Position numbers and translations under genes: made by a program | Shown here: in pieces, positions 1-64,000 of the stretch | Layout of the letters: every line of letters starts with the position of its first letter | Position numbering within the stretch: the stretch's first letter is position 1 | From: a virus | Reading direction: 5' to 3' (one strand) | Virus record (IMG/VR): IMGVR_UViG_3300025131_009739 | Coordinates: 32,001-96,000 of that record | DNA length: 64,000 nt | Notes under the pieces: model-generated | What the model saw: the letters and a program-made list of their open reading frames with translations, nothing else | Told to the model about the DNA's origin: nothing | The model's database searches: none

Positions 1-42
1 CCTCTATAATATAAGTAGTAAAATGTTTAAAAAATAATTTTT

Positions 43-3000
43 TTAATCATCAAATGCAGCTCCAGTATCGGTAATAATGAAATCAAGAGCAATGAATTCA
101 ATAGCTCTTGCAGGCTTCAAAAACACCTTAGCATATAGAATATTTCTATCAACCATCTCTGGCGTTGTCGTAGACTCATCAAGTACTACTTTGAAATCTG
201 TAAGACCAAACCCGGCTTTAATATCATTAAGGAAAGTTTCAACTTGAGAACTGAACTTATTCCAAGTTGAACGCACATTTTGCTCAAACAATGTCAATGC
301 CGCGATTCTAGAAATTTGCTTCTTCGTGTGAATCAACAATCGACGAACATTAATTCTGTCCAAAGCTGATGGAGTGACCTGAAGCGTTTTCTGGCCAAAT
401 ATTACAATTCCTTCCGCTGGGAATGAAGCAATTGGATTAACGTTTGCAGAATAAAGTCTATCTCTATCTTGAGAAGTAAGATGTTGACGAACACCTACAA
501 CATTAAGACCAGAAGCCCCCATAGTCAACCCGCCTCTTGTAAATCCAGCAGGAGCAAACCAAAGTGCTCTTTCTGCTTCACTGAAGGACATTACTCCAAG
601 AGCAACAACAGAAGGAGGCATCCAAAGAATGGCGTTTGAGAGAGAATCTCTAACTTGTACCCATGGATAGTAAGCGCAACCATAGCTGGTGTTCAAATTT
701 CTATTTTTCATGGTTGTTACAGCCTGATCAACGTTGCCGCGGCGAGCTGATTCAGCTGCGGTGCCTTCCGAATCGGCAACATGATCGTTTTTTATATCAA
801 TAATTGCCAGGGCATCCCCGCGATTCTCGCATGTAAGCATCAAATGTGCTGTAAGGGCAGAATCTGTAAGACCAGGCATGGTGGCCAAATTATATTCCAC
901 AGCCTCTGGGTCTTTAAGCGCGTCAATCGCACGATGAACTGTGTAAAATGCATAATTACTGGCTTCAGTTTTGCCCTCTAATAGCGAGTTTCTGAATGGT
1001 TCTTTCTCTGTAATATCTAAACCATCAAAACCATGAGCAAACACTGTAGTAAACCTATTGAATCGTTTAGTTTCAAGAAGGGTGCTTAAACTCCCGCTAC
1101 CATCGCTGTTGGCAGTAATCGATGTTCCAGCAGTACGACTGCCTGAAATATAATGCGCTCCGTGGCCGGTATCGCTACCACTTAAGTCTTCAAGGGTAAA
1201 CACCCACGCATCTTCAGTGTATGTTGAATCCGAATCAGGATTAAGAGCATTTGGTAGTAATCTAAGGACATCCTTAACGCTCGCATCATATTCAGTTGTA
1301 CCGCTTCTGTTTGTATCAGCTCCCCAATAAGCTTGTCGCGGAGAAGACAATCCGCCTTGAATTCCATGATGTCTCAAGGAAACTTTGGGGAAGAAAATCG
1401 AACCGGTGAACCACTTACCGGAACCTGCAACGCTGTGGGATCCGGTTGGGAACAATGCCCATTTCGCAGCTTGCGAGGCCTCAAAATGCCAGTCAATCGC
1501 ACCCGACATTAGAATGCCGTCACCTGCACCCTGAGCGAAAATCTTTGAGGCGTTGAAATGCGTAGTGGTGTCCATGGCTGCTTTGCGAATGTGGCCAAAT
1601 GCGCCACCCGGGGTGCCCCCGGCGCCCTGCTCGGCTGACCCGCTGAAAGACTTCACGCTTTTTGGTCTTTTATGGCCAAAAACTCCAACGGGGATAAACG
1701 TTGGATCCGTTGCGCCACGATCTACATCAACATTCATGTCGACATAAACAAATTTAGACATATTGGGATAGGCGCCAAATCTTTTCCATCTTCTTTCATC
1801 GTCATCCCAAGTTCGAAATTGATTACCAATTTTTCTTGCGACATAAGTGGGGGAATTAGGGTTCAAAGTACAATTTGAAAATATTTCAACAAATTGTGGC
1901 GCGTTATCAGTGTCGTCCAACTTTCGTATAGCAACTGTAAATGAACCATAAGGATCTTGCTTGTTTGTAGCAGGCTTAAGATCTTGAATTGAGACTTTAA
2001 GATTATTCTGGAGCCATTCTCCGCCGTCTAACCCTTTAAGTCTAAAAAGTTTTTGCATATTTTCAGGTTGATAAACGGCGTAGGCGCCCAGATCTTGTGA
2101 AATGAACCACCCGGTGCCGCCATGGGTAACTCCGTTAGAATCCACCATACCTATAAGGTTATTCCCCCATTTGTTGGCGCCGTCGTCTCTGCTATCTAAC
2201 CCAAGAATGATACCCTGGCTTGTGAGACCAGAAGCAAATAATTCCTCTCTATTTTGATCGAACGTTTCGCCCAGGAAATATCCTTTTGTGCTTGTTGTAA
2301 TGGTATCATTAACAAGTGTTGGGTTTGTGTTGAAAACGTTTCTAATATATCTTTCACTATTTCTATTAAAATTGAATGTAACTTTTTCTCCAACATCAGC
2401 CTGTAAAGCAGAACCGCTTCTGATAAGAGCTGTAAATTCATCGCTTCCATTTGAACCCGTGTTAATAAATATTGCCGACCCTGTGAATACAGTAGAGCCG
2501 GAATGTGGTACTGTTCCGGAAAGTTCAATACTCGTTTGATCGTTTAAATACCAAACTGCGGCCAACGAACCCGTTGAGTGACCAGAGGTGAGGCTAGTAT
2601 GTGGACTTGACCACGAATCAAAAAGAAATAATCCATAAGCACCGTTATTGGTGCCAACTGTTTTGGTCTTGGCATTTGCGCCCATGTCCCAACCGGCTTG
2701 ACCGGTGGAGTTTGCCGCGGCTTTAGAATTTTGAACACCAAGAAGCCTCACAACATTTAACGGTTGATTATTCCTCAACCAAGCTTGTGCAGCATATGCA
2801 GCATATGTAGGCGCAGTTTTGTTTCCTTCTCGCCAAACATCTCCTCCTTGGCCGCCAGGAACAGGCTCTCCAAAAATATCAACAAATTCTGAAAAAGAAT
2901 CTACCTGTACTGGCCTCATCGCGGGGCCGCGTTGCAATCGCCCAATAACAACTGGACCAATATCTCCGCCAACATTTGTACGTCGTGTATTATCAATCTC

Positions 3001-3048
3001 ATCAATAAAAACACCTGGTGAAACAAATTTAAATTTCTTAGCTGTCAT
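43..3048 (-). CDS. gp18: Contractile tail sheath protein (T4 gp18-like) with large insertion domains
   Basis: N-terminal FVSPGVFIDEID and C-terminal sheath core (YYPW, WFAPAGFTRG, NVNPIASFP, GQKTLQ, DRINVRRLL, KPARAIEFI); SD-like GAGGAG upstream. Confidence 0.96.
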   Translation of the reverse strand: MTAKKFKFVSPGVFIDEIDNTRRTNVGGDIGPVVIGRLQRGPAMRPVQVDSFSEFVDIFGEPVPGGQGGDVWREGNKTAPTYAAYAAQAWLRNNQPLNVVRLLGVQNSKAAANSTGQAGWDMGANAKTKTVGTNNGAYGLFLFDSWSSPHTSLTSGHSTGSLAAVWYLNDQTSIELSGTVPHSGSTVFTGSAIFINTGSNGSDEFTALIRSGSALQADVGEKVTFNFNRNSERYIRNVFNTNPTLVNDTITTSTKGYFLGETFDQNREELFASGLTSQGIILGLDSRDDGANKWGNNLIGMVDSNGVTHGGTGWFISQDLGAYAVYQPENMQKLFRLKGLDGGEWLQNNLKVSIQDLKPATNKQDPYGSFTVAIRKLDDTDNAPQFVEIFSNCTLNPNSPTYVARKIGNQFRTWDDDERRWKRFGAYPNMSKFVYVDMNVDVDRGATDPTFIPVGVFGHKRPKSVKSFSGSAEQGAGGTPGGAFGHIRKAAMDTTTHFNASKIFAQGAGDGILMSGAIDWHFEASQAAKWALFPTGSHSVAGSGKWFTGSIFFPKVSLRHHGIQGGLSSPRQAYWGADTNRSGTTEYDASVKDVLRLLPNALNPDSDSTYTEDAWVFTLEDLSGSDTGHGAHYISGSRTAGTSITANSDGSGSLSTLLETKRFNRFTTVFAHGFDGLDITEKEPFRNSLLEGKTEASNYAFYTVHRAIDALKDPEAVEYNLATMPGLTDSALTAHLMLTCENRGDALAIIDIKNDHVADSEGTAAESARRGNVDQAVTTMKNRNLNTSYGCAYYPWVQVRDSLSNAILWMPPSVVALGVMSFSEAERALWFAPAGFTRGGLTMGASGLNVVGVRQHLTSQDRDRLYSANVNPIASFPAEGIVIFGQKTLQVTPSALDRINVRRLLIHTKKQISRIAALTLFEQNVRSTWNKFSSQVETFLNDIKAGFGLTDFKVVLDESTTTPEMVDRNILYAKVFLKPARAIEFIALDFIITDTGAAFDD

Positions 3049-3093
3049 GTTTTACGTTCTCCTCTAGGACACAATTGTAAATGAATTCTTTAA

Positions 3094-3101
3094 TAAATAG
3101 T
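3094..3101 (-). promoter_or_regulatory. ACTATTTA motif, putative late promoter (sheath)
   Basis: Recurring intergenic motif upstream of structural genes. Confidence 0.55.
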
Positions 3102-3124
3102 TTGTGGAAGACTGAAAATCCATC

Positions 3125-3991
3125 TTAATCTCGATAAAATCCCCGCTTGTCAATATGCTCTGGGATATCTCCGACAATAACACGTTCTCTCGGTGTTTTA
3201 ACCTCAACTGCGTTCTCTCTTATAACTATTTTTGGTTGTTCTTGATTTTTCCCTTCACCGATAAGATACCCCAATACTTTAATCTCAACTTTAGTTTGAT
3301 ACATTCTTTCATCAGTCTCTAAAGAAGAGACATTATTTTCTTGAGAAAAGTCTTGTTGTATAAAACTTTCATATCTATGGTCGTCTTTTGTTAAAAGAAA
3401 ATAATTAATGCCACCAGTCTTTGTAATGAACGGAGTTATCATCTCGTTCATTTGTTGTTGGTATTCAGATCTTAGCGTAATAGCATATGTTATATCAATA
3501 TACACTGGTATTGGTATTGATATTGATTGATAAACAACCTTTTTGTTCTTTGTTGGAAAATTATTTTGCCCTCGCGATCTAAAAGAATCTGCGTTGGCAA
3601 AGTTTTTTGTTTTATCTTGATTTATCCTACGTGCAATTGTTATTGAGCCGCCTTTTTCGTCAGAAACTGGGGGAATATGCCCATAAAATATACCTTTTTT
3701 TGCCGGATCTTTAACTACTGAAGTTCTTTCGACGGTAATAACCGGCAATATAATAGAACCAGAAATACTCCTTATTTCTGATCTATTTTTTGTTTGGTGA
3801 ACTCTTTCTGATGCTACCCAAATTACTTCTGTTTTTTTCCAACCTTTGTTTGTTGTAGAATATATATTTAGATTGTTATCGATATGCTCATACATTGCCG
3901 TATCAATAGTTTCTAAAGTGGATGGTGTAATTATTCTTTCTTCAACTATGCTAGGGTCTGCAATGCCTGTATGTTTATGTCTAGTTGGCAT
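3125..3991 (-). CDS. Putative tail completion/terminator protein (gp15-like)
   Basis: Lies between neck genes and sheath; LPVITVERTS and PxYIDITYxI...QQMNEMI pattern; start placed at ATG 3991, which overlaps the upstream stop (TAATG). Confidence 0.6.
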   Translation of the reverse strand: MPTRHKHTGIADPSIVEERIITPSTLETIDTAMYEHIDNNLNIYSTTNKGWKKTEVIWVASERVHQTKNRSEIRSISGSIILPVITVERTSVVKDPAKKGIFYGHIPPVSDEKGGSITIARRINQDKTKNFANADSFRSRGQNNFPTKNKKVVYQSISIPIPVYIDITYAITLRSEYQQQMNEMITPFITKTGGINYFLLTKDDHRYESFIQQDFSQENNVSSLETDERMYQTKVEIKVLGYLIGEGKNQEQPKIVIRENAVEVKTPRERVIVGDIPEHIDKRGFYRD

Positions 3992-4479
3992 TAGAAAAGC
4001 CCCTCGCGAGCACGTATGCATTTAGCAGTTATTTCCATTCTATTGTTAATTTGGCCAAATAGTTGTTTTGGTTCGTTCAGGGAAACAATCTCATAATGAA
4101 TCTCGCCATACAGAACAAAATCTCCCTCTCTTACAAATAAATTTTGGTCTTCAGTTAATCTTCTCTTATGAAAATGAACGATTATCGAACTTTGTTTGTC
4201 AACACCAACATTGCTCATCCAAGCTGTTTCTAAATTTTCCCATTCTACTAAAGCGTAAACTCTTATTGGAGGCAAAAATGTCTTCTCAATCGCTTCTCCG
4301 TATAATGAATGAAAATTGGTGTGTTCTATGCTTATAGGATAATATAAAATTTGTTGGCCTATAACTCTTTCAACAAGCTCATCATTAACCTGCTTTACTA
4401 GATCGCGTTCCTTTTTTCCAACAAACAATGGTGGAGGAGGCTGAGTTGGTTGAGACCATTTATTTTTTTCGCTAGCCAT
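3991..4479 (-). CDS. gp14: Neck / head-closure protein (gp14-like)
   Basis: IGQQILYY...SLYGE...REGDFV pattern; directly follows the gp13-like gene. Confidence 0.7.
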   Translation of the reverse strand: MASEKNKWSQPTQPPPPLFVGKKERDLVKQVNDELVERVIGQQILYYPISIEHTNFHSLYGEAIEKTFLPPIRVYALVEWENLETAWMSNVGVDKQSSIIVHFHKRRLTEDQNLFVREGDFVLYGEIHYEIVSLNEPKQLFGQINNRMEITAKCIRAREGLF

Positions 4480-4488
4480 TTTTTAAAT

Positions 4489-5808
4489 TTATCCTACAAA
4501 TATTGTCATTGGAATTTTTTGTTGAACATTTTTAGTTGATTCAAGTATTGTAGCGTCTGTTTCTACTAGTTTGCTGTAAGTCAGTTCGTCAAGCGTAGTC
4601 TTTAGCTCCTCCCTTAACTTTTCTTGTTCGTCTTTTGCTTGAGATAGTAAGTCGCTCGCATTTAATGTTACAGATTCTCCTGGTATTGGGATGGTTTGAA
4701 ACTTGCCTCTAACCTGACCTAACATTTCCTTTGTTAAAGATAAAGCAAATCTACGAATCCACTGTTTACCAATAGAATTGATACTAGAATATGGTATATT
4801 TGCAAATGGAATTGTGTTCATATTGTTAATACCATCGGTACCCATGGTTCTATCATGATCTGCGTCATCCCATGCATCCTCATCTATTGTAAACTTAAAC
4901 CATATTTTAGTTGGCCCCACTTTGGCTGAAGGTGGGAAAAGTCTAAGTTGATTATTTTTTAATTCATAGGAATAATGCGAATTTCTTGTATAAATTGCGC
5001 TTTCAAATGCTTTAGACTGAAGCTTGTTTTGCCACACTGGAACGATTTGAAACTGAGAATCATCTGCCCATTGGCCATAAGTCTGAAGATTGCCAACTGT
5101 GTTTAGGCCTCCATAATACCCATAAAATCTCCACATTGCATGAGGTGTTTTATAATAAACTTGTCTAATTGTAATCTTTCTCTTGTCTGCTTTATTATAA
5201 AAAGGAAAATAATCATTATCTGAATCAACTGATGCAGAATAAATAATGGCTTGCAAATCATAATCCTGTTGACCTTGAGCAGTGCCAAATGAAGCTGAAT
5301 ATTCAAATTTATCCCCTCCGACTCCAATTTCGTTGCCGACACCTAGGCTAACTCGTTTTTCATATGAGAGTCTAAATCTAGAATATTTTAAAGCTGCCCC
5401 TGCTCCTGCATGTACAAACTCCCCATCTTCTACTTGTCCGTAAGACAGGCTGGAAGAAAGAGGAGAATTGTTCTTTAATTGACCTCGCCAATCGAAAGAG
5501 CCTGTTGTGTCTCCCAAAACACTTCCCAGAACATTCTTTGTTTGATGTATGTTAACAATATAAGAATATTCTAAAACAGATTCTTCATAAGCTGCGTAAA
5601 CATTTGAAGATGATAATTCAATATCTAATACATCTCCACCTAATTTTTTATAGGTATATGCGACTTGGGCTGCAGCGCCTTCTAAGAATTCAGCAGAGCC
5701 AGTGTACATGCCGAAAGGCACTACTGAAGATACATGGCCGGCGGTCCCAGTGGCCGGAAGCCTTACTGCGCTCGTCGTACTTGATGGTGATAAAGTTGGA
5801 ACTGCCAT
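4489..5808 (-). CDS. gp13: Neck / head-tail adaptor protein (gp13-like)
   Basis: KLGGDVLDIEL N-terminal motif and WIRRFALSLTKEMLGQVRGKF...PG..VTLN C-terminal motif; downstream of the MCP. Confidence 0.8.
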   Translation of the reverse strand: MAVPTLSPSSTTSAVRLPATGTAGHVSSVVPFGMYTGSAEFLEGAAAQVAYTYKKLGGDVLDIELSSSNVYAAYEESVLEYSYIVNIHQTKNVLGSVLGDTTGSFDWRGQLKNNSPLSSSLSYGQVEDGEFVHAGAGAALKYSRFRLSYEKRVSLGVGNEIGVGGDKFEYSASFGTAQGQQDYDLQAIIYSASVDSDNDYFPFYNKADKRKITIRQVYYKTPHAMWRFYGYYGGLNTVGNLQTYGQWADDSQFQIVPVWQNKLQSKAFESAIYTRNSHYSYELKNNQLRLFPPSAKVGPTKIWFKFTIDEDAWDDADHDRTMGTDGINNMNTIPFANIPYSSINSIGKQWIRRFALSLTKEMLGQVRGKFQTIPIPGESVTLNASDLLSQAKDEQEKLREELKTTLDELTYSKLVETDATILESTKNVQQKIPMTIFVG

Positions 5809-5831
5809 TCATTGGATTCTCCTGTACACAC

Positions 5832-5839
5832 TAAATAGT
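5832..5839 (-). promoter_or_regulatory. ACTATTTA motif, putative late promoter (gp13)
   Basis: Sits just after the MCP terminator, about 24 nt before the gp13 ATG. Confidence 0.6.
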
Positions 5840-5881
5840 TTGACATGAAAGTAAAATCCTTGATATAGGACATTCTTATAT

Positions 5882-5910
5882 AAAAAAGCCCCGGGCCGAA
5901 ACCCGGGGCT
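5882..5910 (-). terminator. Rho-independent terminator after the major capsid gene
   Basis: Minus strand AGCCCCGGG-TTTCGG-CCCGGGGCT followed by a T run, about 30 nt after the MCP stop. Confidence 0.92.
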
Positions 5911-5942
5911 TAGATTAGTCTAACTTTTCGAAAAAAGCTATT

Positions 5943-7760
5943 TTAGACTAGGTCAGTCACAACAACAAGACCGTACATATCTGCACGAACCATCTTCTTG
6001 GCGTAACGCGTCATGACACCCTTGCGGGGCACGAAGTCTTCTACACCGAAGATTGTAGGAGTGACTTGAAGTGGTACATATGGAGCATACACATACCCAC
6101 TTTCAAGGAATGATCCGCCCTTGCGTCCAACAAGAACAAGATTCCTAGTAAAGTAAGGATCAACGTATACGTCCCACTTCTTGCTAAGGCTACCAGTCTT
6201 GACAGTGCCAACCGTACCTCTGTCAGCATCACCTGTTACATCGGCGCGGAAGCCAGCTGTGAATTCAAGAATATTAGCAACCTCGGGACTCACTACGATA
6301 AAGTTAGCCCCACCGCGAAGCGTCTTACGATGGATCTGAGCAGACACATCGTTAATGGTCTCGACAAGAGTCTCATACCATTCAGACACAGTACCGGTGA
6401 AATCAGGTGCTGCAGTAGCAGCGCCTACTTCTTTACCGGTCAAGCGGGCAACAAACTTACCAGCATGGCGTGACCAATAGTACGTACCAGCAGTAGCACC
6501 CTTCACAAGATCCTCAAGAATCTCGCGATCAATTTCAAGAGCAATCTGCTCTGAAAGGATACCAGTAAGCTCAACCTCTGCATCGAGGTTGTGATACGCA
6601 TTAAGGTCCTGACCGAGTTCCGGAGACCATTTGGCCTTCAGTTTCTTGGTCATCGCCGTCACAGACACGCTATCGACTTTGATATCGATCTCGGGAATGT
6701 CGGCATCAGCCTCAAGTCCCCACTGATCTTGACCAACGATAGAACCAATGGTGTTTCCAGCGGAAGCAGCAACAGTTCCCTCGAAGTTGTCAACAATCGG
6801 GAAAGAGAAGTTGTGTGTATAGCCAACTGAGCTTGACACGTTAGCGATAGAACCGGCGGAGGCCACTGGAATCGCTCCAGCTGCCTCAGTTACGGTAGAA
6901 CCACTATTGGCAAAGATAATAAGCACCTTAGTCTGCTCTCCTGCTGTTTGAGTAGGATCAAGACGGGTCAAACGACGTACCATATAGCCAGATTTAGTAG
7001 CTCCAGGCTCATAATCAGAAGCACTAAGCGCAACAAGATTGTGCTTATTGATTCTGGTGCTATTGGTAGCATCTACCAAGGACGAGAGCGGAACTGTTGC
7101 CGCTACATATGAAGAGCCAGAAAGATCTGGATCAAACTGTACCAGCTTATCAGCAAGAGCAGTATAAGTGGCACTAATGTCTTCCTGGGTGGAAGCTAGA
7201 CCCGAATTTGACGTTGCCTCGCCAATTCCAGCGGTACCAGAAGCAACAACCGTCACTACTACACTAGACGCACTACCAGTTGGGGAAGAATAACCATTAT
7301 TCAAGGAATAAAAGCCATCTTCAGCGTTCTCATCATCAAGGTTCATACCCCCAGTGATTTGCTGACCAACTTTACCGCCGCCAAAAAGTGACTCGTTAGC
7401 TACGAGATCTAGACGATTTTTATTAAACTGAAAGTCTAGAAAGAAAATGAGTCCAGACGGGAGACTCATTGGCTGCACAGATACAAGATCATTAGCAATG
7501 AGCCCACCAAAAACTCGGCGGACAATCGGGAACGCGACGGCTGCAAAGCCTTCCACGTCACCACCAGCGCCCATAGTAGAAGCCTCGCGAAGAAGCTCCT
7601 TGGCCTGGTTTTCAAGAAGACGAGCCATGCCATTACGCGTGGAGTCCTCAGTAAGACCTTCTAGAAGTCCGGTTCTTTCCCACTTCTCAAGTAGGGTAGC
7701 ACCTTCTCTCTGGAGGTCTCTATTAACAATACCCTCAGTAAGGGTTTCTAAAACAGACAT
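5943..7760 (-). CDS. gp23: Major capsid protein (T4 gp23-like) with a long Ser/Thr/Ala/Gly-rich insertion
   Basis: VQPMSLPSGLIF, KLKAKWSPELGQDLNAYHNLDAEVEL, EIDREIL, YAPYVPL, PRKGVMTRYA; strong SD AGGAGG. Confidence 0.97.
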   Translation of the reverse strand: MSVLETLTEGIVNRDLQREGATLLEKWERTGLLEGLTEDSTRNGMARLLENQAKELLREASTMGAGGDVEGFAAVAFPIVRRVFGGLIANDLVSVQPMSLPSGLIFFLDFQFNKNRLDLVANESLFGGGKVGQQITGGMNLDDENAEDGFYSLNNGYSSPTGSASSVVVTVVASGTAGIGEATSNSGLASTQEDISATYTALADKLVQFDPDLSGSSYVAATVPLSSLVDATNSTRINKHNLVALSASDYEPGATKSGYMVRRLTRLDPTQTAGEQTKVLIIFANSGSTVTEAAGAIPVASAGSIANVSSSVGYTHNFSFPIVDNFEGTVAASAGNTIGSIVGQDQWGLEADADIPEIDIKVDSVSVTAMTKKLKAKWSPELGQDLNAYHNLDAEVELTGILSEQIALEIDREILEDLVKGATAGTYYWSRHAGKFVARLTGKEVGAATAAPDFTGTVSEWYETLVETINDVSAQIHRKTLRGGANFIVVSPEVANILEFTAGFRADVTGDADRGTVGTVKTGSLSKKWDVYVDPYFTRNLVLVGRKGGSFLESGYVYAPYVPLQVTPTIFGVEDFVPRKGVMTRYAKKMVRADMYGLVVVTDLV

Positions 7761-7785
7761 AATTTTTCCTCCTTTTAAACTGTTT

Positions 7786-8787
7786 TTAAGAGATACCAGC
7801 TAAAGTTTTCCAACGATCTTTAACTGGATCTAGTTTCTTTGTCTCACTGTTACGGCGAGGCAAAGTTGTTGAAGAGCGTTGAATTACTTCGCTTAGTGAT
7901 TTTGGAGTTCGCTTGCGCGAAGCTCCCACAGCGCTTTGAAGCGTTTCATAAATAACTTTTGCTTCTTCAACCGAATCAGCCTTAGACAGAGCTTCGACAA
8001 TTTTATTTCTTTGTCGCTCATTCAGGGAGGTGCCACCCAAAACACGATTCGTGTACAAAAGCTTAGCATTTGAAAGATTTACTTCTTCAAGTTTTTCTTT
8101 CAACTGCATAAGCAAGTTCTTATATTTTTTGTTTTTCTCTAAAAGTTTGTCATTTTTTGAAGTTAAAGATTCAGCTTTTTTGAGATACTCTTTTTCTCGC
8201 GCAAGTGGAAGTGGATTTTCTTCTTCTTCCAGCTCTTCCTCTTCAGCTTCTTGCGCAAGAGCGATGTCCGCATTTTCTTTATCACGTATACTATTCGAAC
8301 CACCTCCAGGAACGCCAGATGGAACTTGTTTGATATCAACTGTCAAGGCTTCAAGAATATCGGCTAAATCTTCTTCGCTCAACTCAATTTCTCCACCTGT
8401 TTCCTCTTCCTCCTCTTCTTCTAATTCTTCAGCCAAATCTTCTCTATCAATTAGTTCATCAGGATTCATGTCCTCGTCTTGAAGATCTTCTGCTAATTTT
8501 GTTAGATCAATGTCCACTACTTCACCAGCCGAAGGACAAGGACATAGATCAGTTCCTTCTGTGGCTGCAGATGGTACATCAGGGGTTTCTTCTTCAGATT
8601 CCTCATCTTCCATGCCTCCCATTTCTTCTTCCGCAAAAGGATCCTCCACTGGCTGTTCCAACAAAGAGCTAACAGCCTCTTTGATCTCGTGAGAATACTT
8701 CTCAACAATCGCTGATTCAGCATTTTTTAACGCTGCTTCTTTCAAAGCTTCGGCATCAATAATAGCCTGTTCTAACATTTCTGACAT
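7786..8787 (-). CDS. Prohead core scaffolding protein (gp22-like)
   Basis: Highly acidic, coiled-coil, immediately upstream of the MCP; NLSNAKLLYTN motif; SD AGGAG. Confidence 0.8.
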   Translation of the reverse strand: MSEMLEQAIIDAEALKEAALKNAESAIVEKYSHEIKEAVSSLLEQPVEDPFAEEEMGGMEDEESEEETPDVPSAATEGTDLCPCPSAGEVVDIDLTKLAEDLQDEDMNPDELIDREDLAEELEEEEEEETGGEIELSEEDLADILEALTVDIKQVPSGVPGGGSNSIRDKENADIALAQEAEEEELEEEENPLPLAREKEYLKKAESLTSKNDKLLEKNKKYKNLLMQLKEKLEEVNLSNAKLLYTNRVLGGTSLNERQRNKIVEALSKADSVEEAKVIYETLQSAVGASRKRTPKSLSEVIQRSSTTLPRRNSETKKLDPVKDRWKTLAGIS

Positions 8788-8817
8788 TTAATTAACTCCT
8801 AGAAAAATATGCATAAA

Positions 8818-8825
8818 TAAATAGT
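8818..8825 (-). promoter_or_regulatory. ACTATTTA motif, putative late promoter (scaffold-MCP)
   Basis: About 30 nt upstream of the scaffold ATG. Confidence 0.6.
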
Positions 8826-8906
8826 ATGTTTGAACAGTAAATGACATTTTATATTTTATTCCAATTTCTTAATTCTTTCTTATATATATTCAATATGCTG
8901 AAGATT

Positions 8907-10895
8907 TTAATCCATTCCATAATATTCAATGATGACAGTTAATGTGCCAGCGGATGAATTAGTTGTGCCGTTTCCTGTACCAGCATTACAAATGTATACA
9001 TACTGATCTGAAGAGCCGTTTCTTACAGTGTCCCTGCATATCCAAACTTCTTTTGGATCATTTTTCAAATCAATATCTTCTGCGCTGGCGCTGTCTGTAC
9101 TATCAGTATTTGTTACTCCGGCGCCTAGTAATTCAGTTCCGGAAGAAATAGAAGAATCCGCGTTGGTTCCAGAAGTTGCAGACATTTGAACATTTACTGC
9201 GTGTGTCGACAGATTGCTTGCAGTTTTTACCACGGCAACAACGCTTGTTATAATAGCGTTCGCTGGAATTTTAACTGCCGGTAGTTCAACAATAACTGTA
9301 TTGTCGCCGCTATCAGCATATCTAATGTCCTGATCGATAGTAATAATATGTTTACCAGAACCAATACTAAATAGACCGCCGGCAGGGGTCATAGCGATGT
9401 CGCCGTCAGGGGAAATTGTTAAGTGGCCGGCGGTTCCGCCGCTATCTTCAGTAAGTATTGTCGTTGCGCCGTTGGCTGTAGTGGCAATTGCAAAGTAGTT
9501 GTCTGTGTTGTCGGCACTCTCAATTACTAGGTCGTACGACGACGCCGCGTCGGGTGTGTTGAGTATCATGCCGATGTTTGTATCAGCGCCCGTAGCGACG
9601 GCGCTGACTCCTATGCAAAAAGACGTGCCATTGGTGTGACCGGTGGCGGTGAATCGTCCGCCCGTACAGATTCCAAACCCGGCGTCTTCGGCATAAGAAA
9701 ATGTAGCAGCTGCGTTGATACCGGACAAGAAGTTAACTCCGTCTGTGGCTGTTGTGTTGTCCACCGAGCAATAGATGCCAGTAGTAAAATTGGGGCCCTC
9801 GCCCATGCCCGGATAGTTCCCGGCCGTAGATGCACCTGTTTTATCAACATCAACATGAAGACCAATTACGTTGGCGAGGTCTGTGTCAGAATAGTTTTTA
9901 TCTATACTCATGCCAGTGGTGCCGCCATCAGACTGAACATGCAAAGCAATCGCGCCTGTTGCAGAGGCATTTTCTTGTACAATTTCAACAGTGTTCCTGG
10001 TGCTAGTATTTGAAGAATCATCCTCAACGTACAAAGCATTTCCAGTTGTTAGGCCGGCAGATGTTATGCTAACCTCACCTCCGGAGGTAATTACCAATGC
10101 AGGCGCTGTGCCTAGAGTGCCGTTGCCATTTTCAATGATAAGTTTATCACCGTCGCTGTCATCGCAGCCAATAGCCCATAAGGTGCCGCCGCCAAGTTGA
10201 AATTCAATTTTTGGATCCCCGTTGGCGGCAGTGTTGTTAATTTTGAGAGCAGTGTTGGCGCCGTCGCCCTTTAATTCAAGACCAACGTTGTGATCATGTG
10301 TCATAGTAATATCTGAGTCGGCGCCAAAATATAATGCAGCCGCGTCGTGACCCAAGCCAACATCTCCTGAAATGCTTCCAAATGAATTGGCGCCGGCGCC
10401 CAAGGACCAATCAATAACTCCGTCATCGCTGTCGCCACGAATTTCAAAGCCAGTTGTAACAGTGCCATCGTATTCAGCAACGCTCATACGGAGCTTGCCT
10501 CTTTCTGTCCCGTTAGAAGCGTCACCAATAAAAGTAGTGATTCTAGCAAACTCTTCTTGCTCTCCAGCATCATTATCGCCATACCAACTTATTGTTCCAA
10601 TATTATCATCGTCTGCGGCTGTTCCAGCTGATCTATCTTTCTTGAGCGTCAGCCAGGCACCGTTAATATCATTGGTGGTGTTCGTTATAGTAACATTTGG
10701 CTTGTTAGCGGTGGCCGATTCGAAAGTGGGCGCCTCGCCTTTTGAAGTAATAGAACCACTAACACCTAAAGTATTACTAAAATGTGCGGCTCCTGCAACT
10801 TCAAGACCTCCTGAGCCAGAAATTACTCCAGCGGTATCGACTGGCTGATCAACTGGGCTGGAATCAAATCCTCCACCTTTTCCAAAACTAGGCAT
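8907..10895 (-). CDS. Fibre-like virion protein (possible head or tail fibre)
   Basis: Gly/Asp/Thr-rich beta-repeat composition; shares modules (FGADSDITxTHDH, DDDxIGTI) with the fibre genes at 19.5-25.5 kb. Confidence 0.6.
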   Translation of the reverse strand: MPSFGKGGGFDSSPVDQPVDTAGVISGSGGLEVAGAAHFSNTLGVSGSITSKGEAPTFESATANKPNVTITNTTNDINGAWLTLKKDRSAGTAADDDNIGTISWYGDNDAGEQEEFARITTFIGDASNGTERGKLRMSVAEYDGTVTTGFEIRGDSDDGVIDWSLGAGANSFGSISGDVGLGHDAAALYFGADSDITMTHDHNVGLELKGDGANTALKINNTAANGDPKIEFQLGGGTLWAIGCDDSDGDKLIIENGNGTLGTAPALVITSGGEVSITSAGLTTGNALYVEDDSSNTSTRNTVEIVQENASATGAIALHVQSDGGTTGMSIDKNYSDTDLANVIGLHVDVDKTGASTAGNYPGMGEGPNFTTGIYCSVDNTTATDGVNFLSGINAAATFSYAEDAGFGICTGGRFTATGHTNGTSFCIGVSAVATGADTNIGMILNTPDAASSYDLVIESADNTDNYFAIATTANGATTILTEDSGGTAGHLTISPDGDIAMTPAGGLFSIGSGKHIITIDQDIRYADSGDNTVIVELPAVKIPANAIITSVVAVVKTASNLSTHAVNVQMSATSGTNADSSISSGTELLGAGVTNTDSTDSASAEDIDLKNDPKEVWICRDTVRNGSSDQYVYICNAGTGNGTTNSSAGTLTVIIEYYGMD

Positions 10896-10915
10896 ATTAG
10901 TACGTTCTCCTCAAT

Positions 10916-11377
10916 CTAAGTTGTCCCATTATCAAGATCAGTTGTAAGGCCAGATCCTGTAAGATCATACATCTCACGTCCTTCAATACCAGTTAACGCT
11001 GCAAATAATTGAAAACCAGACCCAGCATTTAATGCTGTAATATATACTTCTTTACATTTAACAGGAAAGTTCATAGACTCTTCATCGCCATCCAGCTGAA
11101 TATAATGGTGCGCGCTGATCACATTTGCTGAGCCCGGGCCATGGACAAGGCCACCATTTCCAGTTGTTGCAGCGGAACTAGTAGAATTAAAATGTACTCT
11201 TATTTTTGGGGTTGCGCCTGATCCGGATGCAATAACTGTAAAACTATTTGTCACTCTTGGAAATTCAACTTTTACTTCTTGCGCGCCGCCGATATCAGCT
11301 GACCCAGTTATCCATGGTTGGCCAGAAACCATATAAGCAGCTGAATTTCCTAATCCTGATTTATAATTATGTGGCAT
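10916..11377 (-). CDS. Hypothetical virion protein (possible capsid decoration)
   Basis: 153-aa beta-rich ORF in the head module with SD AGGAG; TGS/SGS-rich like other outer virion proteins. Confidence 0.45.
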   Translation of the reverse strand: MPHNYKSGLGNSAAYMVSGQPWITGSADIGGAQEVKVEFPRVTNSFTVIASGSGATPKIRVHFNSTSSAATTGNGGLVHGPGSANVISAHHYIQLDGDEESMNFPVKCKEVYITALNAGSGFQLFAALTGIEGREMYDLTGSGLTTDLDNGTT

Positions 11378-11405
11378 ATTTTTCTCCTACTCACAGCTCT
11401 TTTTA

Positions 11406-11618
11406 TTAATTAGTTTCTTGTTTAGCTTTCAACTTGTCTAAGACAGCTTTTCTTCTCTTTTTAAGCCTTCTCTTAACTTCAGATGGTTTTTCATAATACC
11501 TTCTTTCTCTAGCCTCTTCAATGATTGTTTCTTTCTTTACTTTCTTTGTGAATCTTTTTATTGCTCTCTCAATATTTTCGCCTTTTCGAATAACTGTCTC
11601 TACATTGATTGATTTCAT
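11406..11618 (-). CDS. rpsU: Phage-encoded 30S ribosomal protein bS21
   Basis: GENIERAIKRFTKKVKKETIIEEARERRYYEKPSEVKRR matches the bS21 family pattern; start at ATG 11618 gives 70 aa. Confidence 0.92.
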   Translation of the reverse strand: MKSINVETVIRKGENIERAIKRFTKKVKKETIIEEARERRYYEKPSEVKRRLKKRRKAVLDKLKAKQETN

Positions 11619-11623
11619 ATTTC

Positions 11624-12058
11624 TTATCCTTCTGCCAATGTTTTCCACATATTAGCATTTTTCATAAAGCCTGATATATCGACTCCAGGATCACTTGGGT
11701 CAACACCGGAGAGGGCGGACTGTGGCGAAGTTGTATCTCCTGGAGTTCCAGCGTTTGCTATTGGGGCTGTGCCTTCAAACAAATCAACTCCGTTATAAGA
11801 GCTTTTACCAATAGCATCTAGCATCTTTTTTCTTGTTTCGTTTATCTTTTTAGATTTCTTTTGTTTTTCTTGCAGTTGCATTTTATTAATTTTATCTTCG
11901 TTATCTTGTTTTTGCTCAACAACTAATTGCTGTGTTCCTCCGAGGCCTTTTACAACTTCAGCGATGACACTAGATAAAATACCTTCCTCAAAAAGAGTTT
12001 CCTTTACGCATTCTTTAATAAGTGGTTTTAACACTTTTTTAAGATCTGTCTTTTTCAT
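11624..12058 (-). CDS. Hypothetical protein (candidate internal head/core protein)
   Basis: N-terminal MKKTDLKKVLKPLIKECVKE and C-terminal MWKTLAEG; located in the head module. Confidence 0.6.
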   Translation of the reverse strand: MKKTDLKKVLKPLIKECVKETLFEEGILSSVIAEVVKGLGGTQQLVVEQKQDNEDKINKMQLQEKQKKSKKINETRKKMLDAIGKSSYNGVDLFEGTAPIANAGTPGDTTSPQSALSGVDPSDPGVDISGFMKNANMWKTLAEG

Positions 12059-12061
12059 TAC

Positions 12062-12391
12062 TTAACCTTTTAAAATCCCAGCCATTTTTTTCCAACGTGA
12101 GAAAGTGTCAGACTCTTGAAGTGGAAGCGCTAATTGTTTTGGCTCCCTTGCAGGTTTAGTTGCAGGTGGCTTTTCGGACTTGCCTAATCCTTTGACACCT
12201 CCAGTTACACTTCCAAGTTTGGAAACCCAATGTTTAATTGTGTCCCACGTGCCTTCAGTAACAACGCCTTCATTGAGCTGGTTTTCAAATTTTTTCAAAT
12301 CATGAATCATTCTCTCTAAAAGAAGGTATGTTTCAATTTCTTCTTTAATAACCCGTTTAATTGACTTTTTTGCAACTTTGTCATTCGACAT
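12062..12391 (-). CDS. Hypothetical protein (candidate internal head/core protein)
   Basis: IKRVIKEEIE near the N-terminus; ends RWKKMAGILKG, like the scaffold C-terminus. Confidence 0.6.
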   Translation of the reverse strand: MSNDKVAKKSIKRVIKEEIETYLLLERMIHDLKKFENQLNEGVVTEGTWDTIKHWVSKLGSVTGGVKGLGKSEKPPATKPAREPKQLALPLQESDTFSRWKKMAGILKG

Positions 12392-12392
12392 T

Positions 12393-13004
12393 CTATTTGT
12401 TCCTTAATATATTATTTAATGCACGGTTTATTCGGTCTGCTTTTGTGAATATATCTTTTGTAACATTTTCATGAAGTTGTCTTGGTGTCATATAAGCACC
12501 AGTTGTTGAAGGTTCTGAAACCATATCAAAACAAATCAGTTGAAAATCATCTTCGACCATTGTATTTCCTTCAGATTCGTGAACTGAGCCCATTCCTCTC
12601 GAAGAAATGCCAAGTTTTACTCCAGCATTTACAAGTTCTTTTAATACTTGACCAGAAGGAGTATTAAGAACTTGAATTTTCCCCATTACAGCGCCCTTGT
12701 CCCACCAAATATCAGTTACAAGGTGAGAAGCATTCTTTAAATTAATAACTGAATCATCGGGATGGTCAAGTTCGCCTAATGCTCTTCGTTCTTTTACAAG
12801 TTTTTTATAATTATTCGTTTCTCTCTCAAGAATGGGGCCGGGATAGACGCGCCCATTACCATTTCTGGTATCTGCCCTCTGCATAACACCACTAAGGAAC
12901 ACATGACCTTCTTTAACCATTTTCTTTTCGGCTTCAGTTAGGAAATCTTGACAAACGCCGCCTTCACAAAGTTCATAGTATTCTCTTAATAGCAATTTTG
13001 ACAT
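12393..13004 (-). CDS. gp21: Prohead core protease (T4 gp21-like)
   Basis: NGNGRVYP, ALGELDHP, SHLV, GISSRGMGS, FDMVSEPST motifs; start placed at MSKLLL (13004). Confidence 0.95.
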   Translation of the reverse strand: MSKLLLREYYELCEGGVCQDFLTEAEKKMVKEGHVFLSGVMQRADTRNGNGRVYPGPILERETNNYKKLVKERRALGELDHPDDSVINLKNASHLVTDIWWDKGAVMGKIQVLNTPSGQVLKELVNAGVKLGISSRGMGSVHESEGNTMVEDDFQLICFDMVSEPSTTGAYMTPRQLHENVTKDIFTKADRINRALNNILRNK

Positions 13005-13006
13005 AG

Positions 13007-13078
13007 TCACGATCCTTTGCAGCACCTTCTCACTGGCTGCAGCATCCATTTATTATCTGTCCAAATGTTTAAATTCAT
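13007..13078 (-). CDS. Small unannotated 23-aa ORF MNLNIWTDNKWMLQPVRRCCKGS
   Basis: Read manually; GGAG 6 nt upstream of the ATG; TGA ends 2 nt before the protease ATG. Confidence 0.5.
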   Translation of the reverse strand: MNLNIWTDNKWMLQPVRRCCKGS

Positions 13079-13349
13079 GTTTAACTCCGTTGTCTCCAAA
13101 TAGTGTACATAAGATATAAGATGTTCCAGAACTCAAACATCCTAATAGAAAATAATTAACAATATTATTATCAAATATAAATAGTTCTGTATACCTGTTT
13201 ATGCCTACTAAAAATACACCAACCCAGAATCCCACACACATGGGACAATGGAAGAAATGATGTTCTGGTCTTATTTTATCGAATACTGAACCATACACCA
13301 AAATTTGCGTTAAACCGTAAGCACAAAGAATAAAATATATTAGCCCCAT
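13053..13349 (-). CDS. Small membrane protein, DUF1360-like
   Basis: Three hydrophobic segments with HCPMCVGFWVG motif. Confidence 0.6.
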   Translation of the reverse strand: MGLIYFILCAYGLTQILVYGSVFDKIRPEHHFFHCPMCVGFWVGVFLVGINRYTELFIFDNNIVNYFLLGCLSSGTSYILCTLFGDNGVKHEFKHLDR

Positions 13350-13350
13350 T

Positions 13351-13899
13351 TTAATACCTGTAAAATGATGTCATACCATAAGGACCGCGAATATATCCCG
13401 GGATAAGAGATCCTTTTCTTTCTTCATGCGGGACTTCTCCAAGTTCTGTTGAATCTTCTGAGCTTGGATCTGTCAATTGTTCTATTTCGTCCTCTTCATC
13501 ATATCCATATATGGCATAAAATTCTTTTTCTTCTTTTAAGTATTCCCATATATTATACAATGCGGAGTCTATAGCGCTTATCTCTTCATTTATCGATACA
13601 GCAAGTTTAGCTTCTAACGACCCATAAATATTACCACCTTGAATATTTGCAAGTTCTACGACACCTCTCTTTCTTAAGAAAGAAAACAATCTTTCTTGGG
13701 CTTCATATACTTGATCTGAAAAATTCTTTTTAGCCAATGCTAAAACCTTTTGAGTTGCTGGTATTATAACAATATCTATTTCTTTATGATCAAAAATCAT
13801 TACGTTGCCATCAAGACTTTTTCTAGCATTTAAACTAATAGTTTCCTGAACGGGCTCCATGTTGGCGGCCAATTTATTTATTGTAATATTAATAGCCAT
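13351..13899 (-). CDS. Hypothetical protein
   Basis: 182-aa ORF tightly packed in the head operon. Confidence 0.7.
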   Translation of the reverse strand: MAINITINKLAANMEPVQETISLNARKSLDGNVMIFDHKEIDIVIIPATQKVLALAKKNFSDQVYEAQERLFSFLRKRGVVELANIQGGNIYGSLEAKLAVSINEEISAIDSALYNIWEYLKEEKEFYAIYGYDEEDEIEQLTDPSSEDSTELGEVPHEERKGSLIPGYIRGPYGMTSFYRY

Positions 13900-13901
13900 T
13901 A

Positions 13902-14723
13902 TTAACTTTTAATCTCTTTTACTAAATCTTGAATTTTCAAAACTTTATTTATTAAAGCTTTATCAATTTTTTCTTTTTTAAAGTTTTCTAGAATACTCAT
14001 AACTTCTTTTGTTTTTGTCAACATGTCTAAATCATCTTGAACTTCTTTCATGTCCAAAGCACTTGAAATGTTTTCTTTGAGTCTGGTTATTTCTTCATTT
14101 AAATAAACTTTTAATTCTATACCATTATCTAAAAAAGAAGTGATGTATTTATTTAAAAGTGTTTTCTGTTCTTCTAGCAATTTTTCTGAATATTTGCCAT
14201 TAAATCTCTTAACAAAAGACTTATAGACCAAATTACCCATAGTTTTCATATTTGTATCTTCTTTCTTGTTTCCATAAGTTAGTCTTCCAAATATATTTTG
14301 CTCAAGCAAAATTTTCTTCTTAATTGAATTAATATTGAAAACTTGATAAATCGTTGCTAAATCTTTATAGTTTGGTACGAAGTTTGAAAAGATTGATTTT
14401 GATACTATTTTATTAATTTTGTTAATTAATTTAGTTTGTTCAGCAAACAATCTTTTTTTATCAATGGTAGAATGCTCTTTCTTAACTTCAAAAATTAATT
14501 TTTCTGCCATGTTTGGAGACAGACCATATGTCTCATTTAAAGTACTATAAAGTTTTAATTCACGATAAAGAAGAGTGTCTTCGTTAAAATGTTCTTTGAT
14601 AACTAAGATGATCTGATCTTTGTTTTTGTCATCTTTATTAATAATCGACTTTGTTAGTTCTCTTATCAAAGATTCATAAAGAAAAGCAGTATTACGCTTC
14701 TTGTTGTGTTTTAGTTTCATCAT
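13902..14723 (-). CDS. Hypothetical helical protein downstream of the portal
   Basis: 273-aa Lys/Leu/Ile-rich ORF starting MKLKHNKKRNT, overlapping the portal 3' end. Confidence 0.7.
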   Translation of the reverse strand: MMKLKHNKKRNTAFLYESLIRELTKSIINKDDKNKDQIILVIKEHFNEDTLLYRELKLYSTLNETYGLSPNMAEKLIFEVKKEHSTIDKKRLFAEQTKLINKINKIVSKSIFSNFVPNYKDLATIYQVFNINSIKKKILLEQNIFGRLTYGNKKEDTNMKTMGNLVYKSFVKRFNGKYSEKLLEEQKTLLNKYITSFLDNGIELKVYLNEEITRLKENISSALDMKEVQDDLDMLTKTKEVMSILENFKKEKIDKALINKVLKIQDLVKEIKS

Positions 14724-16662
14724 CCTTTAACTCCAATTCTGCAATCAAATTTCGAACCTGATGGTTGACTTCAAATAGTTTCACTTCCTCATTATAAGTA
14801 GTATCTTTTTCTTCAGTTAGCCCTCTTCCCAGCGTTAATAAGTCTGAGGCCCCGGGGTATATATTTCTCTTTGTATTTTTGCCTGTTTCATAAGCAAATT
14901 GAGATCTCATGTTGCTTCTTCTAGCTGCTCTTTTTCTCCCGTCATCCGTTACGGGTTTATACCACTTTCCTTTTGATTTAGAAGTTGTAGTTTTACCATC
15001 TTTCCTTCTTTTTGCCTTATACCAATCTTCATCACGTTTAGCCGGAGGGGTCAAAAGAGCTGTTTCGGCTTCTTCGGCCGGGGCCGCTTCTCCCCCAAGT
15101 TCTTCACCACCTAATTCCTCACCACCTAATTCCTCACCTCCGAGTTCTCCTCCAAGCTCTCCTCCAAGTTCTCCTCCAAGCTCTGCGCCGCCTAGGCCAG
15201 CTTCGTCTCCAGCAGCTTCTTCCCCGACGCCTTCGAGTGAAGCTTCAAACTTGCGATCATAAAATAGCTCTCGTTGATTCCTCTGGAACTCTTCGTCAGA
15301 AAGATTAAATACATTCTTAGCGACCCAGCGCTTGCTAAAAAATCCTTCTGTAGCAGAATTAGCTGTATCAAACTTTGTTTTCCAGTTCTCAAGCTCTTGA
15401 AGTTCAGCAATTTTAGACGGATTATTCAGACTTAACTTGAAAGAAACCAAATCTTCATTTCTAAAACCTAAAGTAAACAAATGAACAATGCCAATTTTTT
15501 CTAACTCTGAAACGATTGACCTTTGAAGTCTTTGGATTGTCCTTGCAAAACGAATATCTTTTTGGGCAAGAGTTGTTTTGTCTTCCTCCGCTCCTTCTCC
15601 TCTGAAAAGATAAGCCTGCGGGATCTTAAGTGCTGCAAATAATTTATCTTTTAAATATTTGACATCATCAATGTCTCCGGTATAAGAGCCGCCTGCGACT
15701 GTTTCAATCTTTGTTCCCGTTTCACCTCCTCGAACAGGGATAAAATAGTCTTCTTCTATGCTCAAAGGATTATAACGTAAATCAACACGACCAGTACTAG
15801 AATCAACAACTTGGTTACGCTTCATTTGCGTCATGGCCTTTTGCATGAACTGTTCGACATCTTGTGCTGGAATGCTCCCAACATCAATATAAAAAGCTCT
15901 TCTTTCCGGGGCCCTAACAATTCTATATGCCATCATAGCATCTTCCAAAAGAATTAACTGGCGCCAAATTCTTCTTGCCGGCTCCAAAACGCTTGTACCA
16001 TAAGGAGCATACTTATCATTTCCAAGTACACGAAAATGAGCAACTTGCCAATTTTCTAAAGTTAATCCTGCAGAGTTCCATTGATATTGAATATAATTTG
16101 GATTCTCGGGATCTAATCCTTCTAGTCTTTCAACTTCGGAATTGGGGATTCCAATTGCATTTCTAACTCCAAGCTCTTCATCGATATCTATATACAATAT
16201 ATAGTCACCGAACTTACACATTGTTCTGGCCCAGCCAAAAAGATTAAATTCAAGATTAAGAGTTTTGCGATAAAGGCTATCAAGAATATTTTTTATTTCT
16301 TCATTTGGACACCGTATTGTTAAAAGTGATTGTAGTTCGCTCGAAGTTGTCATTTCGTCAGCATACACATCCATAGCAGAAGCTATAATTGGTTCATATT
16401 CCATTTGTTCAAAATCTGCATATCTTTCAATGCGATTTTGATTTGCCATTATGTTAGCGGTAAGATTTTCAAACGGATCATATGATGTCTTTTTGAACTG
16501 TTTGCCGGCGGCCGATTGAAATTTGTATTTATCTAAATTTCTTCTCTTGTCCTTTTTTGGGGATTCCCTACGATAATTAATAATAGGGCCTGATAACAAC
16601 CTTGTTAGTCTTTTAAATAATCCTGATTCTGGATTTCTTGGATTGTTTGTTTTTTTAGCCAT
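14692..16662 (-). CDS. gp20: Portal protein (T4 gp20-like)
   Basis: LLEDAMMAYRIVRAPERRAFYIDVG, EDYFIPVRG, IDDVKYL..KLFAALKIP, DIRFARTIQRLQ; adjacent to TerL. Confidence 0.96.
   Translation of the reverse strand: MAKKTNNPRNPESGLFKRLTRLLSGPIINYRRESPKKDKRRNLDKYKFQSAAGKQFKKTSYDPFENLTANIMANQNRIERYADFEQMEYEPIIASAMDVYADEMTTSSELQSLLTIRCPNEEIKNILDSLYRKTLNLEFNLFGWARTMCKFGDYILYIDIDEELGVRNAIGIPNSEVERLEGLDPENPNYIQYQWNSAGLTLENWQVAHFRVLGNDKYAPYGTSVLEPARRIWRQLILLEDAMMAYRIVRAPERRAFYIDVGSIPAQDVEQFMQKAMTQMKRNQVVDSSTGRVDLRYNPLSIEEDYFIPVRGGETGTKIETVAGGSYTGDIDDVKYLKDKLFAALKIPQAYLFRGEGAEEDKTTLAQKDIRFARTIQRLQRSIVSELEKIGIVHLFTLGFRNEDLVSFKLSLNNPSKIAELQELENWKTKFDTANSATEGFFSKRWVAKNVFNLSDEEFQRNQRELFYDRKFEASLEGVGEEAAGDEAGLGGAELGGELGGELGGELGGEELGGEELGGEELGGEAAPAEEAETALLTPPAKRDEDWYKAKRRKDGKTTTSKSKGKWYKPVTDDGRKRAARRSNMRSQFAYETGKNTKRNIYPGASDLLTLGRGLTEEKDTTYNEEVKLFEVNHQVRNLIAELELKDDETKTQQEA
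15085..15200 (-). repeat. Tandem GG(E)ELG repeats in the portal C-terminal extension
   Basis: Protein GLGGAELGGELGGELGGELGGEELGGEELGGEELGGE; 12- and 15-bp imperfect DNA repeats. Confidence 0.85.
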
Positions 16663-16670
16663 ACTCTTGT

Positions 16671-18245
16671 TTATCCTTTAAGAAGCCATAAGAATTCTTT
16701 ATTCTTATTTTTTTCATCTGTAGTTCTTATTGGTTTGTGTCCTTGCATTCCTGGAATAGTTGTGTTTATAACACTATCAGACTTGAACATTGCGCTTAAA
16801 CATGCCTTTTGATAGTCTATTTTCTTTTGATTCTCCACAAATACAGTATCTTTAATCCAACAACCCATCGCAAAAGACATAACTAAATCATCATTTCCAG
16901 CTCTCATAGCTTGTGCCTTTCCGTTGTTCCAAATAAAAGTCTTGAATTCATTATAAAGTCTAGACGAATACGTTATAATTAGCTTGTTCCTCACAAATTC
17001 CTCCATTTTTGCAACAATGATTGGTCTTGTTTTTAAAGAGGTGGTAAATCCTGCAACACTATTCGATCTATATTCTGCAGTTAACTGATCAACATATTCA
17101 TGAGTAGATTTAATTGAGTAATAAATGTTTGGATAATCTATATCCTTGAGTTTATCTAAGACAGCGAAACCAACTGAGTTGTTTTCAACCACCAACAAGC
17201 AAGATCCATATTCTTTTCCTGCATCAGAGAGTATATTTGCGAATATATCCGGAGCTACTTTTCCTTGATATTCTGCGACCACTTCAGATGTTTCTAATTT
17301 GAAAACATGAAAAACTGAATAATCCTGGCCATCGCCGCGTGCGACATCGGCTGCTAGCATATATGTGTTTTCTGGCTTGTATTCTTCCCAGATCCAAAAA
17401 TTTCTATCAAAACCAGTTCTATATTTTGGCTCTTTAATATTCTGTTCAATATATTTTATGTCATCCGGGTGCAAAACAGTTTCGCCAGAAGTGTTAAAGT
17501 TGCATTCCAGCTCTTGTGCGATCTGTCTAATTGACATATTTTTGGTTTCTTTATCGAACCAACCTTGATCTCGATCAGGGTGTTCGTCCCACATTAATTT
17601 TATTGGATGAAAATCATTTCTTCTTGCCTCGGCATCAATATATGTTTTATAGAACCATCCTCCAACGCCATTTGGAGTGCTTAGCGAAATACAACGACCA
17701 CCAGTTGAAATCGTAGGATAAAGCCCCGTCCATAACTCTTCAAGGCCGTCGACATGGGCGGCTTCATCGATAACTAACAAAGATAGTGCTTCTGAACGGC
17801 CGGCATCCCCAGAAGTTGACGAAGCCTTGATCTGTGATCCGTTACATAATTCGAAGCTTGTTCTATTATCGACAACAACTTTAGTTATTTGCATCCAAAT
17901 TGGAAGACGTTTAATAATAGATTTGACTTTTTTTACAAGATTCCCTGCCGTGCTAAACTTTGTAGCCATGACAAGAATATTTTTGTCACGATGAAACATC
18001 ATCATCCAAACAACATATGCTGCTGTAATTGTGGATATACCAAGTTGGCGTGCTTTTAAAATAACATTAAAACGATAATCATTAAAATCATTAATAAGAT
18101 CTTTCTGATAATGATATAACTTAAAAGGAATCAACCCTTTCATTGGGTGAGAAATCTTACAATAGTTGTTTATAAAATAAACTGGATCCTTACCACTTTT
18201 AAGGACCTCTTTTGTGACTTCTTTTTTTGTTAACTGATAAGACAT
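16671..18245 (-). CDS. terL: Terminase large subunit (T4 gp17-like)
   Basis: YQ motif, KARQLGIST Walker A variant, LLVIDEAA Walker B, STPNG motif III, nuclease AADVARG.GQDYS and NDDLVMS. Confidence 0.96.
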   Translation of the reverse strand: MSYQLTKKEVTKEVLKSGKDPVYFINNYCKISHPMKGLIPFKLYHYQKDLINDFNDYRFNVILKARQLGISTITAAYVVWMMMFHRDKNILVMATKFSTAGNLVKKVKSIIKRLPIWMQITKVVVDNRTSFELCNGSQIKASSTSGDAGRSEALSLLVIDEAAHVDGLEELWTGLYPTISTGGRCISLSTPNGVGGWFYKTYIDAEARRNDFHPIKLMWDEHPDRDQGWFDKETKNMSIRQIAQELECNFNTSGETVLHPDDIKYIEQNIKEPKYRTGFDRNFWIWEEYKPENTYMLAADVARGDGQDYSVFHVFKLETSEVVAEYQGKVAPDIFANILSDAGKEYGSCLLVVENNSVGFAVLDKLKDIDYPNIYYSIKSTHEYVDQLTAEYRSNSVAGFTTSLKTRPIIVAKMEEFVRNKLIITYSSRLYNEFKTFIWNNGKAQAMRAGNDDLVMSFAMGCWIKDTVFVENQKKIDYQKACLSAMFKSDSVINTTIPGMQGHKPIRTTDEKNKNKEFLWLLKG

Positions 18246-18255
18246 TCATCCCTTA

Positions 18256-18807
18256 TCATTGCTCTTTTTTTCTGGTGACGTTTTTTGGCTTTGGTCCGTT
18301 GCCAAGAGAGATCCACTTTTTAACTGCGTCGTCAAGCCTGTCTTTGTCGCTTTCGGCGCATAGCGGTTCGACTCCCTTAAGCCCGCCAATTTTATAAAAT
18401 TGTTTTGCCTGAACCCAAGTTCTAATGTTGCTCATGTGTTGAACCAAAATATTTGATTCGCCTTCTTTTGTAAGAGATAAGGAGTTATTTGTTATTGATT
18501 TATACTCTTTTTGCAAATACTTTTTAATATTGTTGAGCATGGTATTAATTTCACCTTCAAATTTGTTCCTGTTGTGAACTTCTTTTAATTTGGTTTCTCC
18601 ATGATATTCAATACAAAGCGAATCGCCATAATATTTAACATTGAAGCCGTCCATAACTCTTGAATCAAGGATAGGGTTTCCTTCTTCTCTTTTAAGCCCT
18701 ACTTTTCTAACCTTGCCATCATGAGAATATTCTTCAATGTGAGAACCGTCATAAGCATTTGCTGCGGCTTGCGAAATACCTTGAATTATGTCTAAAACAG
18801 TGGCCAT
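18256..18807 (-). CDS. Hypothetical protein
   Basis: 183-aa ORF coupled to the upstream ORF (TAATG), SD AGGAG. Confidence 0.7.
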   Translation of the reverse strand: MATVLDIIQGISQAAANAYDGSHIEEYSHDGKVRKVGLKREEGNPILDSRVMDGFNVKYYGDSLCIEYHGETKLKEVHNRNKFEGEINTMLNNIKKYLQKEYKSITNNSLSLTKEGESNILVQHMSNIRTWVQAKQFYKIGGLKGVEPLCAESDKDRLDDAVKKWISLGNGPKPKNVTRKKEQ

Positions 18808-19201
18808 TATTTATCTCCTATATTTGGTCTCCAGCCAGATTCCCAACGTTCTTCTCTTTCATCAACATACTGAAGAAAACATTTAAAACAACAATCATAT
18901 TTATTCATGTATATGTCATCCTTAATGTTGAAAGAGTAAATATCACAAACCGGACAGGTTCTATTACTTCTCTTTGTAATTAGTTTCTTGCTAATCAAAA
19001 ACCCGTCTTTTTCTATCTTTTCAGTCTTGTCTTTGCTCTTGCGTTGTTTTTTTGCAAATTCTTCAGCTTGTTCAATATATTTCTTTTCTTTTTCATCGTT
19101 CCAATTGCTTCGTGGATGACTTACTGCTTCCTTGCCATATTTTTTTTCAATGGCTTGTTCAACTTTTGCTACGTAGTTGGGATCTTTGTTTTTTTTTTCA
19201 T
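18807..19201 (-). CDS. Hypothetical CxxC...CxxC (zinc-finger-like) protein, frameshifted at an A10 run after its ATG
   Basis: The frame of the 18807..18998 ORF is open up to the A run (NKDPNYVAKVEQAIEKKYG...), but the ATG at 19201 is in another frame and stops after 10 codons. Confidence 0.6.
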
Positions 19202-19219
19202 TATTATAACAAAGCTTTA

Positions 19220-19426
19220 TTAGCTTTTGTCTTCAGTTTCTTCAGTTTCCTGAACAGGTTCATCCTGTGAGGGGGATCTATCAGAAAATAGTTTAACCGC
19301 CTGGGAAAGAAGCGCAGCTTCTTCTAAGTTATAAGCACCTCTTTTTTGAGCTAGTTCAACACCTTGTACTAGCATACTAAGAGCTTGATTAGCAGTTTCT
19401 ATTTGTTGTTCCTGTTTGTCTGTCAT
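19220..19426 (-). CDS. Small hypothetical protein (possible fibre-associated chaperone)
   Basis: 68 aa, helical (VELAQKRGAYNLEEA), SD AGGAG, directly downstream of fibre genes. Confidence 0.55.
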   Translation of the reverse strand: MTDKQEQQIETANQALSMLVQGVELAQKRGAYNLEEAALLSQAVKLFSDRSPSQDEPVQETEETEDKS

Positions 19427-19461
19427 GTTATAAATCTCCTATTATTACAAGCACACTCATA

Positions 19462-19489
19462 ATTATAACAAATTATGGGCGTTTGTTAA
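19462..19489 (-). promoter_or_regulatory. Possible sigma70-type promoter (TTAACA-N16-TATAAT with extended -10 TG)
   Basis: Minus strand ttaaca aacgcccataatttgt tataat in the intergenic gap before 19426. Confidence 0.4.
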
Positions 19490-19492
19490 GCA

Positions 19493-22177
19493 TTAAAAGC
19501 TAGCGCCATAAAGCTTGATAACAAATTTACCAGCGTTATAAGTGCCACCAGAATTTGCACCAGTGCCATTAGCAAGATATACGTAATGCGAATTCGCAGA
19601 AAGAGCAGAACAGTCTAGTCCAGCTGCGCTCGAGCGCGTCATACCTACAGTCCAAGCTGCAGTGGCGGGAATGAGTGCAACTTCAGTTGTGCCGCTGTCG
19701 TATAAAGCATCTTCTGCCAAGGAGTTAGAGCTTGTAACCAAATCAATATCAACTGCGGCATTGTCATCTGCGCTGTCGGGCACTTCAATACAAGACATTT
19801 CTGCTTTGTAAATAACACCATTGACGGCCGTGGTAATTCTTGTTAAATAAGCTGCAGCTACATCATTTTCTCCAATAACATCTTTAAGGGTGCCTGAATC
19901 AACAATGCTCCCAGCGCCAATGTCAACTAATATAGTTGTTACAATTTCGCCATTAACTCTGGCTACGTGTAAAGTTGGCGAAACAGCGTCAAAGCCGCCG
20001 CCAGTAGCAGTTGCAGTTGCTGTATTCATCTTAATTTCAGGATAATCTGGTCCATTTTGCGTGTCTCTGCCGCCAAGAGTTAAAATAGATAGCATCGAAG
20101 GATCATTCGCAACTTGGAATGTGATTTCCCCGCATTCATCGCCGTTCACGATATCGGTTGATTTTACTTGTATCTTTGCATAAGTATCTGAACTTCCGGC
20201 GCCATCTGCACCAGTCCAGGTAATATTGCCCAGAACATCGTCGGCGGCGACTATGCGGTCATATGAACCGCCCCAACCGCGAGTTTTAGCAAAAGTTAAA
20301 TGTGGTCCAGTTGCATCGTTTGCACCGTTGCTGACATAAATTTCTGGCTTCTCTGTTGTTTCACCTGATGATATAACCCAGAAAGTGCTAGCTTTTGTAT
20401 CGAGAACTGGAGAACTATAATCAGTGTTGTACCCCAAAGTGAAGTCTGAGTCGTTCCCGAAGATAATATTTTTTGCGTCTGCAGTTGATATATCACCAGT
20501 AAACGAGGACTTGCCATCATCATCTATTGTAAGTCTTACTGTAGGCGCGCCGGCATCATCAGCGTCTGATGTGGCAAAAACAATTTTACCGGGGGAGGAA
20601 TCAGCATCTGACACGGCATCATTCGCGAATTCGATATAAGAAGACAGGGTGGCGCCGTCGTCGTCATCGACTCCATAAGCTTCAATACGGCCTAATATTT
20701 CACCAGCAGTAGTGTGATCGCCGCCTGTAAAAGTATTGATTGCGCCAGTACCAGCTTTTTGAAACTTGAGGACGCCGGCATGAGCTGCTGTGGCAGTAGC
20801 AGACCATGCGCTTAATTCAAGAGAAGGTTGTCCAGAGACTTTACTAATTTCAAGCGTAGAGCCCGGGGCTGGATTTCCAATACCAATACTACCATCGCTA
20901 CCTTGAAGGAAAAAAGCATGTGTATTGATATTAGACTCAACGCGAAAGTTACAGTCAATGCTCGAGTCGTTAACAGTAACTTCACAAGCTGAAGAATTTG
21001 CAACGTCTTCGCCACCAATGCTAAGAAGGTTCATAAGCTGCGCCGCTCCGGCAGTTCCGGCAGCCATGACATGAAATTTAAGTTGACCACCTTCGTCGTT
21101 GTCGGTCACATCACTAGAAGTTGCTATTATTTGAGCAAAGACTGCTTCCGCGTTGTTGCTTTTGTCGCCGGAGAACTTAATTGTCCCGAGAATGTCATCA
21201 TCGTCTTCTCCAGCGCCGTTATCTAGTATGAAGTGAAGAGTTGGCCCATGGGCCAAATCACCCACAGTTTTAAGAGTTAACACTGGTTCGGCGTGCGCGT
21301 CGGTTTCCTGAGTCAAGGTAAGGCCTGAATCATGGTCATGAGTCAAAATAATGTCGCTGTCGGCTCCAAACTTAATCGAGGCGCCATCAGTAGTAAGAGA
21401 CAAATCTCCAGCGCTGGAAAGAGCCATTTTTTCTGCTGCAGTTTCTGATGCAGCTGTTTTGAAACTTAGCTTAGCGGCGTTGTTGTCGGCAGCATGTGCA
21501 GCCGTCGCGACAGCTTCAATACCAGCACATACCAAAGTTGCGTCTCCGGCGCTGTCGTCGCCACCCTTGAAATCAATTGCTCCAATAACTTCTCCGTCGA
21601 GGATCTCGTCTTCTTCGGACTTAAGAGTTAATTTAATAGGAGTGTTATCTGCTGTGGCGGTATGCGTTAAAATAAGCCCTGTGTTATGTTCATGAGTTAA
21701 AGTTATTTCCTTGCTGGCGCCAAACCAGATTTCGACGGCATCTGCAGCGAGACCAAGATGGCCAGCACTTGTTAGTCGCATTTTTTCAGTTGCAGTCTCA
21801 GACTCTCCAGTCAAGAAGCTCAAATACGTTTCGTTGATTGTTGAAGTAAATTGCCTCTCCGCTACAGCCTCGATTCCTGCCGCCACCAGAATGGAGTCGC
21901 CTTCAGCGGATGCATCTGGCGCCTGGAAGTGTATGGCGCCAAGCTTCTCGCCGGCAGATTGAATGGTGTCGTCGGACTGGAATGTAAGAGTGGGATATCC
22001 GGCGGTTCCGCCATGTTTTTTCAAATTTAAACCATAGTCGTTTACGTGAACAAGTTTAATTTCTTTATCGGCACCAAACTTGATTTCAGATGAATCTGAT
22101 GCGAGAGCAATGTTGTCTTCGATATTGATGTCGGTAGAGGACACGGCGCCGATATTTGTTACATAGAGTGTACTCAT
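19493..22177 (-). CDS. Fibre protein with degenerate internal repeats
   Basis: Repeated blocks IxFGAxxEIxLxH...GExxGxIxF...AGIEAVA...LSFxT..SETAxEKM; distinct C-terminal domain. Confidence 0.7.
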   Translation of the reverse strand: MSTLYVTNIGAVSSTDINIEDNIALASDSSEIKFGADKEIKLVHVNDYGLNLKKHGGTAGYPTLTFQSDDTIQSAGEKLGAIHFQAPDASAEGDSILVAAGIEAVAERQFTSTINETYLSFLTGESETATEKMRLTSAGHLGLAADAVEIWFGASKEITLTHEHNTGLILTHTATADNTPIKLTLKSEEDEILDGEVIGAIDFKGGDDSAGDATLVCAGIEAVATAAHAADNNAAKLSFKTAASETAAEKMALSSAGDLSLTTDGASIKFGADSDIILTHDHDSGLTLTQETDAHAEPVLTLKTVGDLAHGPTLHFILDNGAGEDDDDILGTIKFSGDKSNNAEAVFAQIIATSSDVTDNDEGGQLKFHVMAAGTAGAAQLMNLLSIGGEDVANSSACEVTVNDSSIDCNFRVESNINTHAFFLQGSDGSIGIGNPAPGSTLEISKVSGQPSLELSAWSATATAAHAGVLKFQKAGTGAINTFTGGDHTTAGEILGRIEAYGVDDDDGATLSSYIEFANDAVSDADSSPGKIVFATSDADDAGAPTVRLTIDDDGKSSFTGDISTADAKNIIFGNDSDFTLGYNTDYSSPVLDTKASTFWVISSGETTEKPEIYVSNGANDATGPHLTFAKTRGWGGSYDRIVAADDVLGNITWTGADGAGSSDTYAKIQVKSTDIVNGDECGEITFQVANDPSMLSILTLGGRDTQNGPDYPEIKMNTATATATGGGFDAVSPTLHVARVNGEIVTTILVDIGAGSIVDSGTLKDVIGENDVAAAYLTRITTAVNGVIYKAEMSCIEVPDSADDNAAVDIDLVTSSNSLAEDALYDSGTTEVALIPATAAWTVGMTRSSAAGLDCSALSANSHYVYLANGTGANSGGTYNAGKFVIKLYGASF

Positions 22178-22190
22178 ATTTATCCTTCCT

Positions 22191-22238
22191 TAAATAGTAT
22201 TATATATAAATAGTATTATATATAAATAGTATTATATA
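22191..22238. repeat. Three exact tandem copies of the 16-bp unit TAAATAGTATTATATA
   Basis: Units at 22191, 22207 and 22223; each contains ACTATTTA on the minus strand. Confidence 0.92.
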
Positions 22239-22247
22239 TAAGTATCT

Positions 22248-25200
22248 TCACTGCCATTTATTCTGCCCCGGCGAATAGGGGTTATAACTAAAAGCGTCTA
22301 CAAAATCTATAATCTTTACATTGCAGTCATCGCTAATAGTCACCGTTTTTTCGCTTCCAACTGTAATTGGTCCAATTAAAACAGCATTGTGATTTGCTGG
22401 CAAAACCGCTGTATCTAGGGTTTGGCGATTAGCTATAATAGATCCTGCAACCGTACTCGCCTCCAGGATCCCATTGATATCAATTGTTGTGGCAGTTAGA
22501 TCGATTTCATCAGTTGCTCCAATAGAAAGCACAGTCGCGGAGGAACCATGAATAAATTGTGATGCATCGTTAAACTCAATCTTATTGGTAGAGGCCATTA
22601 ATAGCGAATCAGCAGAGCCATCAATTCTAAAGATCTCTGTTCCGCCGGTGTCTTTGACAATTAGATCATCTGTAGCTGACATATCGAACGTTGCATGCGT
22701 TGTACCGGCCTTCTTTAAGTTGACTAAATCTCCACCAGCATCAATGTGAACATCATCACTAGCATCAAGAATAATGTCGCCGCCACCTACAGCAATTGTC
22801 ATATCAGTCCCATCAGAAGAGATTTTGTCGGCCTGGCCAGTTCCATCGAATGTTAATGGAATGTTAGCAGGGATCTCAACAAATGCTGCAGCTGTCAATT
22901 TGATGTCTGCGCCAGAAGTAATGGTAAGATCCGTATTATCACCTTCAATCTTTTCACCAGTGCCAAAAGTTATACCTACGTCGGCAGGAACGACAACATC
23001 TTCAACTGCTGTCAAATTAATGTTATTACCAGAAATAGTGAGATCGGTTCCGTCGCCTTCAATTTTTTCACCGTCGTTGCCGAAAGTCAGACCGATATCA
23101 GCAGGAATGTTTATGTCTCCGCTAGAGCCAACAGTAATTGTCAGGTCGGTGCCGTCTGACTCAATCTTTTCGGTAGTTGCAAAAGTCAGGCCGACACCGG
23201 AAGGGATGTTAACGTCATCGACCGCCGTTAAATTAATGTTATTACCAGAAATCGTTAGATCAGTTCCATCACCTTCAATCTTCTCGCCGTCGTCTCCGAA
23301 CGTGAGGCCAATATCAGCAGGAATGTTTATGTCTCCGTTCGAGCCAACAGTAATTGTCAGATCAGTACCATCCGACTCAATCTTCTCGGTAGTTGCAAAA
23401 GTCAAGCCAACACCTGAAGGAATGTTAACGTCCTCTACCGCCGTTAAATTAATGTTATTACCAGAAATCGTTAGATCAGTTCCATCACCTTCAATCTTCT
23501 CGCCGTCATTACCGAAGGTCAGACCGATATCGGCAGGAATGTTTATATCACCGCTAGCACCAACACTGATATTAATATCAGTTCCGTCAGACTCAATCTT
23601 CTCGTTTCCTGATCCATCCAGGACAAGTCCAACATTTACTGGGATGATAACATCATTTGTGGCGGTGAGGTTTAAATGCCTGCCTGACCCAATTGTCATA
23701 TCAGTACCATCAGATGAAATATGTTCGCCGCCTTGATCATAGAAATAAAGTTTTCTGTCATCTGCAATTCTTATGACTTCATTGCCATCATATTGTTTGA
23801 ATACAAGATCGTCACCATCAACTTTTAACTGAAAGAAGATCTCAAAGTTGGTGGTATCCATATCAAGCGCAAGCTGGGCTACGCCACCATCCATGAATGT
23901 CACATCACCGGTCCAGGAATCGATATCAATACCATAAAGAGCATCAAGTGTTATTTTATTGCCTGATGCTATTATAAGACCATTAGAGCCATCGCCGACA
24001 ATGTGCTCGCCTGAATCTTCGCCCCACTCAAGCTTGGAGGTGGCGCTATTAATTCTAATATCTCCCCCCGCACTAAGTATCAAATCTGTTCCGGTACCCT
24101 GAATCCATTCGTCCCCATCATCCTTAAATTTTAACTTAAGATCATCAGTAAATCGTACAACCTCAGTACCATCGTATTGCTTAATTACTAAATCTTTACC
24201 ATCAACCCCCTGCTTAATGACTCCCTCTCCAGAATTCTGATGGGAAAAATCTATTTGGCCGGCCGCACCTCCGAATTTTATTGTAACATTGTCACCATCA
24301 GCATCAAGGATGATATCGTACAAGGAGTCTAAAATGATGTTTCCGGCCATGTCGCCTGACCCATGGGCTGTTTGTAGCGTGATGCCCTTCAATCCGTCCA
24401 ATGTCAGATCCCCATTATTAGCATCGATTATGAGATCCCCCGCAGAACATGACCATGTTGCGCTTTCTGCAGAAGTAATAGTAACTGGAGAGCCAGCAAT
24501 AGTAGCCCCTTCGTCGCCGTCATGAGTAATTGTAAAATCGGCGTCGACGCCTAAAGAAATAAGAGAACTATCACTTGAAAGAGTCAGGTCATCACCAACA
24601 TTGATATCGCCATCTGAACTATAAATAACTGCTTTGCTATTCACAACAGTGCCGCCGGAAACGCCATCAAGCAAATTCAGTTCTTCGGGAGTGGAAGAAA
24701 CCGCTGTGGTACTAGCAGCAGCTAAGACAGGTAGACAATATGTACCGGCATCCATGGCTGGTAAATTAATTGTTGCATCAGCTGTGGGGTCAATGATTGC
24801 CAATGTCGTCTCGTGGGCGTTGGCAGTGGCTCCTTCGAAGACAAAAGCGTTTGTCACATCAATCGTCGTTTGGTTTATAGATGTTGTAGTGCCGTTGACA
24901 GTCAAATCGCCTGTTACCGTAAGATTGTCATTAACAGTGGTCTCAGAAGTGGTGTGGCCAATAGAGATTGGCACGTTAACCGTTGCAGTGCCAATAGTGA
25001 TACCGTTAGTAGTATTTGAACAATCAATATTGAAGGTGCTGGTAGAATCTAACGAAATAATACTTCCATCAGCAACCAAATTCGCCGTAATTTCGGTGTC
25101 ATTTGCGGTAGTGAATGTGCCGTCGACAACAAGATTATCACTAATATGAACGTTTCCATCGGTAATATCCAATGCGTTTTGACCATTTGTTCCAACAATT

Positions 25201-25523
25201 GTTAGTTTTTCTTCAGATGCGTCCCATAAAAAACTATCGCCAGATGTGGCACTATAAAAGGTGACGTCATGACCTGAACCATCGGACCCGACAACCATAT
25301 TATCGTTAACAGTAAAGGTCGTACCATCATATGTAAGATTAGCCTCGCCATCGAGTTCAGTTGTGGCGTTGCCTATCGTGACTAGTCTGCTTTCTGTCTT
25401 GTTATTAAGTGCGGAGACGGGCAGGACGGCATATCTATCTAAATAATTCTGTACGGATTTCCATAGTCTTTGTATTGACCAATTTCCAATTGTCCCTTTC
25501 GTGCCATGGCTTTTACTGGCCAT
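22248..25523 (-). CDS. Long fibre protein with 72-aa tandem repeats
   Basis: Repeated EKIEGDGTDLTISGNNINLTAV.DVNIPSGVGLTFATTEKIESDGTDLTITVG; Asp/Gly/Thr-rich beta repeats. Confidence 0.75.
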   Translation of the reverse strand: MASKSHGTKGTIGNWSIQRLWKSVQNYLDRYAVLPVSALNNKTESRLVTIGNATTELDGEANLTYDGTTFTVNDNMVVGSDGSGHDVTFYSATSGDSFLWDASEEKLTIVGTNGQNALDITDGNVHISDNLVVDGTFTTANDTEITANLVADGSIISLDSTSTFNIDCSNTTNGITIGTATVNVPISIGHTTSETTVNDNLTVTGDLTVNGTTTSINQTTIDVTNAFVFEGATANAHETTLAIIDPTADATINLPAMDAGTYCLPVLAAASTTAVSSTPEELNLLDGVSGGTVVNSKAVIYSSDGDINVGDDLTLSSDSSLISLGVDADFTITHDGDEGATIAGSPVTITSAESATWSCSAGDLIIDANNGDLTLDGLKGITLQTAHGSGDMAGNIILDSLYDIILDADGDNVTIKFGGAAGQIDFSHQNSGEGVIKQGVDGKDLVIKQYDGTEVVRFTDDLKLKFKDDGDEWIQGTGTDLILSAGGDIRINSATSKLEWGEDSGEHIVGDGSNGLIIASGNKITLDALYGIDIDSWTGDVTFMDGGVAQLALDMDTTNFEIFFQLKVDGDDLVFKQYDGNEVIRIADDRKLYFYDQGGEHISSDGTDMTIGSGRHLNLTATNDVIIPVNVGLVLDGSGNEKIESDGTDINISVGASGDINIPADIGLTFGNDGEKIEGDGTDLTISGNNINLTAVEDVNIPSGVGLTFATTEKIESDGTDLTITVGSNGDINIPADIGLTFGDDGEKIEGDGTDLTISGNNINLTAVDDVNIPSGVGLTFATTEKIESDGTDLTITVGSSGDINIPADIGLTFGNDGEKIEGDGTDLTISGNNINLTAVEDVVVPADVGITFGTGEKIEGDNTDLTITSGADIKLTAAAFVEIPANIPLTFDGTGQADKISSDGTDMTIAVGGGDIILDASDDVHIDAGGDLVNLKKAGTTHATFDMSATDDLIVKDTGGTEIFRIDGSADSLLMASTNKIEFNDASQFIHGSSATVLSIGATDEIDLTATTIDINGILEASTVAGSIIANRQTLDTAVLPANHNAVLIGPITVGSEKTVTISDDCNVKIIDFVDAFSYNPYSPGQNKWQ
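22900..23620 (-). repeat. 216-bp period tandem repeat (about 3 units) in the fibre gene
   Basis: Equivalent positions at 23041, 23257 and 23473; copies differ mostly at synonymous sites. Confidence 0.85.
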
Positions 25524-25677
25524 TTTCTTCTTCTCTTTTTAACTCTTCTTCCCAAAGTTTGTTAATAACTTCCCAAACATGTTCTTCACCAATTTGTTCT
25601 GTCATCTCATGAAGATTTCTCCAAGCTTCATCCAAAGTTAATTTATTTTTATTATATTCTACACATATCAAACACAT
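25513..25677 (-). CDS. Small hypothetical protein with N-terminal CxxC (MCLICVEY...)
   Basis: ATG at 25677 overlaps the upstream stop (TAATG); 54 aa. Confidence 0.55.
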   Translation of the reverse strand: MCLICVEYNKNKLTLDEAWRNLHEMTEQIGEEHVWEVINKLWEEELKREEENGQ

Positions 25678-26138
25678 TAGTCTCTCTCTCCTATTTCTAC
25701 TGCTGCATAAAAAATCACAACTGATGTCACAATACCCGCTACGACACCTCCAGCAAACCACCAATGAGAATTTTTATTTGGTCTTTCTAAAGCAAATTTT
25801 TGGAGCCTGTTAACTTCTTCATCTTTAATTTTCAATATTGAATCATATTTTTGTTTTAAAAAATCGACTTCAACTTTTACTGTCGAAACCAAAAGATCGC
25901 ACCTGATCTCTTCTTTCTGTTCTATGTGAGCAGTTCTTAACCTGCATTGTGCAGCATTATATTCTTTCTCTGCAATCGATTGCGCAACAGCAGCTGAATT
26001 AAAAAGGACTCCAGGAAAAGGAGCTATTTCACCTTGATTCATTGGTTTAATTTTTGGCGTCTCTTGAGCAAAAACCAACAACGGAAAAGTTATAAGCAAA
26101 ACAGTAGCTAATATTTTATTCAACAATTTCAAAACCAA
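25677..26138 (-). CDS. Secreted/membrane-anchored coiled-coil protein, possible spanin-like lysis protein
   Basis: N-terminal signal-like hydrophobic segment, coiled coil, C-terminal TM (WWFAGGVVAGIVTSVVIFYAA); follows the holin-like and i-spanin-like genes. Confidence 0.45.
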   Translation of the reverse strand: MVLKLLNKILATVLLITFPLLVFAQETPKIKPMNQGEIAPFPGVLFNSAAVAQSIAEKEYNAAQCRLRTAHIEQKEEIRCDLLVSTVKVEVDFLKQKYDSILKIKDEEVNRLQKFALERPNKNSHWWFAGGVVAGIVTSVVIFYAAVEIGERD

Positions 26139-26520
26139 AAGTCTCCTTAACTAAATAGGCTAACTCTTGTGGTTCGTCAGAATGTTTTTCAACAATTTCT
26201 TTAATTCTTTTCTTTTTATTTTTGTCGAGAGTCTCATTCTTCTTTTTTAACTCTGTCTCAACTTTTTCAATTGTTTCATTAAAAACTTTATTTAAGTGCT
26301 CTTTTTCTTTCTTCTCTGCTTTATGAACTTCGTTTATGACATTAATTTGTTTTTTGTAGCTATCACTTCTTATTTCTAAAACTCCAATAGCAGCAGAACC
26401 GTCTTTTTTAAAAACAATCCAAAGAACATAAGTGTATATCAAAACAACTGGAAAGTACCAATAAGTTTTTAGCCAAAGCCAGCTCTTCTTAGCAGAGAGC
26501 TTAAATGTTAGCCAGCTCAT
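26116..26520 (-). CDS. Membrane-anchored coiled-coil protein, possible i-spanin
   Basis: Single N-terminal TM followed by a charged coiled coil; immediately downstream of the holin-like gene. Confidence 0.45.
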   Translation of the reverse strand: MSWLTFKLSAKKSWLWLKTYWYFPVVLIYTYVLWIVFKKDGSAAIGVLEIRSDSYKKQINVINEVHKAEKKEKEHLNKVFNETIEKVETELKKKNETLDKNKKKRIKEIVEKHSDEPQELAYLVKETFGFEIVE

Positions 26521-26720
26521 TCTTCTTTAAATCCATGCTTCCAAGCTGTGGCCATGTCAACCAGCGCTTGAGTACCAATATATGCCAGTGTAACAGCAAC
26601 CCAATTATCACTAGAAACAGAACCATGAACAGCAAGTCCTGTTGCAGTTAACCAAGCCAAAAATTTTCGACTTATAAATCTCTCCACATGTTTGTCCGCA
26701 AAAGCTTTTAAATTAGCCAT
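26517..26720 (-). CDS. Putative holin
   Basis: 67 aa, SRKFL followed by two hydrophobic segments, AYIGTQALVD, charged C-terminus; SD AGGAG. Confidence 0.6.
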   Translation of the reverse strand: MANLKAFADKHVERFISRKFLAWLTATGLAVHGSVSSDNWVAVTLAYIGTQALVDMATAWKHGFKEE

Positions 26721-26756
26721 AATAATTTCTCCTTTTTAATATTATATTATCTAGTT

Positions 26757-26963
26757 TTATTTATCTAAAAACAACTCATATTCCAACAAACTTTCATCTA
26801 GTTTGTCAAGAGCATATTGTTTTTCATTATATGAAGCGAATGCATCTTTGTACGCTTCTAAGACGCGGGCTGCCTCTTCAGCAATCCTTTCTAATTTAGC
26901 ATTTTTCTCCAAAATTTCTTCTAGTGACAGTTCGCTAGTGACAAGTTTTTCAGCTGTTTGCAT
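26757..26963 (-). CDS. Small hypothetical protein
   Basis: Start placed at MQTAEK (26963), preceded by AGGAGG. Confidence 0.6.
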   Translation of the reverse strand: MQTAEKLVTSELSLEEILEKNAKLERIAEEAARVLEAYKDAFASYNEKQYALDKLDESLLEYELFLDK

Positions 26964-26979
26964 TTTGTATGTTCCCTCC

Positions 26980-29900
26980 TTAATAATTAACATAAGCAAA
27001 GTTACCCTTCTTTTCAATCTCAATTGTCATATCTACACAATCTTTCAATGTGTCCAAATGAGAAATGAGAAGAACAGTTTTGAAATATGATTTGACCATA
27101 TCTAAGATTCTAATAAATCCTTCCATATTTTCTTCGTCTAAAGCCGTTGCTGGCTCATCTAATATAAATAGATCCGGCTTTGGCAAACTTGACACATTTA
27201 ATAGTGCCAAACGAATTGCCATGGCTGCAATTGTTTTTTCTGAACCGGATCCTAATTCAATTGGTCTCGCATCAAATTTTGGATGCTTAATAAAAATCTC
27301 GAGTTTTTTGTCCTCTGCTTCAAAAAAGACCTGGAAGTCAACAATGTTGGCCAGCACTTTCGAAACTTCTGCATTAATATATGGTAATCGCTTTTTGATG
27401 ATATCATAAGCAACTCCATTAGAGTGTACACATCTCATAAATAAATCATAAGCAGCATATTCTTCGCGAAGATCATGAAGCTCTTGTTTGTTGTTCTCAA
27501 GATTTGTTAACATCTGTTCAATTGAACCATGCTCTTTGGAAAGTTCAATGAGACGATTTTGGCATTCTGACAAGTTTTCTTTTTCTCTCGTTGTAGCTCT
27601 CAAAAAATTATCTTTTTCAAAATTTAATGCTTCCAGATTTTCAATTGCTAACTTGTTCTTATTATATTCTACCACTTTTTCATTTAGTTGTTCAATCTCT
27701 TTTTTAAACCCAACAATTTTTGTTTTATTTTTTTGTATCTCCAGCTCATATGAAGAGTTTTCAGAATTTAGCTGACTTTGCTTTTCAATAAGCTTGTCAT
27801 ATTTTTCAATGTGTTCTTCAATCTTTTCTGGATTTAGTTCTTGAATTTCAGAAGATGTTTCTGTTTCTGTATTTCTTAACTCATCAATTTCTTGTCTTAC
27901 TTCATCAAGCTGTTTCAAGGCTCCGTAAGCATCTTTGATAAATTTGCAATGAGAAAATTCTTCGCCACAAGGAACTTCTTCTAAAAGTGCTGTTTTACCT
28001 TCTTTAATTTTTAGTTTGGTTTCATGCACTTTAATATCATTACAAATTAAATTTAATTGATTTTGTTTTTCAACAACAATAGATTTGTTATTTTTAATCT
28101 CTTCAATATCAAAATCATCATCTAAAAAGCTTCCAATTTTATCTAAAGTATCATTATTGTTCTTAATGTTTCCAAAAAACTTTTTATTCCTTCCAGTCAA
28201 CAAATCTTTTTCTTTTTTGTTTGTTTCTAAAGATTTTTCTGTTTCGTCTATATCAATCATTTCAACTGGAATTATATTTATTCTTTCGTTAATATCATCG
28301 ACTTGTGATTGATATGAATCAATCTTCTTTTCTATTTCTTCGCATGTGCTCTCTTGACTTTTATTTTCATTTTCAATTGCAACAAGCTTTTCATTTACTT
28401 CTTCTATTTGTTTATCAAATTCTGTACCCTCTAGTCTTTTAAGCATTCCTCTTAAATCAGCAACATCATCTTTTGCTAATTTAAACTTGCGTTCAAACAT
28501 TTCTAAATCTAGAAACTTGGCAAGAATTTCTTTTCTTCTTGTAGAGCCTTCACTAATAAACATAAGAGAGCCAAGTTGCGAAGCCATTGATGTAAAAAGA
28601 AAATCATCCAATGTCCCAAACATCTTTCTTATGCTTTTGTCAGTATCGTTTCTTGATAAACCATTCAAACTAATGTTTTCTCCAACAACTTCATCGCGCC
28701 TCGAAAAATCTATATCTGTTTTTGCTTCAACCGTTGTGCTGCCATGAAGCTTCTTTTCATATTTTTCTGTAGTTCTTTCAATTTCATAAACGTTGTGTCC
28801 AATTACAATCTCTGCCTTGCCTCTGCAATTGTCTTTTGTTTGATTAATCAGGTGAAGGTTCTTGCGATTGTTTTTGGAAGTCGAGTTGTACACAGTGTAT
28901 AATAAACTATCGATAATGCTTGATTTGCCTGAAAAGTTCTTTCCAAAAATACCAACAACCCCATTTAAGTTTTCAAAATTAATTTTATTCTTTTTACCAT
29001 AATTGAATAGATTGTCCCATTCAATACTTTTAAGTCTCCAATTAATATTTCTCGCCACTTCTTCATCTTCCTCAACAACAGAACTATATTTTGTATTGAG
29101 GTCCAAAACTTTTTCCATCACTTCATCGCTAGGATCGTAGTCTTTAAGATAATCTTTTATAAGTCTTTTTTGAACTGCCATATCTCGCAAATTTTCTTGA
29201 AAGATGTTCTTAATAGAATCATCCATATCTGCTCCATCACTGGTAGCTCTGTTTAAGAAAGTCACACTTTCTGGTTTAAATTTGGCCTTTGCCACATCAA
29301 CTGCTTTTTTTAATATGTCCAATGAGAGATTCTTATTAGAAACTAAACGAAGACGAGCGCCATCTGGAACTTTTATTTTGTTGGGGATTCTTCCTTTTGG
29401 TGTAAGATTAACAGTGATAAACGGTTTTGGGTTTATAAAAGAAACATGCTTGCAAGTAAATTTATCTTTATCTTGAACGTCCCATATCAACAAACCTTTA
29501 TCATTTGTCTCTCCTTGGTTCTGTTGAATTGTACTACCTGGATAACGAACCCTACCTTTAAGATCTAGCACCTGATTTGTTTTGTGAATGTCTCCAAGAA
29601 AAGCAAAATCAAATTTATCAAAGATTGATATATCATGATCTCCATGTTCCATTGTCCAACCGAGATCAGTTTTAACTCCAGAGATCGATCCATGATAAAG
29701 AGCAATATTAATTTTGTTTATGTCAGTTGGTTCAACCCACTTGTCTTCGTCAAAAATTGAAAGCACATTCAAGACAAACTTATCACCCACTAACACCTCA
29801 CCAGATGCCTTTAGGAGGCACAGATTTGGGTGTTCTAGGGCCTCAACGATAGGAGTGATGGCATCTTGCCTACTCGAGTTTCGGAGGTTTCCATCGTGGT

Positions 29901-30135
29901 TTCCGGGGATGACATAAGTGGGTGCAATGTCCGCTAAATTCTTGAGAAAGTTTGAAGCCATCTCAAAATATTCAGGACTCAATTGAGTTTTTGTATGTGC
30001 GAGATCTCCACAGTGAATAATACAATCGACTTCTTCCTCTCGCAACTTGTCGTATATTTGGTCGAATATTATACGATATTCATAGTGGTATTTTAAGTTG
30101 CGGATATGCGTATCCGCAAGGTGGGCGAACTTCAT
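26980..30135 (-). CDS. Fused SbcD/Mre11 (gp47-like) nuclease and SbcC/Rad50 (gp46-like) ATPase
   Basis: Phosphoesterase motifs ADTH, GDL, GNHD, LGDIH; then GKNFSGKS Walker A, long coiled coil, SGSE signature, FILDEP Walker B, ISH. Confidence 0.93.
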   Translation of the reverse strand: MKFAHLADTHIRNLKYHYEYRIIFDQIYDKLREEEVDCIIHCGDLAHTKTQLSPEYFEMASNFLKNLADIAPTYVIPGNHDGNLRNSSRQDAITPIVEALEHPNLCLLKASGEVLVGDKFVLNVLSIFDEDKWVEPTDINKINIALYHGSISGVKTDLGWTMEHGDHDISIFDKFDFAFLGDIHKTNQVLDLKGRVRYPGSTIQQNQGETNDKGLLIWDVQDKDKFTCKHVSFINPKPFITVNLTPKGRIPNKIKVPDGARLRLVSNKNLSLDILKKAVDVAKAKFKPESVTFLNRATSDGADMDDSIKNIFQENLRDMAVQKRLIKDYLKDYDPSDEVMEKVLDLNTKYSSVVEEDEEVARNINWRLKSIEWDNLFNYGKKNKINFENLNGVVGIFGKNFSGKSSIIDSLLYTVYNSTSKNNRKNLHLINQTKDNCRGKAEIVIGHNVYEIERTTEKYEKKLHGSTTVEAKTDIDFSRRDEVVGENISLNGLSRNDTDKSIRKMFGTLDDFLFTSMASQLGSLMFISEGSTRRKEILAKFLDLEMFERKFKLAKDDVADLRGMLKRLEGTEFDKQIEEVNEKLVAIENENKSQESTCEEIEKKIDSYQSQVDDINERINIIPVEMIDIDETEKSLETNKKEKDLLTGRNKKFFGNIKNNNDTLDKIGSFLDDDFDIEEIKNNKSIVVEKQNQLNLICNDIKVHETKLKIKEGKTALLEEVPCGEEFSHCKFIKDAYGALKQLDEVRQEIDELRNTETETSSEIQELNPEKIEEHIEKYDKLIEKQSQLNSENSSYELEIQKNKTKIVGFKKEIEQLNEKVVEYNKNKLAIENLEALNFEKDNFLRATTREKENLSECQNRLIELSKEHGSIEQMLTNLENNKQELHDLREEYAAYDLFMRCVHSNGVAYDIIKKRLPYINAEVSKVLANIVDFQVFFEAEDKKLEIFIKHPKFDARPIELGSGSEKTIAAMAIRLALLNVSSLPKPDLFILDEPATALDEENMEGFIRILDMVKSYFKTVLLISHLDTLKDCVDMTIEIEKKGNFAYVNY

Positions 30136-30161
30136 CGGACTCCTATTTTGCCTCTCTTGTT

Positions 30162-30190
30162 ACTATAACACAAAGTATTTTGCTTGTCAA
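30162..30190 (-). promoter_or_regulatory. Near-consensus sigma70 promoter for the SbcCD fusion gene
   Basis: TTGACA-17 nt-TATAGT with extended -10 TG; AGGAG SD downstream before ATG 30135. Confidence 0.75.
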
Positions 30191-30453
30191 GGATTAATAT
30201 TAAGATCTTCTTCAATCTCTTGCAACAAGTTCAAAAGCGCATCAAAACTTGCTGCAGCTTCCGGCGACCACTCCTCTGTTGTGAGCGACCTTAATTGCGA
30301 TAACAACTTCATTGCTTCTGTGGCTTTGTTCTCCGGAGGCATTTTGTAGCCGGGTGGCAGACGCTCTGAGGGATTAAATTCACTTTCATTAATATTTTCA
30401 AGCTCTTCTTTAATGATTTCTTTTAATCTTTCAGTCGAGATCTTCATTTTCAA
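30187..30453 (-). CDS. Small acidic hypothetical protein with LKEIIKEE motif
   Basis: MKISTERLKEIIKEELENINE. Confidence 0.65.
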   Translation of the reverse strand: MKMKISTERLKEIIKEELENINESEFNPSERLPPGYKMPPENKATEAMKLLSQLRSLTTEEWSPEAAASFDALLNLLQEIEEDLNINP

Positions 30454-30625
30454 TTTCCTTTATTTGTTGTTGAATATAAGAAGCAGCTTTAAAAAAGACA
30501 CTCTTCGCCAAATTGTAATCGCCATTTGTATTTTTAAGAGTCATGTTAACAACTTCTTTTGCAAAGTGTTCTACAATAGCTCTTCTATCGCCTTCGCTTA
30601 AATTATTTGTGGTGGTTAGTTTCAA
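30431..30625 (-). CDS. Small hypothetical protein
   Basis: 64-aa ORF with TTG start overlapping both neighbours. Confidence 0.5.
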   Translation of the reverse strand: MKLTTTNNLSEGDRRAIVEHFAKEVVNMTLKNTNGDYNLAKSVFFKAASYIQQQIKEIENEDLD

Positions 30626-30870
30626 TCTATTCTGCCACCGCTGCGTTCATGGGATGCCTTAAAAACAGCATCTAAGAGATCGTGGGCCGCAATATTAAAT
30701 TTCTGTATAACTTCTGGACCGACTTTCAATTCGTCTGCCAACTTAATAAAAAAGTCTTGTGAAGACCTTAACATTTTTTGAGCTTGTTTTAAATCGTCAA
30801 ATCGTCCTTCGGTGATTTCCTGAAGTTCTTCTTTAATAATTTGTTTAAGTTGAGACTTGGTTAGTTTCAT
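30622..30870 (-). CDS. Small hypothetical protein with LKQIIKEE motif
   Basis: MKLTKSQLKQIIKEELQEITE; ATGA overlap with the primase stop. Confidence 0.65.
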   Translation of the reverse strand: MKLTKSQLKQIIKEELQEITEGRFDDLKQAQKMLRSSQDFFIKLADELKVGPEVIQKFNIAAHDLLDAVFKASHERSGGRID

Positions 30871-31808
30871 TGCAACTCTCCTAAAGCTTCGTATAATAAG
30901 TAGTCATCAGAACCGCATAATGACGCTTCATTTTTTCGTTTCAAAAACTCATCTTTTGTCATCGACCCAATGTCGTCATAGCCGGCTGTATTTATTTTAT
31001 ATACTTCAATTCCATAATTCAATAAGTCTTTTATTATCTTCTTTGATTTGTTCTCGGCATCAACATCTAAACCAATATAAATTGGTGTATCATTCTTTAC
31101 GATCATCTGAAACAACTTTGAGTTCTCGCGCAAAGTAGAACCAAGAATTGGAACAGCATTTGGGCCAGCAATTATTGCATCAAAGATGCCTTCAACAATC
31201 ACAAGATCTTGATCGAGGTCTAGGTAAAGTTCATTAAATATTATATCTTTTGATACTGGAGGGTTGAGATATTTTTTCCATGCACCATTAAATGCTCTTG
31301 CAACAAAATAGTTTACATAACCTTCTTCATCAAAAGATGGAATGATAACTCTGTTATTATATTTTCCATTCATGCAACATCCAATTTTCCAACGAAGAAT
31401 CTCTTTCTTTGTTATTCCTCTATTCTTCAAATAATTTAAAGCAGGCGTCGTTACCAAAGGAAGGTTTTCATTTGCAAGAGATATAAATTCTTTTGGCAAG
31501 TCAAATCTTTGTATTTGTTCAGTTTCATCGTCTTCTGAAAATATATCATCAAATTTTGTTACATCTTCTCGACCATTTAATTTGTCCCATTGTTGAAGTG
31601 TGCGAAAATCACCATACTTTCTTACGAGACGCCGAAGAGAGCGACCATAATAATCACAAATCCAACACTTAAAAGCATCTTTCTCTAAATTAATAGAGAA
31701 TTTTCGTTTATGATGTTTGCATTTTGGACAATAAAAAAGGTGTTCATCGTTTGAATGATGAAATTTTCCAAAAATACTTTTTAGGAGTTGGAGCTTCTCT
31801 CCTTCCAT
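30867..31808 (-). CDS. DNA primase (zinc finger + TOPRIM)
   Basis: CPKC...CWIC zinc finger, YLKNRGI, RVIIP, YFVAR, KYLNP, VEGIFDA, GLDVD. Confidence 0.9.
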   Translation of the reverse strand: MEGEKLQLLKSIFGKFHHSNDEHLFYCPKCKHHKRKFSINLEKDAFKCWICDYYGRSLRRLVRKYGDFRTLQQWDKLNGREDVTKFDDIFSEDDETEQIQRFDLPKEFISLANENLPLVTTPALNYLKNRGITKKEILRWKIGCCMNGKYNNRVIIPSFDEEGYVNYFVARAFNGAWKKYLNPPVSKDIIFNELYLDLDQDLVIVEGIFDAIIAGPNAVPILGSTLRENSKLFQMIVKNDTPIYIGLDVDAENKSKKIIKDLLNYGIEVYKINTAGYDDIGSMTKDEFLKRKNEASLCGSDDYLLYEALGELQ

Positions 31809-32320
31809 AAATTATAACCTGCTCTCGCGATAATTAAACTGTCTGCCCGATCATAAGAACCAGGCTTGGGATTACCTTGTTTTGTATATTCTACCACAAA
31901 ATTTGGTTCGTTGTCAAGAATATATTGAAGAACGACCTGTTTTGCCTTTTCTCCACGAGGAATTTTAATACCATTTGATTTTCTAGCAGTTGATGCTCCA
32001 ATGTATTCTGGTTCAATTCCTACTACATCTAAACATATGTAAGATACTATACCATTAAACTTCGCTAATGTCAATAAAGTTTTTGCTGAAGAAAAACCAG
32101 GTCTAAAAGCTTGCAGAGACTGTTCAACAAAAATATGTTCGATGCGAAATTTGATAGTTAAATCTAATAATTTGCTTTTAACAAATTCTGCTTTTGTATA
32201 CGGACTTGGAAAACGGTTTTTGTTTCTCATATCCCAAGCTTCACAATATAATACTTTGCCAGTAACATCAAGAATAGTCACACCAGTTATTGATGTTGAA
32301 ATGTCTAAGCCTAAGATCAC
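31781..32320 (-). CDS. RuvC-like Holliday junction resolvase
   Basis: ILGLDISTSITG, IFVEQ, DRADSLIIA catalytic pattern; GTG start. Confidence 0.85.
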   Translation of the reverse strand: MILGLDISTSITGVTILDVTGKVLYCEAWDMRNKNRFPSPYTKAEFVKSKLLDLTIKFRIEHIFVEQSLQAFRPGFSSAKTLLTLAKFNGIVSYICLDVVGIEPEYIGASTARKSNGIKIPRGEKAKQVVLQYILDNEPNFVVEYTKQGNPKPGSYDRADSLIIARAGYNLWKERSSNS

Positions 32321-32332
32321 AATTACATTATA

Positions 32333-33538
32333 TCAAAAATCTAACTTAAGCTTAAATGTAAATTCTCGATCTTCAGTTTTTTTAACTGGTGTTGCTAATT
32401 TAGCAACACCTAAAAGATTTTTATCATCGTCGTAAAGCCCAATTTGAGAAATATATGTTTGTTTCTTAAAACTAGCGCTGTGATGTGAGTGAGAACTAGT
32501 GACTATATTTTTTATTAGCATTTTATCACTCTCAAAGTAACTTGTCATACTAGCTGTAATGTCCGTAGATTCAGGTCCGGACCCAGATTTTCTATATGTT
32601 GGATTACTTGAATGATTTAAAAGGCCTTTTGGAGCATGAGCTAACATTGTTAATGTCGGAACATAATTTACCCCTTCAAATTCCATAGAATAACTGGAAG
32701 AGAACGCATCACCAGTGTCGTATGTAGGGTCATTAGCTCCGTTCGCGAAGAAATACCATGCTGGGGCCTGTGAGGCGCCGGTGGTTCCGTTGTGATATAC
32801 ATCTGTAAAGGCGCCTTCGTGTAAGTCCCATGACCCAGTTAAAATAAGAAACCCTTCATTGTATAATACAACTCCAGCTACATTACCAGTAGCATGAACC
32901 GAACTGGTAACTTCGATTAATTCTCCATTTTTACCTATATCATGCAACTCTGCCAATAAAGTTCCACTTACATAATATTTTAAACGAACAGACCCTTTTC
33001 TTATGGAAGATCCATAAAAAATAGAAGGAATACTTATTAAACTTAATCTTTGTGAATTTTTTTCACATCCTGGAACATTAGATGATGAATATGCATAATG
33101 AGGACTATTAACTGTGTAATAATCTAAAGTAATACGAAGAGCGTCAATATAGTCTCTTGGATTAGCCAGAGCAGAATGTGAAAATGATATAGAAGCAGAT
33201 AAAGGATAAGAGCCCTGTATCTCATCTCCGTATGAAAAGTCAGTATTAAAGTCGCTAGTTGCAGCTGTTCTGAACGATGTTAAACTTCCCTGTTTTGTTA
33301 TAAAAGGATATATTAGCTGGTCAGATGACCTATCAACATTTAGCTCGTATAAACTAACATATCCATATGGAACGTGATTCAAAAAATCACTTGTAGCTGT
33401 GCGATTAGCGTCGGATCGCATAAATTTTGGATTGTTGTTGTAATAAACTTGGCCATCATAAATAACAAATTCATTTTTAGGATAAGTCTTTATCCTATTA
33501 TGAAATACATCCGTTGGTCCAAACTTATAGTATGGCAT
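32333..33538 (-). CDS. Baseplate/tail structural protein
   Basis: C-terminal TYISQIGLYDDDKNLLGVAKLATPVKK resembles the tail-fibre attachment (DUF3751-like) motif; paralog of the next gene. Confidence 0.65.
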   Translation of the reverse strand: MPYYKFGPTDVFHNRIKTYPKNEFVIYDGQVYYNNNPKFMRSDANRTATSDFLNHVPYGYVSLYELNVDRSSDQLIYPFITKQGSLTSFRTAATSDFNTDFSYGDEIQGSYPLSASISFSHSALANPRDYIDALRITLDYYTVNSPHYAYSSSNVPGCEKNSQRLSLISIPSIFYGSSIRKGSVRLKYYVSGTLLAELHDIGKNGELIEVTSSVHATGNVAGVVLYNEGFLILTGSWDLHEGAFTDVYHNGTTGASQAPAWYFFANGANDPTYDTGDAFSSSYSMEFEGVNYVPTLTMLAHAPKGLLNHSSNPTYRKSGSGPESTDITASMTSYFESDKMLIKNIVTSSHSHHSASFKKQTYISQIGLYDDDKNLLGVAKLATPVKKTEDREFTFKLKLDF

Positions 33539-33541
33539 TTT

Positions 33542-34741
33542 TTAATAATCCAGACGCACCCTCATTGTCAGCTCTGTATCGGGCGTTTTTTTCAGAGGCT
33601 CAGAGAGCTTGGCAACTGCTAACAGTTCATTATCAGCAGAATATAGTCCAACTGTAGTAATATATGACACAGGCTGATCTAATGAAGTGTTTTTAACTTG
33701 AATTTTACTAGCGCTCAGATAAGTTGGATTTGCGCTATAATTAAACTCATTATGATTTGCTCTACAGAAATAAATTGTTGAATTTAATTCTGTTGTGTTA
33801 TTAAAAGAAATACTTTGAATTCTGTTTCTTATCGCATCTGCAGAGGCTGAAATTGCGGATCCTGTCAACACTGCTCCGAAGGTAGCGATTCCGCCATTAT
33901 TTGGATTGTGAGGAAGATGGACTGGATAATCTGCTCGCGAGGCTGTAACATGATTGAGAAAATGATCAGAAGCAGAAAGAACAATTATACCAGCTTGATA
34001 AAAGATGAGACCAGAAACACCAGAGCCTCCGACGCCCGGGCCTGCGATGGGGACCGCAGATAGGTCCGAAACTCCAGCAATTACAGATGCCGACAACACA
34101 CCATATTCTCCAGCTGGTGAATCAGTATAATATGATCCGGTACCCTGATCGTCGTGAATTTTGGTAATGTAGCTCCAAACCTTCGGTTCGGCGGAGTCGG
34201 GACTTGCAAGAGAACCAGTGCCCATATAAAGACTAAAGGAGCCTTTTTTAATTTCATCTTTTACTAATAAACGCGAGAAACTAATAAAATAACCTTGAAG
34301 AATTTCATCTCCACCTGGAATTTTAAACTTCTTGATTGTTCCATCAGTGTTGTGACCCATAAGAATCTGAGCCATTTGATTGTAAATATTTAATTTATCA
34401 CTATTTTGATAGTTATTAAGTCCACTTAGATCTGGTCCGCCCCAAATATGTGTTTTCCCATCATGGTGAGCAGCGCCGGTAGCGTGCCATCTAGAACTGG
34501 AATGGTATCCGCAAGTGATGTCAAAAATGTGATTCGCAGATGAACTCAGATATGGATAATCATAAACAGATTGAAACATTCCGTGAGAATAATTTTTGAT
34601 ATTATTTTCGCTTCCAAGTTCAATGGTGGAAGCACCATATGTACCAGAAACAATTGTCCCTGTTATAGGAATCGCTTCATGAAGCAGCGTTCTAGTTGTT
34701 GTAACATCATTATTTGCATAAGTTTTAAATGTTGTAGCCAT
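33542..34741 (-). CDS. Baseplate/tail structural protein
   Basis: EIKKGSF..., GLIFYQAGIIVL, C-terminal YITTVGLYSADNELLAVAKLSEPLKK shared with 32333..33538. Confidence 0.65.
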   Translation of the reverse strand: MATTFKTYANNDVTTTRTLLHEAIPITGTIVSGTYGASTIELGSENNIKNYSHGMFQSVYDYPYLSSSANHIFDITCGYHSSSRWHATGAAHHDGKTHIWGGPDLSGLNNYQNSDKLNIYNQMAQILMGHNTDGTIKKFKIPGGDEILQGYFISFSRLLVKDEIKKGSFSLYMGTGSLASPDSAEPKVWSYITKIHDDQGTGSYYTDSPAGEYGVLSASVIAGVSDLSAVPIAGPGVGGSGVSGLIFYQAGIIVLSASDHFLNHVTASRADYPVHLPHNPNNGGIATFGAVLTGSAISASADAIRNRIQSISFNNTTELNSTIYFCRANHNEFNYSANPTYLSASKIQVKNTSLDQPVSYITTVGLYSADNELLAVAKLSEPLKKTPDTELTMRVRLDY

Positions 34742-34755
34742 ATTTTTTACCTTTT

Positions 34756-35799
34756 TTAATCTACTCGTTTAACAAATCTAAATGGAATATCTATTCTATA
34801 CCCAGTTGTAGCGCCAGTGATTCGAATTGTTGTATCAATATAATGTACTGTTGCGTTCCCGGCTCCGCCGTTACTAGTGGTCGGCAGCGCCCAAGAGGCA
34901 TAATTAGTTGTGCCCAGTCTCTGAAATAAGAAATTGCTTGTTTGCAACTCTGTTGAAGCAGCAATTTTAAATCTCAACGTTGTTCCTCGCGGACCTTTTA
35001 ATTGGCTGTTTTCTCGGGATGTTGTAGCGAGGTCTGTCCAACTAGTAATATCTTTAACAAAGCCCGGATCCGTTCCCAACGACACAAAATAACTAGCAAT
35101 ATTATCGTCATCAATAAAAGAGACTGCAGCGGGAGAGCCAGTTGTGCCCGCCATTTTACCCAAGGAACCGGGCGCAACAATTGTTCCTAATCTATTATCC
35201 ATCTCAATTATATATTGAGTTTCAATTAAGTCACTCGATAATCTATGTTTTGGGTGAATTTCATCAGTGTTTAATCCTTGGTCTAAACGAACATATACTT
35301 CTTCAAACTTACCCGGCTCGAAGCCATTCATAGTGCCATCCGGATCTTTATCGACAGAATCGGGAATAAGTCCGGGGTTTGTTTGATCGGCTTGTGGGTT
35401 CAATGTTGTTCTAGATGTTCTTTCATCAACAGTAACAACGTAGTGTGTGCCATCAGCTTTTCCAAAACTATTATTAAGGCGTCGACGCGTGTTTGATTGG
35501 TTCAAAAGAATGACCGGAAGATATAAAAGATTTGTTCTAGGGATTGAAAGTAATTTACTTTTCATCATAGATGTGTTGTTTGTAAACGCTTCTAAAACGG
35601 GAGTTTGCAAAACAGTCAAATCATAATAAGCGCTTCCGGATGCATGGTTTTTATTGTAATTATTATAATTAATCTCATCATCGCCTAAAGCAAATTTTGC
35701 AATTTTAAAAGTACCATCTCCTTTCGCAAGCCTCATTCTACCTGTATCGGTTAATACAGCGTCTAAAATAATATCGCCGCTATTGTCAAGAAAAGCCAT
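34756..35799 (-). CDS. Baseplate/tail structural protein
   Basis: DAVLTDTGRMRLAKG..FKIAKFALGDDEINY N-terminus resembles the start of tail-fibre attachment domains; SD AGGAG. Confidence 0.6.
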   Translation of the reverse strand: MAFLDNSGDIILDAVLTDTGRMRLAKGDGTFKIAKFALGDDEINYNNYNKNHASGSAYYDLTVLQTPVLEAFTNNTSMMKSKLLSIPRTNLLYLPVILLNQSNTRRRLNNSFGKADGTHYVVTVDERTSRTTLNPQADQTNPGLIPDSVDKDPDGTMNGFEPGKFEEVYVRLDQGLNTDEIHPKHRLSSDLIETQYIIEMDNRLGTIVAPGSLGKMAGTTGSPAAVSFIDDDNIASYFVSLGTDPGFVKDITSWTDLATTSRENSQLKGPRGTTLRFKIAASTELQTSNFLFQRLGTTNYASWALPTTSNGGAGNATVHYIDTTIRITGATTGYRIDIPFRFVKRVD

Positions 35800-35821
35800 A
35801 GATTTACTCCTTTTTATATTA

Positions 35822-35829
35822 TAAGTAGT
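35822..35829 (-). promoter_or_regulatory. ACTACTTA motif, putative late promoter
   Basis: About 23 nt upstream of ATG 35799; the same octamer occurs at 12..19 and 14795..14802. Confidence 0.5.
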
Positions 35830-35865
35830 TCTTTTTTTATAAAAAAGTTAATTTTAAATATCTCT

Positions 35866-38850
35866 TTAAGCAACCGTAGTCCCAGAATCAGAATCCCTAA
35901 TATCTTCTTTCTTTTTTACTTCTATGTTCATATGTTTGGTTTCAAAAACAACATTAACATCAATTTTTCTACCAGTCTTTTTTGAAATAAGTCTAATTTT
36001 AAAATATTTTTCTGGACCTCGATTAAAAATAGACTCTTCAGCTAAACCAAGTTCCGGAGTAAGGTTGACGGCTGTGGTACCAACCTCACTTTCATCAAAC
36101 TCTATACCTGTTTTAGTTTCATCAATAAATCTTTGTTCCGGCTGTGGAATGACTGAAATATATCTTCTCATAACTTTTGTACTTTTGGGCTTCTTTTTCT
36201 TCATTTCAAAAATATCGATTAACAAATAAACAGCGCCGCTATTATCGACTAATTCTACTTTATAAACTTCGCTAGGGTTAGAAACATGGCCATGTACATC
36301 TTTAACTCTAAAAGTATAATAATATTTTGTATTTGGGATAAGATTATCAACAAGGGAAAAAGAAGAAAAACCTTCTACACCGTGTTCTCTCATGGTGCCT
36401 TTAAAATCTTGATAACTGGCGGGCTCAATGGTGGTCCTAAACACTTGAAAAGTTTGCGGAGGATCCTCACTTTGAAATTCTATTATAGATCCTTGTGGAA
36501 GCTCTTGTGCCTCATATATCTCTTTCAAAGATTCAGCATCTCCATTTTCAGTTTCGATAATAATTGGTTCCTGCTTAACCTCTCCTGTATTGCTACTTAA
36601 ATTAATTAAAACTTTATTGTTTACATTTTTATATGGAAGAATGTTTATATTTGGCGGGATTGGGGGGCTATCCATCATTCTAGTTGCACAAGAAAAATAT
36701 GGTACTTCTACCACTTTGACATTTGGCCTAGAAATAATATCAACCTCAAAATCATAAGTTGCGGTGTCATTAGAATATTTTTTAATCACCTTTTCGAAGC
36801 GTTTCTTGATCTCCTCTTCGCCCGCCATGGCGGCGGTGGCGAGGTTCCCCATGTTCGCCAAATATTTTCGATCTATTTTATACTCATATTCTGTTCCAAA
36901 AATTACTCTCCAAGCATATATTCGATAATGATATCTTTCACCATATCTCATTTGAGTATCAATATGTTTTAATACATCGAGCTTTCTAGTGTTTGAATAA
37001 TAATAATTTTGTATTACTTCAACAGGAGTGCCGGCTGCGTTGCAACGCCATTTTGCAACTCTATATGCAATTGTTTCTGAGGGCGCGGTTTTGCCTGATA
37101 AAATTTGTCTAAAACTTCTTGTTTTATCTTTGACTAAATTCATAAATCTAGCCTGAAAAATTGTCATGAGAAGATTTTTTAAAAATTTACTCTGTCCTCC
37201 ATCGTCTTCAGACTCATGAAGCATATTATAATATTCGGAATCAAGTTCTGCTAAAACAGTAAAATCTTCTCCAGTTTTGTTAGCAAAAATCTCGGCTCCT
37301 TTATCTGCAAACTGATCAGTCCAGTTCCAGAAGCTATCATCATAAAAGGAAAAACTACTTCTACCATCAATTACTTCTTCAAAATCTGTACTGGCTTTTT
37401 TAACCTCACGAAATCCTCGCGCTGAGCCCCAACCAGATCTTGCAGCATTTTTTTCAACTGTAAATATTTCATCGCCGGAGTCTGCAGCAACATTTGATTT
37501 AAATTTAAGTCTATTTTTCATGCCATCAGCAAAATTTCCCTGTCCTCCTTCAATCATAGTTTTTAAAATTGCACCATCTAATTTAGCGTCTACTAATAAA
37601 TCCGCTAAAGAAGTATTTGTATCAGTAGAAAATTCCAATTCAAAAAACATAGGAAACATAAAACGTTTATAATGATATTCAACCATTCTTTTATTCATTT
37701 CATAAGGAGCAAGAATGTTGGCATGTTTATTTCTCATAGTACTGAAGACCTGGCGATCAACTCCACCATAGACAGCAATTTTACTGTTATAAACTCTGGA
37801 CCATTTTTCAAAATACTGCCCTTTACTTTTTTCTCCTATTTTTTCTCCCTTCTCGTTTAACGCATCTTTAAACATGTCTGGAAGCTGATTCTTCAATGTT
37901 ACAAATTTATGAAATTCAGTAAATTGTTGTTTTCCTGGTATGCGATCCGGGGAGATTTCTTCCATCAAAAACACATTCATATTTGGCAACAGCACAGTGT
38001 CGTCGAGTCGCTCTCCCGGGAGCCTCCAGTCTAAATTCTCATAATCTTTAACATAAAAATTGTAATCAGATTTGCATTTATAATAAAGAGGCTTATTCAT
38101 ATATGATGTTGCCTCCAGTTCTTTAAAAGAGAATGGTTTATAATAAATTGTTGTGTAATCAATATGTCTTTTTCCAGTCGTTTTATAATAAACGTCCTTG
38201 TTGTAAACAAACTTTAATTCATTAAAATATATCCTTTTCGCGAAGGCGGCGAGCAGAGATAAATTCTCCCCTTTCAGGTGTTTATCGGCCCCGCGAGGGG
38301 TTCTGATGGTAATTTTCTCTCTTCTTTCGGGTATGTTTCGTTCATTCCCTTTGTCCGCGGACCCTCTCTCCGCCATATACCACTTTTCAACGGACGTAAC
38401 GTCTTGATGGGTTATTCTAGGATAAACAACAGTATTGTTACTAATGCCGTTGACGTTCGCGTCCGTCTCTTGAAAAAAGTTTGGACTAAGCCCACCGTCC
38501 GAGGCGTCAATAGCCCAATAAGCGCCGATGGCTGCGCGGACTTCATCTTCAGGTTTCCAGTTAAGAAGTCTGTTTGTCCAAAAATGAGAGTAGTCGCCAG
38601 ACCAGTCTTCAGTATGAGTAAGAAGTTCTTTGTTAAAGGCCTCCATTGATTTCTGTTTAACATAATAAGCTGGGCCTTTTTCTAGGCCGGCTGTAGAGCG
38701 ATCACGGTAAAAACGAGGGGCGTCATCAAAAAGGTAAACCTTTCTTGGGGAAGAGAGGTTTTCTCCAGCTACTTTGTCCCCATCGTCGAAATCGCTTTCC
38801 GGAGCAGTTACAGCTTCTTGGCCACTTGTATTGTTACTTGTTGGTGCCAT
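35866..38850 (-). CDS. Large hypothetical virion protein with FN3-like C-terminal region
   Basis: LIPNTKYYYTFRVKDVHGHVSNPS is FN3-like; located in the baseplate cluster. Confidence 0.55.
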   Translation of the reverse strand: MAPTSNNTSGQEAVTAPESDFDDGDKVAGENLSSPRKVYLFDDAPRFYRDRSTAGLEKGPAYYVKQKSMEAFNKELLTHTEDWSGDYSHFWTNRLLNWKPEDEVRAAIGAYWAIDASDGGLSPNFFQETDANVNGISNNTVVYPRITHQDVTSVEKWYMAERGSADKGNERNIPERREKITIRTPRGADKHLKGENLSLLAAFAKRIYFNELKFVYNKDVYYKTTGKRHIDYTTIYYKPFSFKELEATSYMNKPLYYKCKSDYNFYVKDYENLDWRLPGERLDDTVLLPNMNVFLMEEISPDRIPGKQQFTEFHKFVTLKNQLPDMFKDALNEKGEKIGEKSKGQYFEKWSRVYNSKIAVYGGVDRQVFSTMRNKHANILAPYEMNKRMVEYHYKRFMFPMFFELEFSTDTNTSLADLLVDAKLDGAILKTMIEGGQGNFADGMKNRLKFKSNVAADSGDEIFTVEKNAARSGWGSARGFREVKKASTDFEEVIDGRSSFSFYDDSFWNWTDQFADKGAEIFANKTGEDFTVLAELDSEYYNMLHESEDDGGQSKFLKNLLMTIFQARFMNLVKDKTRSFRQILSGKTAPSETIAYRVAKWRCNAAGTPVEVIQNYYYSNTRKLDVLKHIDTQMRYGERYHYRIYAWRVIFGTEYEYKIDRKYLANMGNLATAAMAGEEEIKKRFEKVIKKYSNDTATYDFEVDIISRPNVKVVEVPYFSCATRMMDSPPIPPNINILPYKNVNNKVLINLSSNTGEVKQEPIIIETENGDAESLKEIYEAQELPQGSIIEFQSEDPPQTFQVFRTTIEPASYQDFKGTMREHGVEGFSSFSLVDNLIPNTKYYYTFRVKDVHGHVSNPSEVYKVELVDNSGAVYLLIDIFEMKKKKPKSTKVMRRYISVIPQPEQRFIDETKTGIEFDESEVGTTAVNLTPELGLAEESIFNRGPEKYFKIRLISKKTGRKIDVNVVFETKHMNIEVKKKEDIRDSDSGTTVA

Positions 38851-38882
38851 TTTGTTTCTCTTTATTATAACTATTCATTTTA

Positions 38883-41800
38883 TTAATACATATCCCCTTT
38901 TGTCGGCTTTTTCTTACCAGGTTTGGTTTGTTTCTCTTTCGCCGAATCGAAAATGCCAGAAATATCAAAGCCGGTTTTCGGCGGAATGTACCCGGCGCCC
39001 ATCGCGCCGCCGATTTTGGGAGTTAAAATTGGGATAGTTGATTTCATCATTGTGTTGCTGAGACTCTTAAGTCCCGCCATTATTGGCTGGCCGAGGGTCG
39101 GTATTATTTTAGCAGAAGAAGGAAGAAACCCACCAGGCAATGTGCCTGGAGATAACCCAATTGCGGTCTCTGCGGCGGAGGTAACGGCGGCAGCAGTCGC
39201 TGCAGCGATCTGAATTTGGCCAGCAGTAGGAGCGCCCACTGCGGCAAGAACTGGCGCTGCAGCCTGAATTGCGGCCGCTGCAGCTGGAGATATCGGAGGT
39301 GGGTTCAGATTCAACGCGGCAGCAAAATTAATTTTCGGTTTCCCGGGTTTCATAAAAAAGTGTTTATTATATATTGGGAAATCAAACGCTTCAATCTCAG
39401 GTATATTTACTTGAGAATTGCTATGTCTTTTAACTCTACAAACAAGTCTGTTATCGCGATCATCCATCTTAAAACTACCTTCGTTAGAGTTAATCCTTTC
39501 CCACTGTTCCATTCCTATTTGTTGAAATAATGGATCACTCATTTGTGCTTCATTTTTTCCAGTGCCATCTACAATTCTGTACCCTGTTAACATCTCAACA
39601 CTGCAAAGGTTCATAAAATTCAAATAAAAGAACCCCAAACTGTCACTTTTTTTATTCGGATTAAAAACTTCACGTTCTAAATCAAGTGCTAAATCATGTT
39701 CTTCTTTAGGTTTCGATTTTTGTGTGCAAACGGCAATCATTGCTTTATATTGATTTGGATAATTTGATAAATCTCCAGCAACATCTAAATCGAAAACCCT
39801 TTGGACAGGACTATCAATATTAAAATGTGCATATGGATCAAACTTATAAGTTGGATGAGAAAAATAACTTGACAATTTAAGTAAAGCTTTATTAGGGTTT
39901 GTTAAATCATTTACATAAACTCCTTGAGGCGTATTTTTATTTACGCCATGCCCAGCCAGAGGTGCGACTAATGGAAGAGTGCTGAGAACACTAGTAAATT
40001 TTATTATATCTGTAAAAGGTGTTGTTTCTTGACAATAATCGGAGATTTGATCGTCTTCAACGTGAACATTAAAAGATTCCATGCTGCTGACAGTACAACT
40101 TTTACTAGCCATAAAATCAATCAGCCCGCCGCGTAGCCTCTGCATTGCATTTGCTTTTGGAACTAAATTCCTTCCTATGGAGTACGGATTCTTATCAATA
40201 TTCAAGCCATTGTTGTACCTTAAAGCTTCAATCAATATTTGATTATATCTGTGTGGTTCATAAAATTTATTAGCTTGTTTTAATGCTTCAGATAAAAGAT
40301 CGTAAACTACACCTTTTCTAGTGGATATTGACATTGGGCTAAAATAAGCAAACTTTAAAGGATCCAGCCCTAACCTTACGCCTCCTTGAAAATCTTTGTC
40401 TAAATGTAGTGTTCCGGTTTTTTTTCCAAAATACTTTCTCATTTCAAAATTGGATCGCTCTCTAAAATCCCCAGTATTAAGTAGCATAAGTCCAAATTCA
40501 TTTGTAGAAGGTTCAGAAGTGAGATAATCTACTCCAAAATATTTTGACGTATCACTATCAAAGATGTCTTCAAAATTAGAAAACTCTTTTATTACTTTAA
40601 ATGTTCTCGTTGCATCGACTTTAAGACTTTGTGGCTCTGAGCCGGGCCCGGAAGGGGCATCTTTTGTAACTGGTCCACTTATAGCAGAATCTAACATTCT
40701 TTCAACATTTATAGACAAATCAGAAACTAATTTCAAAAATGATCCAATTCCTTCAGGAGACCCAACAACAGGATCAACCATTTTAGCAATCTCCCTTATG
40801 AGGTTCTGTTGTGGGTGATCCTCTGCAGGGGCCGGGCCTGCTCCTTGGTATTGTGGTTGGAAGCCTTTTGTTAATAATTGAAAAATATCAACATATTGTG
40901 TAATTATATCCGTAAGAATGTTATTTTGCCCAGAATGTTTTTTAGCTGATTGAGCGACATTGTTCAATAAAGTATTTTCAGCTATTGATCCTTCAGAAAA
41001 CAATTGAAGTATATCGTCTAAAAATTCTGGAATAAAACTTTGTGCAACAAGACTATAATTAAGTTTGTATTTTCTACGACCAGCCTGGTTGAAACCGTGG
41101 GATTTCTCAACTGTTTCTGGAGAACTAATATTCTGTGAAACTGCAACGTTATAATACTTTTCAAATGTTGTCGTTATATTAACTAATTCTTGTAGTCTTT
41201 CTTCCATAAAATTTACAGTCGGATCTTCAATCTCAATTTCAACATCATATCGATAAAAACCATTTGTAATTTCTGACATCATATGATCAACTGCTGCAAA
41301 ATGTCTCATAAATGGGTAGTCTGATCTAAACTCCTGCGTCATTAAATTAACTTCTTGTACAGTTGCAGCGACTTCCTTAGAGCGATTGGTACCATATATA
41401 CCTGGATCGTCACCGACTTCAACAATTCTTTTCCCAGGCTGTAGCCTGGCGCTTCGGCCTCCAAATCCAGGACCAGACGAGAGTCCAATTTCATTATCTT
41501 TTGTGTGTACAAGCATCTCCGGAGGAATATTTCGATCAAACTCAACTGACCTTTTTGTCCCGAGCTTGTTAACGCTAGAGGCAGTTGAATCAACTCGATT
41601 GCGTAATATCTTGAACGAACGTATATAACTTTTTCGTAGTAACTGACTTATGAACGAAGGACTAGAATTTTCAAATAAAATAGGGAAAGCTGAATTTTTC
41701 TTTACCATGGTCAAATAATCTACGCTAAAGAAAAATCTACATTTTCCTTCGCGATCTTTAGATGTAAAAAGTTCAGAAAAATATGATGGCTTTCTTGATA

Positions 41801-42845
41801 TATCCAAATTATCATTAATTGGAAAAGTTATAACATTTTGACCAAGTTTTTTATTTTCTACTTCTCTAAAATCAAATATTTGTCTCTCAATTCTTTTTAA
41901 CGTTCTAAAATCTTGTACAGTTCGGTTATATACCATTTCAGCAGTTAATTTTGGTTGATTTTTTTTAGGATTGTGAGCCTTCCCACCCATCCATCCAATA
42001 TAACCTATACCGCTTCCGGGGCCATGATAGTGTACTGGGCCATGCCATATTTTTCCTTTTGCTATTGCGTTGCCTTCTGAAGGGGAAAATTTGATGATCT
42101 CTTCGGCGGTTGGTGTCTGACGATAGATTGTTTTTTGTGTGACTAATTTTCCACCTCTGATAATAGGCTCATCTATATGTTGACCAAGAAGAATCTCGAC
42201 TTCATCATCGCCTTTAAGCCCAAAATTTTGTTTTATTTCATCAATATCTAAATAGGGAACTACAAATAAAGACAAATGACTTGGGCTCACCTCTTTAACT
42301 GATATAGTGTGTCTAAACGGTATGTCATAAATAATGTTTCCATTATTATCAATTGTTTTATTATAATCCTTAATGTGATCTAGTATATCTTCGTCATCAG
42401 TAAGTTTAAAAAAAGAAGTATCAGACAAAGATATAGTTGTGCTTTTGGCACCAGGGGGTGTCTTTTGGCCTGCCACCAAATCTTTTACCCGTTCGTTACT
42501 AGCATGCATGCCGCTATAAGCTGACTCGCTTTCCACGCTAATGATTTTTATTTTATAAAACTTCAAAAAATCTTCGTTAAAAAGAAAACTAGAAACGAGA
42601 TCTCTTCCTTTTGGAACTTTCGCCTTTAAGGAAAAATCAACAAAAACATCTAAACTTTCTTCCGAAGTCCCAGATAAATTTTTTGCTTCTGCAGACCATT
42701 CGGGCTCAAGTGCAGGTTTTTGTATATGAGGGTTTTTATTAAATAGAGATTCCCACTTTTCATTGGCTACATTTAAAACAATTTTGTTTATATAAACGCC
42801 CGGTAGAGCACTTTCAAAATAACTTGATAGATTATCAGACATCAA
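38883..42845 (-). CDS. Large hypothetical virion protein with Ala/Pro/Gly-rich C-terminal tail
   Basis: 1320-aa ORF; ATGA overlap with the upstream gene; baseplate cluster. Confidence 0.55.
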   Translation of the reverse strand: MMSDNLSSYFESALPGVYINKIVLNVANEKWESLFNKNPHIQKPALEPEWSAEAKNLSGTSEESLDVFVDFSLKAKVPKGRDLVSSFLFNEDFLKFYKIKIISVESESAYSGMHASNERVKDLVAGQKTPPGAKSTTISLSDTSFFKLTDDEDILDHIKDYNKTIDNNGNIIYDIPFRHTISVKEVSPSHLSLFVVPYLDIDEIKQNFGLKGDDEVEILLGQHIDEPIIRGGKLVTQKTIYRQTPTAEEIIKFSPSEGNAIAKGKIWHGPVHYHGPGSGIGYIGWMGGKAHNPKKNQPKLTAEMVYNRTVQDFRTLKRIERQIFDFREVENKKLGQNVITFPINDNLDISRKPSYFSELFTSKDREGKCRFFFSVDYLTMVKKNSAFPILFENSSPSFISQLLRKSYIRSFKILRNRVDSTASSVNKLGTKRSVEFDRNIPPEMLVHTKDNEIGLSSGPGFGGRSARLQPGKRIVEVGDDPGIYGTNRSKEVAATVQEVNLMTQEFRSDYPFMRHFAAVDHMMSEITNGFYRYDVEIEIEDPTVNFMEERLQELVNITTTFEKYYNVAVSQNISSPETVEKSHGFNQAGRRKYKLNYSLVAQSFIPEFLDDILQLFSEGSIAENTLLNNVAQSAKKHSGQNNILTDIITQYVDIFQLLTKGFQPQYQGAGPAPAEDHPQQNLIREIAKMVDPVVGSPEGIGSFLKLVSDLSINVERMLDSAISGPVTKDAPSGPGSEPQSLKVDATRTFKVIKEFSNFEDIFDSDTSKYFGVDYLTSEPSTNEFGLMLLNTGDFRERSNFEMRKYFGKKTGTLHLDKDFQGGVRLGLDPLKFAYFSPMSISTRKGVVYDLLSEALKQANKFYEPHRYNQILIEALRYNNGLNIDKNPYSIGRNLVPKANAMQRLRGGLIDFMASKSCTVSSMESFNVHVEDDQISDYCQETTPFTDIIKFTSVLSTLPLVAPLAGHGVNKNTPQGVYVNDLTNPNKALLKLSSYFSHPTYKFDPYAHFNIDSPVQRVFDLDVAGDLSNYPNQYKAMIAVCTQKSKPKEEHDLALDLEREVFNPNKKSDSLGFFYLNFMNLCSVEMLTGYRIVDGTGKNEAQMSDPLFQQIGMEQWERINSNEGSFKMDDRDNRLVCRVKRHSNSQVNIPEIEAFDFPIYNKHFFMKPGKPKINFAAALNLNPPPISPAAAAAIQAAAPVLAAVGAPTAGQIQIAAATAAAVTSAAETAIGLSPGTLPGGFLPSSAKIIPTLGQPIMAGLKSLSNTMMKSTIPILTPKIGGAMGAGYIPPKTGFDISGIFDSAKEKQTKPGKKKPTKGDMY

Positions 42846-43945
42846 GACGTCTCCTTCTCAAATTCTGGCGGGCATGGATCCTCTTCGGGATCAAGATCAT
42901 AAATGTTAGCAAATCCAACTTCTTCTTCGAAACAATCAAAAACACGGTCTTGATCGGAAAAAATATGCTTTCTTCTTTGTACATTAATTGAAGCACAATA
43001 AAGTTCATTATCAATCTCTTCGTCAGTTAACATTTCAAAATAGTATTCTACATGCTTTTGGCTAGGAAGACCGAGATCCGTTTCTGGATCATGGAAATAT
43101 AACAATTGCAGGTCATCTCCATCGACCTTATATACTTCAATATCAAAGTTTTCTCTTTCAAATAAAGAATTTTTTTCTTCTGCCTCAAAAAGAAGATAAT
43201 GTGGCCTAACTTGAAATGTAGAATTATCTTGGTACACAGTCGCATGATACGCATCGCCGCCGCCGGAGTCGCCGTATGGCATATCAGAAAACACACCTAA
43301 ATCTAATTCGTCTTCAACATTATCTTTTACCCAAGTTCCATCATCATTGACAAAAGAAATAAAAGTTTCATATGAGCTTGTTAAAAATAATTGTGGAATT
43401 CTTGAAATACCATTTGAACCAGATAGTGTTGGCTTTGAGCCAGTTAATTCGCTATTTAAAAATTTTATAGACCACGCAGGGACATAACTAGAACCATATT
43501 CTGAAGTTCCCAAAGGATGAGACAGCACATAGTCCTTGAGAGCGGCTGGTTGAGCATACATGACTTGAAATCTCATCATATCTTCTTCAGTCAATACCGG
43601 GTTTTGGCCCACTTCTACTTCAGTATCGTCAAATTCGGGACCCATAGTTCTGGCTTCCTGTGCCAACTTACTCTTATTTTCAAGTATATGTTTGTTAGCC
43701 TTAGTCACCTCCGTCCCGGGTCCTGGGCTGAAAACATATTGCGTTTTTGGTCTCACCGAATTCTTAATTCTTAACTCTGAATCATTTTGAGCTTCACTTA
43801 AATCAGTATATGAGGAATCATATATAACATCGGCATCAAAAAAAGCATATTGAGAAGGCTTAAACTTCCCCAATGATAGTAAATGTTTACCATATTGAGT
43901 AAGCTGAATTTCAATTACGTCTTCTTTTTTATTAAAAAATGTCAT
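42842..43945 (-). CDS. Hypothetical baseplate-region protein
   Basis: N-terminus EIQLTQYGKHLLSLGKFKPSQYAFFDADVIY resembles that of 34756..35799. Confidence 0.55.
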   Translation of the reverse strand: MTFFNKKEDVIEIQLTQYGKHLLSLGKFKPSQYAFFDADVIYDSSYTDLSEAQNDSELRIKNSVRPKTQYVFSPGPGTEVTKANKHILENKSKLAQEARTMGPEFDDTEVEVGQNPVLTEEDMMRFQVMYAQPAALKDYVLSHPLGTSEYGSSYVPAWSIKFLNSELTGSKPTLSGSNGISRIPQLFLTSSYETFISFVNDDGTWVKDNVEDELDLGVFSDMPYGDSGGGDAYHATVYQDNSTFQVRPHYLLFEAEEKNSLFERENFDIEVYKVDGDDLQLLYFHDPETDLGLPSQKHVEYYFEMLTDEEIDNELYCASINVQRRKHIFSDQDRVFDCFEEEVGFANIYDLDPEEDPCPPEFEKETS

Positions 43946-44000
43946 TTTGTATAAATTCCAACCTTATAATAATTACTCATATTTAATAAAATATTCTTCA

Positions 44001-47000
44001 TTAAGTTCCTGGAACCTCCGAGCCCGGTGGTGGCTTTTGTGGAGGAATCGGAGGTAGCCATGGCAAGTTCACATTGCCGGCAACATCAGATAAAGTAGCC
44101 ACATCATCTCCAATGGCTCCTCGAAGCTTGTATTCAGCTTCTACTTGTACTAGTTCAACAAGAGAAAAGAAATCATAAGGCCAATTATAATTATAATCTG
44201 GCTTCTTTAATTTTTCATCTCCAAACTCAAATTTAAACCTTTTGTCGTCTTTTGTGTCCTCTGTTACATTAAAGTAACTTTGCTCTGCTTTTTTCTTAAC
44301 TTTGAAAACCATCCATCTGACATCTTTTGGCATCGTATTAAGATTTAAGAAATCCCAAGAGGCTGCAAGATCTAACGTTATGCTTGCCTCATCTTTTTGC
44401 GCTTCCGTAGCAATTTTTGGCATAAGATTTTGCCAAATATCAATAAGATCTTGTTTTTTCAAACAATGATGAAACTCGAAAATAAACATGGCAAATGGAT
44501 CTATGCTACGATTTTTAATAAAATTCATATGTGGCGGTAGATAATACTTGCTCATTTTATTAACCATCTCGGTTATCGCTTTACTTGGAACACTAGACCC
44601 AAAGGCAGCTGCGCGTTTTGCTAGGTCGTCGAGATTTGTTTCGGGCGACCTTTGTAAAAGCTGGGCATAATCAATGTGTCTTCGTGTAATTGGAAAGAAT
44701 GGACTTGTTCCTTCGTCATAATTTGATCTTATTGGTATAGCGACAACAGCTTCAGAGATGATTTTATTATCTGCAATTTGACCTAATTTTCTGTCCGGAC
44801 CAACGAGACCAGAAGGTTCTTTAAATCCTAATACTTGGTATAATGATCCTGTTTGTCTGTGACCTAACCTAGTTTCATCAGACGGCTGAGTTCCAATCCC
44901 GTGTAGTGCATTTTCTCCAGCGCCTCCGAGCATTGCTTTTAATATGGCTGTTGGGTGTGATTCTCTCAAGCCCATATAAATTCCTTGAGAACCGGTTGGT
45001 TCGACTCCGTAACCATACCACATTCCGCGAGTAGAATAACCGAGATTCGTATCTATATTGCCAGAGAAATTTAATATTGGTGTTTCAAATTTTGGAGAAA
45101 TAACCCATGCATCCAAAGACTCATCACCTTTCGATGCCTTCGCTTCTATCGCCTGACCAGTGATTGGATTATATGTAATCTCTGGTACAGTTGTTCTACC
45201 AAAAAGATTTATTGACGATGCAACTCTCATTTTGGATTTGAAAGCAAGACTTTCATTGCCTTGCCCTTCTTCGCCAATCTGAAATGAACCAGATCCGTAA
45301 TCTTTAAGAAGGTTCCAAGATTCTCTCCAATTAGGATCATATGTTGTTTCAACCTGGGCGCCGGCTATAACTTCTTCTATTGTAAACTCAGCAAGTTCTC
45401 CATGAGAAGAATGAAGATCAACTGCTGAAAGCAATAGTCTGTGTTTATGTGGAGAAAAAGCTAATCTCGCTACTGATTTGCCATAGAAATATGGCGGTGT
45501 ATAAGGAGCAAAAGCGGGATCTTGCGTTTGTGCTGCGACGTAGACCAAACTGGTAATTGGATCAAGAGGGTAATTATGTGTTTGACAAGTTGGTCCATAA
45601 TGTATTCCCCTTGCTGAACCAGATTGCATATCTTGTTTATTGAAAGCCAAATCGCCGGAGCTGCGGCCAGCTTTGAATGGGAAATCTGGCCCTTCAAACA
45701 TGATCATATCTTCATATGGGTTGTGTCCGGGAGGTTTGTCAACTGCGCTGCCGCTCATGCTGTATTTTTTTCCTGACTTTCTCAATGTCACATCCATAAA
45801 ATATGTTGTTCCAGATAACATCTGAAATCTTCCCGGAGTCGACGTAAAGCTTTGGAACTTGCCTTTATCCAAGAAAAATCTTGGTATTTCTCCCAAGAAA
45901 TTGTGCATTGCCATTGAGTAATTTGGTGTGTAATCTCCTGTCCAAAGCGCGTGCTTTCCTTGAGTGAGATCGGTTATCTCGCCGGCGAGCCCTGGAGGGT
46001 GTATTAATGGTATTTCCGATCCTACGCCGTGGTCTCCGGAGTGGCTGACTGGCAGATATGTATGAGGTTCTATGAGAGACTCGAATGGAAAACGAATATT
46101 ATGAATTTTTTCATATTCAAGACCCTCAGTGCCGACGTCGTCCGATCCTGTTTGGGTAAGATAACCCATGCCAGCGAAGCCGATTGCGTTTGGCAACGAT
46201 CCAGTCCAATGTGGCCAATCTACAGCGATGCCTGATTTAATTGTATTATACATAATACCAGGGGCGAACCATGGTTGCAATAACGACTGTAATTGTTCTT
46301 GTGGGTGTACTTGTGGTGTCTTTCCGGCGAATGCAATAGATGAGGTTAAATGTGGTCCATAACTTTGCGAGAACATAGAACCCAATTGCACACATCTCAA
46401 TACTGGATAAAAACCATTATATGGTAAGAGTTTTTTAACTGCTTTGCACTTTAATGTAAATTCTTTTGCCCTTCCTTTAACATCTTTCTGATAGTCGTTG
46501 CCAATAAGCTCTACAAATTTCATAAAATCAGAATGAGAATATAGTTTGTAGAATGGCAAATTTCCAGTGCTAATTGGAGTATCTGAACTTGCAGTGTGTA
46601 ATGCACCGACAAGAGATAAGAATTTTTTGTTCGTGGCAGCAAAGCCATTATCAATATAATAATCCATATGATCTGAAATTTTAAATTCTGGGAGGATTGA
46701 ATAACCTTGTCCCATTGTTCTTACATCTACTGCCCACTGATCATATGAATCATAAAAAGGAGACTTCCCAGACAACAGTGAAGCACTATAATGAGGTTTA
46801 AAGTGTGCCCCACTGATGCCCTGGTCCGCATCCCATGAATCATGCTGGATGATGTGAAGATATTTAGGAGGGATGAAGGTCTCAAAATTTGCAATAGGCG
46901 TCATGGACATATATTTATTTTGGAATAAATATGTCTGTGAAGCGGTTGGGACGGATCGTAAGCTATAATGAACAGAATCGGTTTTTAAGGTGTTTGCAAC

Positions 47001-50000
47001 GATAGCATTAGAAGCAGTCATAGATGCATATGGGTTTGAAAATAACTCTCCACATAGAGTGCCGGATTCAGCAGAAGCATCTAATGGCCACATACTTAAA
47101 CAAGGTGGAATCATTTCTAGACCATTTTGAAAATCATGTTCAGAGGGTCCGATTCCTTTGTTGCGGTCGATCTGGCCGTATTTAAATATATAACCTGTCG
47201 TATCGTCATTCCACATACTTTCTCTAATTGTATTACCCATTGAATTTAAAGCAAGAGCATCTGTCCTTAATCTATGTTCAGGTCTAGTTCTCCAGAACGT
47301 TCTATAATCTCTTCGATCATAACCCTGATGAGTTAGTCCCGAAGATTCTGTGTAATGTTGTCTTCCACGAATTTTGCCTAAATAAGCATTTTCTTCTTTC
47401 GGAAAGACAATTTCTCTATAATTCAGATTAAGCAAATCAAATGATTTTTCTTGTTGAAAGACTGGATTAATTTCATTTGTTATTTCATCATATATGACTT
47501 GATCGGGATCATTGATAATTCCTAATTTTTGATCCAACTCTCCTTGACCAATTGGGAAGTAATTCATATTATTGCCAAGTGTATGTCTAAAAGTAAAGAC
47601 ATTATTGGCCTTTCCACCTCTTGCAAGAACTATACGTTGTTGTTCTACGTCGTCCACAGAAATATCGAATAAAGTATGCTCGATTGGTTTATATTTGTTT
47701 GTAACAGGCGTAATAGTTTCTTTTCTTACTGGAGACTTGGCGCCGACTTTTTTCAGCTCTTGGAGAATGTTATCTGTGTAGCCATTAGTGCCATATCGTA
47801 ATTCGGTTTGTGCGTCGGCCGGCGTGAAAAGTTTCTCGAGTTTGGTGGGGCTACGCTCGGAAGCAACCGGGCCGATTGAAAAATCAAGTAAATTCTTTTT
47901 CTTATGATATCGCGCAACAGGGTGTTCGCCTGTTCTAATTTGTTTCCAAGATGGGTAATGATATGGTCCGTTGCGGTGAAGCATAAGAGCGTTGAAGGCT
48001 TCTGGGTCTCGCCTTGGATTGTGCGCAAGGCCGGCGGTGTTCGCTTCAGAAGCTCCAATCGGATCATAATTTGTGACAAAGCCTCTCCCATGAGATGTAG
48101 CGTTGTCTGTTCCATTTATATAAGTGGGTGACTCGTGGTAGGCTGTCCAACCCAAATACGCTCCATGTGGGTGCTGCAAGCTATCATTATTACCGGGGGC
48201 ACCTGTATCGTTGGGCCACCCAAGAGTATTTGTGGATGATGATATTGGTTCATATATAATTGTGTTTAACCCTACGAAATCAGTCGGATGAAAGCCACCA
48301 ATATCCCCTTGAATAGCCTCGGCAAAAGGAACGCCCCAAGTTCGGACGGCGCCGGCGTTGTACCACGCAACCCCAAAATCACTTGCACTAACAAATACAA
48401 TATCTGTTGAAGCGTTCCAAGCGTTGTATGCATTATGTTCTTCTGATCCGCTTCTCATATAAGCAGGCTTTTGATATCCAAGAACTGTAAAGTCAGCTTT
48501 GGGCCTAGCCGGATCGGCTGGTGTTACGCCGAGAGAAAGAGGCTCAGTCGTAACACCAGTAACGTGATGCACAGAAGCTGTAATCCAAGCATATTGCAAA
48601 TCGCTTCTTGGAATAACGCGGGTGACATACCAATTATCATAAGATGAAGCAGTTCCAGCAAACTTAGGAGCCACAATATGTCCGCTGCTACTGAAAACTA
48701 TTTTTGCTCTTCGATTTCTATGCACTTTATGATATGATGCACTTGGTTCTTTTAAAGAGCTGTCATATCCGCCGGTGCCGGCATGTCTTGTTAACAACGT
48801 TTGCAAAGGCTGCCTTACACTAAGATTTCTATTGTTTAAACTATTGTATACTGAAAATTCTTCCGCAACAATATCTAAGAAGCCTCTAGACATAACTTCT
48901 GGGCCGCCAGGAGCGGAAAACTTTTCTACAAACACAGAAGCATGTCTTCCTCTATCTGGCAATGCAAAGTCGTATACTCCTGAAACAAGTGTTGATACAA
49001 CTGATCCTGATATAGCTCCTTTTGTTTCGGCAAAATATCTAGGATTGGTAGAGCGACCGGATGTTTGTACAACTTCATAATTTTTAGTGTAATTGCCAAT
49101 AACGGTGGAGCCGGTTGTAGTATGACCAATAGTTTGCTGTATGTTTTTGATATTAACCGGTCTTTTTGCATACCCATCGCGGGCTATCCAAGATCTGGCT
49201 GCGCTCCAACCTGGAGCGTCTTGATCAGCTACAGCTTGGACTACATGATCTACTGGTACGAGCTTAAGTTCTGTTGCATATCCTATTTCGCTATAAGCTG
49301 GTAGAACCACACTCCATGCTTCTTCTCTTCTACTAGGAGATGCCGTTCCGAATGCTCCTGTTGTCGTAAAGAAAACATGTCTATGTGGCATGCCACCAAC
49401 ATATTTCTCTGTAAATGGCCCTTGCATAGGGGTCTCTTTGCAGGTTCCATATGCGTCAACATGAATGTTTGTCGGTCCGCCAACTCCGGAAATAGCAGTA
49501 ACAGAACCTGTTGTAAACGAAGAACTAAAGAGACTAAATGGAGCATAAATTTCTCCTTTGTTTTGCTCATCATACGGCAAATAAACATTAAATGCTTGCC
49601 TAGTTTTTTTATCAAGATCAAGAAGATCTGAGCATGCAGGATTTACAAAATCACTTGATTTTATATGTATATAATTATCTGATCCTGGAGTTAACAAGCT
49701 TTTATAGAAATCTAATCTTTTACTGGGAGCAAAATTAATTCCACCATGAAGTTCAACATCCACTTTAGCTGAGAATTTATAAGGTTTTGTTAATTTTCTA
49801 TATACATAAGGATTGGATCGATAGGTAGGACCAGAACTTGAAACAATTGTTGTGGCAATTGTTCTAATTGATTCTTTGCTGCTGTTAAGTCCAGCGTCTG
49901 AAGTACTACCTAGGTGGGTTTGTCCATCTCTTCCGAGACGATCTTTCCACCAGAGACAATTGATGTTTTCGGTTGCGCTCGATGGATAGGTAATGAAGGG

Positions 50001-53000
50001 ACTGTTTTGAACCATTCCACCGACGGCCCCGTTAGCTAATACAATGGTGCGCCCATGAGGGCCGGCCTGGTCGACCACTAAAGTTATTTTGGTATCGGAA
50101 GACCCCAGGATCGCCGTGATTCCTTTAAGTCCTGTGGTTCCTCCGGTGATTTCGCTTCCATATTTGATTGAGTCGCCATCGAATCCTGGAGCATCTGTGC
50201 CATTAATGGCTGCAATCAAATATGTGGTTGCAACAGCGTCGTTGCCGGCGCCGGCGATTCGAATCGCGTTCGCGGGGGGGTCGCCGCCTGGAACACTATT
50301 ATAAACTACGATGTGGACCTTATTACCAGAAGATGCCCCATCGCCCCCGCCTGCAGCGTCAGATATCGTAATATAAAAGGAGTCACCATGAACAACTCCA
50401 GCCCCGGGGTATGCTGGTTGGCTCGAGCCAAGATCCAAAACGTCAAACGCAGTAGCGTTACTGTCGGCTGCAAGGTAAAATTCTATGGGCGCATGTCCCT
50501 GTTTCCATGGATACAATAATTCGTTAATAGCAAGAATTTGCCCAGTTGGTATATCATGTTTCATTTCAAGTGTCGGGAACTTACTCCAATACTTGTTTCT
50601 CTCTAAGACATGGCTTTCAACCATATTTCTAATGGATTCGGAAGTATCAGATGAAATTGGGAAAAACTGTTCAATTATTTTATCAATTGAAGAATCTAAC
50701 CATTTATAAAATTCCACATATCTGTCCAAATCAGAAACACTTTCGACCCTTTCAAAAAATAGTTGCCTTAACTTTTCCATCCTTTTGTATGATTGACGAT
50801 ATCTGTTAACTGGGTCTCCGATAAGAGAATTAAAATCTTTAATTGTAGCAAACATTTTCAGCATTTCTTCTGATATTGTTTGATACATGCTTTTTTCAAC
50901 AGCAATAAAATGTGTTATCGGTCTTGTTTCTCTTGTGAAGTTTATATCATCTCTATTTCTGATCTCGATCATGTCGCTGCTAGCTACTGATTCTGGCAAT
51001 CTCTGTCTAGCAGATGGCAAATAATTTTTATCAACAACTTTTGCATTACTAACAAGAAAGCCATAGCCGATGCCAGTATGTTGTGCATTCAGAATATTGC
51101 CAACAGGACCGTATCTTCCTGTAAGCGCTGTTGATCCAGAAGAAATATCTTCTACAACAAATTCACCTCTTGCATCTGAACCAGTGACTCTGTCAAAGTC
51201 CCAATCTAGCGCCAATGTTTCGATTCTAGGAATGTAACAAAGGCTGGCAGTTGGAGCATTAAACAAATAAGCATAATCATAAGGATGAAGAACACCAGCA
51301 TTACCGGCATCCAGGGCATGAACTTTAATAACTTCGTCTGGCAAATAATCGAGCCAATATCTTACAGAAGATATCTTAACGTCTGTATATTCTTCTAGTG
51401 CTCCTGTGAAATTTGTTCTCAAGGCGCCAGCATATACTCTTTTTGGTGAACCTATCCAATGATTAACACGAGATGCGGGTACTGAATCATAAGGTATGCC
51501 TATAGATTTAGTTATATAAAACTCATTTCTTATGGCATTATTTGAAGCATTTACGCCGCAAAATTCAATAGTCCCGGAACCATGGATATAAGCATTGTTA
51601 GTGCCGCTCACCCGGGTGGCCATTGGATATGTCGATGGTCGAACTCTAACTGCAAAATTCCATTTTTCATTTTCATAAACATCATAAAAAACAGAAGAAG
51701 TTATATTAATTGCCATTATACTAGATGTTAATTTAAAATATGCGTTTGTAGATAAAATATCGTTTGTATCTTTTACAGCGTAGACTCTTAGATCGCCGGT
51801 ATCAGATACTGGCCACGACGCTTCAACTTGTGCCGATTGAGCAGAATCAGGAATTGAAACTGCGCCCTTAGTTCCAAACAAAGAAGAAGTAAGCGAAGGA
51901 GCTAATATAAATTGTCCTGGTTTTTCAACAGTTTCTCTACGAGGAAATATGATTTCAGCTTCTAGTGTTCTTGCAGAGCCGCTTAAAAATTCTTCACTCC
52001 CAGAAATGAAAGATACTGAATTGGAATTACTGCTGGCTGTTGCTTGATAAACTACAGCAGTATTATGATCCGGTTTGTGAAAATCTATAAAATTCTTTTT
52101 TTGAACTGTATAATTGTAGCTGTCTTTAAGTTCATATGTTATATTGTTGGCATATACATTTATCTTAATTAATTCATCATCTATACCAAAACACCTAATT
52201 GCGTTTCTAAATGATTTTTCAGTACCCTTTGATTTGTATATATAAACTAAATTATTATACAAATTTTGATAAATTAAATTTTTTGTATCATAAAGATCAT
52301 CTTCAAAAAGTTTTTTTTCATCTCTCGCGGAAAGTTTAGAAATTATATCAGCATCAAGAAATATTTCTGGCGTGGTTAGGCCAGCAGATTCTAGCAATCG
52401 ATTTGCGAAAGGAAGAGGTTTGTATTCACCACTACCAGTAGGTCCGGAGGCTGTATGGAGAAAAGAAGAGGGATACGACACATAAGACTGGTTTTTAATT
52501 GATGGCAAAGCCTTGATCTGCTGGGCTAAAGTATCAAAATAACTCGCCATAATTTGTGACAATTTTAATAAATTTGAACCAACATATCTATCTTCAGATG
52601 TTATCCATTCAGGAAAACTATTATAAATTGAAGCGTTGTTTGTATAATCAAAGTTTTTACCTAGTTTAGAATAAGTATCTAAAGTGCTAGTAACGTTTGT
52701 GTGGAACGAATAAAGAATAGGATCTTCAAATTCGCGGGTGGAGGCGCTAGCAGAAACTATTGCTGAACCTGTGTTACGAGAAGTCGATAGATACCCTTCC
52801 CAAGATCCTGAAGATATTCTTCCGGAATAATCTAACACTTTAGAATCAAAGCTAGATGTAACTGTTATGCCCTCATTAAATTTATAATATACGCCTAGTT
52901 GAGTATTTGAATCATCTGTATTTGTGCCGCCATGAACCTGAGTAAACCAATGACGTCCAACGGCTTTTGGTGATCTTTCTGCTTTCCAAAATCTAAATTC

Positions 53001-54101
53001 ATCCACTGAAGCGGACAGTTTACCGTATCCAACGGCATCTTCCCAATCTGTGCCTTCAGCACCAGATAGTTCAATTATTAATGCCCCTAATGATGCATTA
53101 ATATTTCCACTTACATAACTAGCGCTAGTCCCAACGATGGATTCTGTGTTTAGAACTCCATCAATATATAATCGAACTTTAGTCTGGCCTTCGTCGGTAC
53201 CACTTCCGGTTGGACTAAATGTAAAAGCATAATGATGCCAATTCCTATCAGCAACAGAAGCAGTAGTTAAGCCGGTGCCAATTGAAGCGCTATAAAATCC
53301 GCCGCCGCTTTCCAGGACGGTGCGAGCATCATCATATAAAGCACCTGATAAATATGTTACATAAAATGGAGATTCAGTTTGTCTCGTTGTGGCGGATAAT
53401 TCAATTCTGAAACGACCGTAATATGTACTAGAAGATGCATGATCTGTTGTAACTGCATCAAAAATAACTTCTTTCTTTGTTTTAGAAGGGTCGAACGAAT
53501 GTTTCCATAACCAAAATTCAACTGTATTCCCATCTTCTCCGCCAAATTTTAAATTGGATTCTCTATTTTTACTATAATCATAAATATTAGATTTTCCATC
53601 AGCCGATGGAAATAGCCTAGACATTGAGGAATAATTTGAATCTTTGTGAGGACCTCCTTTGATATAAATGTATTCTGGTGTTTCGGAAAGGCCGTATTCG
53701 TTTTCTGCTGTCATGACGCCCTTCGTCGCGGATAACGTTCCCCAGCCATTAGAAGAAAAAACGGCATATCCTGTTGAACGTGGATAAACATTATCGAAGA
53801 CGTATTGATCTAAAAAGGAAGAACTGTTGTGCCACTGAGTCTTTTCTTTTAAAGAGCCATCATACGGATATGTTTTGTAAATTCTTTTAATCGACTCAGC
53901 ATAATATTCTTCAGCAGAACCAAATCTAACAAAGTTCTCTGGTTTCGAAAAATCTATATAAGGTATAAAACGATCTTTTTCTTTTATTTTTTCTCGTATA
54001 AAATCAGCTGATTCTATTTCATTTCCCAAGCCATCTAAAGATGCTGACGAAGCGATTCTACTAATAGGCTCTTGTTTATTAAAATAGTCTTTGGTACTCA
54101 T
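44001..54101 (-). CDS. Giant 3366-aa baseplate/virion protein with LamG (concanavalin A-like) domain(s)
   Basis: TVEFWL...WHHYAFTF...LYIDG...VDEFRFW LamG pattern; YIYKSKGTEKSFRNAIRCFGI resembles the wedge gp7/P2-I KGT motif; follows gp25/gp6. Confidence 0.7.
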   Translation of the reverse strand: MSTKDYFNKQEPISRIASSASLDGLGNEIESADFIREKIKEKDRFIPYIDFSKPENFVRFGSAEEYYAESIKRIYKTYPYDGSLKEKTQWHNSSSFLDQYVFDNVYPRSTGYAVFSSNGWGTLSATKGVMTAENEYGLSETPEYIYIKGGPHKDSNYSSMSRLFPSADGKSNIYDYSKNRESNLKFGGEDGNTVEFWLWKHSFDPSKTKKEVIFDAVTTDHASSSTYYGRFRIELSATTRQTESPFYVTYLSGALYDDARTVLESGGGFYSASIGTGLTTASVADRNWHHYAFTFSPTGSGTDEGQTKVRLYIDGVLNTESIVGTSASYVSGNINASLGALIIELSGAEGTDWEDAVGYGKLSASVDEFRFWKAERSPKAVGRHWFTQVHGGTNTDDSNTQLGVYYKFNEGITVTSSFDSKVLDYSGRISSGSWEGYLSTSRNTGSAIVSASASTREFEDPILYSFHTNVTSTLDTYSKLGKNFDYTNNASIYNSFPEWITSEDRYVGSNLLKLSQIMASYFDTLAQQIKALPSIKNQSYVSYPSSFLHTASGPTGSGEYKPLPFANRLLESAGLTTPEIFLDADIISKLSARDEKKLFEDDLYDTKNLIYQNLYNNLVYIYKSKGTEKSFRNAIRCFGIDDELIKINVYANNITYELKDSYNYTVQKKNFIDFHKPDHNTAVVYQATASSNSNSVSFISGSEEFLSGSARTLEAEIIFPRRETVEKPGQFILAPSLTSSLFGTKGAVSIPDSAQSAQVEASWPVSDTGDLRVYAVKDTNDILSTNAYFKLTSSIMAINITSSVFYDVYENEKWNFAVRVRPSTYPMATRVSGTNNAYIHGSGTIEFCGVNASNNAIRNEFYITKSIGIPYDSVPASRVNHWIGSPKRVYAGALRTNFTGALEEYTDVKISSVRYWLDYLPDEVIKVHALDAGNAGVLHPYDYAYLFNAPTASLCYIPRIETLALDWDFDRVTGSDARGEFVVEDISSGSTALTGRYGPVGNILNAQHTGIGYGFLVSNAKVVDKNYLPSARQRLPESVASSDMIEIRNRDDINFTRETRPITHFIAVEKSMYQTISEEMLKMFATIKDFNSLIGDPVNRYRQSYKRMEKLRQLFFERVESVSDLDRYVEFYKWLDSSIDKIIEQFFPISSDTSESIRNMVESHVLERNKYWSKFPTLEMKHDIPTGQILAINELLYPWKQGHAPIEFYLAADSNATAFDVLDLGSSQPAYPGAGVVHGDSFYITISDAAGGGDGASSGNKVHIVVYNSVPGGDPPANAIRIAGAGNDAVATTYLIAAINGTDAPGFDGDSIKYGSEITGGTTGLKGITAILGSSDTKITLVVDQAGPHGRTIVLANGAVGGMVQNSPFITYPSSATENINCLWWKDRLGRDGQTHLGSTSDAGLNSSKESIRTIATTIVSSSGPTYRSNPYVYRKLTKPYKFSAKVDVELHGGINFAPSKRLDFYKSLLTPGSDNYIHIKSSDFVNPACSDLLDLDKKTRQAFNVYLPYDEQNKGEIYAPFSLFSSSFTTGSVTAISGVGGPTNIHVDAYGTCKETPMQGPFTEKYVGGMPHRHVFFTTTGAFGTASPSRREEAWSVVLPAYSEIGYATELKLVPVDHVVQAVADQDAPGWSAARSWIARDGYAKRPVNIKNIQQTIGHTTTGSTVIGNYTKNYEVVQTSGRSTNPRYFAETKGAISGSVVSTLVSGVYDFALPDRGRHASVFVEKFSAPGGPEVMSRGFLDIVAEEFSVYNSLNNRNLSVRQPLQTLLTRHAGTGGYDSSLKEPSASYHKVHRNRRAKIVFSSSGHIVAPKFAGTASSYDNWYVTRVIPRSDLQYAWITASVHHVTGVTTEPLSLGVTPADPARPKADFTVLGYQKPAYMRSGSEEHNAYNAWNASTDIVFVSASDFGVAWYNAGAVRTWGVPFAEAIQGDIGGFHPTDFVGLNTIIYEPISSSTNTLGWPNDTGAPGNNDSLQHPHGAYLGWTAYHESPTYINGTDNATSHGRGFVTNYDPIGASEANTAGLAHNPRRDPEAFNALMLHRNGPYHYPSWKQIRTGEHPVARYHKKKNLLDFSIGPVASERSPTKLEKLFTPADAQTELRYGTNGYTDNILQELKKVGAKSPVRKETITPVTNKYKPIEHTLFDISVDDVEQQRIVLARGGKANNVFTFRHTLGNNMNYFPIGQGELDQKLGIINDPDQVIYDEITNEINPVFQQEKSFDLLNLNYREIVFPKEENAYLGKIRGRQHYTESSGLTHQGYDRRDYRTFWRTRPEHRLRTDALALNSMGNTIRESMWNDDTTGYIFKYGQIDRNKGIGPSEHDFQNGLEMIPPCLSMWPLDASAESGTLCGELFSNPYASMTASNAIVANTLKTDSVHYSLRSVPTASQTYLFQNKYMSMTPIANFETFIPPKYLHIIQHDSWDADQGISGAHFKPHYSASLLSGKSPFYDSYDQWAVDVRTMGQGYSILPEFKISDHMDYYIDNGFAATNKKFLSLVGALHTASSDTPISTGNLPFYKLYSHSDFMKFVELIGNDYQKDVKGRAKEFTLKCKAVKKLLPYNGFYPVLRCVQLGSMFSQSYGPHLTSSIAFAGKTPQVHPQEQLQSLLQPWFAPGIMYNTIKSGIAVDWPHWTGSLPNAIGFAGMGYLTQTGSDDVGTEGLEYEKIHNIRFPFESLIEPHTYLPVSHSGDHGVGSEIPLIHPPGLAGEITDLTQGKHALWTGDYTPNYSMAMHNFLGEIPRFFLDKGKFQSFTSTPGRFQMLSGTTYFMDVTLRKSGKKYSMSGSAVDKPPGHNPYEDMIMFEGPDFPFKAGRSSGDLAFNKQDMQSGSARGIHYGPTCQTHNYPLDPITSLVYVAAQTQDPAFAPYTPPYFYGKSVARLAFSPHKHRLLLSAVDLHSSHGELAEFTIEEVIAGAQVETTYDPNWRESWNLLKDYGSGSFQIGEEGQGNESLAFKSKMRVASSINLFGRTTVPEITYNPITGQAIEAKASKGDESLDAWVISPKFETPILNFSGNIDTNLGYSTRGMWYGYGVEPTGSQGIYMGLRESHPTAILKAMLGGAGENALHGIGTQPSDETRLGHRQTGSLYQVLGFKEPSGLVGPDRKLGQIADNKIISEAVVAIPIRSNYDEGTSPFFPITRRHIDYAQLLQRSPETNLDDLAKRAAAFGSSVPSKAITEMVNKMSKYYLPPHMNFIKNRSIDPFAMFIFEFHHCLKKQDLIDIWQNLMPKIATEAQKDEASITLDLAASWDFLNLNTMPKDVRWMVFKVKKKAEQSYFNVTEDTKDDKRFKFEFGDEKLKKPDYNYNWPYDFFSLVELVQVEAEYKLRGAIGDDVATLSDVAGNVNLPWLPPIPPQKPPPGSEVPGT

Positions 54102-54103
54102 GG

Positions 54104-55762
54104 TTATTCAACTCTAAATTTAAATATTTCTGGTTGTTCGCGATAAGCACCATTTGTGTAATATGCAAACTTTATTCCGTAGGTGTAATCGGGTTCTAAC
54201 ATGTTCATTTTTAAATCAAAATAATTTCCATTTGAATCGTAAGAAAGCTGAGTATAGGGCATATTACTTGGAGGAGGGAAAGTTATAGTACTACTTCCAG
54301 TTCCATATGTGATTATATTTAAGTCATCAGTTACTCTAAAGATTTTATAATATGCTTTTTCAATAACGACAGGGTCAATTGTCGTAACAACTGTTGTATA
54401 GACATTTGGATTCCAATACCTGTCGCGAACGAAAACTCTGAAGCGGGCTTCTTCATCTCTAAAATATGTTGATTTAAGATTAGTAATTTTAGTAACATAT
54501 GATGGATTTGGGTTAAAAGTTTCTGCAGATGATGAAAATTGTTTCGTTTTTATAGAGCCGGTGTAATATACTGTAGCATCGTCGATATCTACACCAGCAG
54601 AACCACTAAACCATCGATCATAAATAATACTAGCGCTTGTGTTGAGTGCGAAACTTGCTGAATATATCCCAGTTGATACATATCCTCCTGTTACAGCTTG
54701 AGAATTTGCCGGAGGATCATCACCAAGAGTGCTATGTTGTCTCAAATTATACGGGGCATCCGTATTCATTAGTTCTCCATGGGAAGCTGACGTGTAAAAC
54801 TGCACAAATATAACGGGATGGGCCTGGCCTACATCTGGTATATTTCTAAGCTGTCCGCGAACATAATTATATAAATATATTGTATTCAAATTCCCAGATG
54901 CATTTACAAGAGAACTGCTTACATAACAACTGCCCCTATCATCTTTAATTGTCGAATCCCACCTTGCTTCGATGCAAGGCCTTTTAAAGAAATATTCTGA
55001 TGTTCTAGAAAAGAATTTTTTGGTATAATAAGAATTTTTTGTTCCCGCAGCATTGTGTAGTACAGAACCAGTATCGGCTCCTGTTGAACTAGAAAAATAT
55101 CCCTCTTGGCTGGAGGTAAAATATACTCCTATCCCATAATTATGTTTGCCGTCGTTATTGTGGTTTGCTCCGCCAACAAGCCAATGCTCCACCAAACCAG
55201 TTATATCTACGTCTAAATCTTCATCTCCATTAGGAAAACTAGCAGTATAATGTACATGACCAGAAGCAGTATGATATGAGCCTCCTTTATTTGCCCATAG
55301 ATCTAGACCGGAAGATGCGGTACTGGCATTAATCCAATTGGTACCAACAAAATCTCTAGTTATATCGGTATAGCCTTCCATATCAAGACCAGTGCCTTCA
55401 TCCCATGATTGGGAAATAGGCAATATAGTTAAAATTGCACTTTGTGGAAGAGTAAATGCATGCTTTGCATTGAACATTCTTGCATAAAAACTTACGCTAC
55501 CACTTGCTGGAATTTCGCCATTATCTCGAGAAGAAGAAATAGTAGAAACAGGAAATTTAATTAATATTCTTGACAACTCAACAGAGCCAGAAGATGCGTC
55601 ACTATATTGGCCGCCGCCGCCTTGAGCGTAAATTGAAAATGTTTCTAAAACATCAGAAGCCCCCATATTAGAGCCGGTGCCTCTGTGTGCCTCTGAAAGG
55701 CCTGGGCCAAAAGCATTTGTTATAGTAGTATCTGCGTCCGCTGTGAATCTTCTAATGCCCAT
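54104..55762 (-). CDS. Virion structural protein with DNRLRE-like N-terminal domain
   Basis: ADADTTI...SRILIKF...SQSWDEGTG...DVDITGLVEHW pattern; located between gp6 and the giant gene. Confidence 0.55.
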   Translation of the reverse strand: MGIRRFTADADTTITNAFGPGLSEAHRGTGSNMGASDVLETFSIYAQGGGGQYSDASSGSVELSRILIKFPVSTISSSRDNGEIPASGSVSFYARMFNAKHAFTLPQSAILTILPISQSWDEGTGLDMEGYTDITRDFVGTNWINASTASSGLDLWANKGGSYHTASGHVHYTASFPNGDEDLDVDITGLVEHWLVGGANHNNDGKHNYGIGVYFTSSQEGYFSSSTGADTGSVLHNAAGTKNSYYTKKFFSRTSEYFFKRPCIEARWDSTIKDDRGSCYVSSSLVNASGNLNTIYLYNYVRGQLRNIPDVGQAHPVIFVQFYTSASHGELMNTDAPYNLRQHSTLGDDPPANSQAVTGGYVSTGIYSASFALNTSASIIYDRWFSGSAGVDIDDATVYYTGSIKTKQFSSSAETFNPNPSYVTKITNLKSTYFRDEEARFRVFVRDRYWNPNVYTTVVTTIDPVVIEKAYYKIFRVTDDLNIITYGTGSSTITFPPPSNMPYTQLSYDSNGNYFDLKMNMLEPDYTYGIKFAYYTNGAYREQPEIFKFRVE

Positions 55763-57579
55763 TATTTTACAGTACCTCTGATATCTTGATCTGGATATTT
55801 CATTTCAAATATTACATCTTCATGAGCCTGCAAAAGTCTTCCATCTATAGTTGTGTTGTTTTCAATATTGTATCCAAACCCAGAGTACAATCCCCCACTT
55901 TTATTTACTATTTTAACATCTAATGTATCGACAACTCCTGGAACTGAGTTTAAAACTTTAAATAAATTTGTAATACCGATAGATTGGCCGACATCAAATT
56001 CCACGTCCAGTGCAGATTTTAATTGTGATACGGCAATAGACAAAACATCATATTTGTTAATATCTTGACTTCCCAATATTCTAAATTCAACTCCAAAATT
56101 AACAATTTTTGCATCAAGAATATCAATTGTATCATTTATCATCTTATGGCTATTCAGCCAAGTTTTTAAATTTGTTTTCACTATCGTGTTCGTTTGAACC
56201 AAATTATTATTTCTATCTTGAGATACAACGTACATATTTAAATTTCTTTTAAAAGAATCATGATCTTTTACAATAGAACATTTCTTGATTGCGCCATATG
56301 GCGCAGGCATTGAGTAAGCAGCAATTATATAATCTTGTTTTGTGACAGCTCTATTCTGTGCAGAAAAAGAATCTTTAACTCTCTGTCTTAATTCTTCCAA
56401 CTCTGGTAATGTAACTGCGCCCAGCACCCTTTCTTCATTCGTCACCTCCAAACTGTCAATAACTTCAAAAACTGTGTTAGGATTTAATAATGCTCTATCT
56501 TCAAAATTTAGTTCTTTGCTTATTATGGTGTTTAATGAGCCAACCGAAGTATTAACAGTGTCGTTATTATTTGTTCTGTATACAATAGTCAATGTAGTGT
56601 TAGACGGCGCGATGCCGAACTTATCTGTCGCTATTAAATTGCCAGGATCTAGAGTATTATCCGTAACATGGTTTCTACCGTGAACTTTTAATATTAATTC
56701 GCTTGGATCTGCCACAGAATCATTGAATATTTCTGAATCTGAACCATAGCCAAACTGCACATAAGTTCCATCTATTTCATGTTCAACTATAAATCTTCTT
56801 GGCACTGGCACTGGTTTAAGAATATTATCTGCTTGTTCTCGATCACCTCGATTAATAACTGGAACATAAATCATATTTTGAGATAAATAATCAACTTCAA
56901 AGTACGAATGACCTTCTGAATCAAATATAGAAACAATTTCAGTTATATTTGTGTCTGCTAATTTAAGTCTTAAAAATTTCTGAAAATCTCCAACGGGAAC
57001 TAGTTCTTGCTGCAATCTTCCTGAGATTACTTGGCCGTGCGCTTTAATCGCATAATGTGTTGGGGCGCCGGTGGAGGAATTAACTCTTGCCACAACTATT
57101 TCATTTTTGGGGCTGCCAAAATCAACATCCCCGCTCAATGTAAATATTGCTCCGTCCTGTGAAGATAGTTCCGCTCCCCTTTTTAACATTGGCATATATT
57201 TTGTATCGGGGCTAAGACCAACAGAAGTTGCCGGAACCATCAAATAAAAACTTACAATTCCTGTGGCAGAAAAATTTCTTTGAAACTTATAGCCTAAATT
57301 TTTACCATGCCTTATCACATTGTTGTATTCGAGCGACGTGTCAATAAAAGACTCATTTGCCTGATAGTCTAAATAAAATGATAAAATATCTCCAACATAA
57401 GCTACAGTATCAAGCATCAAAGCTCCAAATGAGGCGTCATTAAAATCTTTATAACTATCTGAATAATACCTTTTAGCGTATTCTACTAAATCATTTTTAA
57501 TAGATTGATAATCTCTACTAGTGTACTTAATTGAGGTTAGTTGTCTAGACTTGTCAGATCTTGATATTTTTTTAGCCAT
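55762..57579 (-). CDS. gp6: Baseplate wedge subunit (T4 gp6 / baseplate J-like)
   Basis: YTSRDYQSIKNDL, DFNDASFG..LD..AYVGDILSFYLD, VQFGYG, QNRAVTKQDY. Confidence 0.9.
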   Translation of the reverse strand: MAKKISRSDKSRQLTSIKYTSRDYQSIKNDLVEYAKRYYSDSYKDFNDASFGALMLDTVAYVGDILSFYLDYQANESFIDTSLEYNNVIRHGKNLGYKFQRNFSATGIVSFYLMVPATSVGLSPDTKYMPMLKRGAELSSQDGAIFTLSGDVDFGSPKNEIVVARVNSSTGAPTHYAIKAHGQVISGRLQQELVPVGDFQKFLRLKLADTNITEIVSIFDSEGHSYFEVDYLSQNMIYVPVINRGDREQADNILKPVPVPRRFIVEHEIDGTYVQFGYGSDSEIFNDSVADPSELILKVHGRNHVTDNTLDPGNLIATDKFGIAPSNTTLTIVYRTNNNDTVNTSVGSLNTIISKELNFEDRALLNPNTVFEVIDSLEVTNEERVLGAVTLPELEELRQRVKDSFSAQNRAVTKQDYIIAAYSMPAPYGAIKKCSIVKDHDSFKRNLNMYVVSQDRNNNLVQTNTIVKTNLKTWLNSHKMINDTIDILDAKIVNFGVEFRILGSQDINKYDVLSIAVSQLKSALDVEFDVGQSIGITNLFKVLNSVPGVVDTLDVKIVNKSGGLYSGFGYNIENNTTIDGRLLQAHEDVIFEMKYPDQDIRGTVK

Positions 57580-57609
57580 TTATACCAATCCTTTTAGAAA
57601 TAATTAGTA

Positions 57610-57996
57610 TCAAGTAGCAGATATTTCTAGAAGATCGACAACATTAAGATCTGGCACTCTATATTTTATTTTCATGCTCAAGGTGCCCGGCTCAGCCTCT
57701 ACGTGATCTTCAAAACCAATAAAATTAATTTCAAGAAGTTCTACAAAAGGCATATATATCTCTAATTGTTTTTCAATTCTATCAGAAATACCCCCTCTTA
57801 CGGAAACAGTATCTTGTTCAAATAAATATTTTACTAGGCCAACTCCAAAGTGTGGATCCATCATTCTTTCGCCAGGTATAGTTAATAACAAATGTTTAAA
57901 ATTTTGCTTAACCATTTCTATATAAGTTTTAGTAACTTTATATGCTCCATATTCACTATCTAAAACTAACGGTAATTTTGGTGATAATCCGGCCAT
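57610..57996 (-). CDS. gp25: Baseplate wedge protein (gp25/GPW-like)
   Basis: VKQNFKHLLLTIPGERMMDPHFGVGL..YLFE; SD AGGAG. Confidence 0.92.
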   Translation of the reverse strand: MAGLSPKLPLVLDSEYGAYKVTKTYIEMVKQNFKHLLLTIPGERMMDPHFGVGLVKYLFEQDTVSVRGGISDRIEKQLEIYMPFVELLEINFIGFEDHVEAEPGTLSMKIKYRVPDLNVVDLLEISAT

Positions 57997-58069
57997 TTTG
58001 GACTCCTATTATTATATAGTTTTAGAGATTCTAAATCTAAAAATATTTTTAAATTTATATATCGAATCT

Positions 58070-61000
58070 TTACTCCGATGGTTCCGGAACCGTGAGTGCC
58101 GAAAGCTGATCAGTCAAGTTTTTAAGGTCTGCTTCTGTGGCGCCGGCTTCTTCCATAATCTTTATAATCTCTTCCAGGGGAGTCGGAGAAACTCTATAGT
58201 CTTTACTTGTATCAAAAGCCCATTTGAGCAATTCTATAACACTATTCTGGCTTATCCCAAACAAAGATTTATCATATGGAGTTATCTCAAGAGATTGTTC
58301 AAAATTTAACATATCTCGTATTGATAATATAGCTACAGCTCTTTGAAGCGGGACGACATAACTAAACAAAAGTTTGAAATCATCTTTTTCCTTCATCTGG
58401 CTGAAGAGATCCCCGAATTTATCTTCATCATATTTTATATCATTCCACATCAAGCCATCGTCCGCTTTTACGTTATGCTCCAGTATTGGTAATACAATAA
58501 CTTTATGACCTATTCCTTCGCCCCCAGTTGCCTCCGGTATAAATTCTCCAACTTCTTTCATAAAAAACGATTTTTCACGTTTCATTGCATCGTATGTATC
58601 AACTGCATGTATTTTTAAATTTGTTTGGAAATTAAAAGTCTGCCCGTCAAAGCTCGTGGAGTCGGTCCATGCATCGCCGGCGTCGCGGCCGGGCTGCCAC
58701 ATTGCTTTTAGTGTGTCATTTATAGTGCCCCAGAAACTTTCTCTACCTTGCCTACCGCCGTTTTTTATTGCTGAAAGTGGGTAACGTCTCCAGCTGCTGC
58801 TACTTTTATCTTGAGGAACAACATATGATAAACGCAAACCATAGTCTACATCAGCAAAACCGTTGGGCCCCGTCAAAGGCTTATCTTTCAAGCTTTCCAG
58901 ATCTGGAGGTGTGGCTCCTGGAATCTTTATGATAGTACTATTTTCAGAAGAATCCATGGTAAAAATACCCAACGGTGATGGGGCAGCGGCCATGGGCGTA
59001 TGTGTGTCAGAACTTATAAAGTCTAATGTCGATTCCCATAATCCTTTCTTATAATATTGTAAAGCCCAGTATAGATGCCCACCAAACAAAGCTGTCCAAT
59101 TTTCCCCAATCGTTGCATCTGTATGCAGACCGCCTTCGGTCCAGTTGATATCTTGTTTGTGTTTGGTGTCTTTTTTTGTCCAACGCTGATCCCATGGAAT
59201 TGTATATTTGTCATGGGCGGCGTCCGGGTTCCCGTGGGATCTCTGAAAGTCTCCCAGCTCATACGGATAACAAAGAAGCTTAGCCATGGATCTCAATATT
59301 TCTGTAGGTATGGGATCTTTATATTTAAGGCCGGCTGATGTTCGGAATGGTGCTTGGTTGTGCGTAGTTATGCCTATGGGCTGGCCTACGGGGTTGGCGG
59401 TGAGCCGGTGAGTGCCGAAGAGTTCCCGTTCATCCTCGTGGAGCCAATCAAATTTAGAGATATAGTTACTGGCAAGGTTAGGTATCTTTAAAGACCATTG
59501 CGTCGTGGTTGCGTCTTTCTGTATATAACTGGTATTGTACACCATATAAGCTGGATCGGGGCATTGCGACTCAACGTCGATGTCGAAGGTCTCGGTCCCT
59601 TTGCCACACAGCCCGTCGTACTTCGGATTATTAGATATGCCCCAATTTGTGGCGCCGCTGTTGGGATCGCTTTCTTTGTCGCGCCATCGCAGTTGCATAT
59701 CTACCATTTTTATTAAATCAATAAGTGTTGTAGGTATATGAAGATTCAACCTTGGATCGTTTGGCTGCGGGACCGGGTACATGCCCTTCATCGTTTTACC
59801 ACCCTCTGTCTGGTCGACGGCGTGTTTCCACATTGGCCCGGGCCGGCGAAGCCCGGTGCGGAAGTCCACGGTCTTGTCAAGAAAGCCTTTTCTTTTGACA
59901 AAATCATAAAGATTTCCCTGGGCACGTTTGGGAAATTTACTAAATCCAGCTTTGTCAGTGTCATGAGGATCGAAGTAAAAAGCAGTTAAATCACCAAAGT
60001 GATATCTAGAATAAAATCTAAAAGCAATTGTTTCTAAGTCGCGTTTTTCTTGCGGAGTCAGAAAATCGAAATCGTACATTTTGGCGCCTCCACCTGCAGG
60101 AGAATCGTATTCGACGTTCATGAAATCACCGATTTGGGGCGGCTGTTTGACGGTCTGCGGAATTGGGTCGTTATCGTTACTACTATGTGACATGCCGTAG
60201 GGCTCGTCTTCGAGGCTACGAAGACCCGGAGGGATATTAAATGGCTTTCCGGCGTCGTCTTCGGCGCGCCCGGAGCCACCCTCAACATAGCCCTCAAACT
60301 CCGCAGGAAGTTTAGGGTCCTTCAACTGAAATTCAAGCAATCTTTCCATAAGAGCTATGTGTCTTTGTATTTCAGCAGATCTAGAAACTACCATTTTTTT
60401 AGGATCGTCGGGTTGGAATTCTGCGAGTTCTGCGCTGAGTTCAATATCGTTGTCTTTAAGGAAGTCGGCCATTTGGGCAGCTTTTGAACCATTAGAAACC
60501 AGGTCTCGTGCATCGCGGGTGATGTTTAGAAGTGAATCATATCCTTCTTTATCGCCGTAACATTGCTCGCCGTCATTGTATACTTTATCGGAAAGTTCTT
60601 GTAGTCTTTCGTTAAAGCCCTCCGGGTCAAAAAGCTGAGCCCAATCAAACACCGAGGCCGCCTTATGTTTAGGATTCATGTTCCCAAAATAAGTAAAGAA
60701 ATTACCAATAGCCTCTGTAAACTCTTCTGGATTCAAATAAGCTGGGAATTTTTCGCCGTCTTTAAGCCAGCCGGCTACAGGATTTCCTCGATGTTCAATT
60801 GGCAAATAATTAGCCCATGCATCAAAAAATTGTTTAGATAAATTTTTGTCTTTTATTGTCTCTTTTAAATTACTCTTAAACTTAATTTTTATATATTTTT
60901 CTAAAATAAACCCACTGGCTTCTTGTTCCCCCCTATCATTAAAAAATCTTGGAAGTGCATGTAAATTATTTGTCAAATGATATTTTGCCAGCTGGGCTGC

Positions 61001-64000
61001 GTCTTCGCCGGATGTCTTCGCGACAATTTCGTTCATGGCTAGTTTGACTTCCTGAATTTGTACTTTATGCTCAGCTAACTGCTTGCGCGCGTTTTCTATC
61101 GATATGTCCTTCTCTACACCATAAGCCTCCATCCGTATAACGGCGGTGAGACCTAGGTCTTCTTGGCGCGCCGCTCTGCGCGATTTCGTTGCTTCACCGG
61201 TTACTGGATCGACCACCTTCACATATTCAACATCTTCAGGATTCGCAGCTTCGTATTTGAGGGGAAAATATTCTGCTAAATCATCGTTTGTGCTATATAA
61301 ATTAGAATCTGGATGACATCGAGCTAAGTCATAAACTTTGTCTCTCAAAAATTCTGCCAGATCCGGGATCCTTGGCTCGCCGGAGCCAGCCAATACTCCA
61401 GCTACTTTGTCAGCAACTGTTTTTGATTCATGATCTACTAATGGCATAATAGCTTCGTATATGCTAGGGTCGTCTTTTATCGTGTTCAGATCCGATGCAA
61501 CAATCTTTATTTTATCTCCAAGTTCTTTGCCAATTGAATCCCCAATTAATTTAGAAAGTAATGCTTTCATTGGGCCGCTGCCAAAAGATAATTCTGTGTC
61601 AAAAGCTGCCGAAGTTATAATCGACTTAAACACTCTTTCCATAATTCCTACTCGAACTAAAAGTCTAATTATTGCTGGTCCTTTACTCCAATCTACTTCT
61701 TCAATTACTATTTCGTCCGGAAGATCATCTTCGTTCTTCACTCTTTTTATTATAGGATCTGGAGGATATGATATTAATGTCTTCCCAATTGTAGGAACAG
61801 TACTTAAATCCGATAAATCAGAGTCCGCCATGGAAGCTTTGTGTTTATTCGCAGCATCTTTAGATACATCATTTAAATCGATAAGGCTATCCACTCCGGT
61901 GTTTATGTCCTGTAATGCAGCTGCAACACCCGCAATTACTTTTTCATGCACAGTGTCAAAATCACCCCTTGCTTTATCAGCAATTCCGTATTTCAGTGAT
62001 AATTCAGAAAGATCTCTTAAGATACTTCTAAAAGCAGTTCCATATAAATGTTTTCTGCCTTGTTTGCGTTCTGACAAAATATCTTTTAAAGAGTGCGATA
62101 ATGACTTTCCGGTTGGCGCGCCATGGGCATCGTCTTCGTCTATTATCATAGACGAGTCAAAAGATGGGAGCTTGCCCGCGATATCCCCTTGCCCCGAGAT
62201 TTGTCTCATAACCATCCTTTCAAATAGTTGTGGAGCAATTGGCTCGAGCGTTCGGAATCCGTCCCAGCCGGGCCCAGTTTGCCAATTTTTCTCAAGCACC
62301 TCTTTCGTCTTTGCAAGATAGTAACCTGGAGTTTGTCCATCCGGGCTGTGGTGGCCCATACCATCCCATAATTTTAGCAACTCTGTACTTCTATAATTCA
62401 AAAGATCGCCATTGGGATCGCCTGGTTTAACAACTGTAATCAAGTAATCGTCTGTTATACATTCAGTATCTTTGTCTAAAGGGTTCCATGGTTCGTAGTT
62501 TGCTTTTTGTGTCGGGAATATTTTATATGTAGCTTCATAAACTGGCTCTGGCGGTGGTCCCGGGGGTGGGTCAAGATCTGGGTTACAAAAAATTCTTTTA
62601 GGAGAAGGTTGCGGCGCGGGGATCCACCCAGCCCGTTTTCCAGTCGCTGGGTCGACTATCATTATTTGTTCATCACTTGTTGCTATTTTTGGAGTTAGAG
62701 AATTCCCACCGTGACCCTCTTCCCACTGCCCCCTGTTAACCCACATTGTGTCGGGGAGAATTGGTTCAAGCGTTTCAGGATCTATATACGCCTTTTTCGG
62801 GACCCAGCCGTTCCAATACCCAAGAGTGTCGATGGCCTCCGACCCCGCCCATTCAGCCTCCACTAAAATGATCTCCTTACTTTCAGATTTTGATTCAGTA
62901 AAACCATAAAGATCATAATAACCCCATTTATAAAAACTTAAAGCTCTCATCAAGTGTCCTCCAAAGAAGTTTTTTTCCCACGCCTTTTCCGTGCCGTGCC
63001 ACTCGTTCATGAATTTGCCGTTGCCCTGGTAATATGGAAAGTCATGCCGATTGTCCTTGCCAATATCCCACACAAATACAAGAAGCTGTACTAAGACTGT
63101 TTTTAGATCATTCACAGACCATCTCGTGTCTTTGGGTACCCAGTCAGTGCGCGGGAGGAGATGGGAGGTTGCGGTGAAGACGATTTTTTCGTGCGTTGTG
63201 GTCCTATATCCACCGGGCTGGCTCTGGTCCCGGGTCCTTTCTTCGTGCTTCACCACCTTCGGCTTTGGCGGGGAGGTGTATGTGATATAGTAGCCTTTGT
63301 CAACGAATTCTTGGGCTTTGTTTAATTTTGCTAGCAGTACAGATATATTTGGTGTAGGATTATTATCAAATGTTGTGTCTGGTCCAGGTTCTGTGTATCT
63401 CCATGGCCTGGAACCGCCCATTCTAAAATTATAGTCAATAACCTTGGGCAACCATCCGTGTGGCCCACCTTCAAATGTTAACGGATTATAATAAAATGAA
63501 CTAAAATATTTAGTGTCGGATCTTAAACGAAGATCTTTTTCCTGGGGTTCTTCTCCCAGTATATCATAATCAAGTATATATCTGCTATAAAACCTAAATG
63601 CAATTGTTGCTAAATCATCAAATTCTTGAGGCGTTAAATTATTATATCTTTCGATAAGTCTTTTATGAGGTAAATTAAACCATGATGCTTCTATAATTTG
63701 TCTTTTTTTCCCGGCGCCCGTCCCAAACTTGTTGTATATGCGATATGCACTTCCGCTCTTTCCACTTCCGATATATCCGGCGGCTTCGGCTGCGGCGTTT
63801 GCTGCGTCGTCGCCGGCTTTCTTCATACTTTTGTCGTCTTCGTTAAAAATACCATTATGTTTAAGTTCATAAAATACTTCGCCATCCCAATATTTATATC
63901 GAGCATCAAAGAGATCCTGCACCATGTATGATTGGAGGTCTTCCATTAATTTAATATGTCTTTTGATTTCATCACATTCGCTAGTTGCTCCTCCGCCGCG
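58070..64000 (-). CDS. Very large hypothetical virion protein, 5'-truncated by the window edge
   Basis: The frame of 58070..63946 stays open to 64000 (RGGGATSECDEIKRHIKL-MED); contains an internal domain duplication. Confidence 0.65.
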   Translation of the reverse strand, partial: RGGGATSECDEIKRHIKLMEDLQSYMVQDLFDARYKYWDGEVFYELKHNGIFNEDDKSMKKAGDDAANAAAEAAGYIGSGKSGSAYRIYNKFGTGAGKKRQIIEASWFNLPHKRLIERYNNLTPQEFDDLATIAFRFYSRYILDYDILGEEPQEKDLRLRSDTKYFSSFYYNPLTFEGGPHGWLPKVIDYNFRMGGSRPWRYTEPGPDTTFDNNPTPNISVLLAKLNKAQEFVDKGYYITYTSPPKPKVVKHEERTRDQSQPGGYRTTTHEKIVFTATSHLLPRTDWVPKDTRWSVNDLKTVLVQLLVFVWDIGKDNRHDFPYYQGNGKFMNEWHGTEKAWEKNFFGGHLMRALSFYKWGYYDLYGFTESKSESKEIILVEAEWAGSEAIDTLGYWNGWVPKKAYIDPETLEPILPDTMWVNRGQWEEGHGGNSLTPKIATSDEQIMIVDPATGKRAGWIPAPQPSPKRIFCNPDLDPPPGPPPEPVYEATYKIFPTQKANYEPWNPLDKDTECITDDYLITVVKPGDPNGDLLNYRSTELLKLWDGMGHHSPDGQTPGYYLAKTKEVLEKNWQTGPGWDGFRTLEPIAPQLFERMVMRQISGQGDIAGKLPSFDSSMIIDEDDAHGAPTGKSLSHSLKDILSERKQGRKHLYGTAFRSILRDLSELSLKYGIADKARGDFDTVHEKVIAGVAAALQDINTGVDSLIDLNDVSKDAANKHKASMADSDLSDLSTVPTIGKTLISYPPDPIIKRVKNEDDLPDEIVIEEVDWSKGPAIIRLLVRVGIMERVFKSIITSAAFDTELSFGSGPMKALLSKLIGDSIGKELGDKIKIVASDLNTIKDDPSIYEAIMPLVDHESKTVADKVAGVLAGSGEPRIPDLAEFLRDKVYDLARCHPDSNLYSTNDDLAEYFPLKYEAANPEDVEYVKVVDPVTGEATKSRRAARQEDLGLTAVIRMEAYGVEKDISIENARKQLAEHKVQIQEVKLAMNEIVAKTSGEDAAQLAKYHLTNNLHALPRFFNDRGEQEASGFILEKYIKIKFKSNLKETIKDKNLSKQFFDAWANYLPIEHRGNPVAGWLKDGEKFPAYLNPEEFTEAIGNFFTYFGNMNPKHKAASVFDWAQLFDPEGFNERLQELSDKVYNDGEQCYGDKEGYDSLLNITRDARDLVSNGSKAAQMADFLKDNDIELSAELAEFQPDDPKKMVVSRSAEIQRHIALMERLLEFQLKDPKLPAEFEGYVEGGSGRAEDDAGKPFNIPPGLRSLEDEPYGMSHSSNDNDPIPQTVKQPPQIGDFMNVEYDSPAGGGAKMYDFDFLTPQEKRDLETIAFRFYSRYHFGDLTAFYFDPHDTDKAGFSKFPKRAQGNLYDFVKRKGFLDKTVDFRTGLRRPGPMWKHAVDQTEGGKTMKGMYPVPQPNDPRLNLHIPTTLIDLIKMVDMQLRWRDKESDPNSGATNWGISNNPKYDGLCGKGTETFDIDVESQCPDPAYMVYNTSYIQKDATTTQWSLKIPNLASNYISKFDWLHEDERELFGTHRLTANPVGQPIGITTHNQAPFRTSAGLKYKDPIPTEILRSMAKLLCYPYELGDFQRSHGNPDAAHDKYTIPWDQRWTKKDTKHKQDINWTEGGLHTDATIGENWTALFGGHLYWALQYYKKGLWESTLDFISSDTHTPMAAAPSPLGIFTMDSSENSTIIKIPGATPPDLESLKDKPLTGPNGFADVDYGLRLSYVVPQDKSSSSWRRYPLSAIKNGGRQGRESFWGTINDTLKAMWQPGRDAGDAWTDSTSFDGQTFNFQTNLKIHAVDTYDAMKREKSFFMKEVGEFIPEATGGEGIGHKVIVLPILEHNVKADDGLMWNDIKYDEDKFGDLFSQMKEKDDFKLLFSYVVPLQRAVAILSIRDMLNFEQSLEITPYDKSLFGISQNSVIELLKWAFDTSKDYRVSPTPLEEIIKIMEEAGATEADLKNLTDQLSALTVPEPSE

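Follow-up and report, generated by a model that had tools for sequence, protein, structure and literature searches.

A putative late promoter box, ACTAnTTA, and a gp55-family sigma factor in an uncultured marine T4-related myovirus

Genes and promoter elements in the window

The window, a 64,000-nt stretch of the 165,872-bp contig of an uncultured phage (IMG/VR record IMGVR_UViG_3300025131_009739), harbors virion genes preceded by the octamer ACTANWTA, which lies on the gene strand and nearly always in non-coding DNA. The genes behind these boxes encode tube, sheath, adaptor-like, gp6-like and gp25-like proteins and include the capsid operon (Table 1). When 21 unannotated proteins encoded behind boxes were compared with Pfam, hardly any match was obtained. 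An initial annotation had placed the motif upstream of structural genes at 13 exact and two one-mismatch positions. By a pattern scan of the window, all 15 were found exactly there, the 13 exact ones on the minus strand (Table 1, without the copy at 30897), and the proposed location could be affirmed, as the motif is gene-oriented, stands ahead of virion genes and is conserved across relatives. The scan also revealed seven further minus-strand matches (13178, 16198, 18977, 21220, 30897, 34901 and 63507), each of them within an ORF.

Table 1. Putative late boxes, host-type promoters and a terminator in the window
Position	Strand	Element	Context
12..19	minus	late box ACTACTTA	26 nt before tail tube gene (phrog_4542; contig 31473-31985, just beyond window)
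3094..3101	minus	late box ACTATTTA	45 nt before tail sheath gene (43-3048)
5832..5839	minus	late box ACTATTTA	23 nt before 439-aa head-tail adaptor-like gene (4489-5808)
5886..5911	minus	intrinsic terminator (hairpin of 11 pairs, 8 of them G-C, with T tail)	behind major capsid gene and 47 nt ahead of box 5832-5839
8818..8825	minus	late box ACTATTTA	30 nt before 333-aa gene (7786-8787), which is followed by major capsid gene (5943-7760)
11407..11414	minus	late box ACTAATTA	29 nt before 153-aa head-module gene (10916-11377); overlaps a doubtful 80-aa GTG ORF only
14795..14802	minus	candidate box ACTACTTA, function uncertain	in 3' part of portal ORF, 71 nt before 273-aa gene (13902-14723)
22191..22241	minus	three tandem late boxes ACTATTTA (22191, 22207, 22223)	13, 29 and 45 nt before 894-aa gene (19493-22177); perfect 16-nt tandem repeat, 3.2 units
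26748..26755	minus	variant box ACTAGATA	27 nt before 67-aa gene (26517-26720); rare form with A at position 6 (4/63 sites)
30162..30190	minus	host-type promoter TTGACA-17-TATAGT, not a late box	before SbcCD-like nuclease gene (26980-30135)
30897..30904	minus	candidate box ACTACTTA, function uncertain	last codons of primase ORF, 26 nt before 82-aa gene (30622-30870)
31888..32074	minus	two host-type promoters, TTGACA-18-TAGAAT and TTGACA-17-TATAGT	upstream of primase gene
35822..35829	minus	late box ACTACTTA	22 nt before 347-aa gene (34756-35799)
38868..38875	minus	one-mismatch box AATAGTTA	17 nt before 994-aa gene (35866-38850)
43970..43977	minus	one-mismatch box AGTAATTA	24 nt before 367-aa gene (42842-43945)
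57601..57608	minus	late box ACTAATTA	21 nt before baseplate wedge (gp6-like) gene (55762-57579)
58013..58020	minus	variant box ACTATATA	16 nt before baseplate wedge (gp25-like) gene (57610-57996)

Counted on both strands of the entire window, ACTANWTA is not enriched: 24 matches were observed versus 20.33±4.85 expected, and 23 of 100 shuffles reached this number. Twenty of the 24 matches reside on the gene strand, and 11 gene-strand matches fall wholly within the 1,561 nt of non-ORF sequence, where ACTANWTA ranked first against 3,360 composition-matched patterns (mean 0.68±1.12). On the entire contig, the non-coding part of the gene strand (5,706 nt) contained 17 matches versus 2.65±1.54 in 2,000 dinucleotide shuffles, none of which attained 17; the opposite strand of the same segments disclosed a single match. 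The signal is one of strand and position, while its abundance in the whole window is at chance. The positional enrichment over background, which had been named as a check on the motif, is thus present.

The distance between box end and start codon amounted to 13-45 nt at 12 of the 13 exact sites described initially; the exception is the copy at 14795 (71 nt). Distances of 13-63 nt to the start codon would fit a box that occupies -13 to -6 relative to the start of transcription. Three sites are situated only 7-13 nt from the called start codon, a spacing too short to accommodate a Shine-Dalgarno leader, so that either the start was miscalled or the transcript would be nearly leaderless; the gene calls used here are crude longest-ORF calls. 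Two contig copies (156,653 and 162,946) sit inside early-promoter repeats and, together with the seven in-ORF copies of the window, indicate that the octamer alone is insufficient to define a site.

Another type of promoter was found in front of other genes. Near-perfect TTGACA-N17-TATAAT sequences precede the genes for dUTPase, SSB, SbcCD and primase as well as small ORFs at 155-165 kb of the contig. None of the late-box sites contained TTGACA and TATAAT separated by a 16-18-nt spacer, and only a TTGACA further upstream of the 26748 site was noticed. The two classes of putative promoters are split by gene function, late boxes belonging to virion genes and host-type promoters to early and replication genes.

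Consensus, flanks and conservation of the box

From 63 non-redundant sites we derived the consensus ACTA(T37/A18/C7/G1)(T59/A4)TA, in which T is preferred over A and A over C at position 5, and position 6 is almost always T (59/63). The box recurs in relatives of the phage with the same orientation and placement: 31 related IMG/VR loci contained 132 gene-strand and 20 reverse-strand matches, and 108 of the former reside in non-ORF DNA. Upstream of the sheath gene, it was present in all 26 related loci with enough upstream sequence. In nine diverged lineages, i.e., those whose flanks are less than 70% alike, the seven fixed positions of the sheath promoter box are 100% identical, versus 40-44% for the flanks. 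We also detected ACTATTTA six times in intergenic DNA of a 41.6-kb virion region of the cultured Flavobacterium phage vB_FspM_immuto, here termed immuto (0.19 expected), one copy preceding a gp20-like gene. Different words are apparently used by Mel-JY01 (TATTTAT) and LR756508 (AACTTAA), whose sigma factors are about as distant as the homologue encoded by immuto at 78,222-78,827. The capsid protein of the present phage is nearest to those of immuto, Mel-JY01, RM378 and uncultured huge phages.

A position-specific T-tract precedes the box at a distance of 13-16 nt. At 50 of the 63 sites, the base at -14 relative to the box is T, and the dinucleotide TT at -15/-14 is invariant in the nine sheath-promoter lineages. 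A hairpin of -6 kcal/mol or stronger is located just upstream in 21 of the 63 non-redundant sites. We considered that the T-tract might merely be the tail of a terminator, but rejected this as the sole cause because the same position is kept in hairpin-free sites (15 of 19). No other conserved element was found within 40 nt downstream of the box at the 63 sites. The initial statement that the sites lack an obvious -35 element holds as far as TTGACA is concerned but, in view of the T-tract, may be only partly right for the region as a whole.

The phage-encoded sigma factor

A gp55-like sigma factor had been predicted to exist elsewhere in the genome. Such a protein, albeit divergent, is encoded at contig position 104,517-105,230 (minus strand), about 8.5 kb past the window end, and comprises 237 aa. 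Its sole PHROG match was phrog_234, the family of T4 gp55 (E 0.018; E 2.8e-4 in the contig search), a weak indication when taken alone. However, phrog_234 was matched by 54 of 73 diverse relatives, with a best E-value of 6.3e-13. In hhalign comparisons with T4 gp55, a diverse profile gave a probability of 51.7% (E 1.5e-4, 106 columns), while a shallow one made from close relatives gave 0.4%; the shallow profile did not match any PDB entry at E <= 10 either. No match in the contig was obtained for phrog_12791 ("sigma factor for late transcription").

We also compared an AlphaFold model of the protein (pLDDT 79) with 48,161 chains. It is with its N-terminal domain that the protein best matches T4 gp55, the top structural match being the gp55 chain 7d7d_F (Z 10.6, rmsd 2.5 Å over 98 residues). 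Staphylococcus aureus SigB scored 10.3, which is within 1 Z of gp55, so that the modelled fold points to sigma domain 2 and not to gp55 specifically. A Foldseek search of the PDB with the full model yielded no match at E <= 0.001, the weak rows being nearly all sigma factors. Pfam Sigma70_r2 was matched by nine of the 73 relatives and Sigma70_r4 by none of them. The C-terminal 100 residues, folded alone with a pLDDT of 95, resemble region 4 in the model: the best match was 3mzy (Z 6.8), and at least 14 of the best 20 were sigma factors, mostly region 4, all with Z < 8. By sequence family and predicted domain-2 fold, the protein is a probable phage-encoded sigma factor of the gp55 family. This sigma family is very large; it comprises 1,695 representatives at 50% clustering (E <= 0.001), and at 90% the number of clusters exceeds 8,000, with ocean surveys contributing many of them.

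In T4, gp55 and gp33 constitute a split sigma factor, in the terms of a review. We did not find a match to phrog_254 (gp33), a small and poorly conserved protein, at E <= 1 in the approximately 48%-complete contig, immuto, Mel-JY01 or LR756508. Similarly, no ORF of this incomplete contig matched a sliding-clamp PHROG.

Interpretation and comparison with known promoters

For this uncultured marine T4-related myovirus and the clade to which it belongs, we interpret ACTAnTTA as a late promoter box of the -10 type, which is probably read by the phage's own gp55-family sigma factor, and assign to this reading a probability of roughly 75%. Transcription of early and replication genes would be left to the host RNA polymerase, acting on ordinary promoters of the type TTGACA-N17-TATAAT. 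Later, the 237-aa protein would displace the host sigma factor on the core enzyme and guide the polymerase to the box. Every virion operon would have such a box 13-63 nt ahead of its first gene, often just past the terminator of the preceding operon. Transcription should then start a few nucleotides downstream of the box. The upstream T-tract or the region-4-like C-terminal domain may also have a role in this process.

Alternatively, the box could be bound by an activator or repressor of phage transcription, either a MotA-type protein or another late regulator, with the host primary sigma factor being kept, or it could serve as a weak host-type -10 region in need of an activator. The sequence TAnTTA within the box is indeed loosely similar to a -10 hexamer and at some sites continues into TATAAT, the T-tract at a fixed distance creates a two-part layout reminiscent of an activator box plus -10 region, and canonical promoters are clearly used by the host for early genes. 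We nevertheless regard this as unlikely. No second conserved element that could act as the true -10 region follows the box, its most conserved letters A, C, T and A differ from the host -10 region, a predicted gp55-family sigma factor is encoded, and the identical box is kept in immuto, whose host is a Flavobacterium (Flavobacterium sp. LMO8). In the phylum of Flavobacterium the promoter consensus is different. The motif might instead act at the RNA level, where polycistronic late transcripts would contain it as a processing site or 5'-UTR element; this would be in line with its strand specificity, its location between genes of one long co-oriented array and its position upstream of Shine-Dalgarno sequences. 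This is even less probable, since little read-through RNA is expected at the many sites directly behind intrinsic terminators, no conserved pairing partner was seen in flanks of only 40-44% identity, and the box can be aligned with a known T4-family late box. Only the both-strand count for the whole window (24 vs 20.3) would suit a chance AT-rich word without function. This reading, to which we give hardly any credence, is already contradicted by placement and conservation, i.e., by the first rank among 3,360 same-composition patterns in non-coding gene-strand DNA, by the 2,000 shuffles that all stayed below the observed count and by the invariance of the box in diverged orthologous spacers.

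Beyond the reading of ACTAnTTA as a late box, we tentatively consider that the clade, which includes marine and freshwater T4-related phages, possesses an undivided sigma factor combining a gp55-type domain 2 with a region-4-like DNA-binding domain. It might read a two-part promoter, composed of ACTAnTTA and the T-tract, the latter some 26-29 bp ahead of the assumed start, without the help of gp33. If so, the split sigma factor of T4 would be derived and the form described here closer to the ancestor, a scenario we think possible but rather doubtful.

A search of open-access papers for ACTATTTA as a phage promoter led to one phage paper among the matches listed, on Felix O1, in which the word appears in a terminator table only. 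For CTATTTA as a "late promoter", the matches listed did not include phages of the present kind, and those listed for immuto did not concern promoters by title or abstract. "Far-T4" phages in combination with promoters gave only the paper on phage ΦM9, while the Far-T4 paper PMC4360716 nowhere mentions gp55, sigma, promoter or gp33. For pelagimyophages, a prediction of late promoters based on cyanophages failed, as reported in PMC7029224. In view of the very large sigma family, a simple box would make it possible to mark late operons across thousands of genomes of uncultured phages, and its presence in the cultured phage immuto makes the system testable.

The predicted succession of domain 2 and a helix-turn-helix domain is shared with ECF (group 4) sigma factors. 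However, Sigma70_r4 was unmatched and the region-4 Z-scores remained below 8. Moreover, the -35/-10 pair of ECF type with its spacing of 16-17 bp is absent here, the only upstream signal being the T-tract about 12 bp from the box.

Closer parallels exist with late promoters of the T4 family. According to PMC2988020 and PMC1524935, the T4 late promoter consists of TATAAATA at -13 to -6, read by gp55 together with the co-activator gp33 and the gp45 sliding clamp, and late boxes vary within the family; Aeh1, whose gp55 is markedly diverged (PMC1524935), has the consensus CTAAATA with C at -12. Neither TATAAATA nor CTAAATA is the consensus of our 63 sites, and in the window ACTAAATA occurs within ORFs only. 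On the same strand, the box agrees with that of T4 at four of eight positions (nnTAnnTA) and with that of Aeh1 at five of seven fixed positions. Aeh1 likewise has C in place of the A of T4, with A or G in front of it, in a common CTA...TA frame, but it retains the central AAA, whereas (T/A/C)T is found here. Given the capsid relationships described above, Aeh1 is apparently much closer to T4 than the present phage. The initial description of the box as unlike that of T4 and similar to its reverse complement has to be revised. We dropped the reverse complement in favor of the same-strand alignment with TATAAATA and CTAAATA, which is the better description; the remaining differences affect -13/-12, where Aeh1 deviates as well, and -9/-8 (A to T).

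Common to T4 and the present phage are a single short, gene-oriented box directly before virion genes without a TTGACA-type -35 region, host-type promoters on early genes and a phage sigma factor whose modelled domain 2 best matches gp55. The two differ in the letters of the box (AC instead of TA at -13/-12, T instead of A at -8 and a degenerate -9), in the fixed T-tract 13-16 nt upstream and in the size of the sigma factor, which has 237 aa with a C-terminal domain predicted to be region-4-like, as opposed to the 185 aa of T4 gp55. Most likely, ACTAnTTA is a sequence variant of the well-known T4-family late switch, and as such it would illustrate how far this switch can drift, both in its letters and in the architecture of its sigma factor, with the logic being kept.

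Distribution of the ACTANWTA motif

The contig (165,872 bp, linear, viral; CheckV completeness ~48%), of which the window covers positions 32,001-96,000, has a G+C content of 38% and carries 163 of 177 genes on the minus strand according to crude ORF calls. By its PHROG matches the virus can be classified as a T4-type myovirus. The nearest relatives of its capsid protein (41-52% identity) were found in uncultured huge phages, the Flavobacterium phage immuto, the Microcystis phage Mel-JY01 and the Rhodothermus phage RM378. Outside the window, intergenic sequences at contig ~12,700-12,980 (…GGTTCAAGTCC…CACCA) and ~138,005-138,072 (…GTTCGATTCCC…CCACCA) look like tRNA 3' halves.

Features of the contig (window positions unless marked "contig")
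Feature	Position	Strand	Basis or remark
Tail sheath	43-3048		PHROG match
Major capsid protein	5943-7760		PHROG match
Prohead protease, portal, large terminase			PHROG match
SbcCD-like nuclease, primase			PHROG match
gp6-like and gp25-like baseplate wedge proteins			PHROG match
Giant ORF, 3,366 aa, tail/baseplate region	44001-54101	minus	no PHROG match
Giant ORF, 3,036 aa, tail/baseplate region	58070 to contig 99,180	minus	no PHROG match
Clearest terminator hairpin	5911-5886		3' of the capsid gene
Putative sigma factor, 237 aa	contig 104,517-105,230, 8.5 kb past the window	minus	phrog_234 profile; weak match by itself

A re-scan reproduced every site coordinate of the initial annotation. Counted on both strands of the window, ACTANWTA occurs 24 times, which is the chance level (20.3±4.9 expected), and 20 of these matches lie on the gene strand. 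Its enrichment is positional: 11 matches lie in window sequence without ORF cover (1,561 nt), placing the motif first among 3,360 patterns of the same letters (mean 0.68±1.12). The same comparison for the whole contig gave a like result (17 versus 2.25±1.88). Dinucleotide shuffles of the non-coding segments of the contig yielded 2.65±1.54 matches, none of 2,000 reaching 17, and only one match was present on the opposite strand of these segments. The claim that most boxes closely precede a start codon was also borne out, since the distance from box end to start amounts to 13-45 nt at 12 of the 13 exact sites initially annotated. Seven minus-strand copies within ORFs were missing from that list; the in-ORF copy at 30897, located 26 nt ahead of an 82-aa gene, may be a genuine site.

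Counting of k-mers on the non-coding gene strand disclosed four signals, the Shine-Dalgarno sequence AGGAG, CTTGACA (8 versus 0.2 expected), TATAAT and CTATTTA/ACTACTTA. Near-perfect TTGACA-N17-TATAAT sites cluster amid small ORFs at contig 155-165 kb, and such sites also precede the dUTPase, SSB, SbcCD and primase genes. ACTAnTTA resides ahead of the tube, sheath, adaptor-like, capsid-operon, gp6-like and gp25-like genes as well as of several unannotated genes of the virion region. This split of early/replication and late genes by promoter type resembles that of T4.

The contig region 155,000-165,100, outside the window, harbors about ten near-perfect TTGACA-N17-TATAAT promoters ahead of small ORFs, many of them followed by a common leader with AATCGAGAAAGAG at its end, and looks like an early-gene cassette region. 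Two copies of ACTACTTA at contig 156,653 and 162,946, likewise outside the window and 105-109 nt ahead of genes, lie within a repeated segment directly upstream of early TTGACA promoters and are probably not late promoters.

Anatomy and conservation of the box

For the anatomy of the site, 101 sites no more than 80 nt from a start were reduced to 63 non-redundant ones. The box letters were A C T A, T37/A18/C7/G1, T59/A4, T A; since the search pattern imposed the six fixed letters, the counts are informative for positions 5 and 6 alone. Within 40 nt downstream of these 63 boxes no conservation was detected except a scarcity of C directly after the box. Upstream, a T-tract was found with T at -14 from the box in 50, at -13 in 43 and at -15 in 37 of the 63 sites. 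Stable hairpins, which are the terminators of the preceding operons, lie directly upstream of the box in 21 of 63 sites. That the T-tract is a mere terminator tail was rejected, because its position is unchanged in sites without any hairpin (T at -14 in 15 of 19) and because it is invariant in the sheath-promoter lineages.

With the sheath protein as query, 31 IMG/VR loci were obtained (40-86% identity). L019, L035 and L043 were dropped as the sheath start was missing, and in two of the 28 other loci the upstream sequence was too short. All 26 remaining loci exhibited ACTA(T/C/A)TTA 26-63 nt upstream of the sheath ATG. After collapsing the spacers to nine lineages (flank likeness <70%), the seven fixed box letters were 100% identical and the flanks 40-44%. 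Over the 31 loci (299,840 nt) the box matched 132 times on the gene strand versus 20 times on the opposite strand, and 108 of the 132 matches fell within non-ORF DNA. In immuto, a cultured phage, ACTATTTA is present six times in the intergenic DNA of a 41.6-kb virion region (0.19 expected), for instance ahead of the gp20-like gene.

Comparison of the sheath-upstream spacers (window ~3075-3090 and loci L025-L044) showed that the more distant lineages also keep AATGAT, ~13-18 nt past the first base of the box; it may be a start-region mark or a sheath-specific element. In Mel-JY01 (record 5,041-46,615), (A)TATTTAT with a T-run ~12-14 nt upstream is located ahead of virion genes. Ten of its 11 intergenic gene-strand sites preceding a called gene lie no more than 80 nt from the start. 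The word appears to be a sister version of the box, A taking the place of C. In the uncultured phage LR756508 (record 151,952-193,517), the most enriched intergenic gene-strand 8-mer is (T)AACTTAA(A) (7 versus 0.24 expected); ACTAnTTA is absent from this region, although this phage has a homologue of the putative sigma factor (31.5% identity).

The putative sigma factor

A gp55-like sigma factor had been predicted to be encoded elsewhere in the genome. Indeed, the profile of phrog_234, the family of T4 gp55, matched a single place on the contig, an ORF of 237 aa (T4 gp55: 185 aa). Its family is very large, with more than 8,000 clusters scored, some labelled 'specialized sigma subunit' by JGI, and 1,695 representatives at 50% clustering; the closest members are highly conserved (65-93% identical). 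Among 73 diverse relatives, 54 matched phrog_234 (best E 6.3e-13), nine matched Pfam Sigma70_r2 and none a Pfam region-4 family. A profile of diverse relatives aligned to T4 gp55 over 106 columns (probability 51.7%, E 1.5e-4). For the AlphaFold model (pLDDT 79), the top structure of 48,161 chains was gp55 (7d7d_F; Z 10.6, rmsd 2.5 Å, 98 residues), with other sigma domain 2 structures tied within 1 Z. The C-terminal 100 residues folded alone (pLDDT 95) best matched sigma region 4 (3mzy, Z 6.8; all Z <8), sigma factors making up at least 14 of the top 20 structural rows. In T4, gp55 and gp33 form a split sigma with gp33 in the place of domain 4, according to PMC2988020. Searches of the contig, immuto, Mel-JY01 and LR756508 yielded no match to the gp33 family, a negative result of little weight given the small size and variability of gp33.

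Directly downstream of the putative sigma gene, on the minus strand, a 364-aa gene (contig 103,386-104,480; L011:13387-14481) showed a sub-threshold match to Pfam Tubulin/FtsZ (E 3.1e-06, 28 bits versus a cutoff of 33). A late box with one mismatch, TCTATTTA, lies ahead of this gene.

Relation to T4-family late promoters

No published description of the ACTAnTTA box was found in the freely accessible article texts searched. For pelagimyophages, late-promoter prediction failed according to PMC7029224. All functions proposed here for the box and the sigma factor derive from sequence, conservation and predicted structure.

As described in PMC1524935 and PMC2988020, T4 late promoters consist of TATAAATA at -13 to -6, lack a -35 element and are recognized by gp55; in phage Aeh1, whose gp55 is diverged, the sequence is CTAAATA, its C being at -12. 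The initial annotation regarded the box as similar to the reverse complement of the T4 box; this view had to be abandoned, as the same-strand frame fits the T4-family box. In this frame the box differs from that of T4 by AC at -13/-12 and T for A at -8, and it shares AC at -13/-12 with Aeh1. Judged from this alignment, ACTAnTTA is a variant of the T4-family late box: its letters are not those of a T4 late promoter in the strict sense, and it agrees with T4 late promoters in position, gene class and a putative cognate sigma factor.

Follow-up and report, generated by a model that had tools for sequence, protein, structure and literature searches.

To our knowledge, glycan coats that a phage makes for its own virion have been documented so far for mycobacteriophages only, and we know of no acceptor motif in that system. 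Specifically, PMC12619734 describes, citing Freeman et al. 2023, glycosylation of mycobacteriophage virions by phage-encoded glycosyltransferases, with glycans located at the C-termini of capsid and tail-tube subunits in siphoviruses of actinobacteria. The phage considered here is an uncultured marine T4-like phage, of which a stretch of 64,000 nucleotides (the window) was analyzed. The mycobacteriophage system and the putative one considered here have in common that soluble phage glycosyltransferases are proposed to coat the phage's own capsid and tail proteins. They differ in that a short internal tag, the tripeptide [ST][GAS]S, is scattered here over the outer domains of many proteins of a T4-like myovirus, and in that a defined candidate sequon occurs together with a cluster of nonulosonic-acid and rare-sugar genes. 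Chloroviruses and giant viruses also carry their own sugar-nucleotide pathways and cytoplasmic transferases, and glycosylate their capsids independently of the host (reviewed in PMC9614988 and PMC5408694). Virus-borne sugar pathways and transferases are a further likeness, predicted on the phage side from gene content; however, these viruses infect eukaryotes, their glycans (atypical N-linked ones and others) are borne by a capsid protein with a double jelly roll, and their systems have no sequence or sequon relation to the phage tag system.

Among bacterial systems, GtfA and GtfB constitute a cytoplasmic GT4 system of two adjacent GT-B proteins, of which GtfB is the non-catalytic partner, that places O-GlcNAc on Ser in S-A-S-like repeats of serine-rich-repeat adhesins. 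The phage likewise has an adjacent, putatively cytoplasmic GT4 pair and a tag with Ser in an S-A-S-like sequence. Both phage GT4s, however, keep the E-x7-E catalytic signature (at residue 288 in each, and kept in orthologs), for which reason a GtfA/GtfB-like pair with an inactive partner was rejected; moreover, they are no nearer to GtfA than to other GT4s in sequence, and their putative targets are isolated tags in folded domains rather than long repeats. General O-glycosylation in Bacteroidota uses the sequon D-(S/T)-(A/I/L/V/M/T), with Asp before the acceptor, and transfer in the periplasm. This sequon was rejected because acidic residues are approximately 10-fold depleted at position -1 of the phage tag, and cytoplasmic virion assembly as well as the presence of the trait in phages of Cyanobacteria and Rhodothermus speak against such a system. 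Finally, Maf proteins O-glycosylate flagellin with nonulosonic acids in Clostridium botulinum (PMC11339370), while Aeromonas caviae Maf1 glycosylates S-x-S doublets with apolar flanks that resemble the phage tag (PMC9290775). The Maf flagellin system is similar to the present proposal in that exposed Ser or Thr residues of a self-assembling structural protein are modified in the cytoplasm, and the phage genome has NeuB and a CMP-sugar cytidylyltransferase beside a DUF115/MptE-like gene. Differences are that no sequon is known for Maf, that the middle residue is Leu or Ile in Aeromonas but Gly or Ala in the phage tag, and that the phage Maf-like gene is accessory and only a marginal family match.

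A sequence-only reading of the window had proposed [ST][GAS]S as a virion-wide modification sequon on the basis of hand counts, all of which were reproduced by program (Table 1). The excess in virion proteins is real: nine of them hold 117 sites where 2000 whole-protein shuffles lead one to expect 30.4 (z=15). It is confined to this set, as the remaining 170 ORFs of the 166-kb genome contain 65 sites against 77.5 expected. Consistent with the scarcity noted earlier, the terminase, portal, scaffold, SbcC-like protein and gp6 hold no more sites than expected, and the depletion of the tag in two Gly/Thr/Ser-rich fibre genes (Poisson P=0.005) upholds the argument that simple composition bias is not at work. 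The description 'virion-wide', by contrast, has to be given up, since these fibres avoid the tag and several large virion-module proteins are unenriched (8 sites versus 13.2 expected).

Table 1. Features discussed in the text. Coordinates are window positions except where marked as genome positions; sites are [ST][GAS]S counts, observed vs expected, the expected count per protein being taken from 2000 whole-protein shuffles.
Feature	Coordinates	Strand	Sites	Matches and remarks
Tail sheath, 1001 aa	43..3048	-	11 vs 3.5	Phage_sheath_1 and Phage_sheath_1C (Pfam) at residues 705-992
Neck / head-tail adaptor, gp13-like, PHROG Ad2, 439 aa	4489..5808	-	6 vs 1.7	phrog_211, E=6e-13
Major capsid protein (MCP), gp23 family, 605 aa	5943..7760	-	7 vs 2.2	Pfam Gp23, E=3e-73
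153-aa head-module protein	10916..11377	-	4 vs 0.9	Role unassigned
Two Gly/Thr/Ser-rich fibre genes	19493..25523	-	2 vs 9.4	Contrast set
401-aa tail or baseplate-module protein	32333..33538	-	9 vs 2.4	Clade-specific
399-aa tail or baseplate-module protein	33542..34741	-	10 vs 2.4	Clade-specific
367-aa protein	42842..43945	-	3 vs 0.7	Marginal (p=0.04)
Giant 3366-aa baseplate-module protein	44001..54101	-	49 vs 13.2	
552-aa protein	54104..55762	-	18 vs 3.5	Adjoins gp6-like baseplate wedge gene
Rare-sugar cluster	genome 105960-132594			Pfam

Several controls demonstrate that the order of the residues matters. When shuffling is restricted to windows of 10, 20 or 40 residues, 36-39 sites are expected in the enriched set, and permuted tripeptides reach z values of only 2-4, with the exception of S[GAS][ST] (z=9.4), which has SGS, SAS and SSS in common with the tag. 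An unbiased scan of all 8000 tripeptides placed TGS, SGS and SAS at the top among those with non-trivial counts. Codon choice at tag sites equals background usage, which indicates that the signal acts at the level of the protein and not as a DNA word. These data support the view that [ST][GAS]S is a specific, ordered motif under selection rather than an effect of composition. Enrichment is strongest in the 552-aa protein; in the giant 3366-aa protein the sites are clustered, leaving approximately residues 1000-1400, 2000-2200 and 3200-3366 free of the tag. For the enriched proteins lacking a known role, searches of Pfam, PHROGs and the ESM Atlas yielded only 'hypothetical viral protein', and the 153-aa protein had no match in Pfam or PHROG.

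The sequence-only reading was correct in treating the tripeptide as a motif, but the unit is wider and spans roughly five positions: hydrophobic-[S/T]-[G>A>S]-S-hydrophobic. Among y-G-S tripeptides, enrichment at position 1 is restricted to Ser (5.2x) and Thr (6.0x), at position 3 of [ST]-G-z Ser alone is strongly enriched (5.5x) and is preferred over Thr, and in the middle the order is G (5.5x), A (3.6x) and S (1.9x), with charged residues at 0.3-0.5x. The hydrophobic, uncharged flanks at -1 and +1 are replicated in five phages and missing in controls. Apart from one paralog pair, the 401-aa and 399-aa proteins, the enriched proteins are mutually non-homologous, and no longer conserved context was found around tag sites, which rules out a shared repeat domain as the source of the tag. 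That unrelated proteins carry it without a longer shared context points to a common trans-acting cause, and a modifying enzyme would be the most economical one, a view that these comparisons support.

Where a conserved core can be told from added domains, the sites fall in the latter. The non-conserved outer part of the sheath holds all 11 of its sites, at residues 159-651, and the conserved C-terminal core none, as the sequence-only reading had stated; over five phages of the clade, the outer part holds 46 sites versus 16.7 expected and the core 1 versus 2.9, and in 16 further homologs the figures are 149 versus 62 and 0 versus 11.8, respectively. Similarly, six of the seven MCP sites (residues 161-309) are inside the insertion domain (approximately residues 150-350), which over five phages has 18 sites versus 8.5 expected, against 1 versus 3.2 in the HK97-like core. 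At the level of domains, the candidate acceptor sites thus sit in the outer domains of the sheath and the insertion domain of the capsid protein, and it is a supported conclusion that the tag probably occupies the outward-facing portions of proteins from the head, neck, sheath and baseplate. AlphaFold2 models of the 552-aa protein (pLDDT 52, from a 24-sequence alignment) and the sheath (pLDDT 45, from a 15-sequence alignment) are too poor for placing sites on surfaces or turns.

Comparison of homologs shows purifying selection on the tag alongside a continuing supply of new sites. The [ST][GAS]S class is kept at 46% of aligned sites versus 12-38% for control tripeptides, and the third-position Ser has a conservation of 0.55 versus 0.42 for other Ser residues, while the Gly is conserved no more than other Gly residues, and Ala or Ser can take its place. 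Of 52 motif columns in the sheath, 46 are inferred to be gains and a single one is conserved, and both there and among homologs of the 552-aa protein sites are gained and lost as whole units; positions wander while density stays at about 3x. Such retention, with most positions being lineage-specific gains, is the pattern of a sequon whose density is maintained. In these sequence tests, then, the tag is ordered and specific, is more frequent than composition predicts and is under selection as a whole.

Relatives down to approximately 30% identity, namely immuto (Flavobacterium), Mel-JY01 (Microcystis) and RM378 (Rhodothermus), share the tag, its flanking context and the proteins that bear it; in the clade as a whole, the tag is 3-5 times as frequent in these virion proteins as chance predicts. 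Genome-wide enrichment of the 5-mer is 3.2-4.6x in these three and in the genomes G000, in which the proteins were chosen, and G001, but only 0.8-1.6x in the T4-like or huge phages T4, phiKT1024, Sf-FS3, XacN1, RAS14, LR756511 and LR756508. Orthologs in G001, an unbiased replicate, hold 102 sites versus 33.9 expected (p=3e-21), including those of the gp13-like adaptor (5 versus 1.9), the 153-aa protein (3 versus 0.7), the 367-aa protein (2 versus 0.4) and the 3366-aa protein (42 versus 12.7). All 36 IMG/VR homologs of the 552-aa protein (41-88% identity) hold a 2.6-5.3x excess. The 401-aa protein occurs in G001, immuto, Mel-JY01 and RM378 and is missing from the T4-like controls, and the 399-aa protein has at least 598 IMG/VR relatives. 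Whether the enzyme might come from phage or host had been left open; as the trait spans phages of Bacteroidota, Rhodothermota and Cyanobacteria, a phage-encoded enzyme is favored over a host-encoded one.

The window itself contains no glycosyltransferase, as had been noted. Five to six candidates lie approximately 17-37 kb past its end, within a rare-sugar cluster of about 26 kb, and comprise by Pfam two GT4, one GT2, one GT1-like and one MptE/DUF115-like protein, all without transmembrane segments. Sugar enzymes of the cluster include two NeuB, a PseF-like cytidylyltransferase, two DegT and dehydratases, alongside a radical-SAM enzyme, a C-methyltransferase and a TPP enzyme; Wzx and Wzy were looked for in the genome and not found. 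The phage genome is therefore predicted to encode both soluble glycosyltransferases and sugar-nucleotide pathways. The two GT4 genes (421 and 430 aa, both matching Pfam PF00534, Glycos_transf_1) are adjacent and head this hypervariable cluster. They resemble generic GT4 enzymes acting on small molecules, lipids or polysaccharides: PDB sequence matches of the 421-aa protein are to generic GT4 enzymes only, and the 430-aa and Maf-like proteins have no PDB sequence match. The Maf-like gene adjoins NeuB and the PseF-like gene, is present in one of five related contigs and is replaced in one relative by a GT29-like sialyltransferase; its product matches Pfam MptE-like marginally (37.0 bits versus a cut-off of 34.6) over residues 196-240 only, about 45 residues, and has no NCBIfam match.

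The GT4 pair is the candidate whose distribution follows that of the tag. Among cultured phages, full-length homologs of the 421-aa GT4 are found in this clade only, in conserved synteny; the gene is present in six of six relatives that are at least 90% complete, and a search of 17 large contigs for a clade member lacking it returned none, two fragments of about 57% completeness apart. Five genomes are GT4-positive and tag-enriched and six are GT4-negative and unenriched; as all positives belong to one clade, the association amounts to one evolutionary event. GT4 homologs number more than 7000. LR756508 has a GT4 homolog (30-35% identical) without tag enrichment. In a phylogenetic profile, the GT4 pair are the sole clade-specific enzymes besides a polymerase-like gene.

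Because the tag travels with a conserved pair of sugar-transferase genes, it is probably the attachment site of the phage's own sugar coat. We put at roughly 50% the probability that virion proteins undergo phage-encoded O-glycosylation in the cytoplasm, before or during assembly, with hydrophobic-[S/T]-[G/A/S]-S-hydrophobic as the acceptor signal. One GT4 would attach the first sugar to a tag Ser or Thr, to be extended by the second, while the variable downstream genes, in the studied genome the two NeuB, the PseF-like cytidylyltransferase and the Maf/DUF115-like, GT2 and GT1-like genes, would make and add strain-specific outer sugars. The outcome would be a glycan coat over the capsid insertion domains, neck, outer sheath and baseplate, with the receptor-binding fibres of the studied phage left bare. 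More tentative is the wider picture, in which a clade of T4-like phages that is abundant world-wide, in the sea and in fresh water, coats its virions by cytoplasmic O-glycosylation, a core soluble GT4 pair reading a portable 5-residue sequon and swapped downstream genes giving each strain its glycan 'serotype'. If true, phage virion glycosylation would gain its first defined sequon, and cytoplasmic O-glycosylation a new short tag. A real sequon would mean that a large, ecologically abundant phage clade is glycosylated, with bearing on protease resistance of the virion, avoidance of sticking and grazing, host recognition and defence evasion; it would give hypervariable sugar clusters a target and a purpose, and a soluble two-enzyme system with a 5-residue tag would be useful for cytoplasmic glycoengineering. 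Several observations weigh against the glycosylation reading: the GT4s look like generic members of their family, their association with the tag is a single evolutionary event, the GT4 homolog of LR756508 comes without enrichment, and some large virion-module proteins and the fibres of the studied phage do not share the excess. The cluster could also serve a different target. DNA glycosylation was rejected as that target on weak grounds: neither a thymidylate-synthase-family (dCMP hydroxymethylase) gene nor a Tet/JBP gene turned up, in a record that may be incomplete and, for Tet/JBP, by a search lacking a positive control.

The alternative that fares best, though we consider it unlikely, is that the tag is an unmodified structural motif, a recurrent element of strand edges or turns or else a set of hydroxyls arrayed on the surface, favored in beta-rich accessory domains added by the clade, and that the glycosyltransferases serve something else. 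Tight turns often contain Gly with Ser or Thr after it, the sites are located in variable, clade-specific domains, and the single phylogenetic event behind the GT4 association is compatible with such a view. Hydrophobic residues on either side suit a beta-strand context, and the low-confidence models place tag sites within or beside strands; the sites may therefore sit in partly buried beta-strands, which counts against the glycosylation reading. A structural role is, however, hard to reconcile with carrier proteins that are unrelated and share no longer context, with a Gly that is not extra-conserved and can be swapped, with the requirement for both flanking hydroxyl residues and the strong preference for Ser over Thr at position 3, or with positions that wander at steady density. 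Furthermore, beta-rich virion proteins of seven other phages have no excess, and the fibres avoid the tag.

Less probable still is a reader other than a glycosyltransferase, the tag undergoing a post-translational modification of another kind or serving as the place where a decoration protein, a cement protein or an assembly chaperone docks. The arguments for a trans-acting reader hold equally here, and several clade-specific genes have no assigned function; yet no kinase, acyltransferase or other modifier was found among the clade-specific genes, and a docking site would be expected at fixed rather than wandering positions. Lastly, the idea that composition, low-complexity sequence or a DNA word produces the excess as an artefact is effectively refuted: the Ser, Thr and Gly content of the enriched proteins is somewhat high and permuted control tripeptides are slightly raised in the tag-bearing modules (ratio 1.34), but even 10-residue-window shuffles yield 39 sites rather than 117, permuted motifs fall far short of the z of the tag, tag-site codons are those of the background and the Ser/Thr/Gly-rich fibres are depleted.

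Immuto, Mel-JY01 and RM378 are three members of the clade in culture. Literature searches found no virion-chemistry report for any of the three and no account of the motif; a solved structure was found for no clade member. Tail spikes annotated in immuto are rich in the tag, unlike the tag-avoiding fibres of the studied phage.

Counting of the tripeptide [ST][GAS]S (the tag) in 34 ORFs of the window against 2000 composition-preserving shuffles per protein demonstrated 117 sites versus 30.4 expected (z=15) across nine virion proteins, and reproduced all hand counts of a sequence-only reading that had proposed the tag as a virion-wide glycosylation sequon. As that reading had stated, terminase, portal, scaffold, the SbcC-like protein and gp6 are nearly tag-free, their counts not exceeding shuffle expectation, and two Gly/Thr/Ser-rich fibres are depleted (P=0.005; Table). 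The remaining 170 ORFs of the genome hold 65 sites versus 77.5 expected, confining the excess to the enriched proteins. Judged from sequence, we favor phage-encoded O-glycosylation of virion surfaces, with a probability of roughly one half.

Table. Locations of features and, where counted, tag sites observed and expected from shuffles.
Feature	Location	Strand	Observed	Expected
Sheath			11	3.5
gp13-like adaptor			6	1.7
Capsid protein			7	2.2
153-aa head-module protein			4	0.9
401-aa protein			9	2.4
399-aa protein			10	2.4
3366-aa protein	window 44001-54101	-	49	13.2
552-aa protein			18	3.5
367-aa protein (marginal)			3	0.7
Two fibres	window 19493-25523	-	2	9.4
Rare-sugar cluster (loci L001-L003)	genome 105960-132594 (window-equivalent 73960-100594)			
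Trypsin-like serine peptidase	genome 136021-136815 (L135:22-816)	+	3	0.7
GT29-like gene of relative G001	L042:7246-8040	+		
GT4 ortholog of G014 (IMG/VR contig, 174 kb)	49767-50972			
Tandem sheath paralogs of LR756508.1	203-208 kb			

The capsid protein of this uncultured phage (record of 165,872 bp, the window being bases 32001-96000, with nearly all genes on one strand) belongs to the T4 gp23 family, its closest relatives being found in Flavobacterium phage immuto, Microcystis phage Mel-JY01, Rhodothermus phage RM378 and two uncultured huge phages; we take the phage to be a deep 'Far-T4' branch of the T4-like phages. The record has a CheckV completeness of 48%, and a modest part of the genome is probably missing, given that relatives rated 100% complete span 186-193 kb. 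In G001 (IMGVR_UViG_3300003690_003472; 185.6 kb, ~48% identity) the excess is seen in the same orthologs (102 vs 33.9, p=3e-21), an unbiased replicate because the proteins were chosen in the window phage. Similarly, the excess persists at 2.6-5.3x in every one of the 36 IMG/VR homologs of the 552-aa protein (41-88% identity), and 80 further loci around homologs of the 399-aa protein average 1.97x, 67 of them exceeding 1.5. A fuller form, hydrophobic-[S/T]-[G>A>S]-S-hydrophobic, reaches 3.2-4.6x genome-wide in the window phage, G001, immuto, Mel-JY01 and RM378 (the five clade phages), versus 0.8-1.6x in T4, Vibrio phage phiKT1024, Synechococcus phage Sf-FS3, Xanthomonas phage XacN1, Stenotrophomonas phage RAS14, LR756511 and LR756508. 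Hosts of tag-positive phages span three bacterial phyla, making a host enzyme unlikely as the reader of the tag. The whole genome of phiKT1024 (OM249648.1) displays an excess of its own (HPE 27 vs 2.9, with YPE, PEE and PEY raised), suggesting a different recurrent motif. In Mel-JY01 (PP395634.1), SGT, TSG and GTS each stand at ~4x (82-96 vs 23), pointing to (Ser-Gly-Thr)n-type repeats in certain proteins, and FDW, WDG and DWD are raised as well (16 vs ~2).

Sites in the sheath are, as first described, confined to its N-terminal part: all 11 precede residue 652, and none lies in the conserved C-terminal core, which matches the Pfam sheath domains and aligns to residues 358-653 of T4 gp18. In contractile sheaths the inner layer is built from the conserved part, and added domains point to the outside. 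Across the five clade phages the outer part of the sheath holds 46 sites versus 16.7 expected (p=3e-9) and the core 1 versus 2.9; 16 further homologs, related sequences rather than independent ones, give 149 versus 62 and 0 versus 11.8, respectively. The insertion domain of the capsid protein in the same phages carries 18 versus 8.5 and its HK97-like core 1 versus 3.2, and in immuto all enriched proteins lie in virion modules, two annotated tail spikes included. At the level of domains, the tag appears to face outward. Residues ~220-380 of the 3366-aa protein resemble, by eye, a laminin-G/concanavalin-A-like lectin domain, and its long tag-free stretches at ~1000-1400 and 2000-2200 may be buried or internal parts. 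The two tandem sheath paralogs of LR756508.1, a 484-kb uncultured phage, are each ~830 aa long.

Comparison of the window phage with G001 shows retention of the tag class at 46% of aligned sites; for eight composition-matched control classes the figure is 12-38%. Ser at position 3 of the tag exceeds other Ser in conservation (0.55 vs 0.42), and about half the sites of each lineage are lineage-specific. Homologs of the 552-aa protein share some fixed sites; at another, variation stays inside the tag class (TSS, SAS, SSS, TAS), and many sites switch whole (e.g., KAT to SAS, DAY to SAS, NAR to TGS). An alignment of 15 sheath sequences places the tag in 52 columns, one of them conserved, and parsimony yields 46 gains, a figure that misalignment of variable regions inflates somewhat. 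Positions that wander at constant density behave like a viral glycan-shield sequon and unlike fold-determined elements, which weighs against the main rival, namely that beta-rich accessory domains use the tag as a structural motif and leave it unmodified. That rival is rather improbable also in that tag Gly is no more conserved than other Gly (0.51 vs 0.58), arguing against a glycine-requiring turn.

The tripeptide had been taken as the sequon unit; its order and enrichment stand, while position preferences pooled over the enriched proteins of the five phages reveal a motif sharper and wider than three residues. Before G-S only Ser (5.2x) and Thr (6.0x) are favored, and after [ST]-G the preference is 5.5x for Ser but only 1.5x for Thr; at the middle position the order is G (5.5x), A (3.6x), S (1.9x), with charged residues at 0.3-0.5x. 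Hydrophobic residues are favored at position -1 (1.4-1.8x), where charged ones are very rare (0.15-0.32x), and position +1 is hydrophobic or Ala. This flank pattern is present in each of the five phages separately; in control phages or non-enriched proteins the tripeptide has small-residue surroundings instead. [ST]-A-T does not occur at all in the orthologs that G001 has of the nine enriched proteins (0 vs 7.3 expected), and [ST]-A-S (33 vs 9.5) and [ST]-G-T (24 vs 8.0) are both enriched.

No conserved context was found outside positions -2 to +1, and no homology is detectable among the enriched proteins, bar the 401/399-aa paralog pair; duplication of a single repeated domain is therefore excluded as their source. 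Composition, low complexity or a DNA word as cause is ruled out, in keeping with the original argument against simple composition bias: four of five permuted tripeptide classes reach only z 2-4 in the enriched set (the fifth, S[GAS][ST], overlaps the tag through S-x-S), shuffles inside 10-, 20- or 40-residue windows give 36-39 expected sites versus the 117 observed, a scan of all 8000 tripeptides is topped, among meaningful counts, by TGS (31 vs 9.8), SGS (29 vs 10.7) and SAS (23 vs 9.7), and codons at tag sites match background choice, with no dominant nine-base word there.

The window indeed holds no glycosyltransferase; in the rest of the genome, a ~26-kb co-oriented rare-sugar cluster lies ~10 kb past the window end. 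Its synthesis genes encode two NeuB-family synthases (one cupin-fused), a PseF-like cytidylyltransferase, two DegT aminotransferases, GDP-mannose-dehydratase-type and other epimerases/dehydratases, short-chain dehydrogenases, methyltransferases, a radical-SAM/SPASM enzyme, a sugar C-methyltransferase and a TPP enzyme, accompanied by an Fe-S assembly protein and an FKBP-type isomerase, while its transferases comprise an MptE/DUF115 (Maf-like) protein, a GT2, a GT1-like and two adjacent GT4 proteins (430 and 421 aa). All NCBIfam scores fall below equivalog cut-offs, so that the sugars made cannot be named from them. Convincing membrane segments are absent from all cluster transferases, and flippase- or polymerase-like proteins are lacking.

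The GT4 pair stands out among these transferases. In a search of 50,697 phage records, the 421-aa GT4 has full-length homologs in immuto, Mel-JY01, LR756508 and RM378 alone; weak partial matches (~23% identity) come from two unrelated cyanophages. The conserved gene order runs PD-(D/E)XK nuclease, GT4, GT4 and then the variable sugar genes; the GT4 was found in 5/5 and then 15/17 large related contigs, and in each of the six with completeness of 90% or more. GT4 identity (55-85%) exceeds that of structural proteins, and E-x7-E is kept in both GT4s. Phylogenetic profiling for genes shared with G001, immuto and Mel-JY01 but missing from three T4-like controls returned 13, the sole enzymes being the two GT4s and a polymerase-like gene. 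The cluster has a constant head and a variable tail, since the Maf-like gene occurs in one of five contigs and is replaced in G001 by a GT29-like (sialyltransferase family) gene beside NeuB and cytidylyltransferase: the nonulosonate transferase is swapped and the GT4 pair is kept. G001 also encodes a 658-aa GT4-GT2 fusion. The Mel-JY01 ortholog of the 421-aa GT4 is split over two ORFs, and the one in-frame TAG in the G014 ortholog may reflect a sequencing error, pseudogenization or stop-codon recoding.

O-glycosylation by the phage is favored firstly because the tag arises independently in unrelated proteins of one genome, which calls for a common external cause; secondly because its density is constant, its positions turn over, and it is clade-confined and placed in outward-facing domains; and finally because the only clade-specific enzymes are the soluble GT4 pair heading the rare-sugar cluster. 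This GT4-headed cluster would put sugars on tag-bearing virion surfaces. Against this, the tag-GT4 association is one phylogenetic event, LR756508 carries a distant GT4 homolog (30-35% identity) without tag enrichment, and some large virion proteins lack the tag, the fibres varying between phages. The nearest characterised relatives of the GT4s act on small molecules or polysaccharides. Maf-type flagellin glycosylation bears a notable likeness to the phage tag: the preferred sites in Aeromonas are S-x-S doublets with apolar flanks (PMC9290775), and no Maf sequon is known (PMC11339370). The tag is also found in the trypsin-like serine peptidase, a rare plus-strand gene whose product has a strongly hydrophobic N-terminus (signal or anchor).
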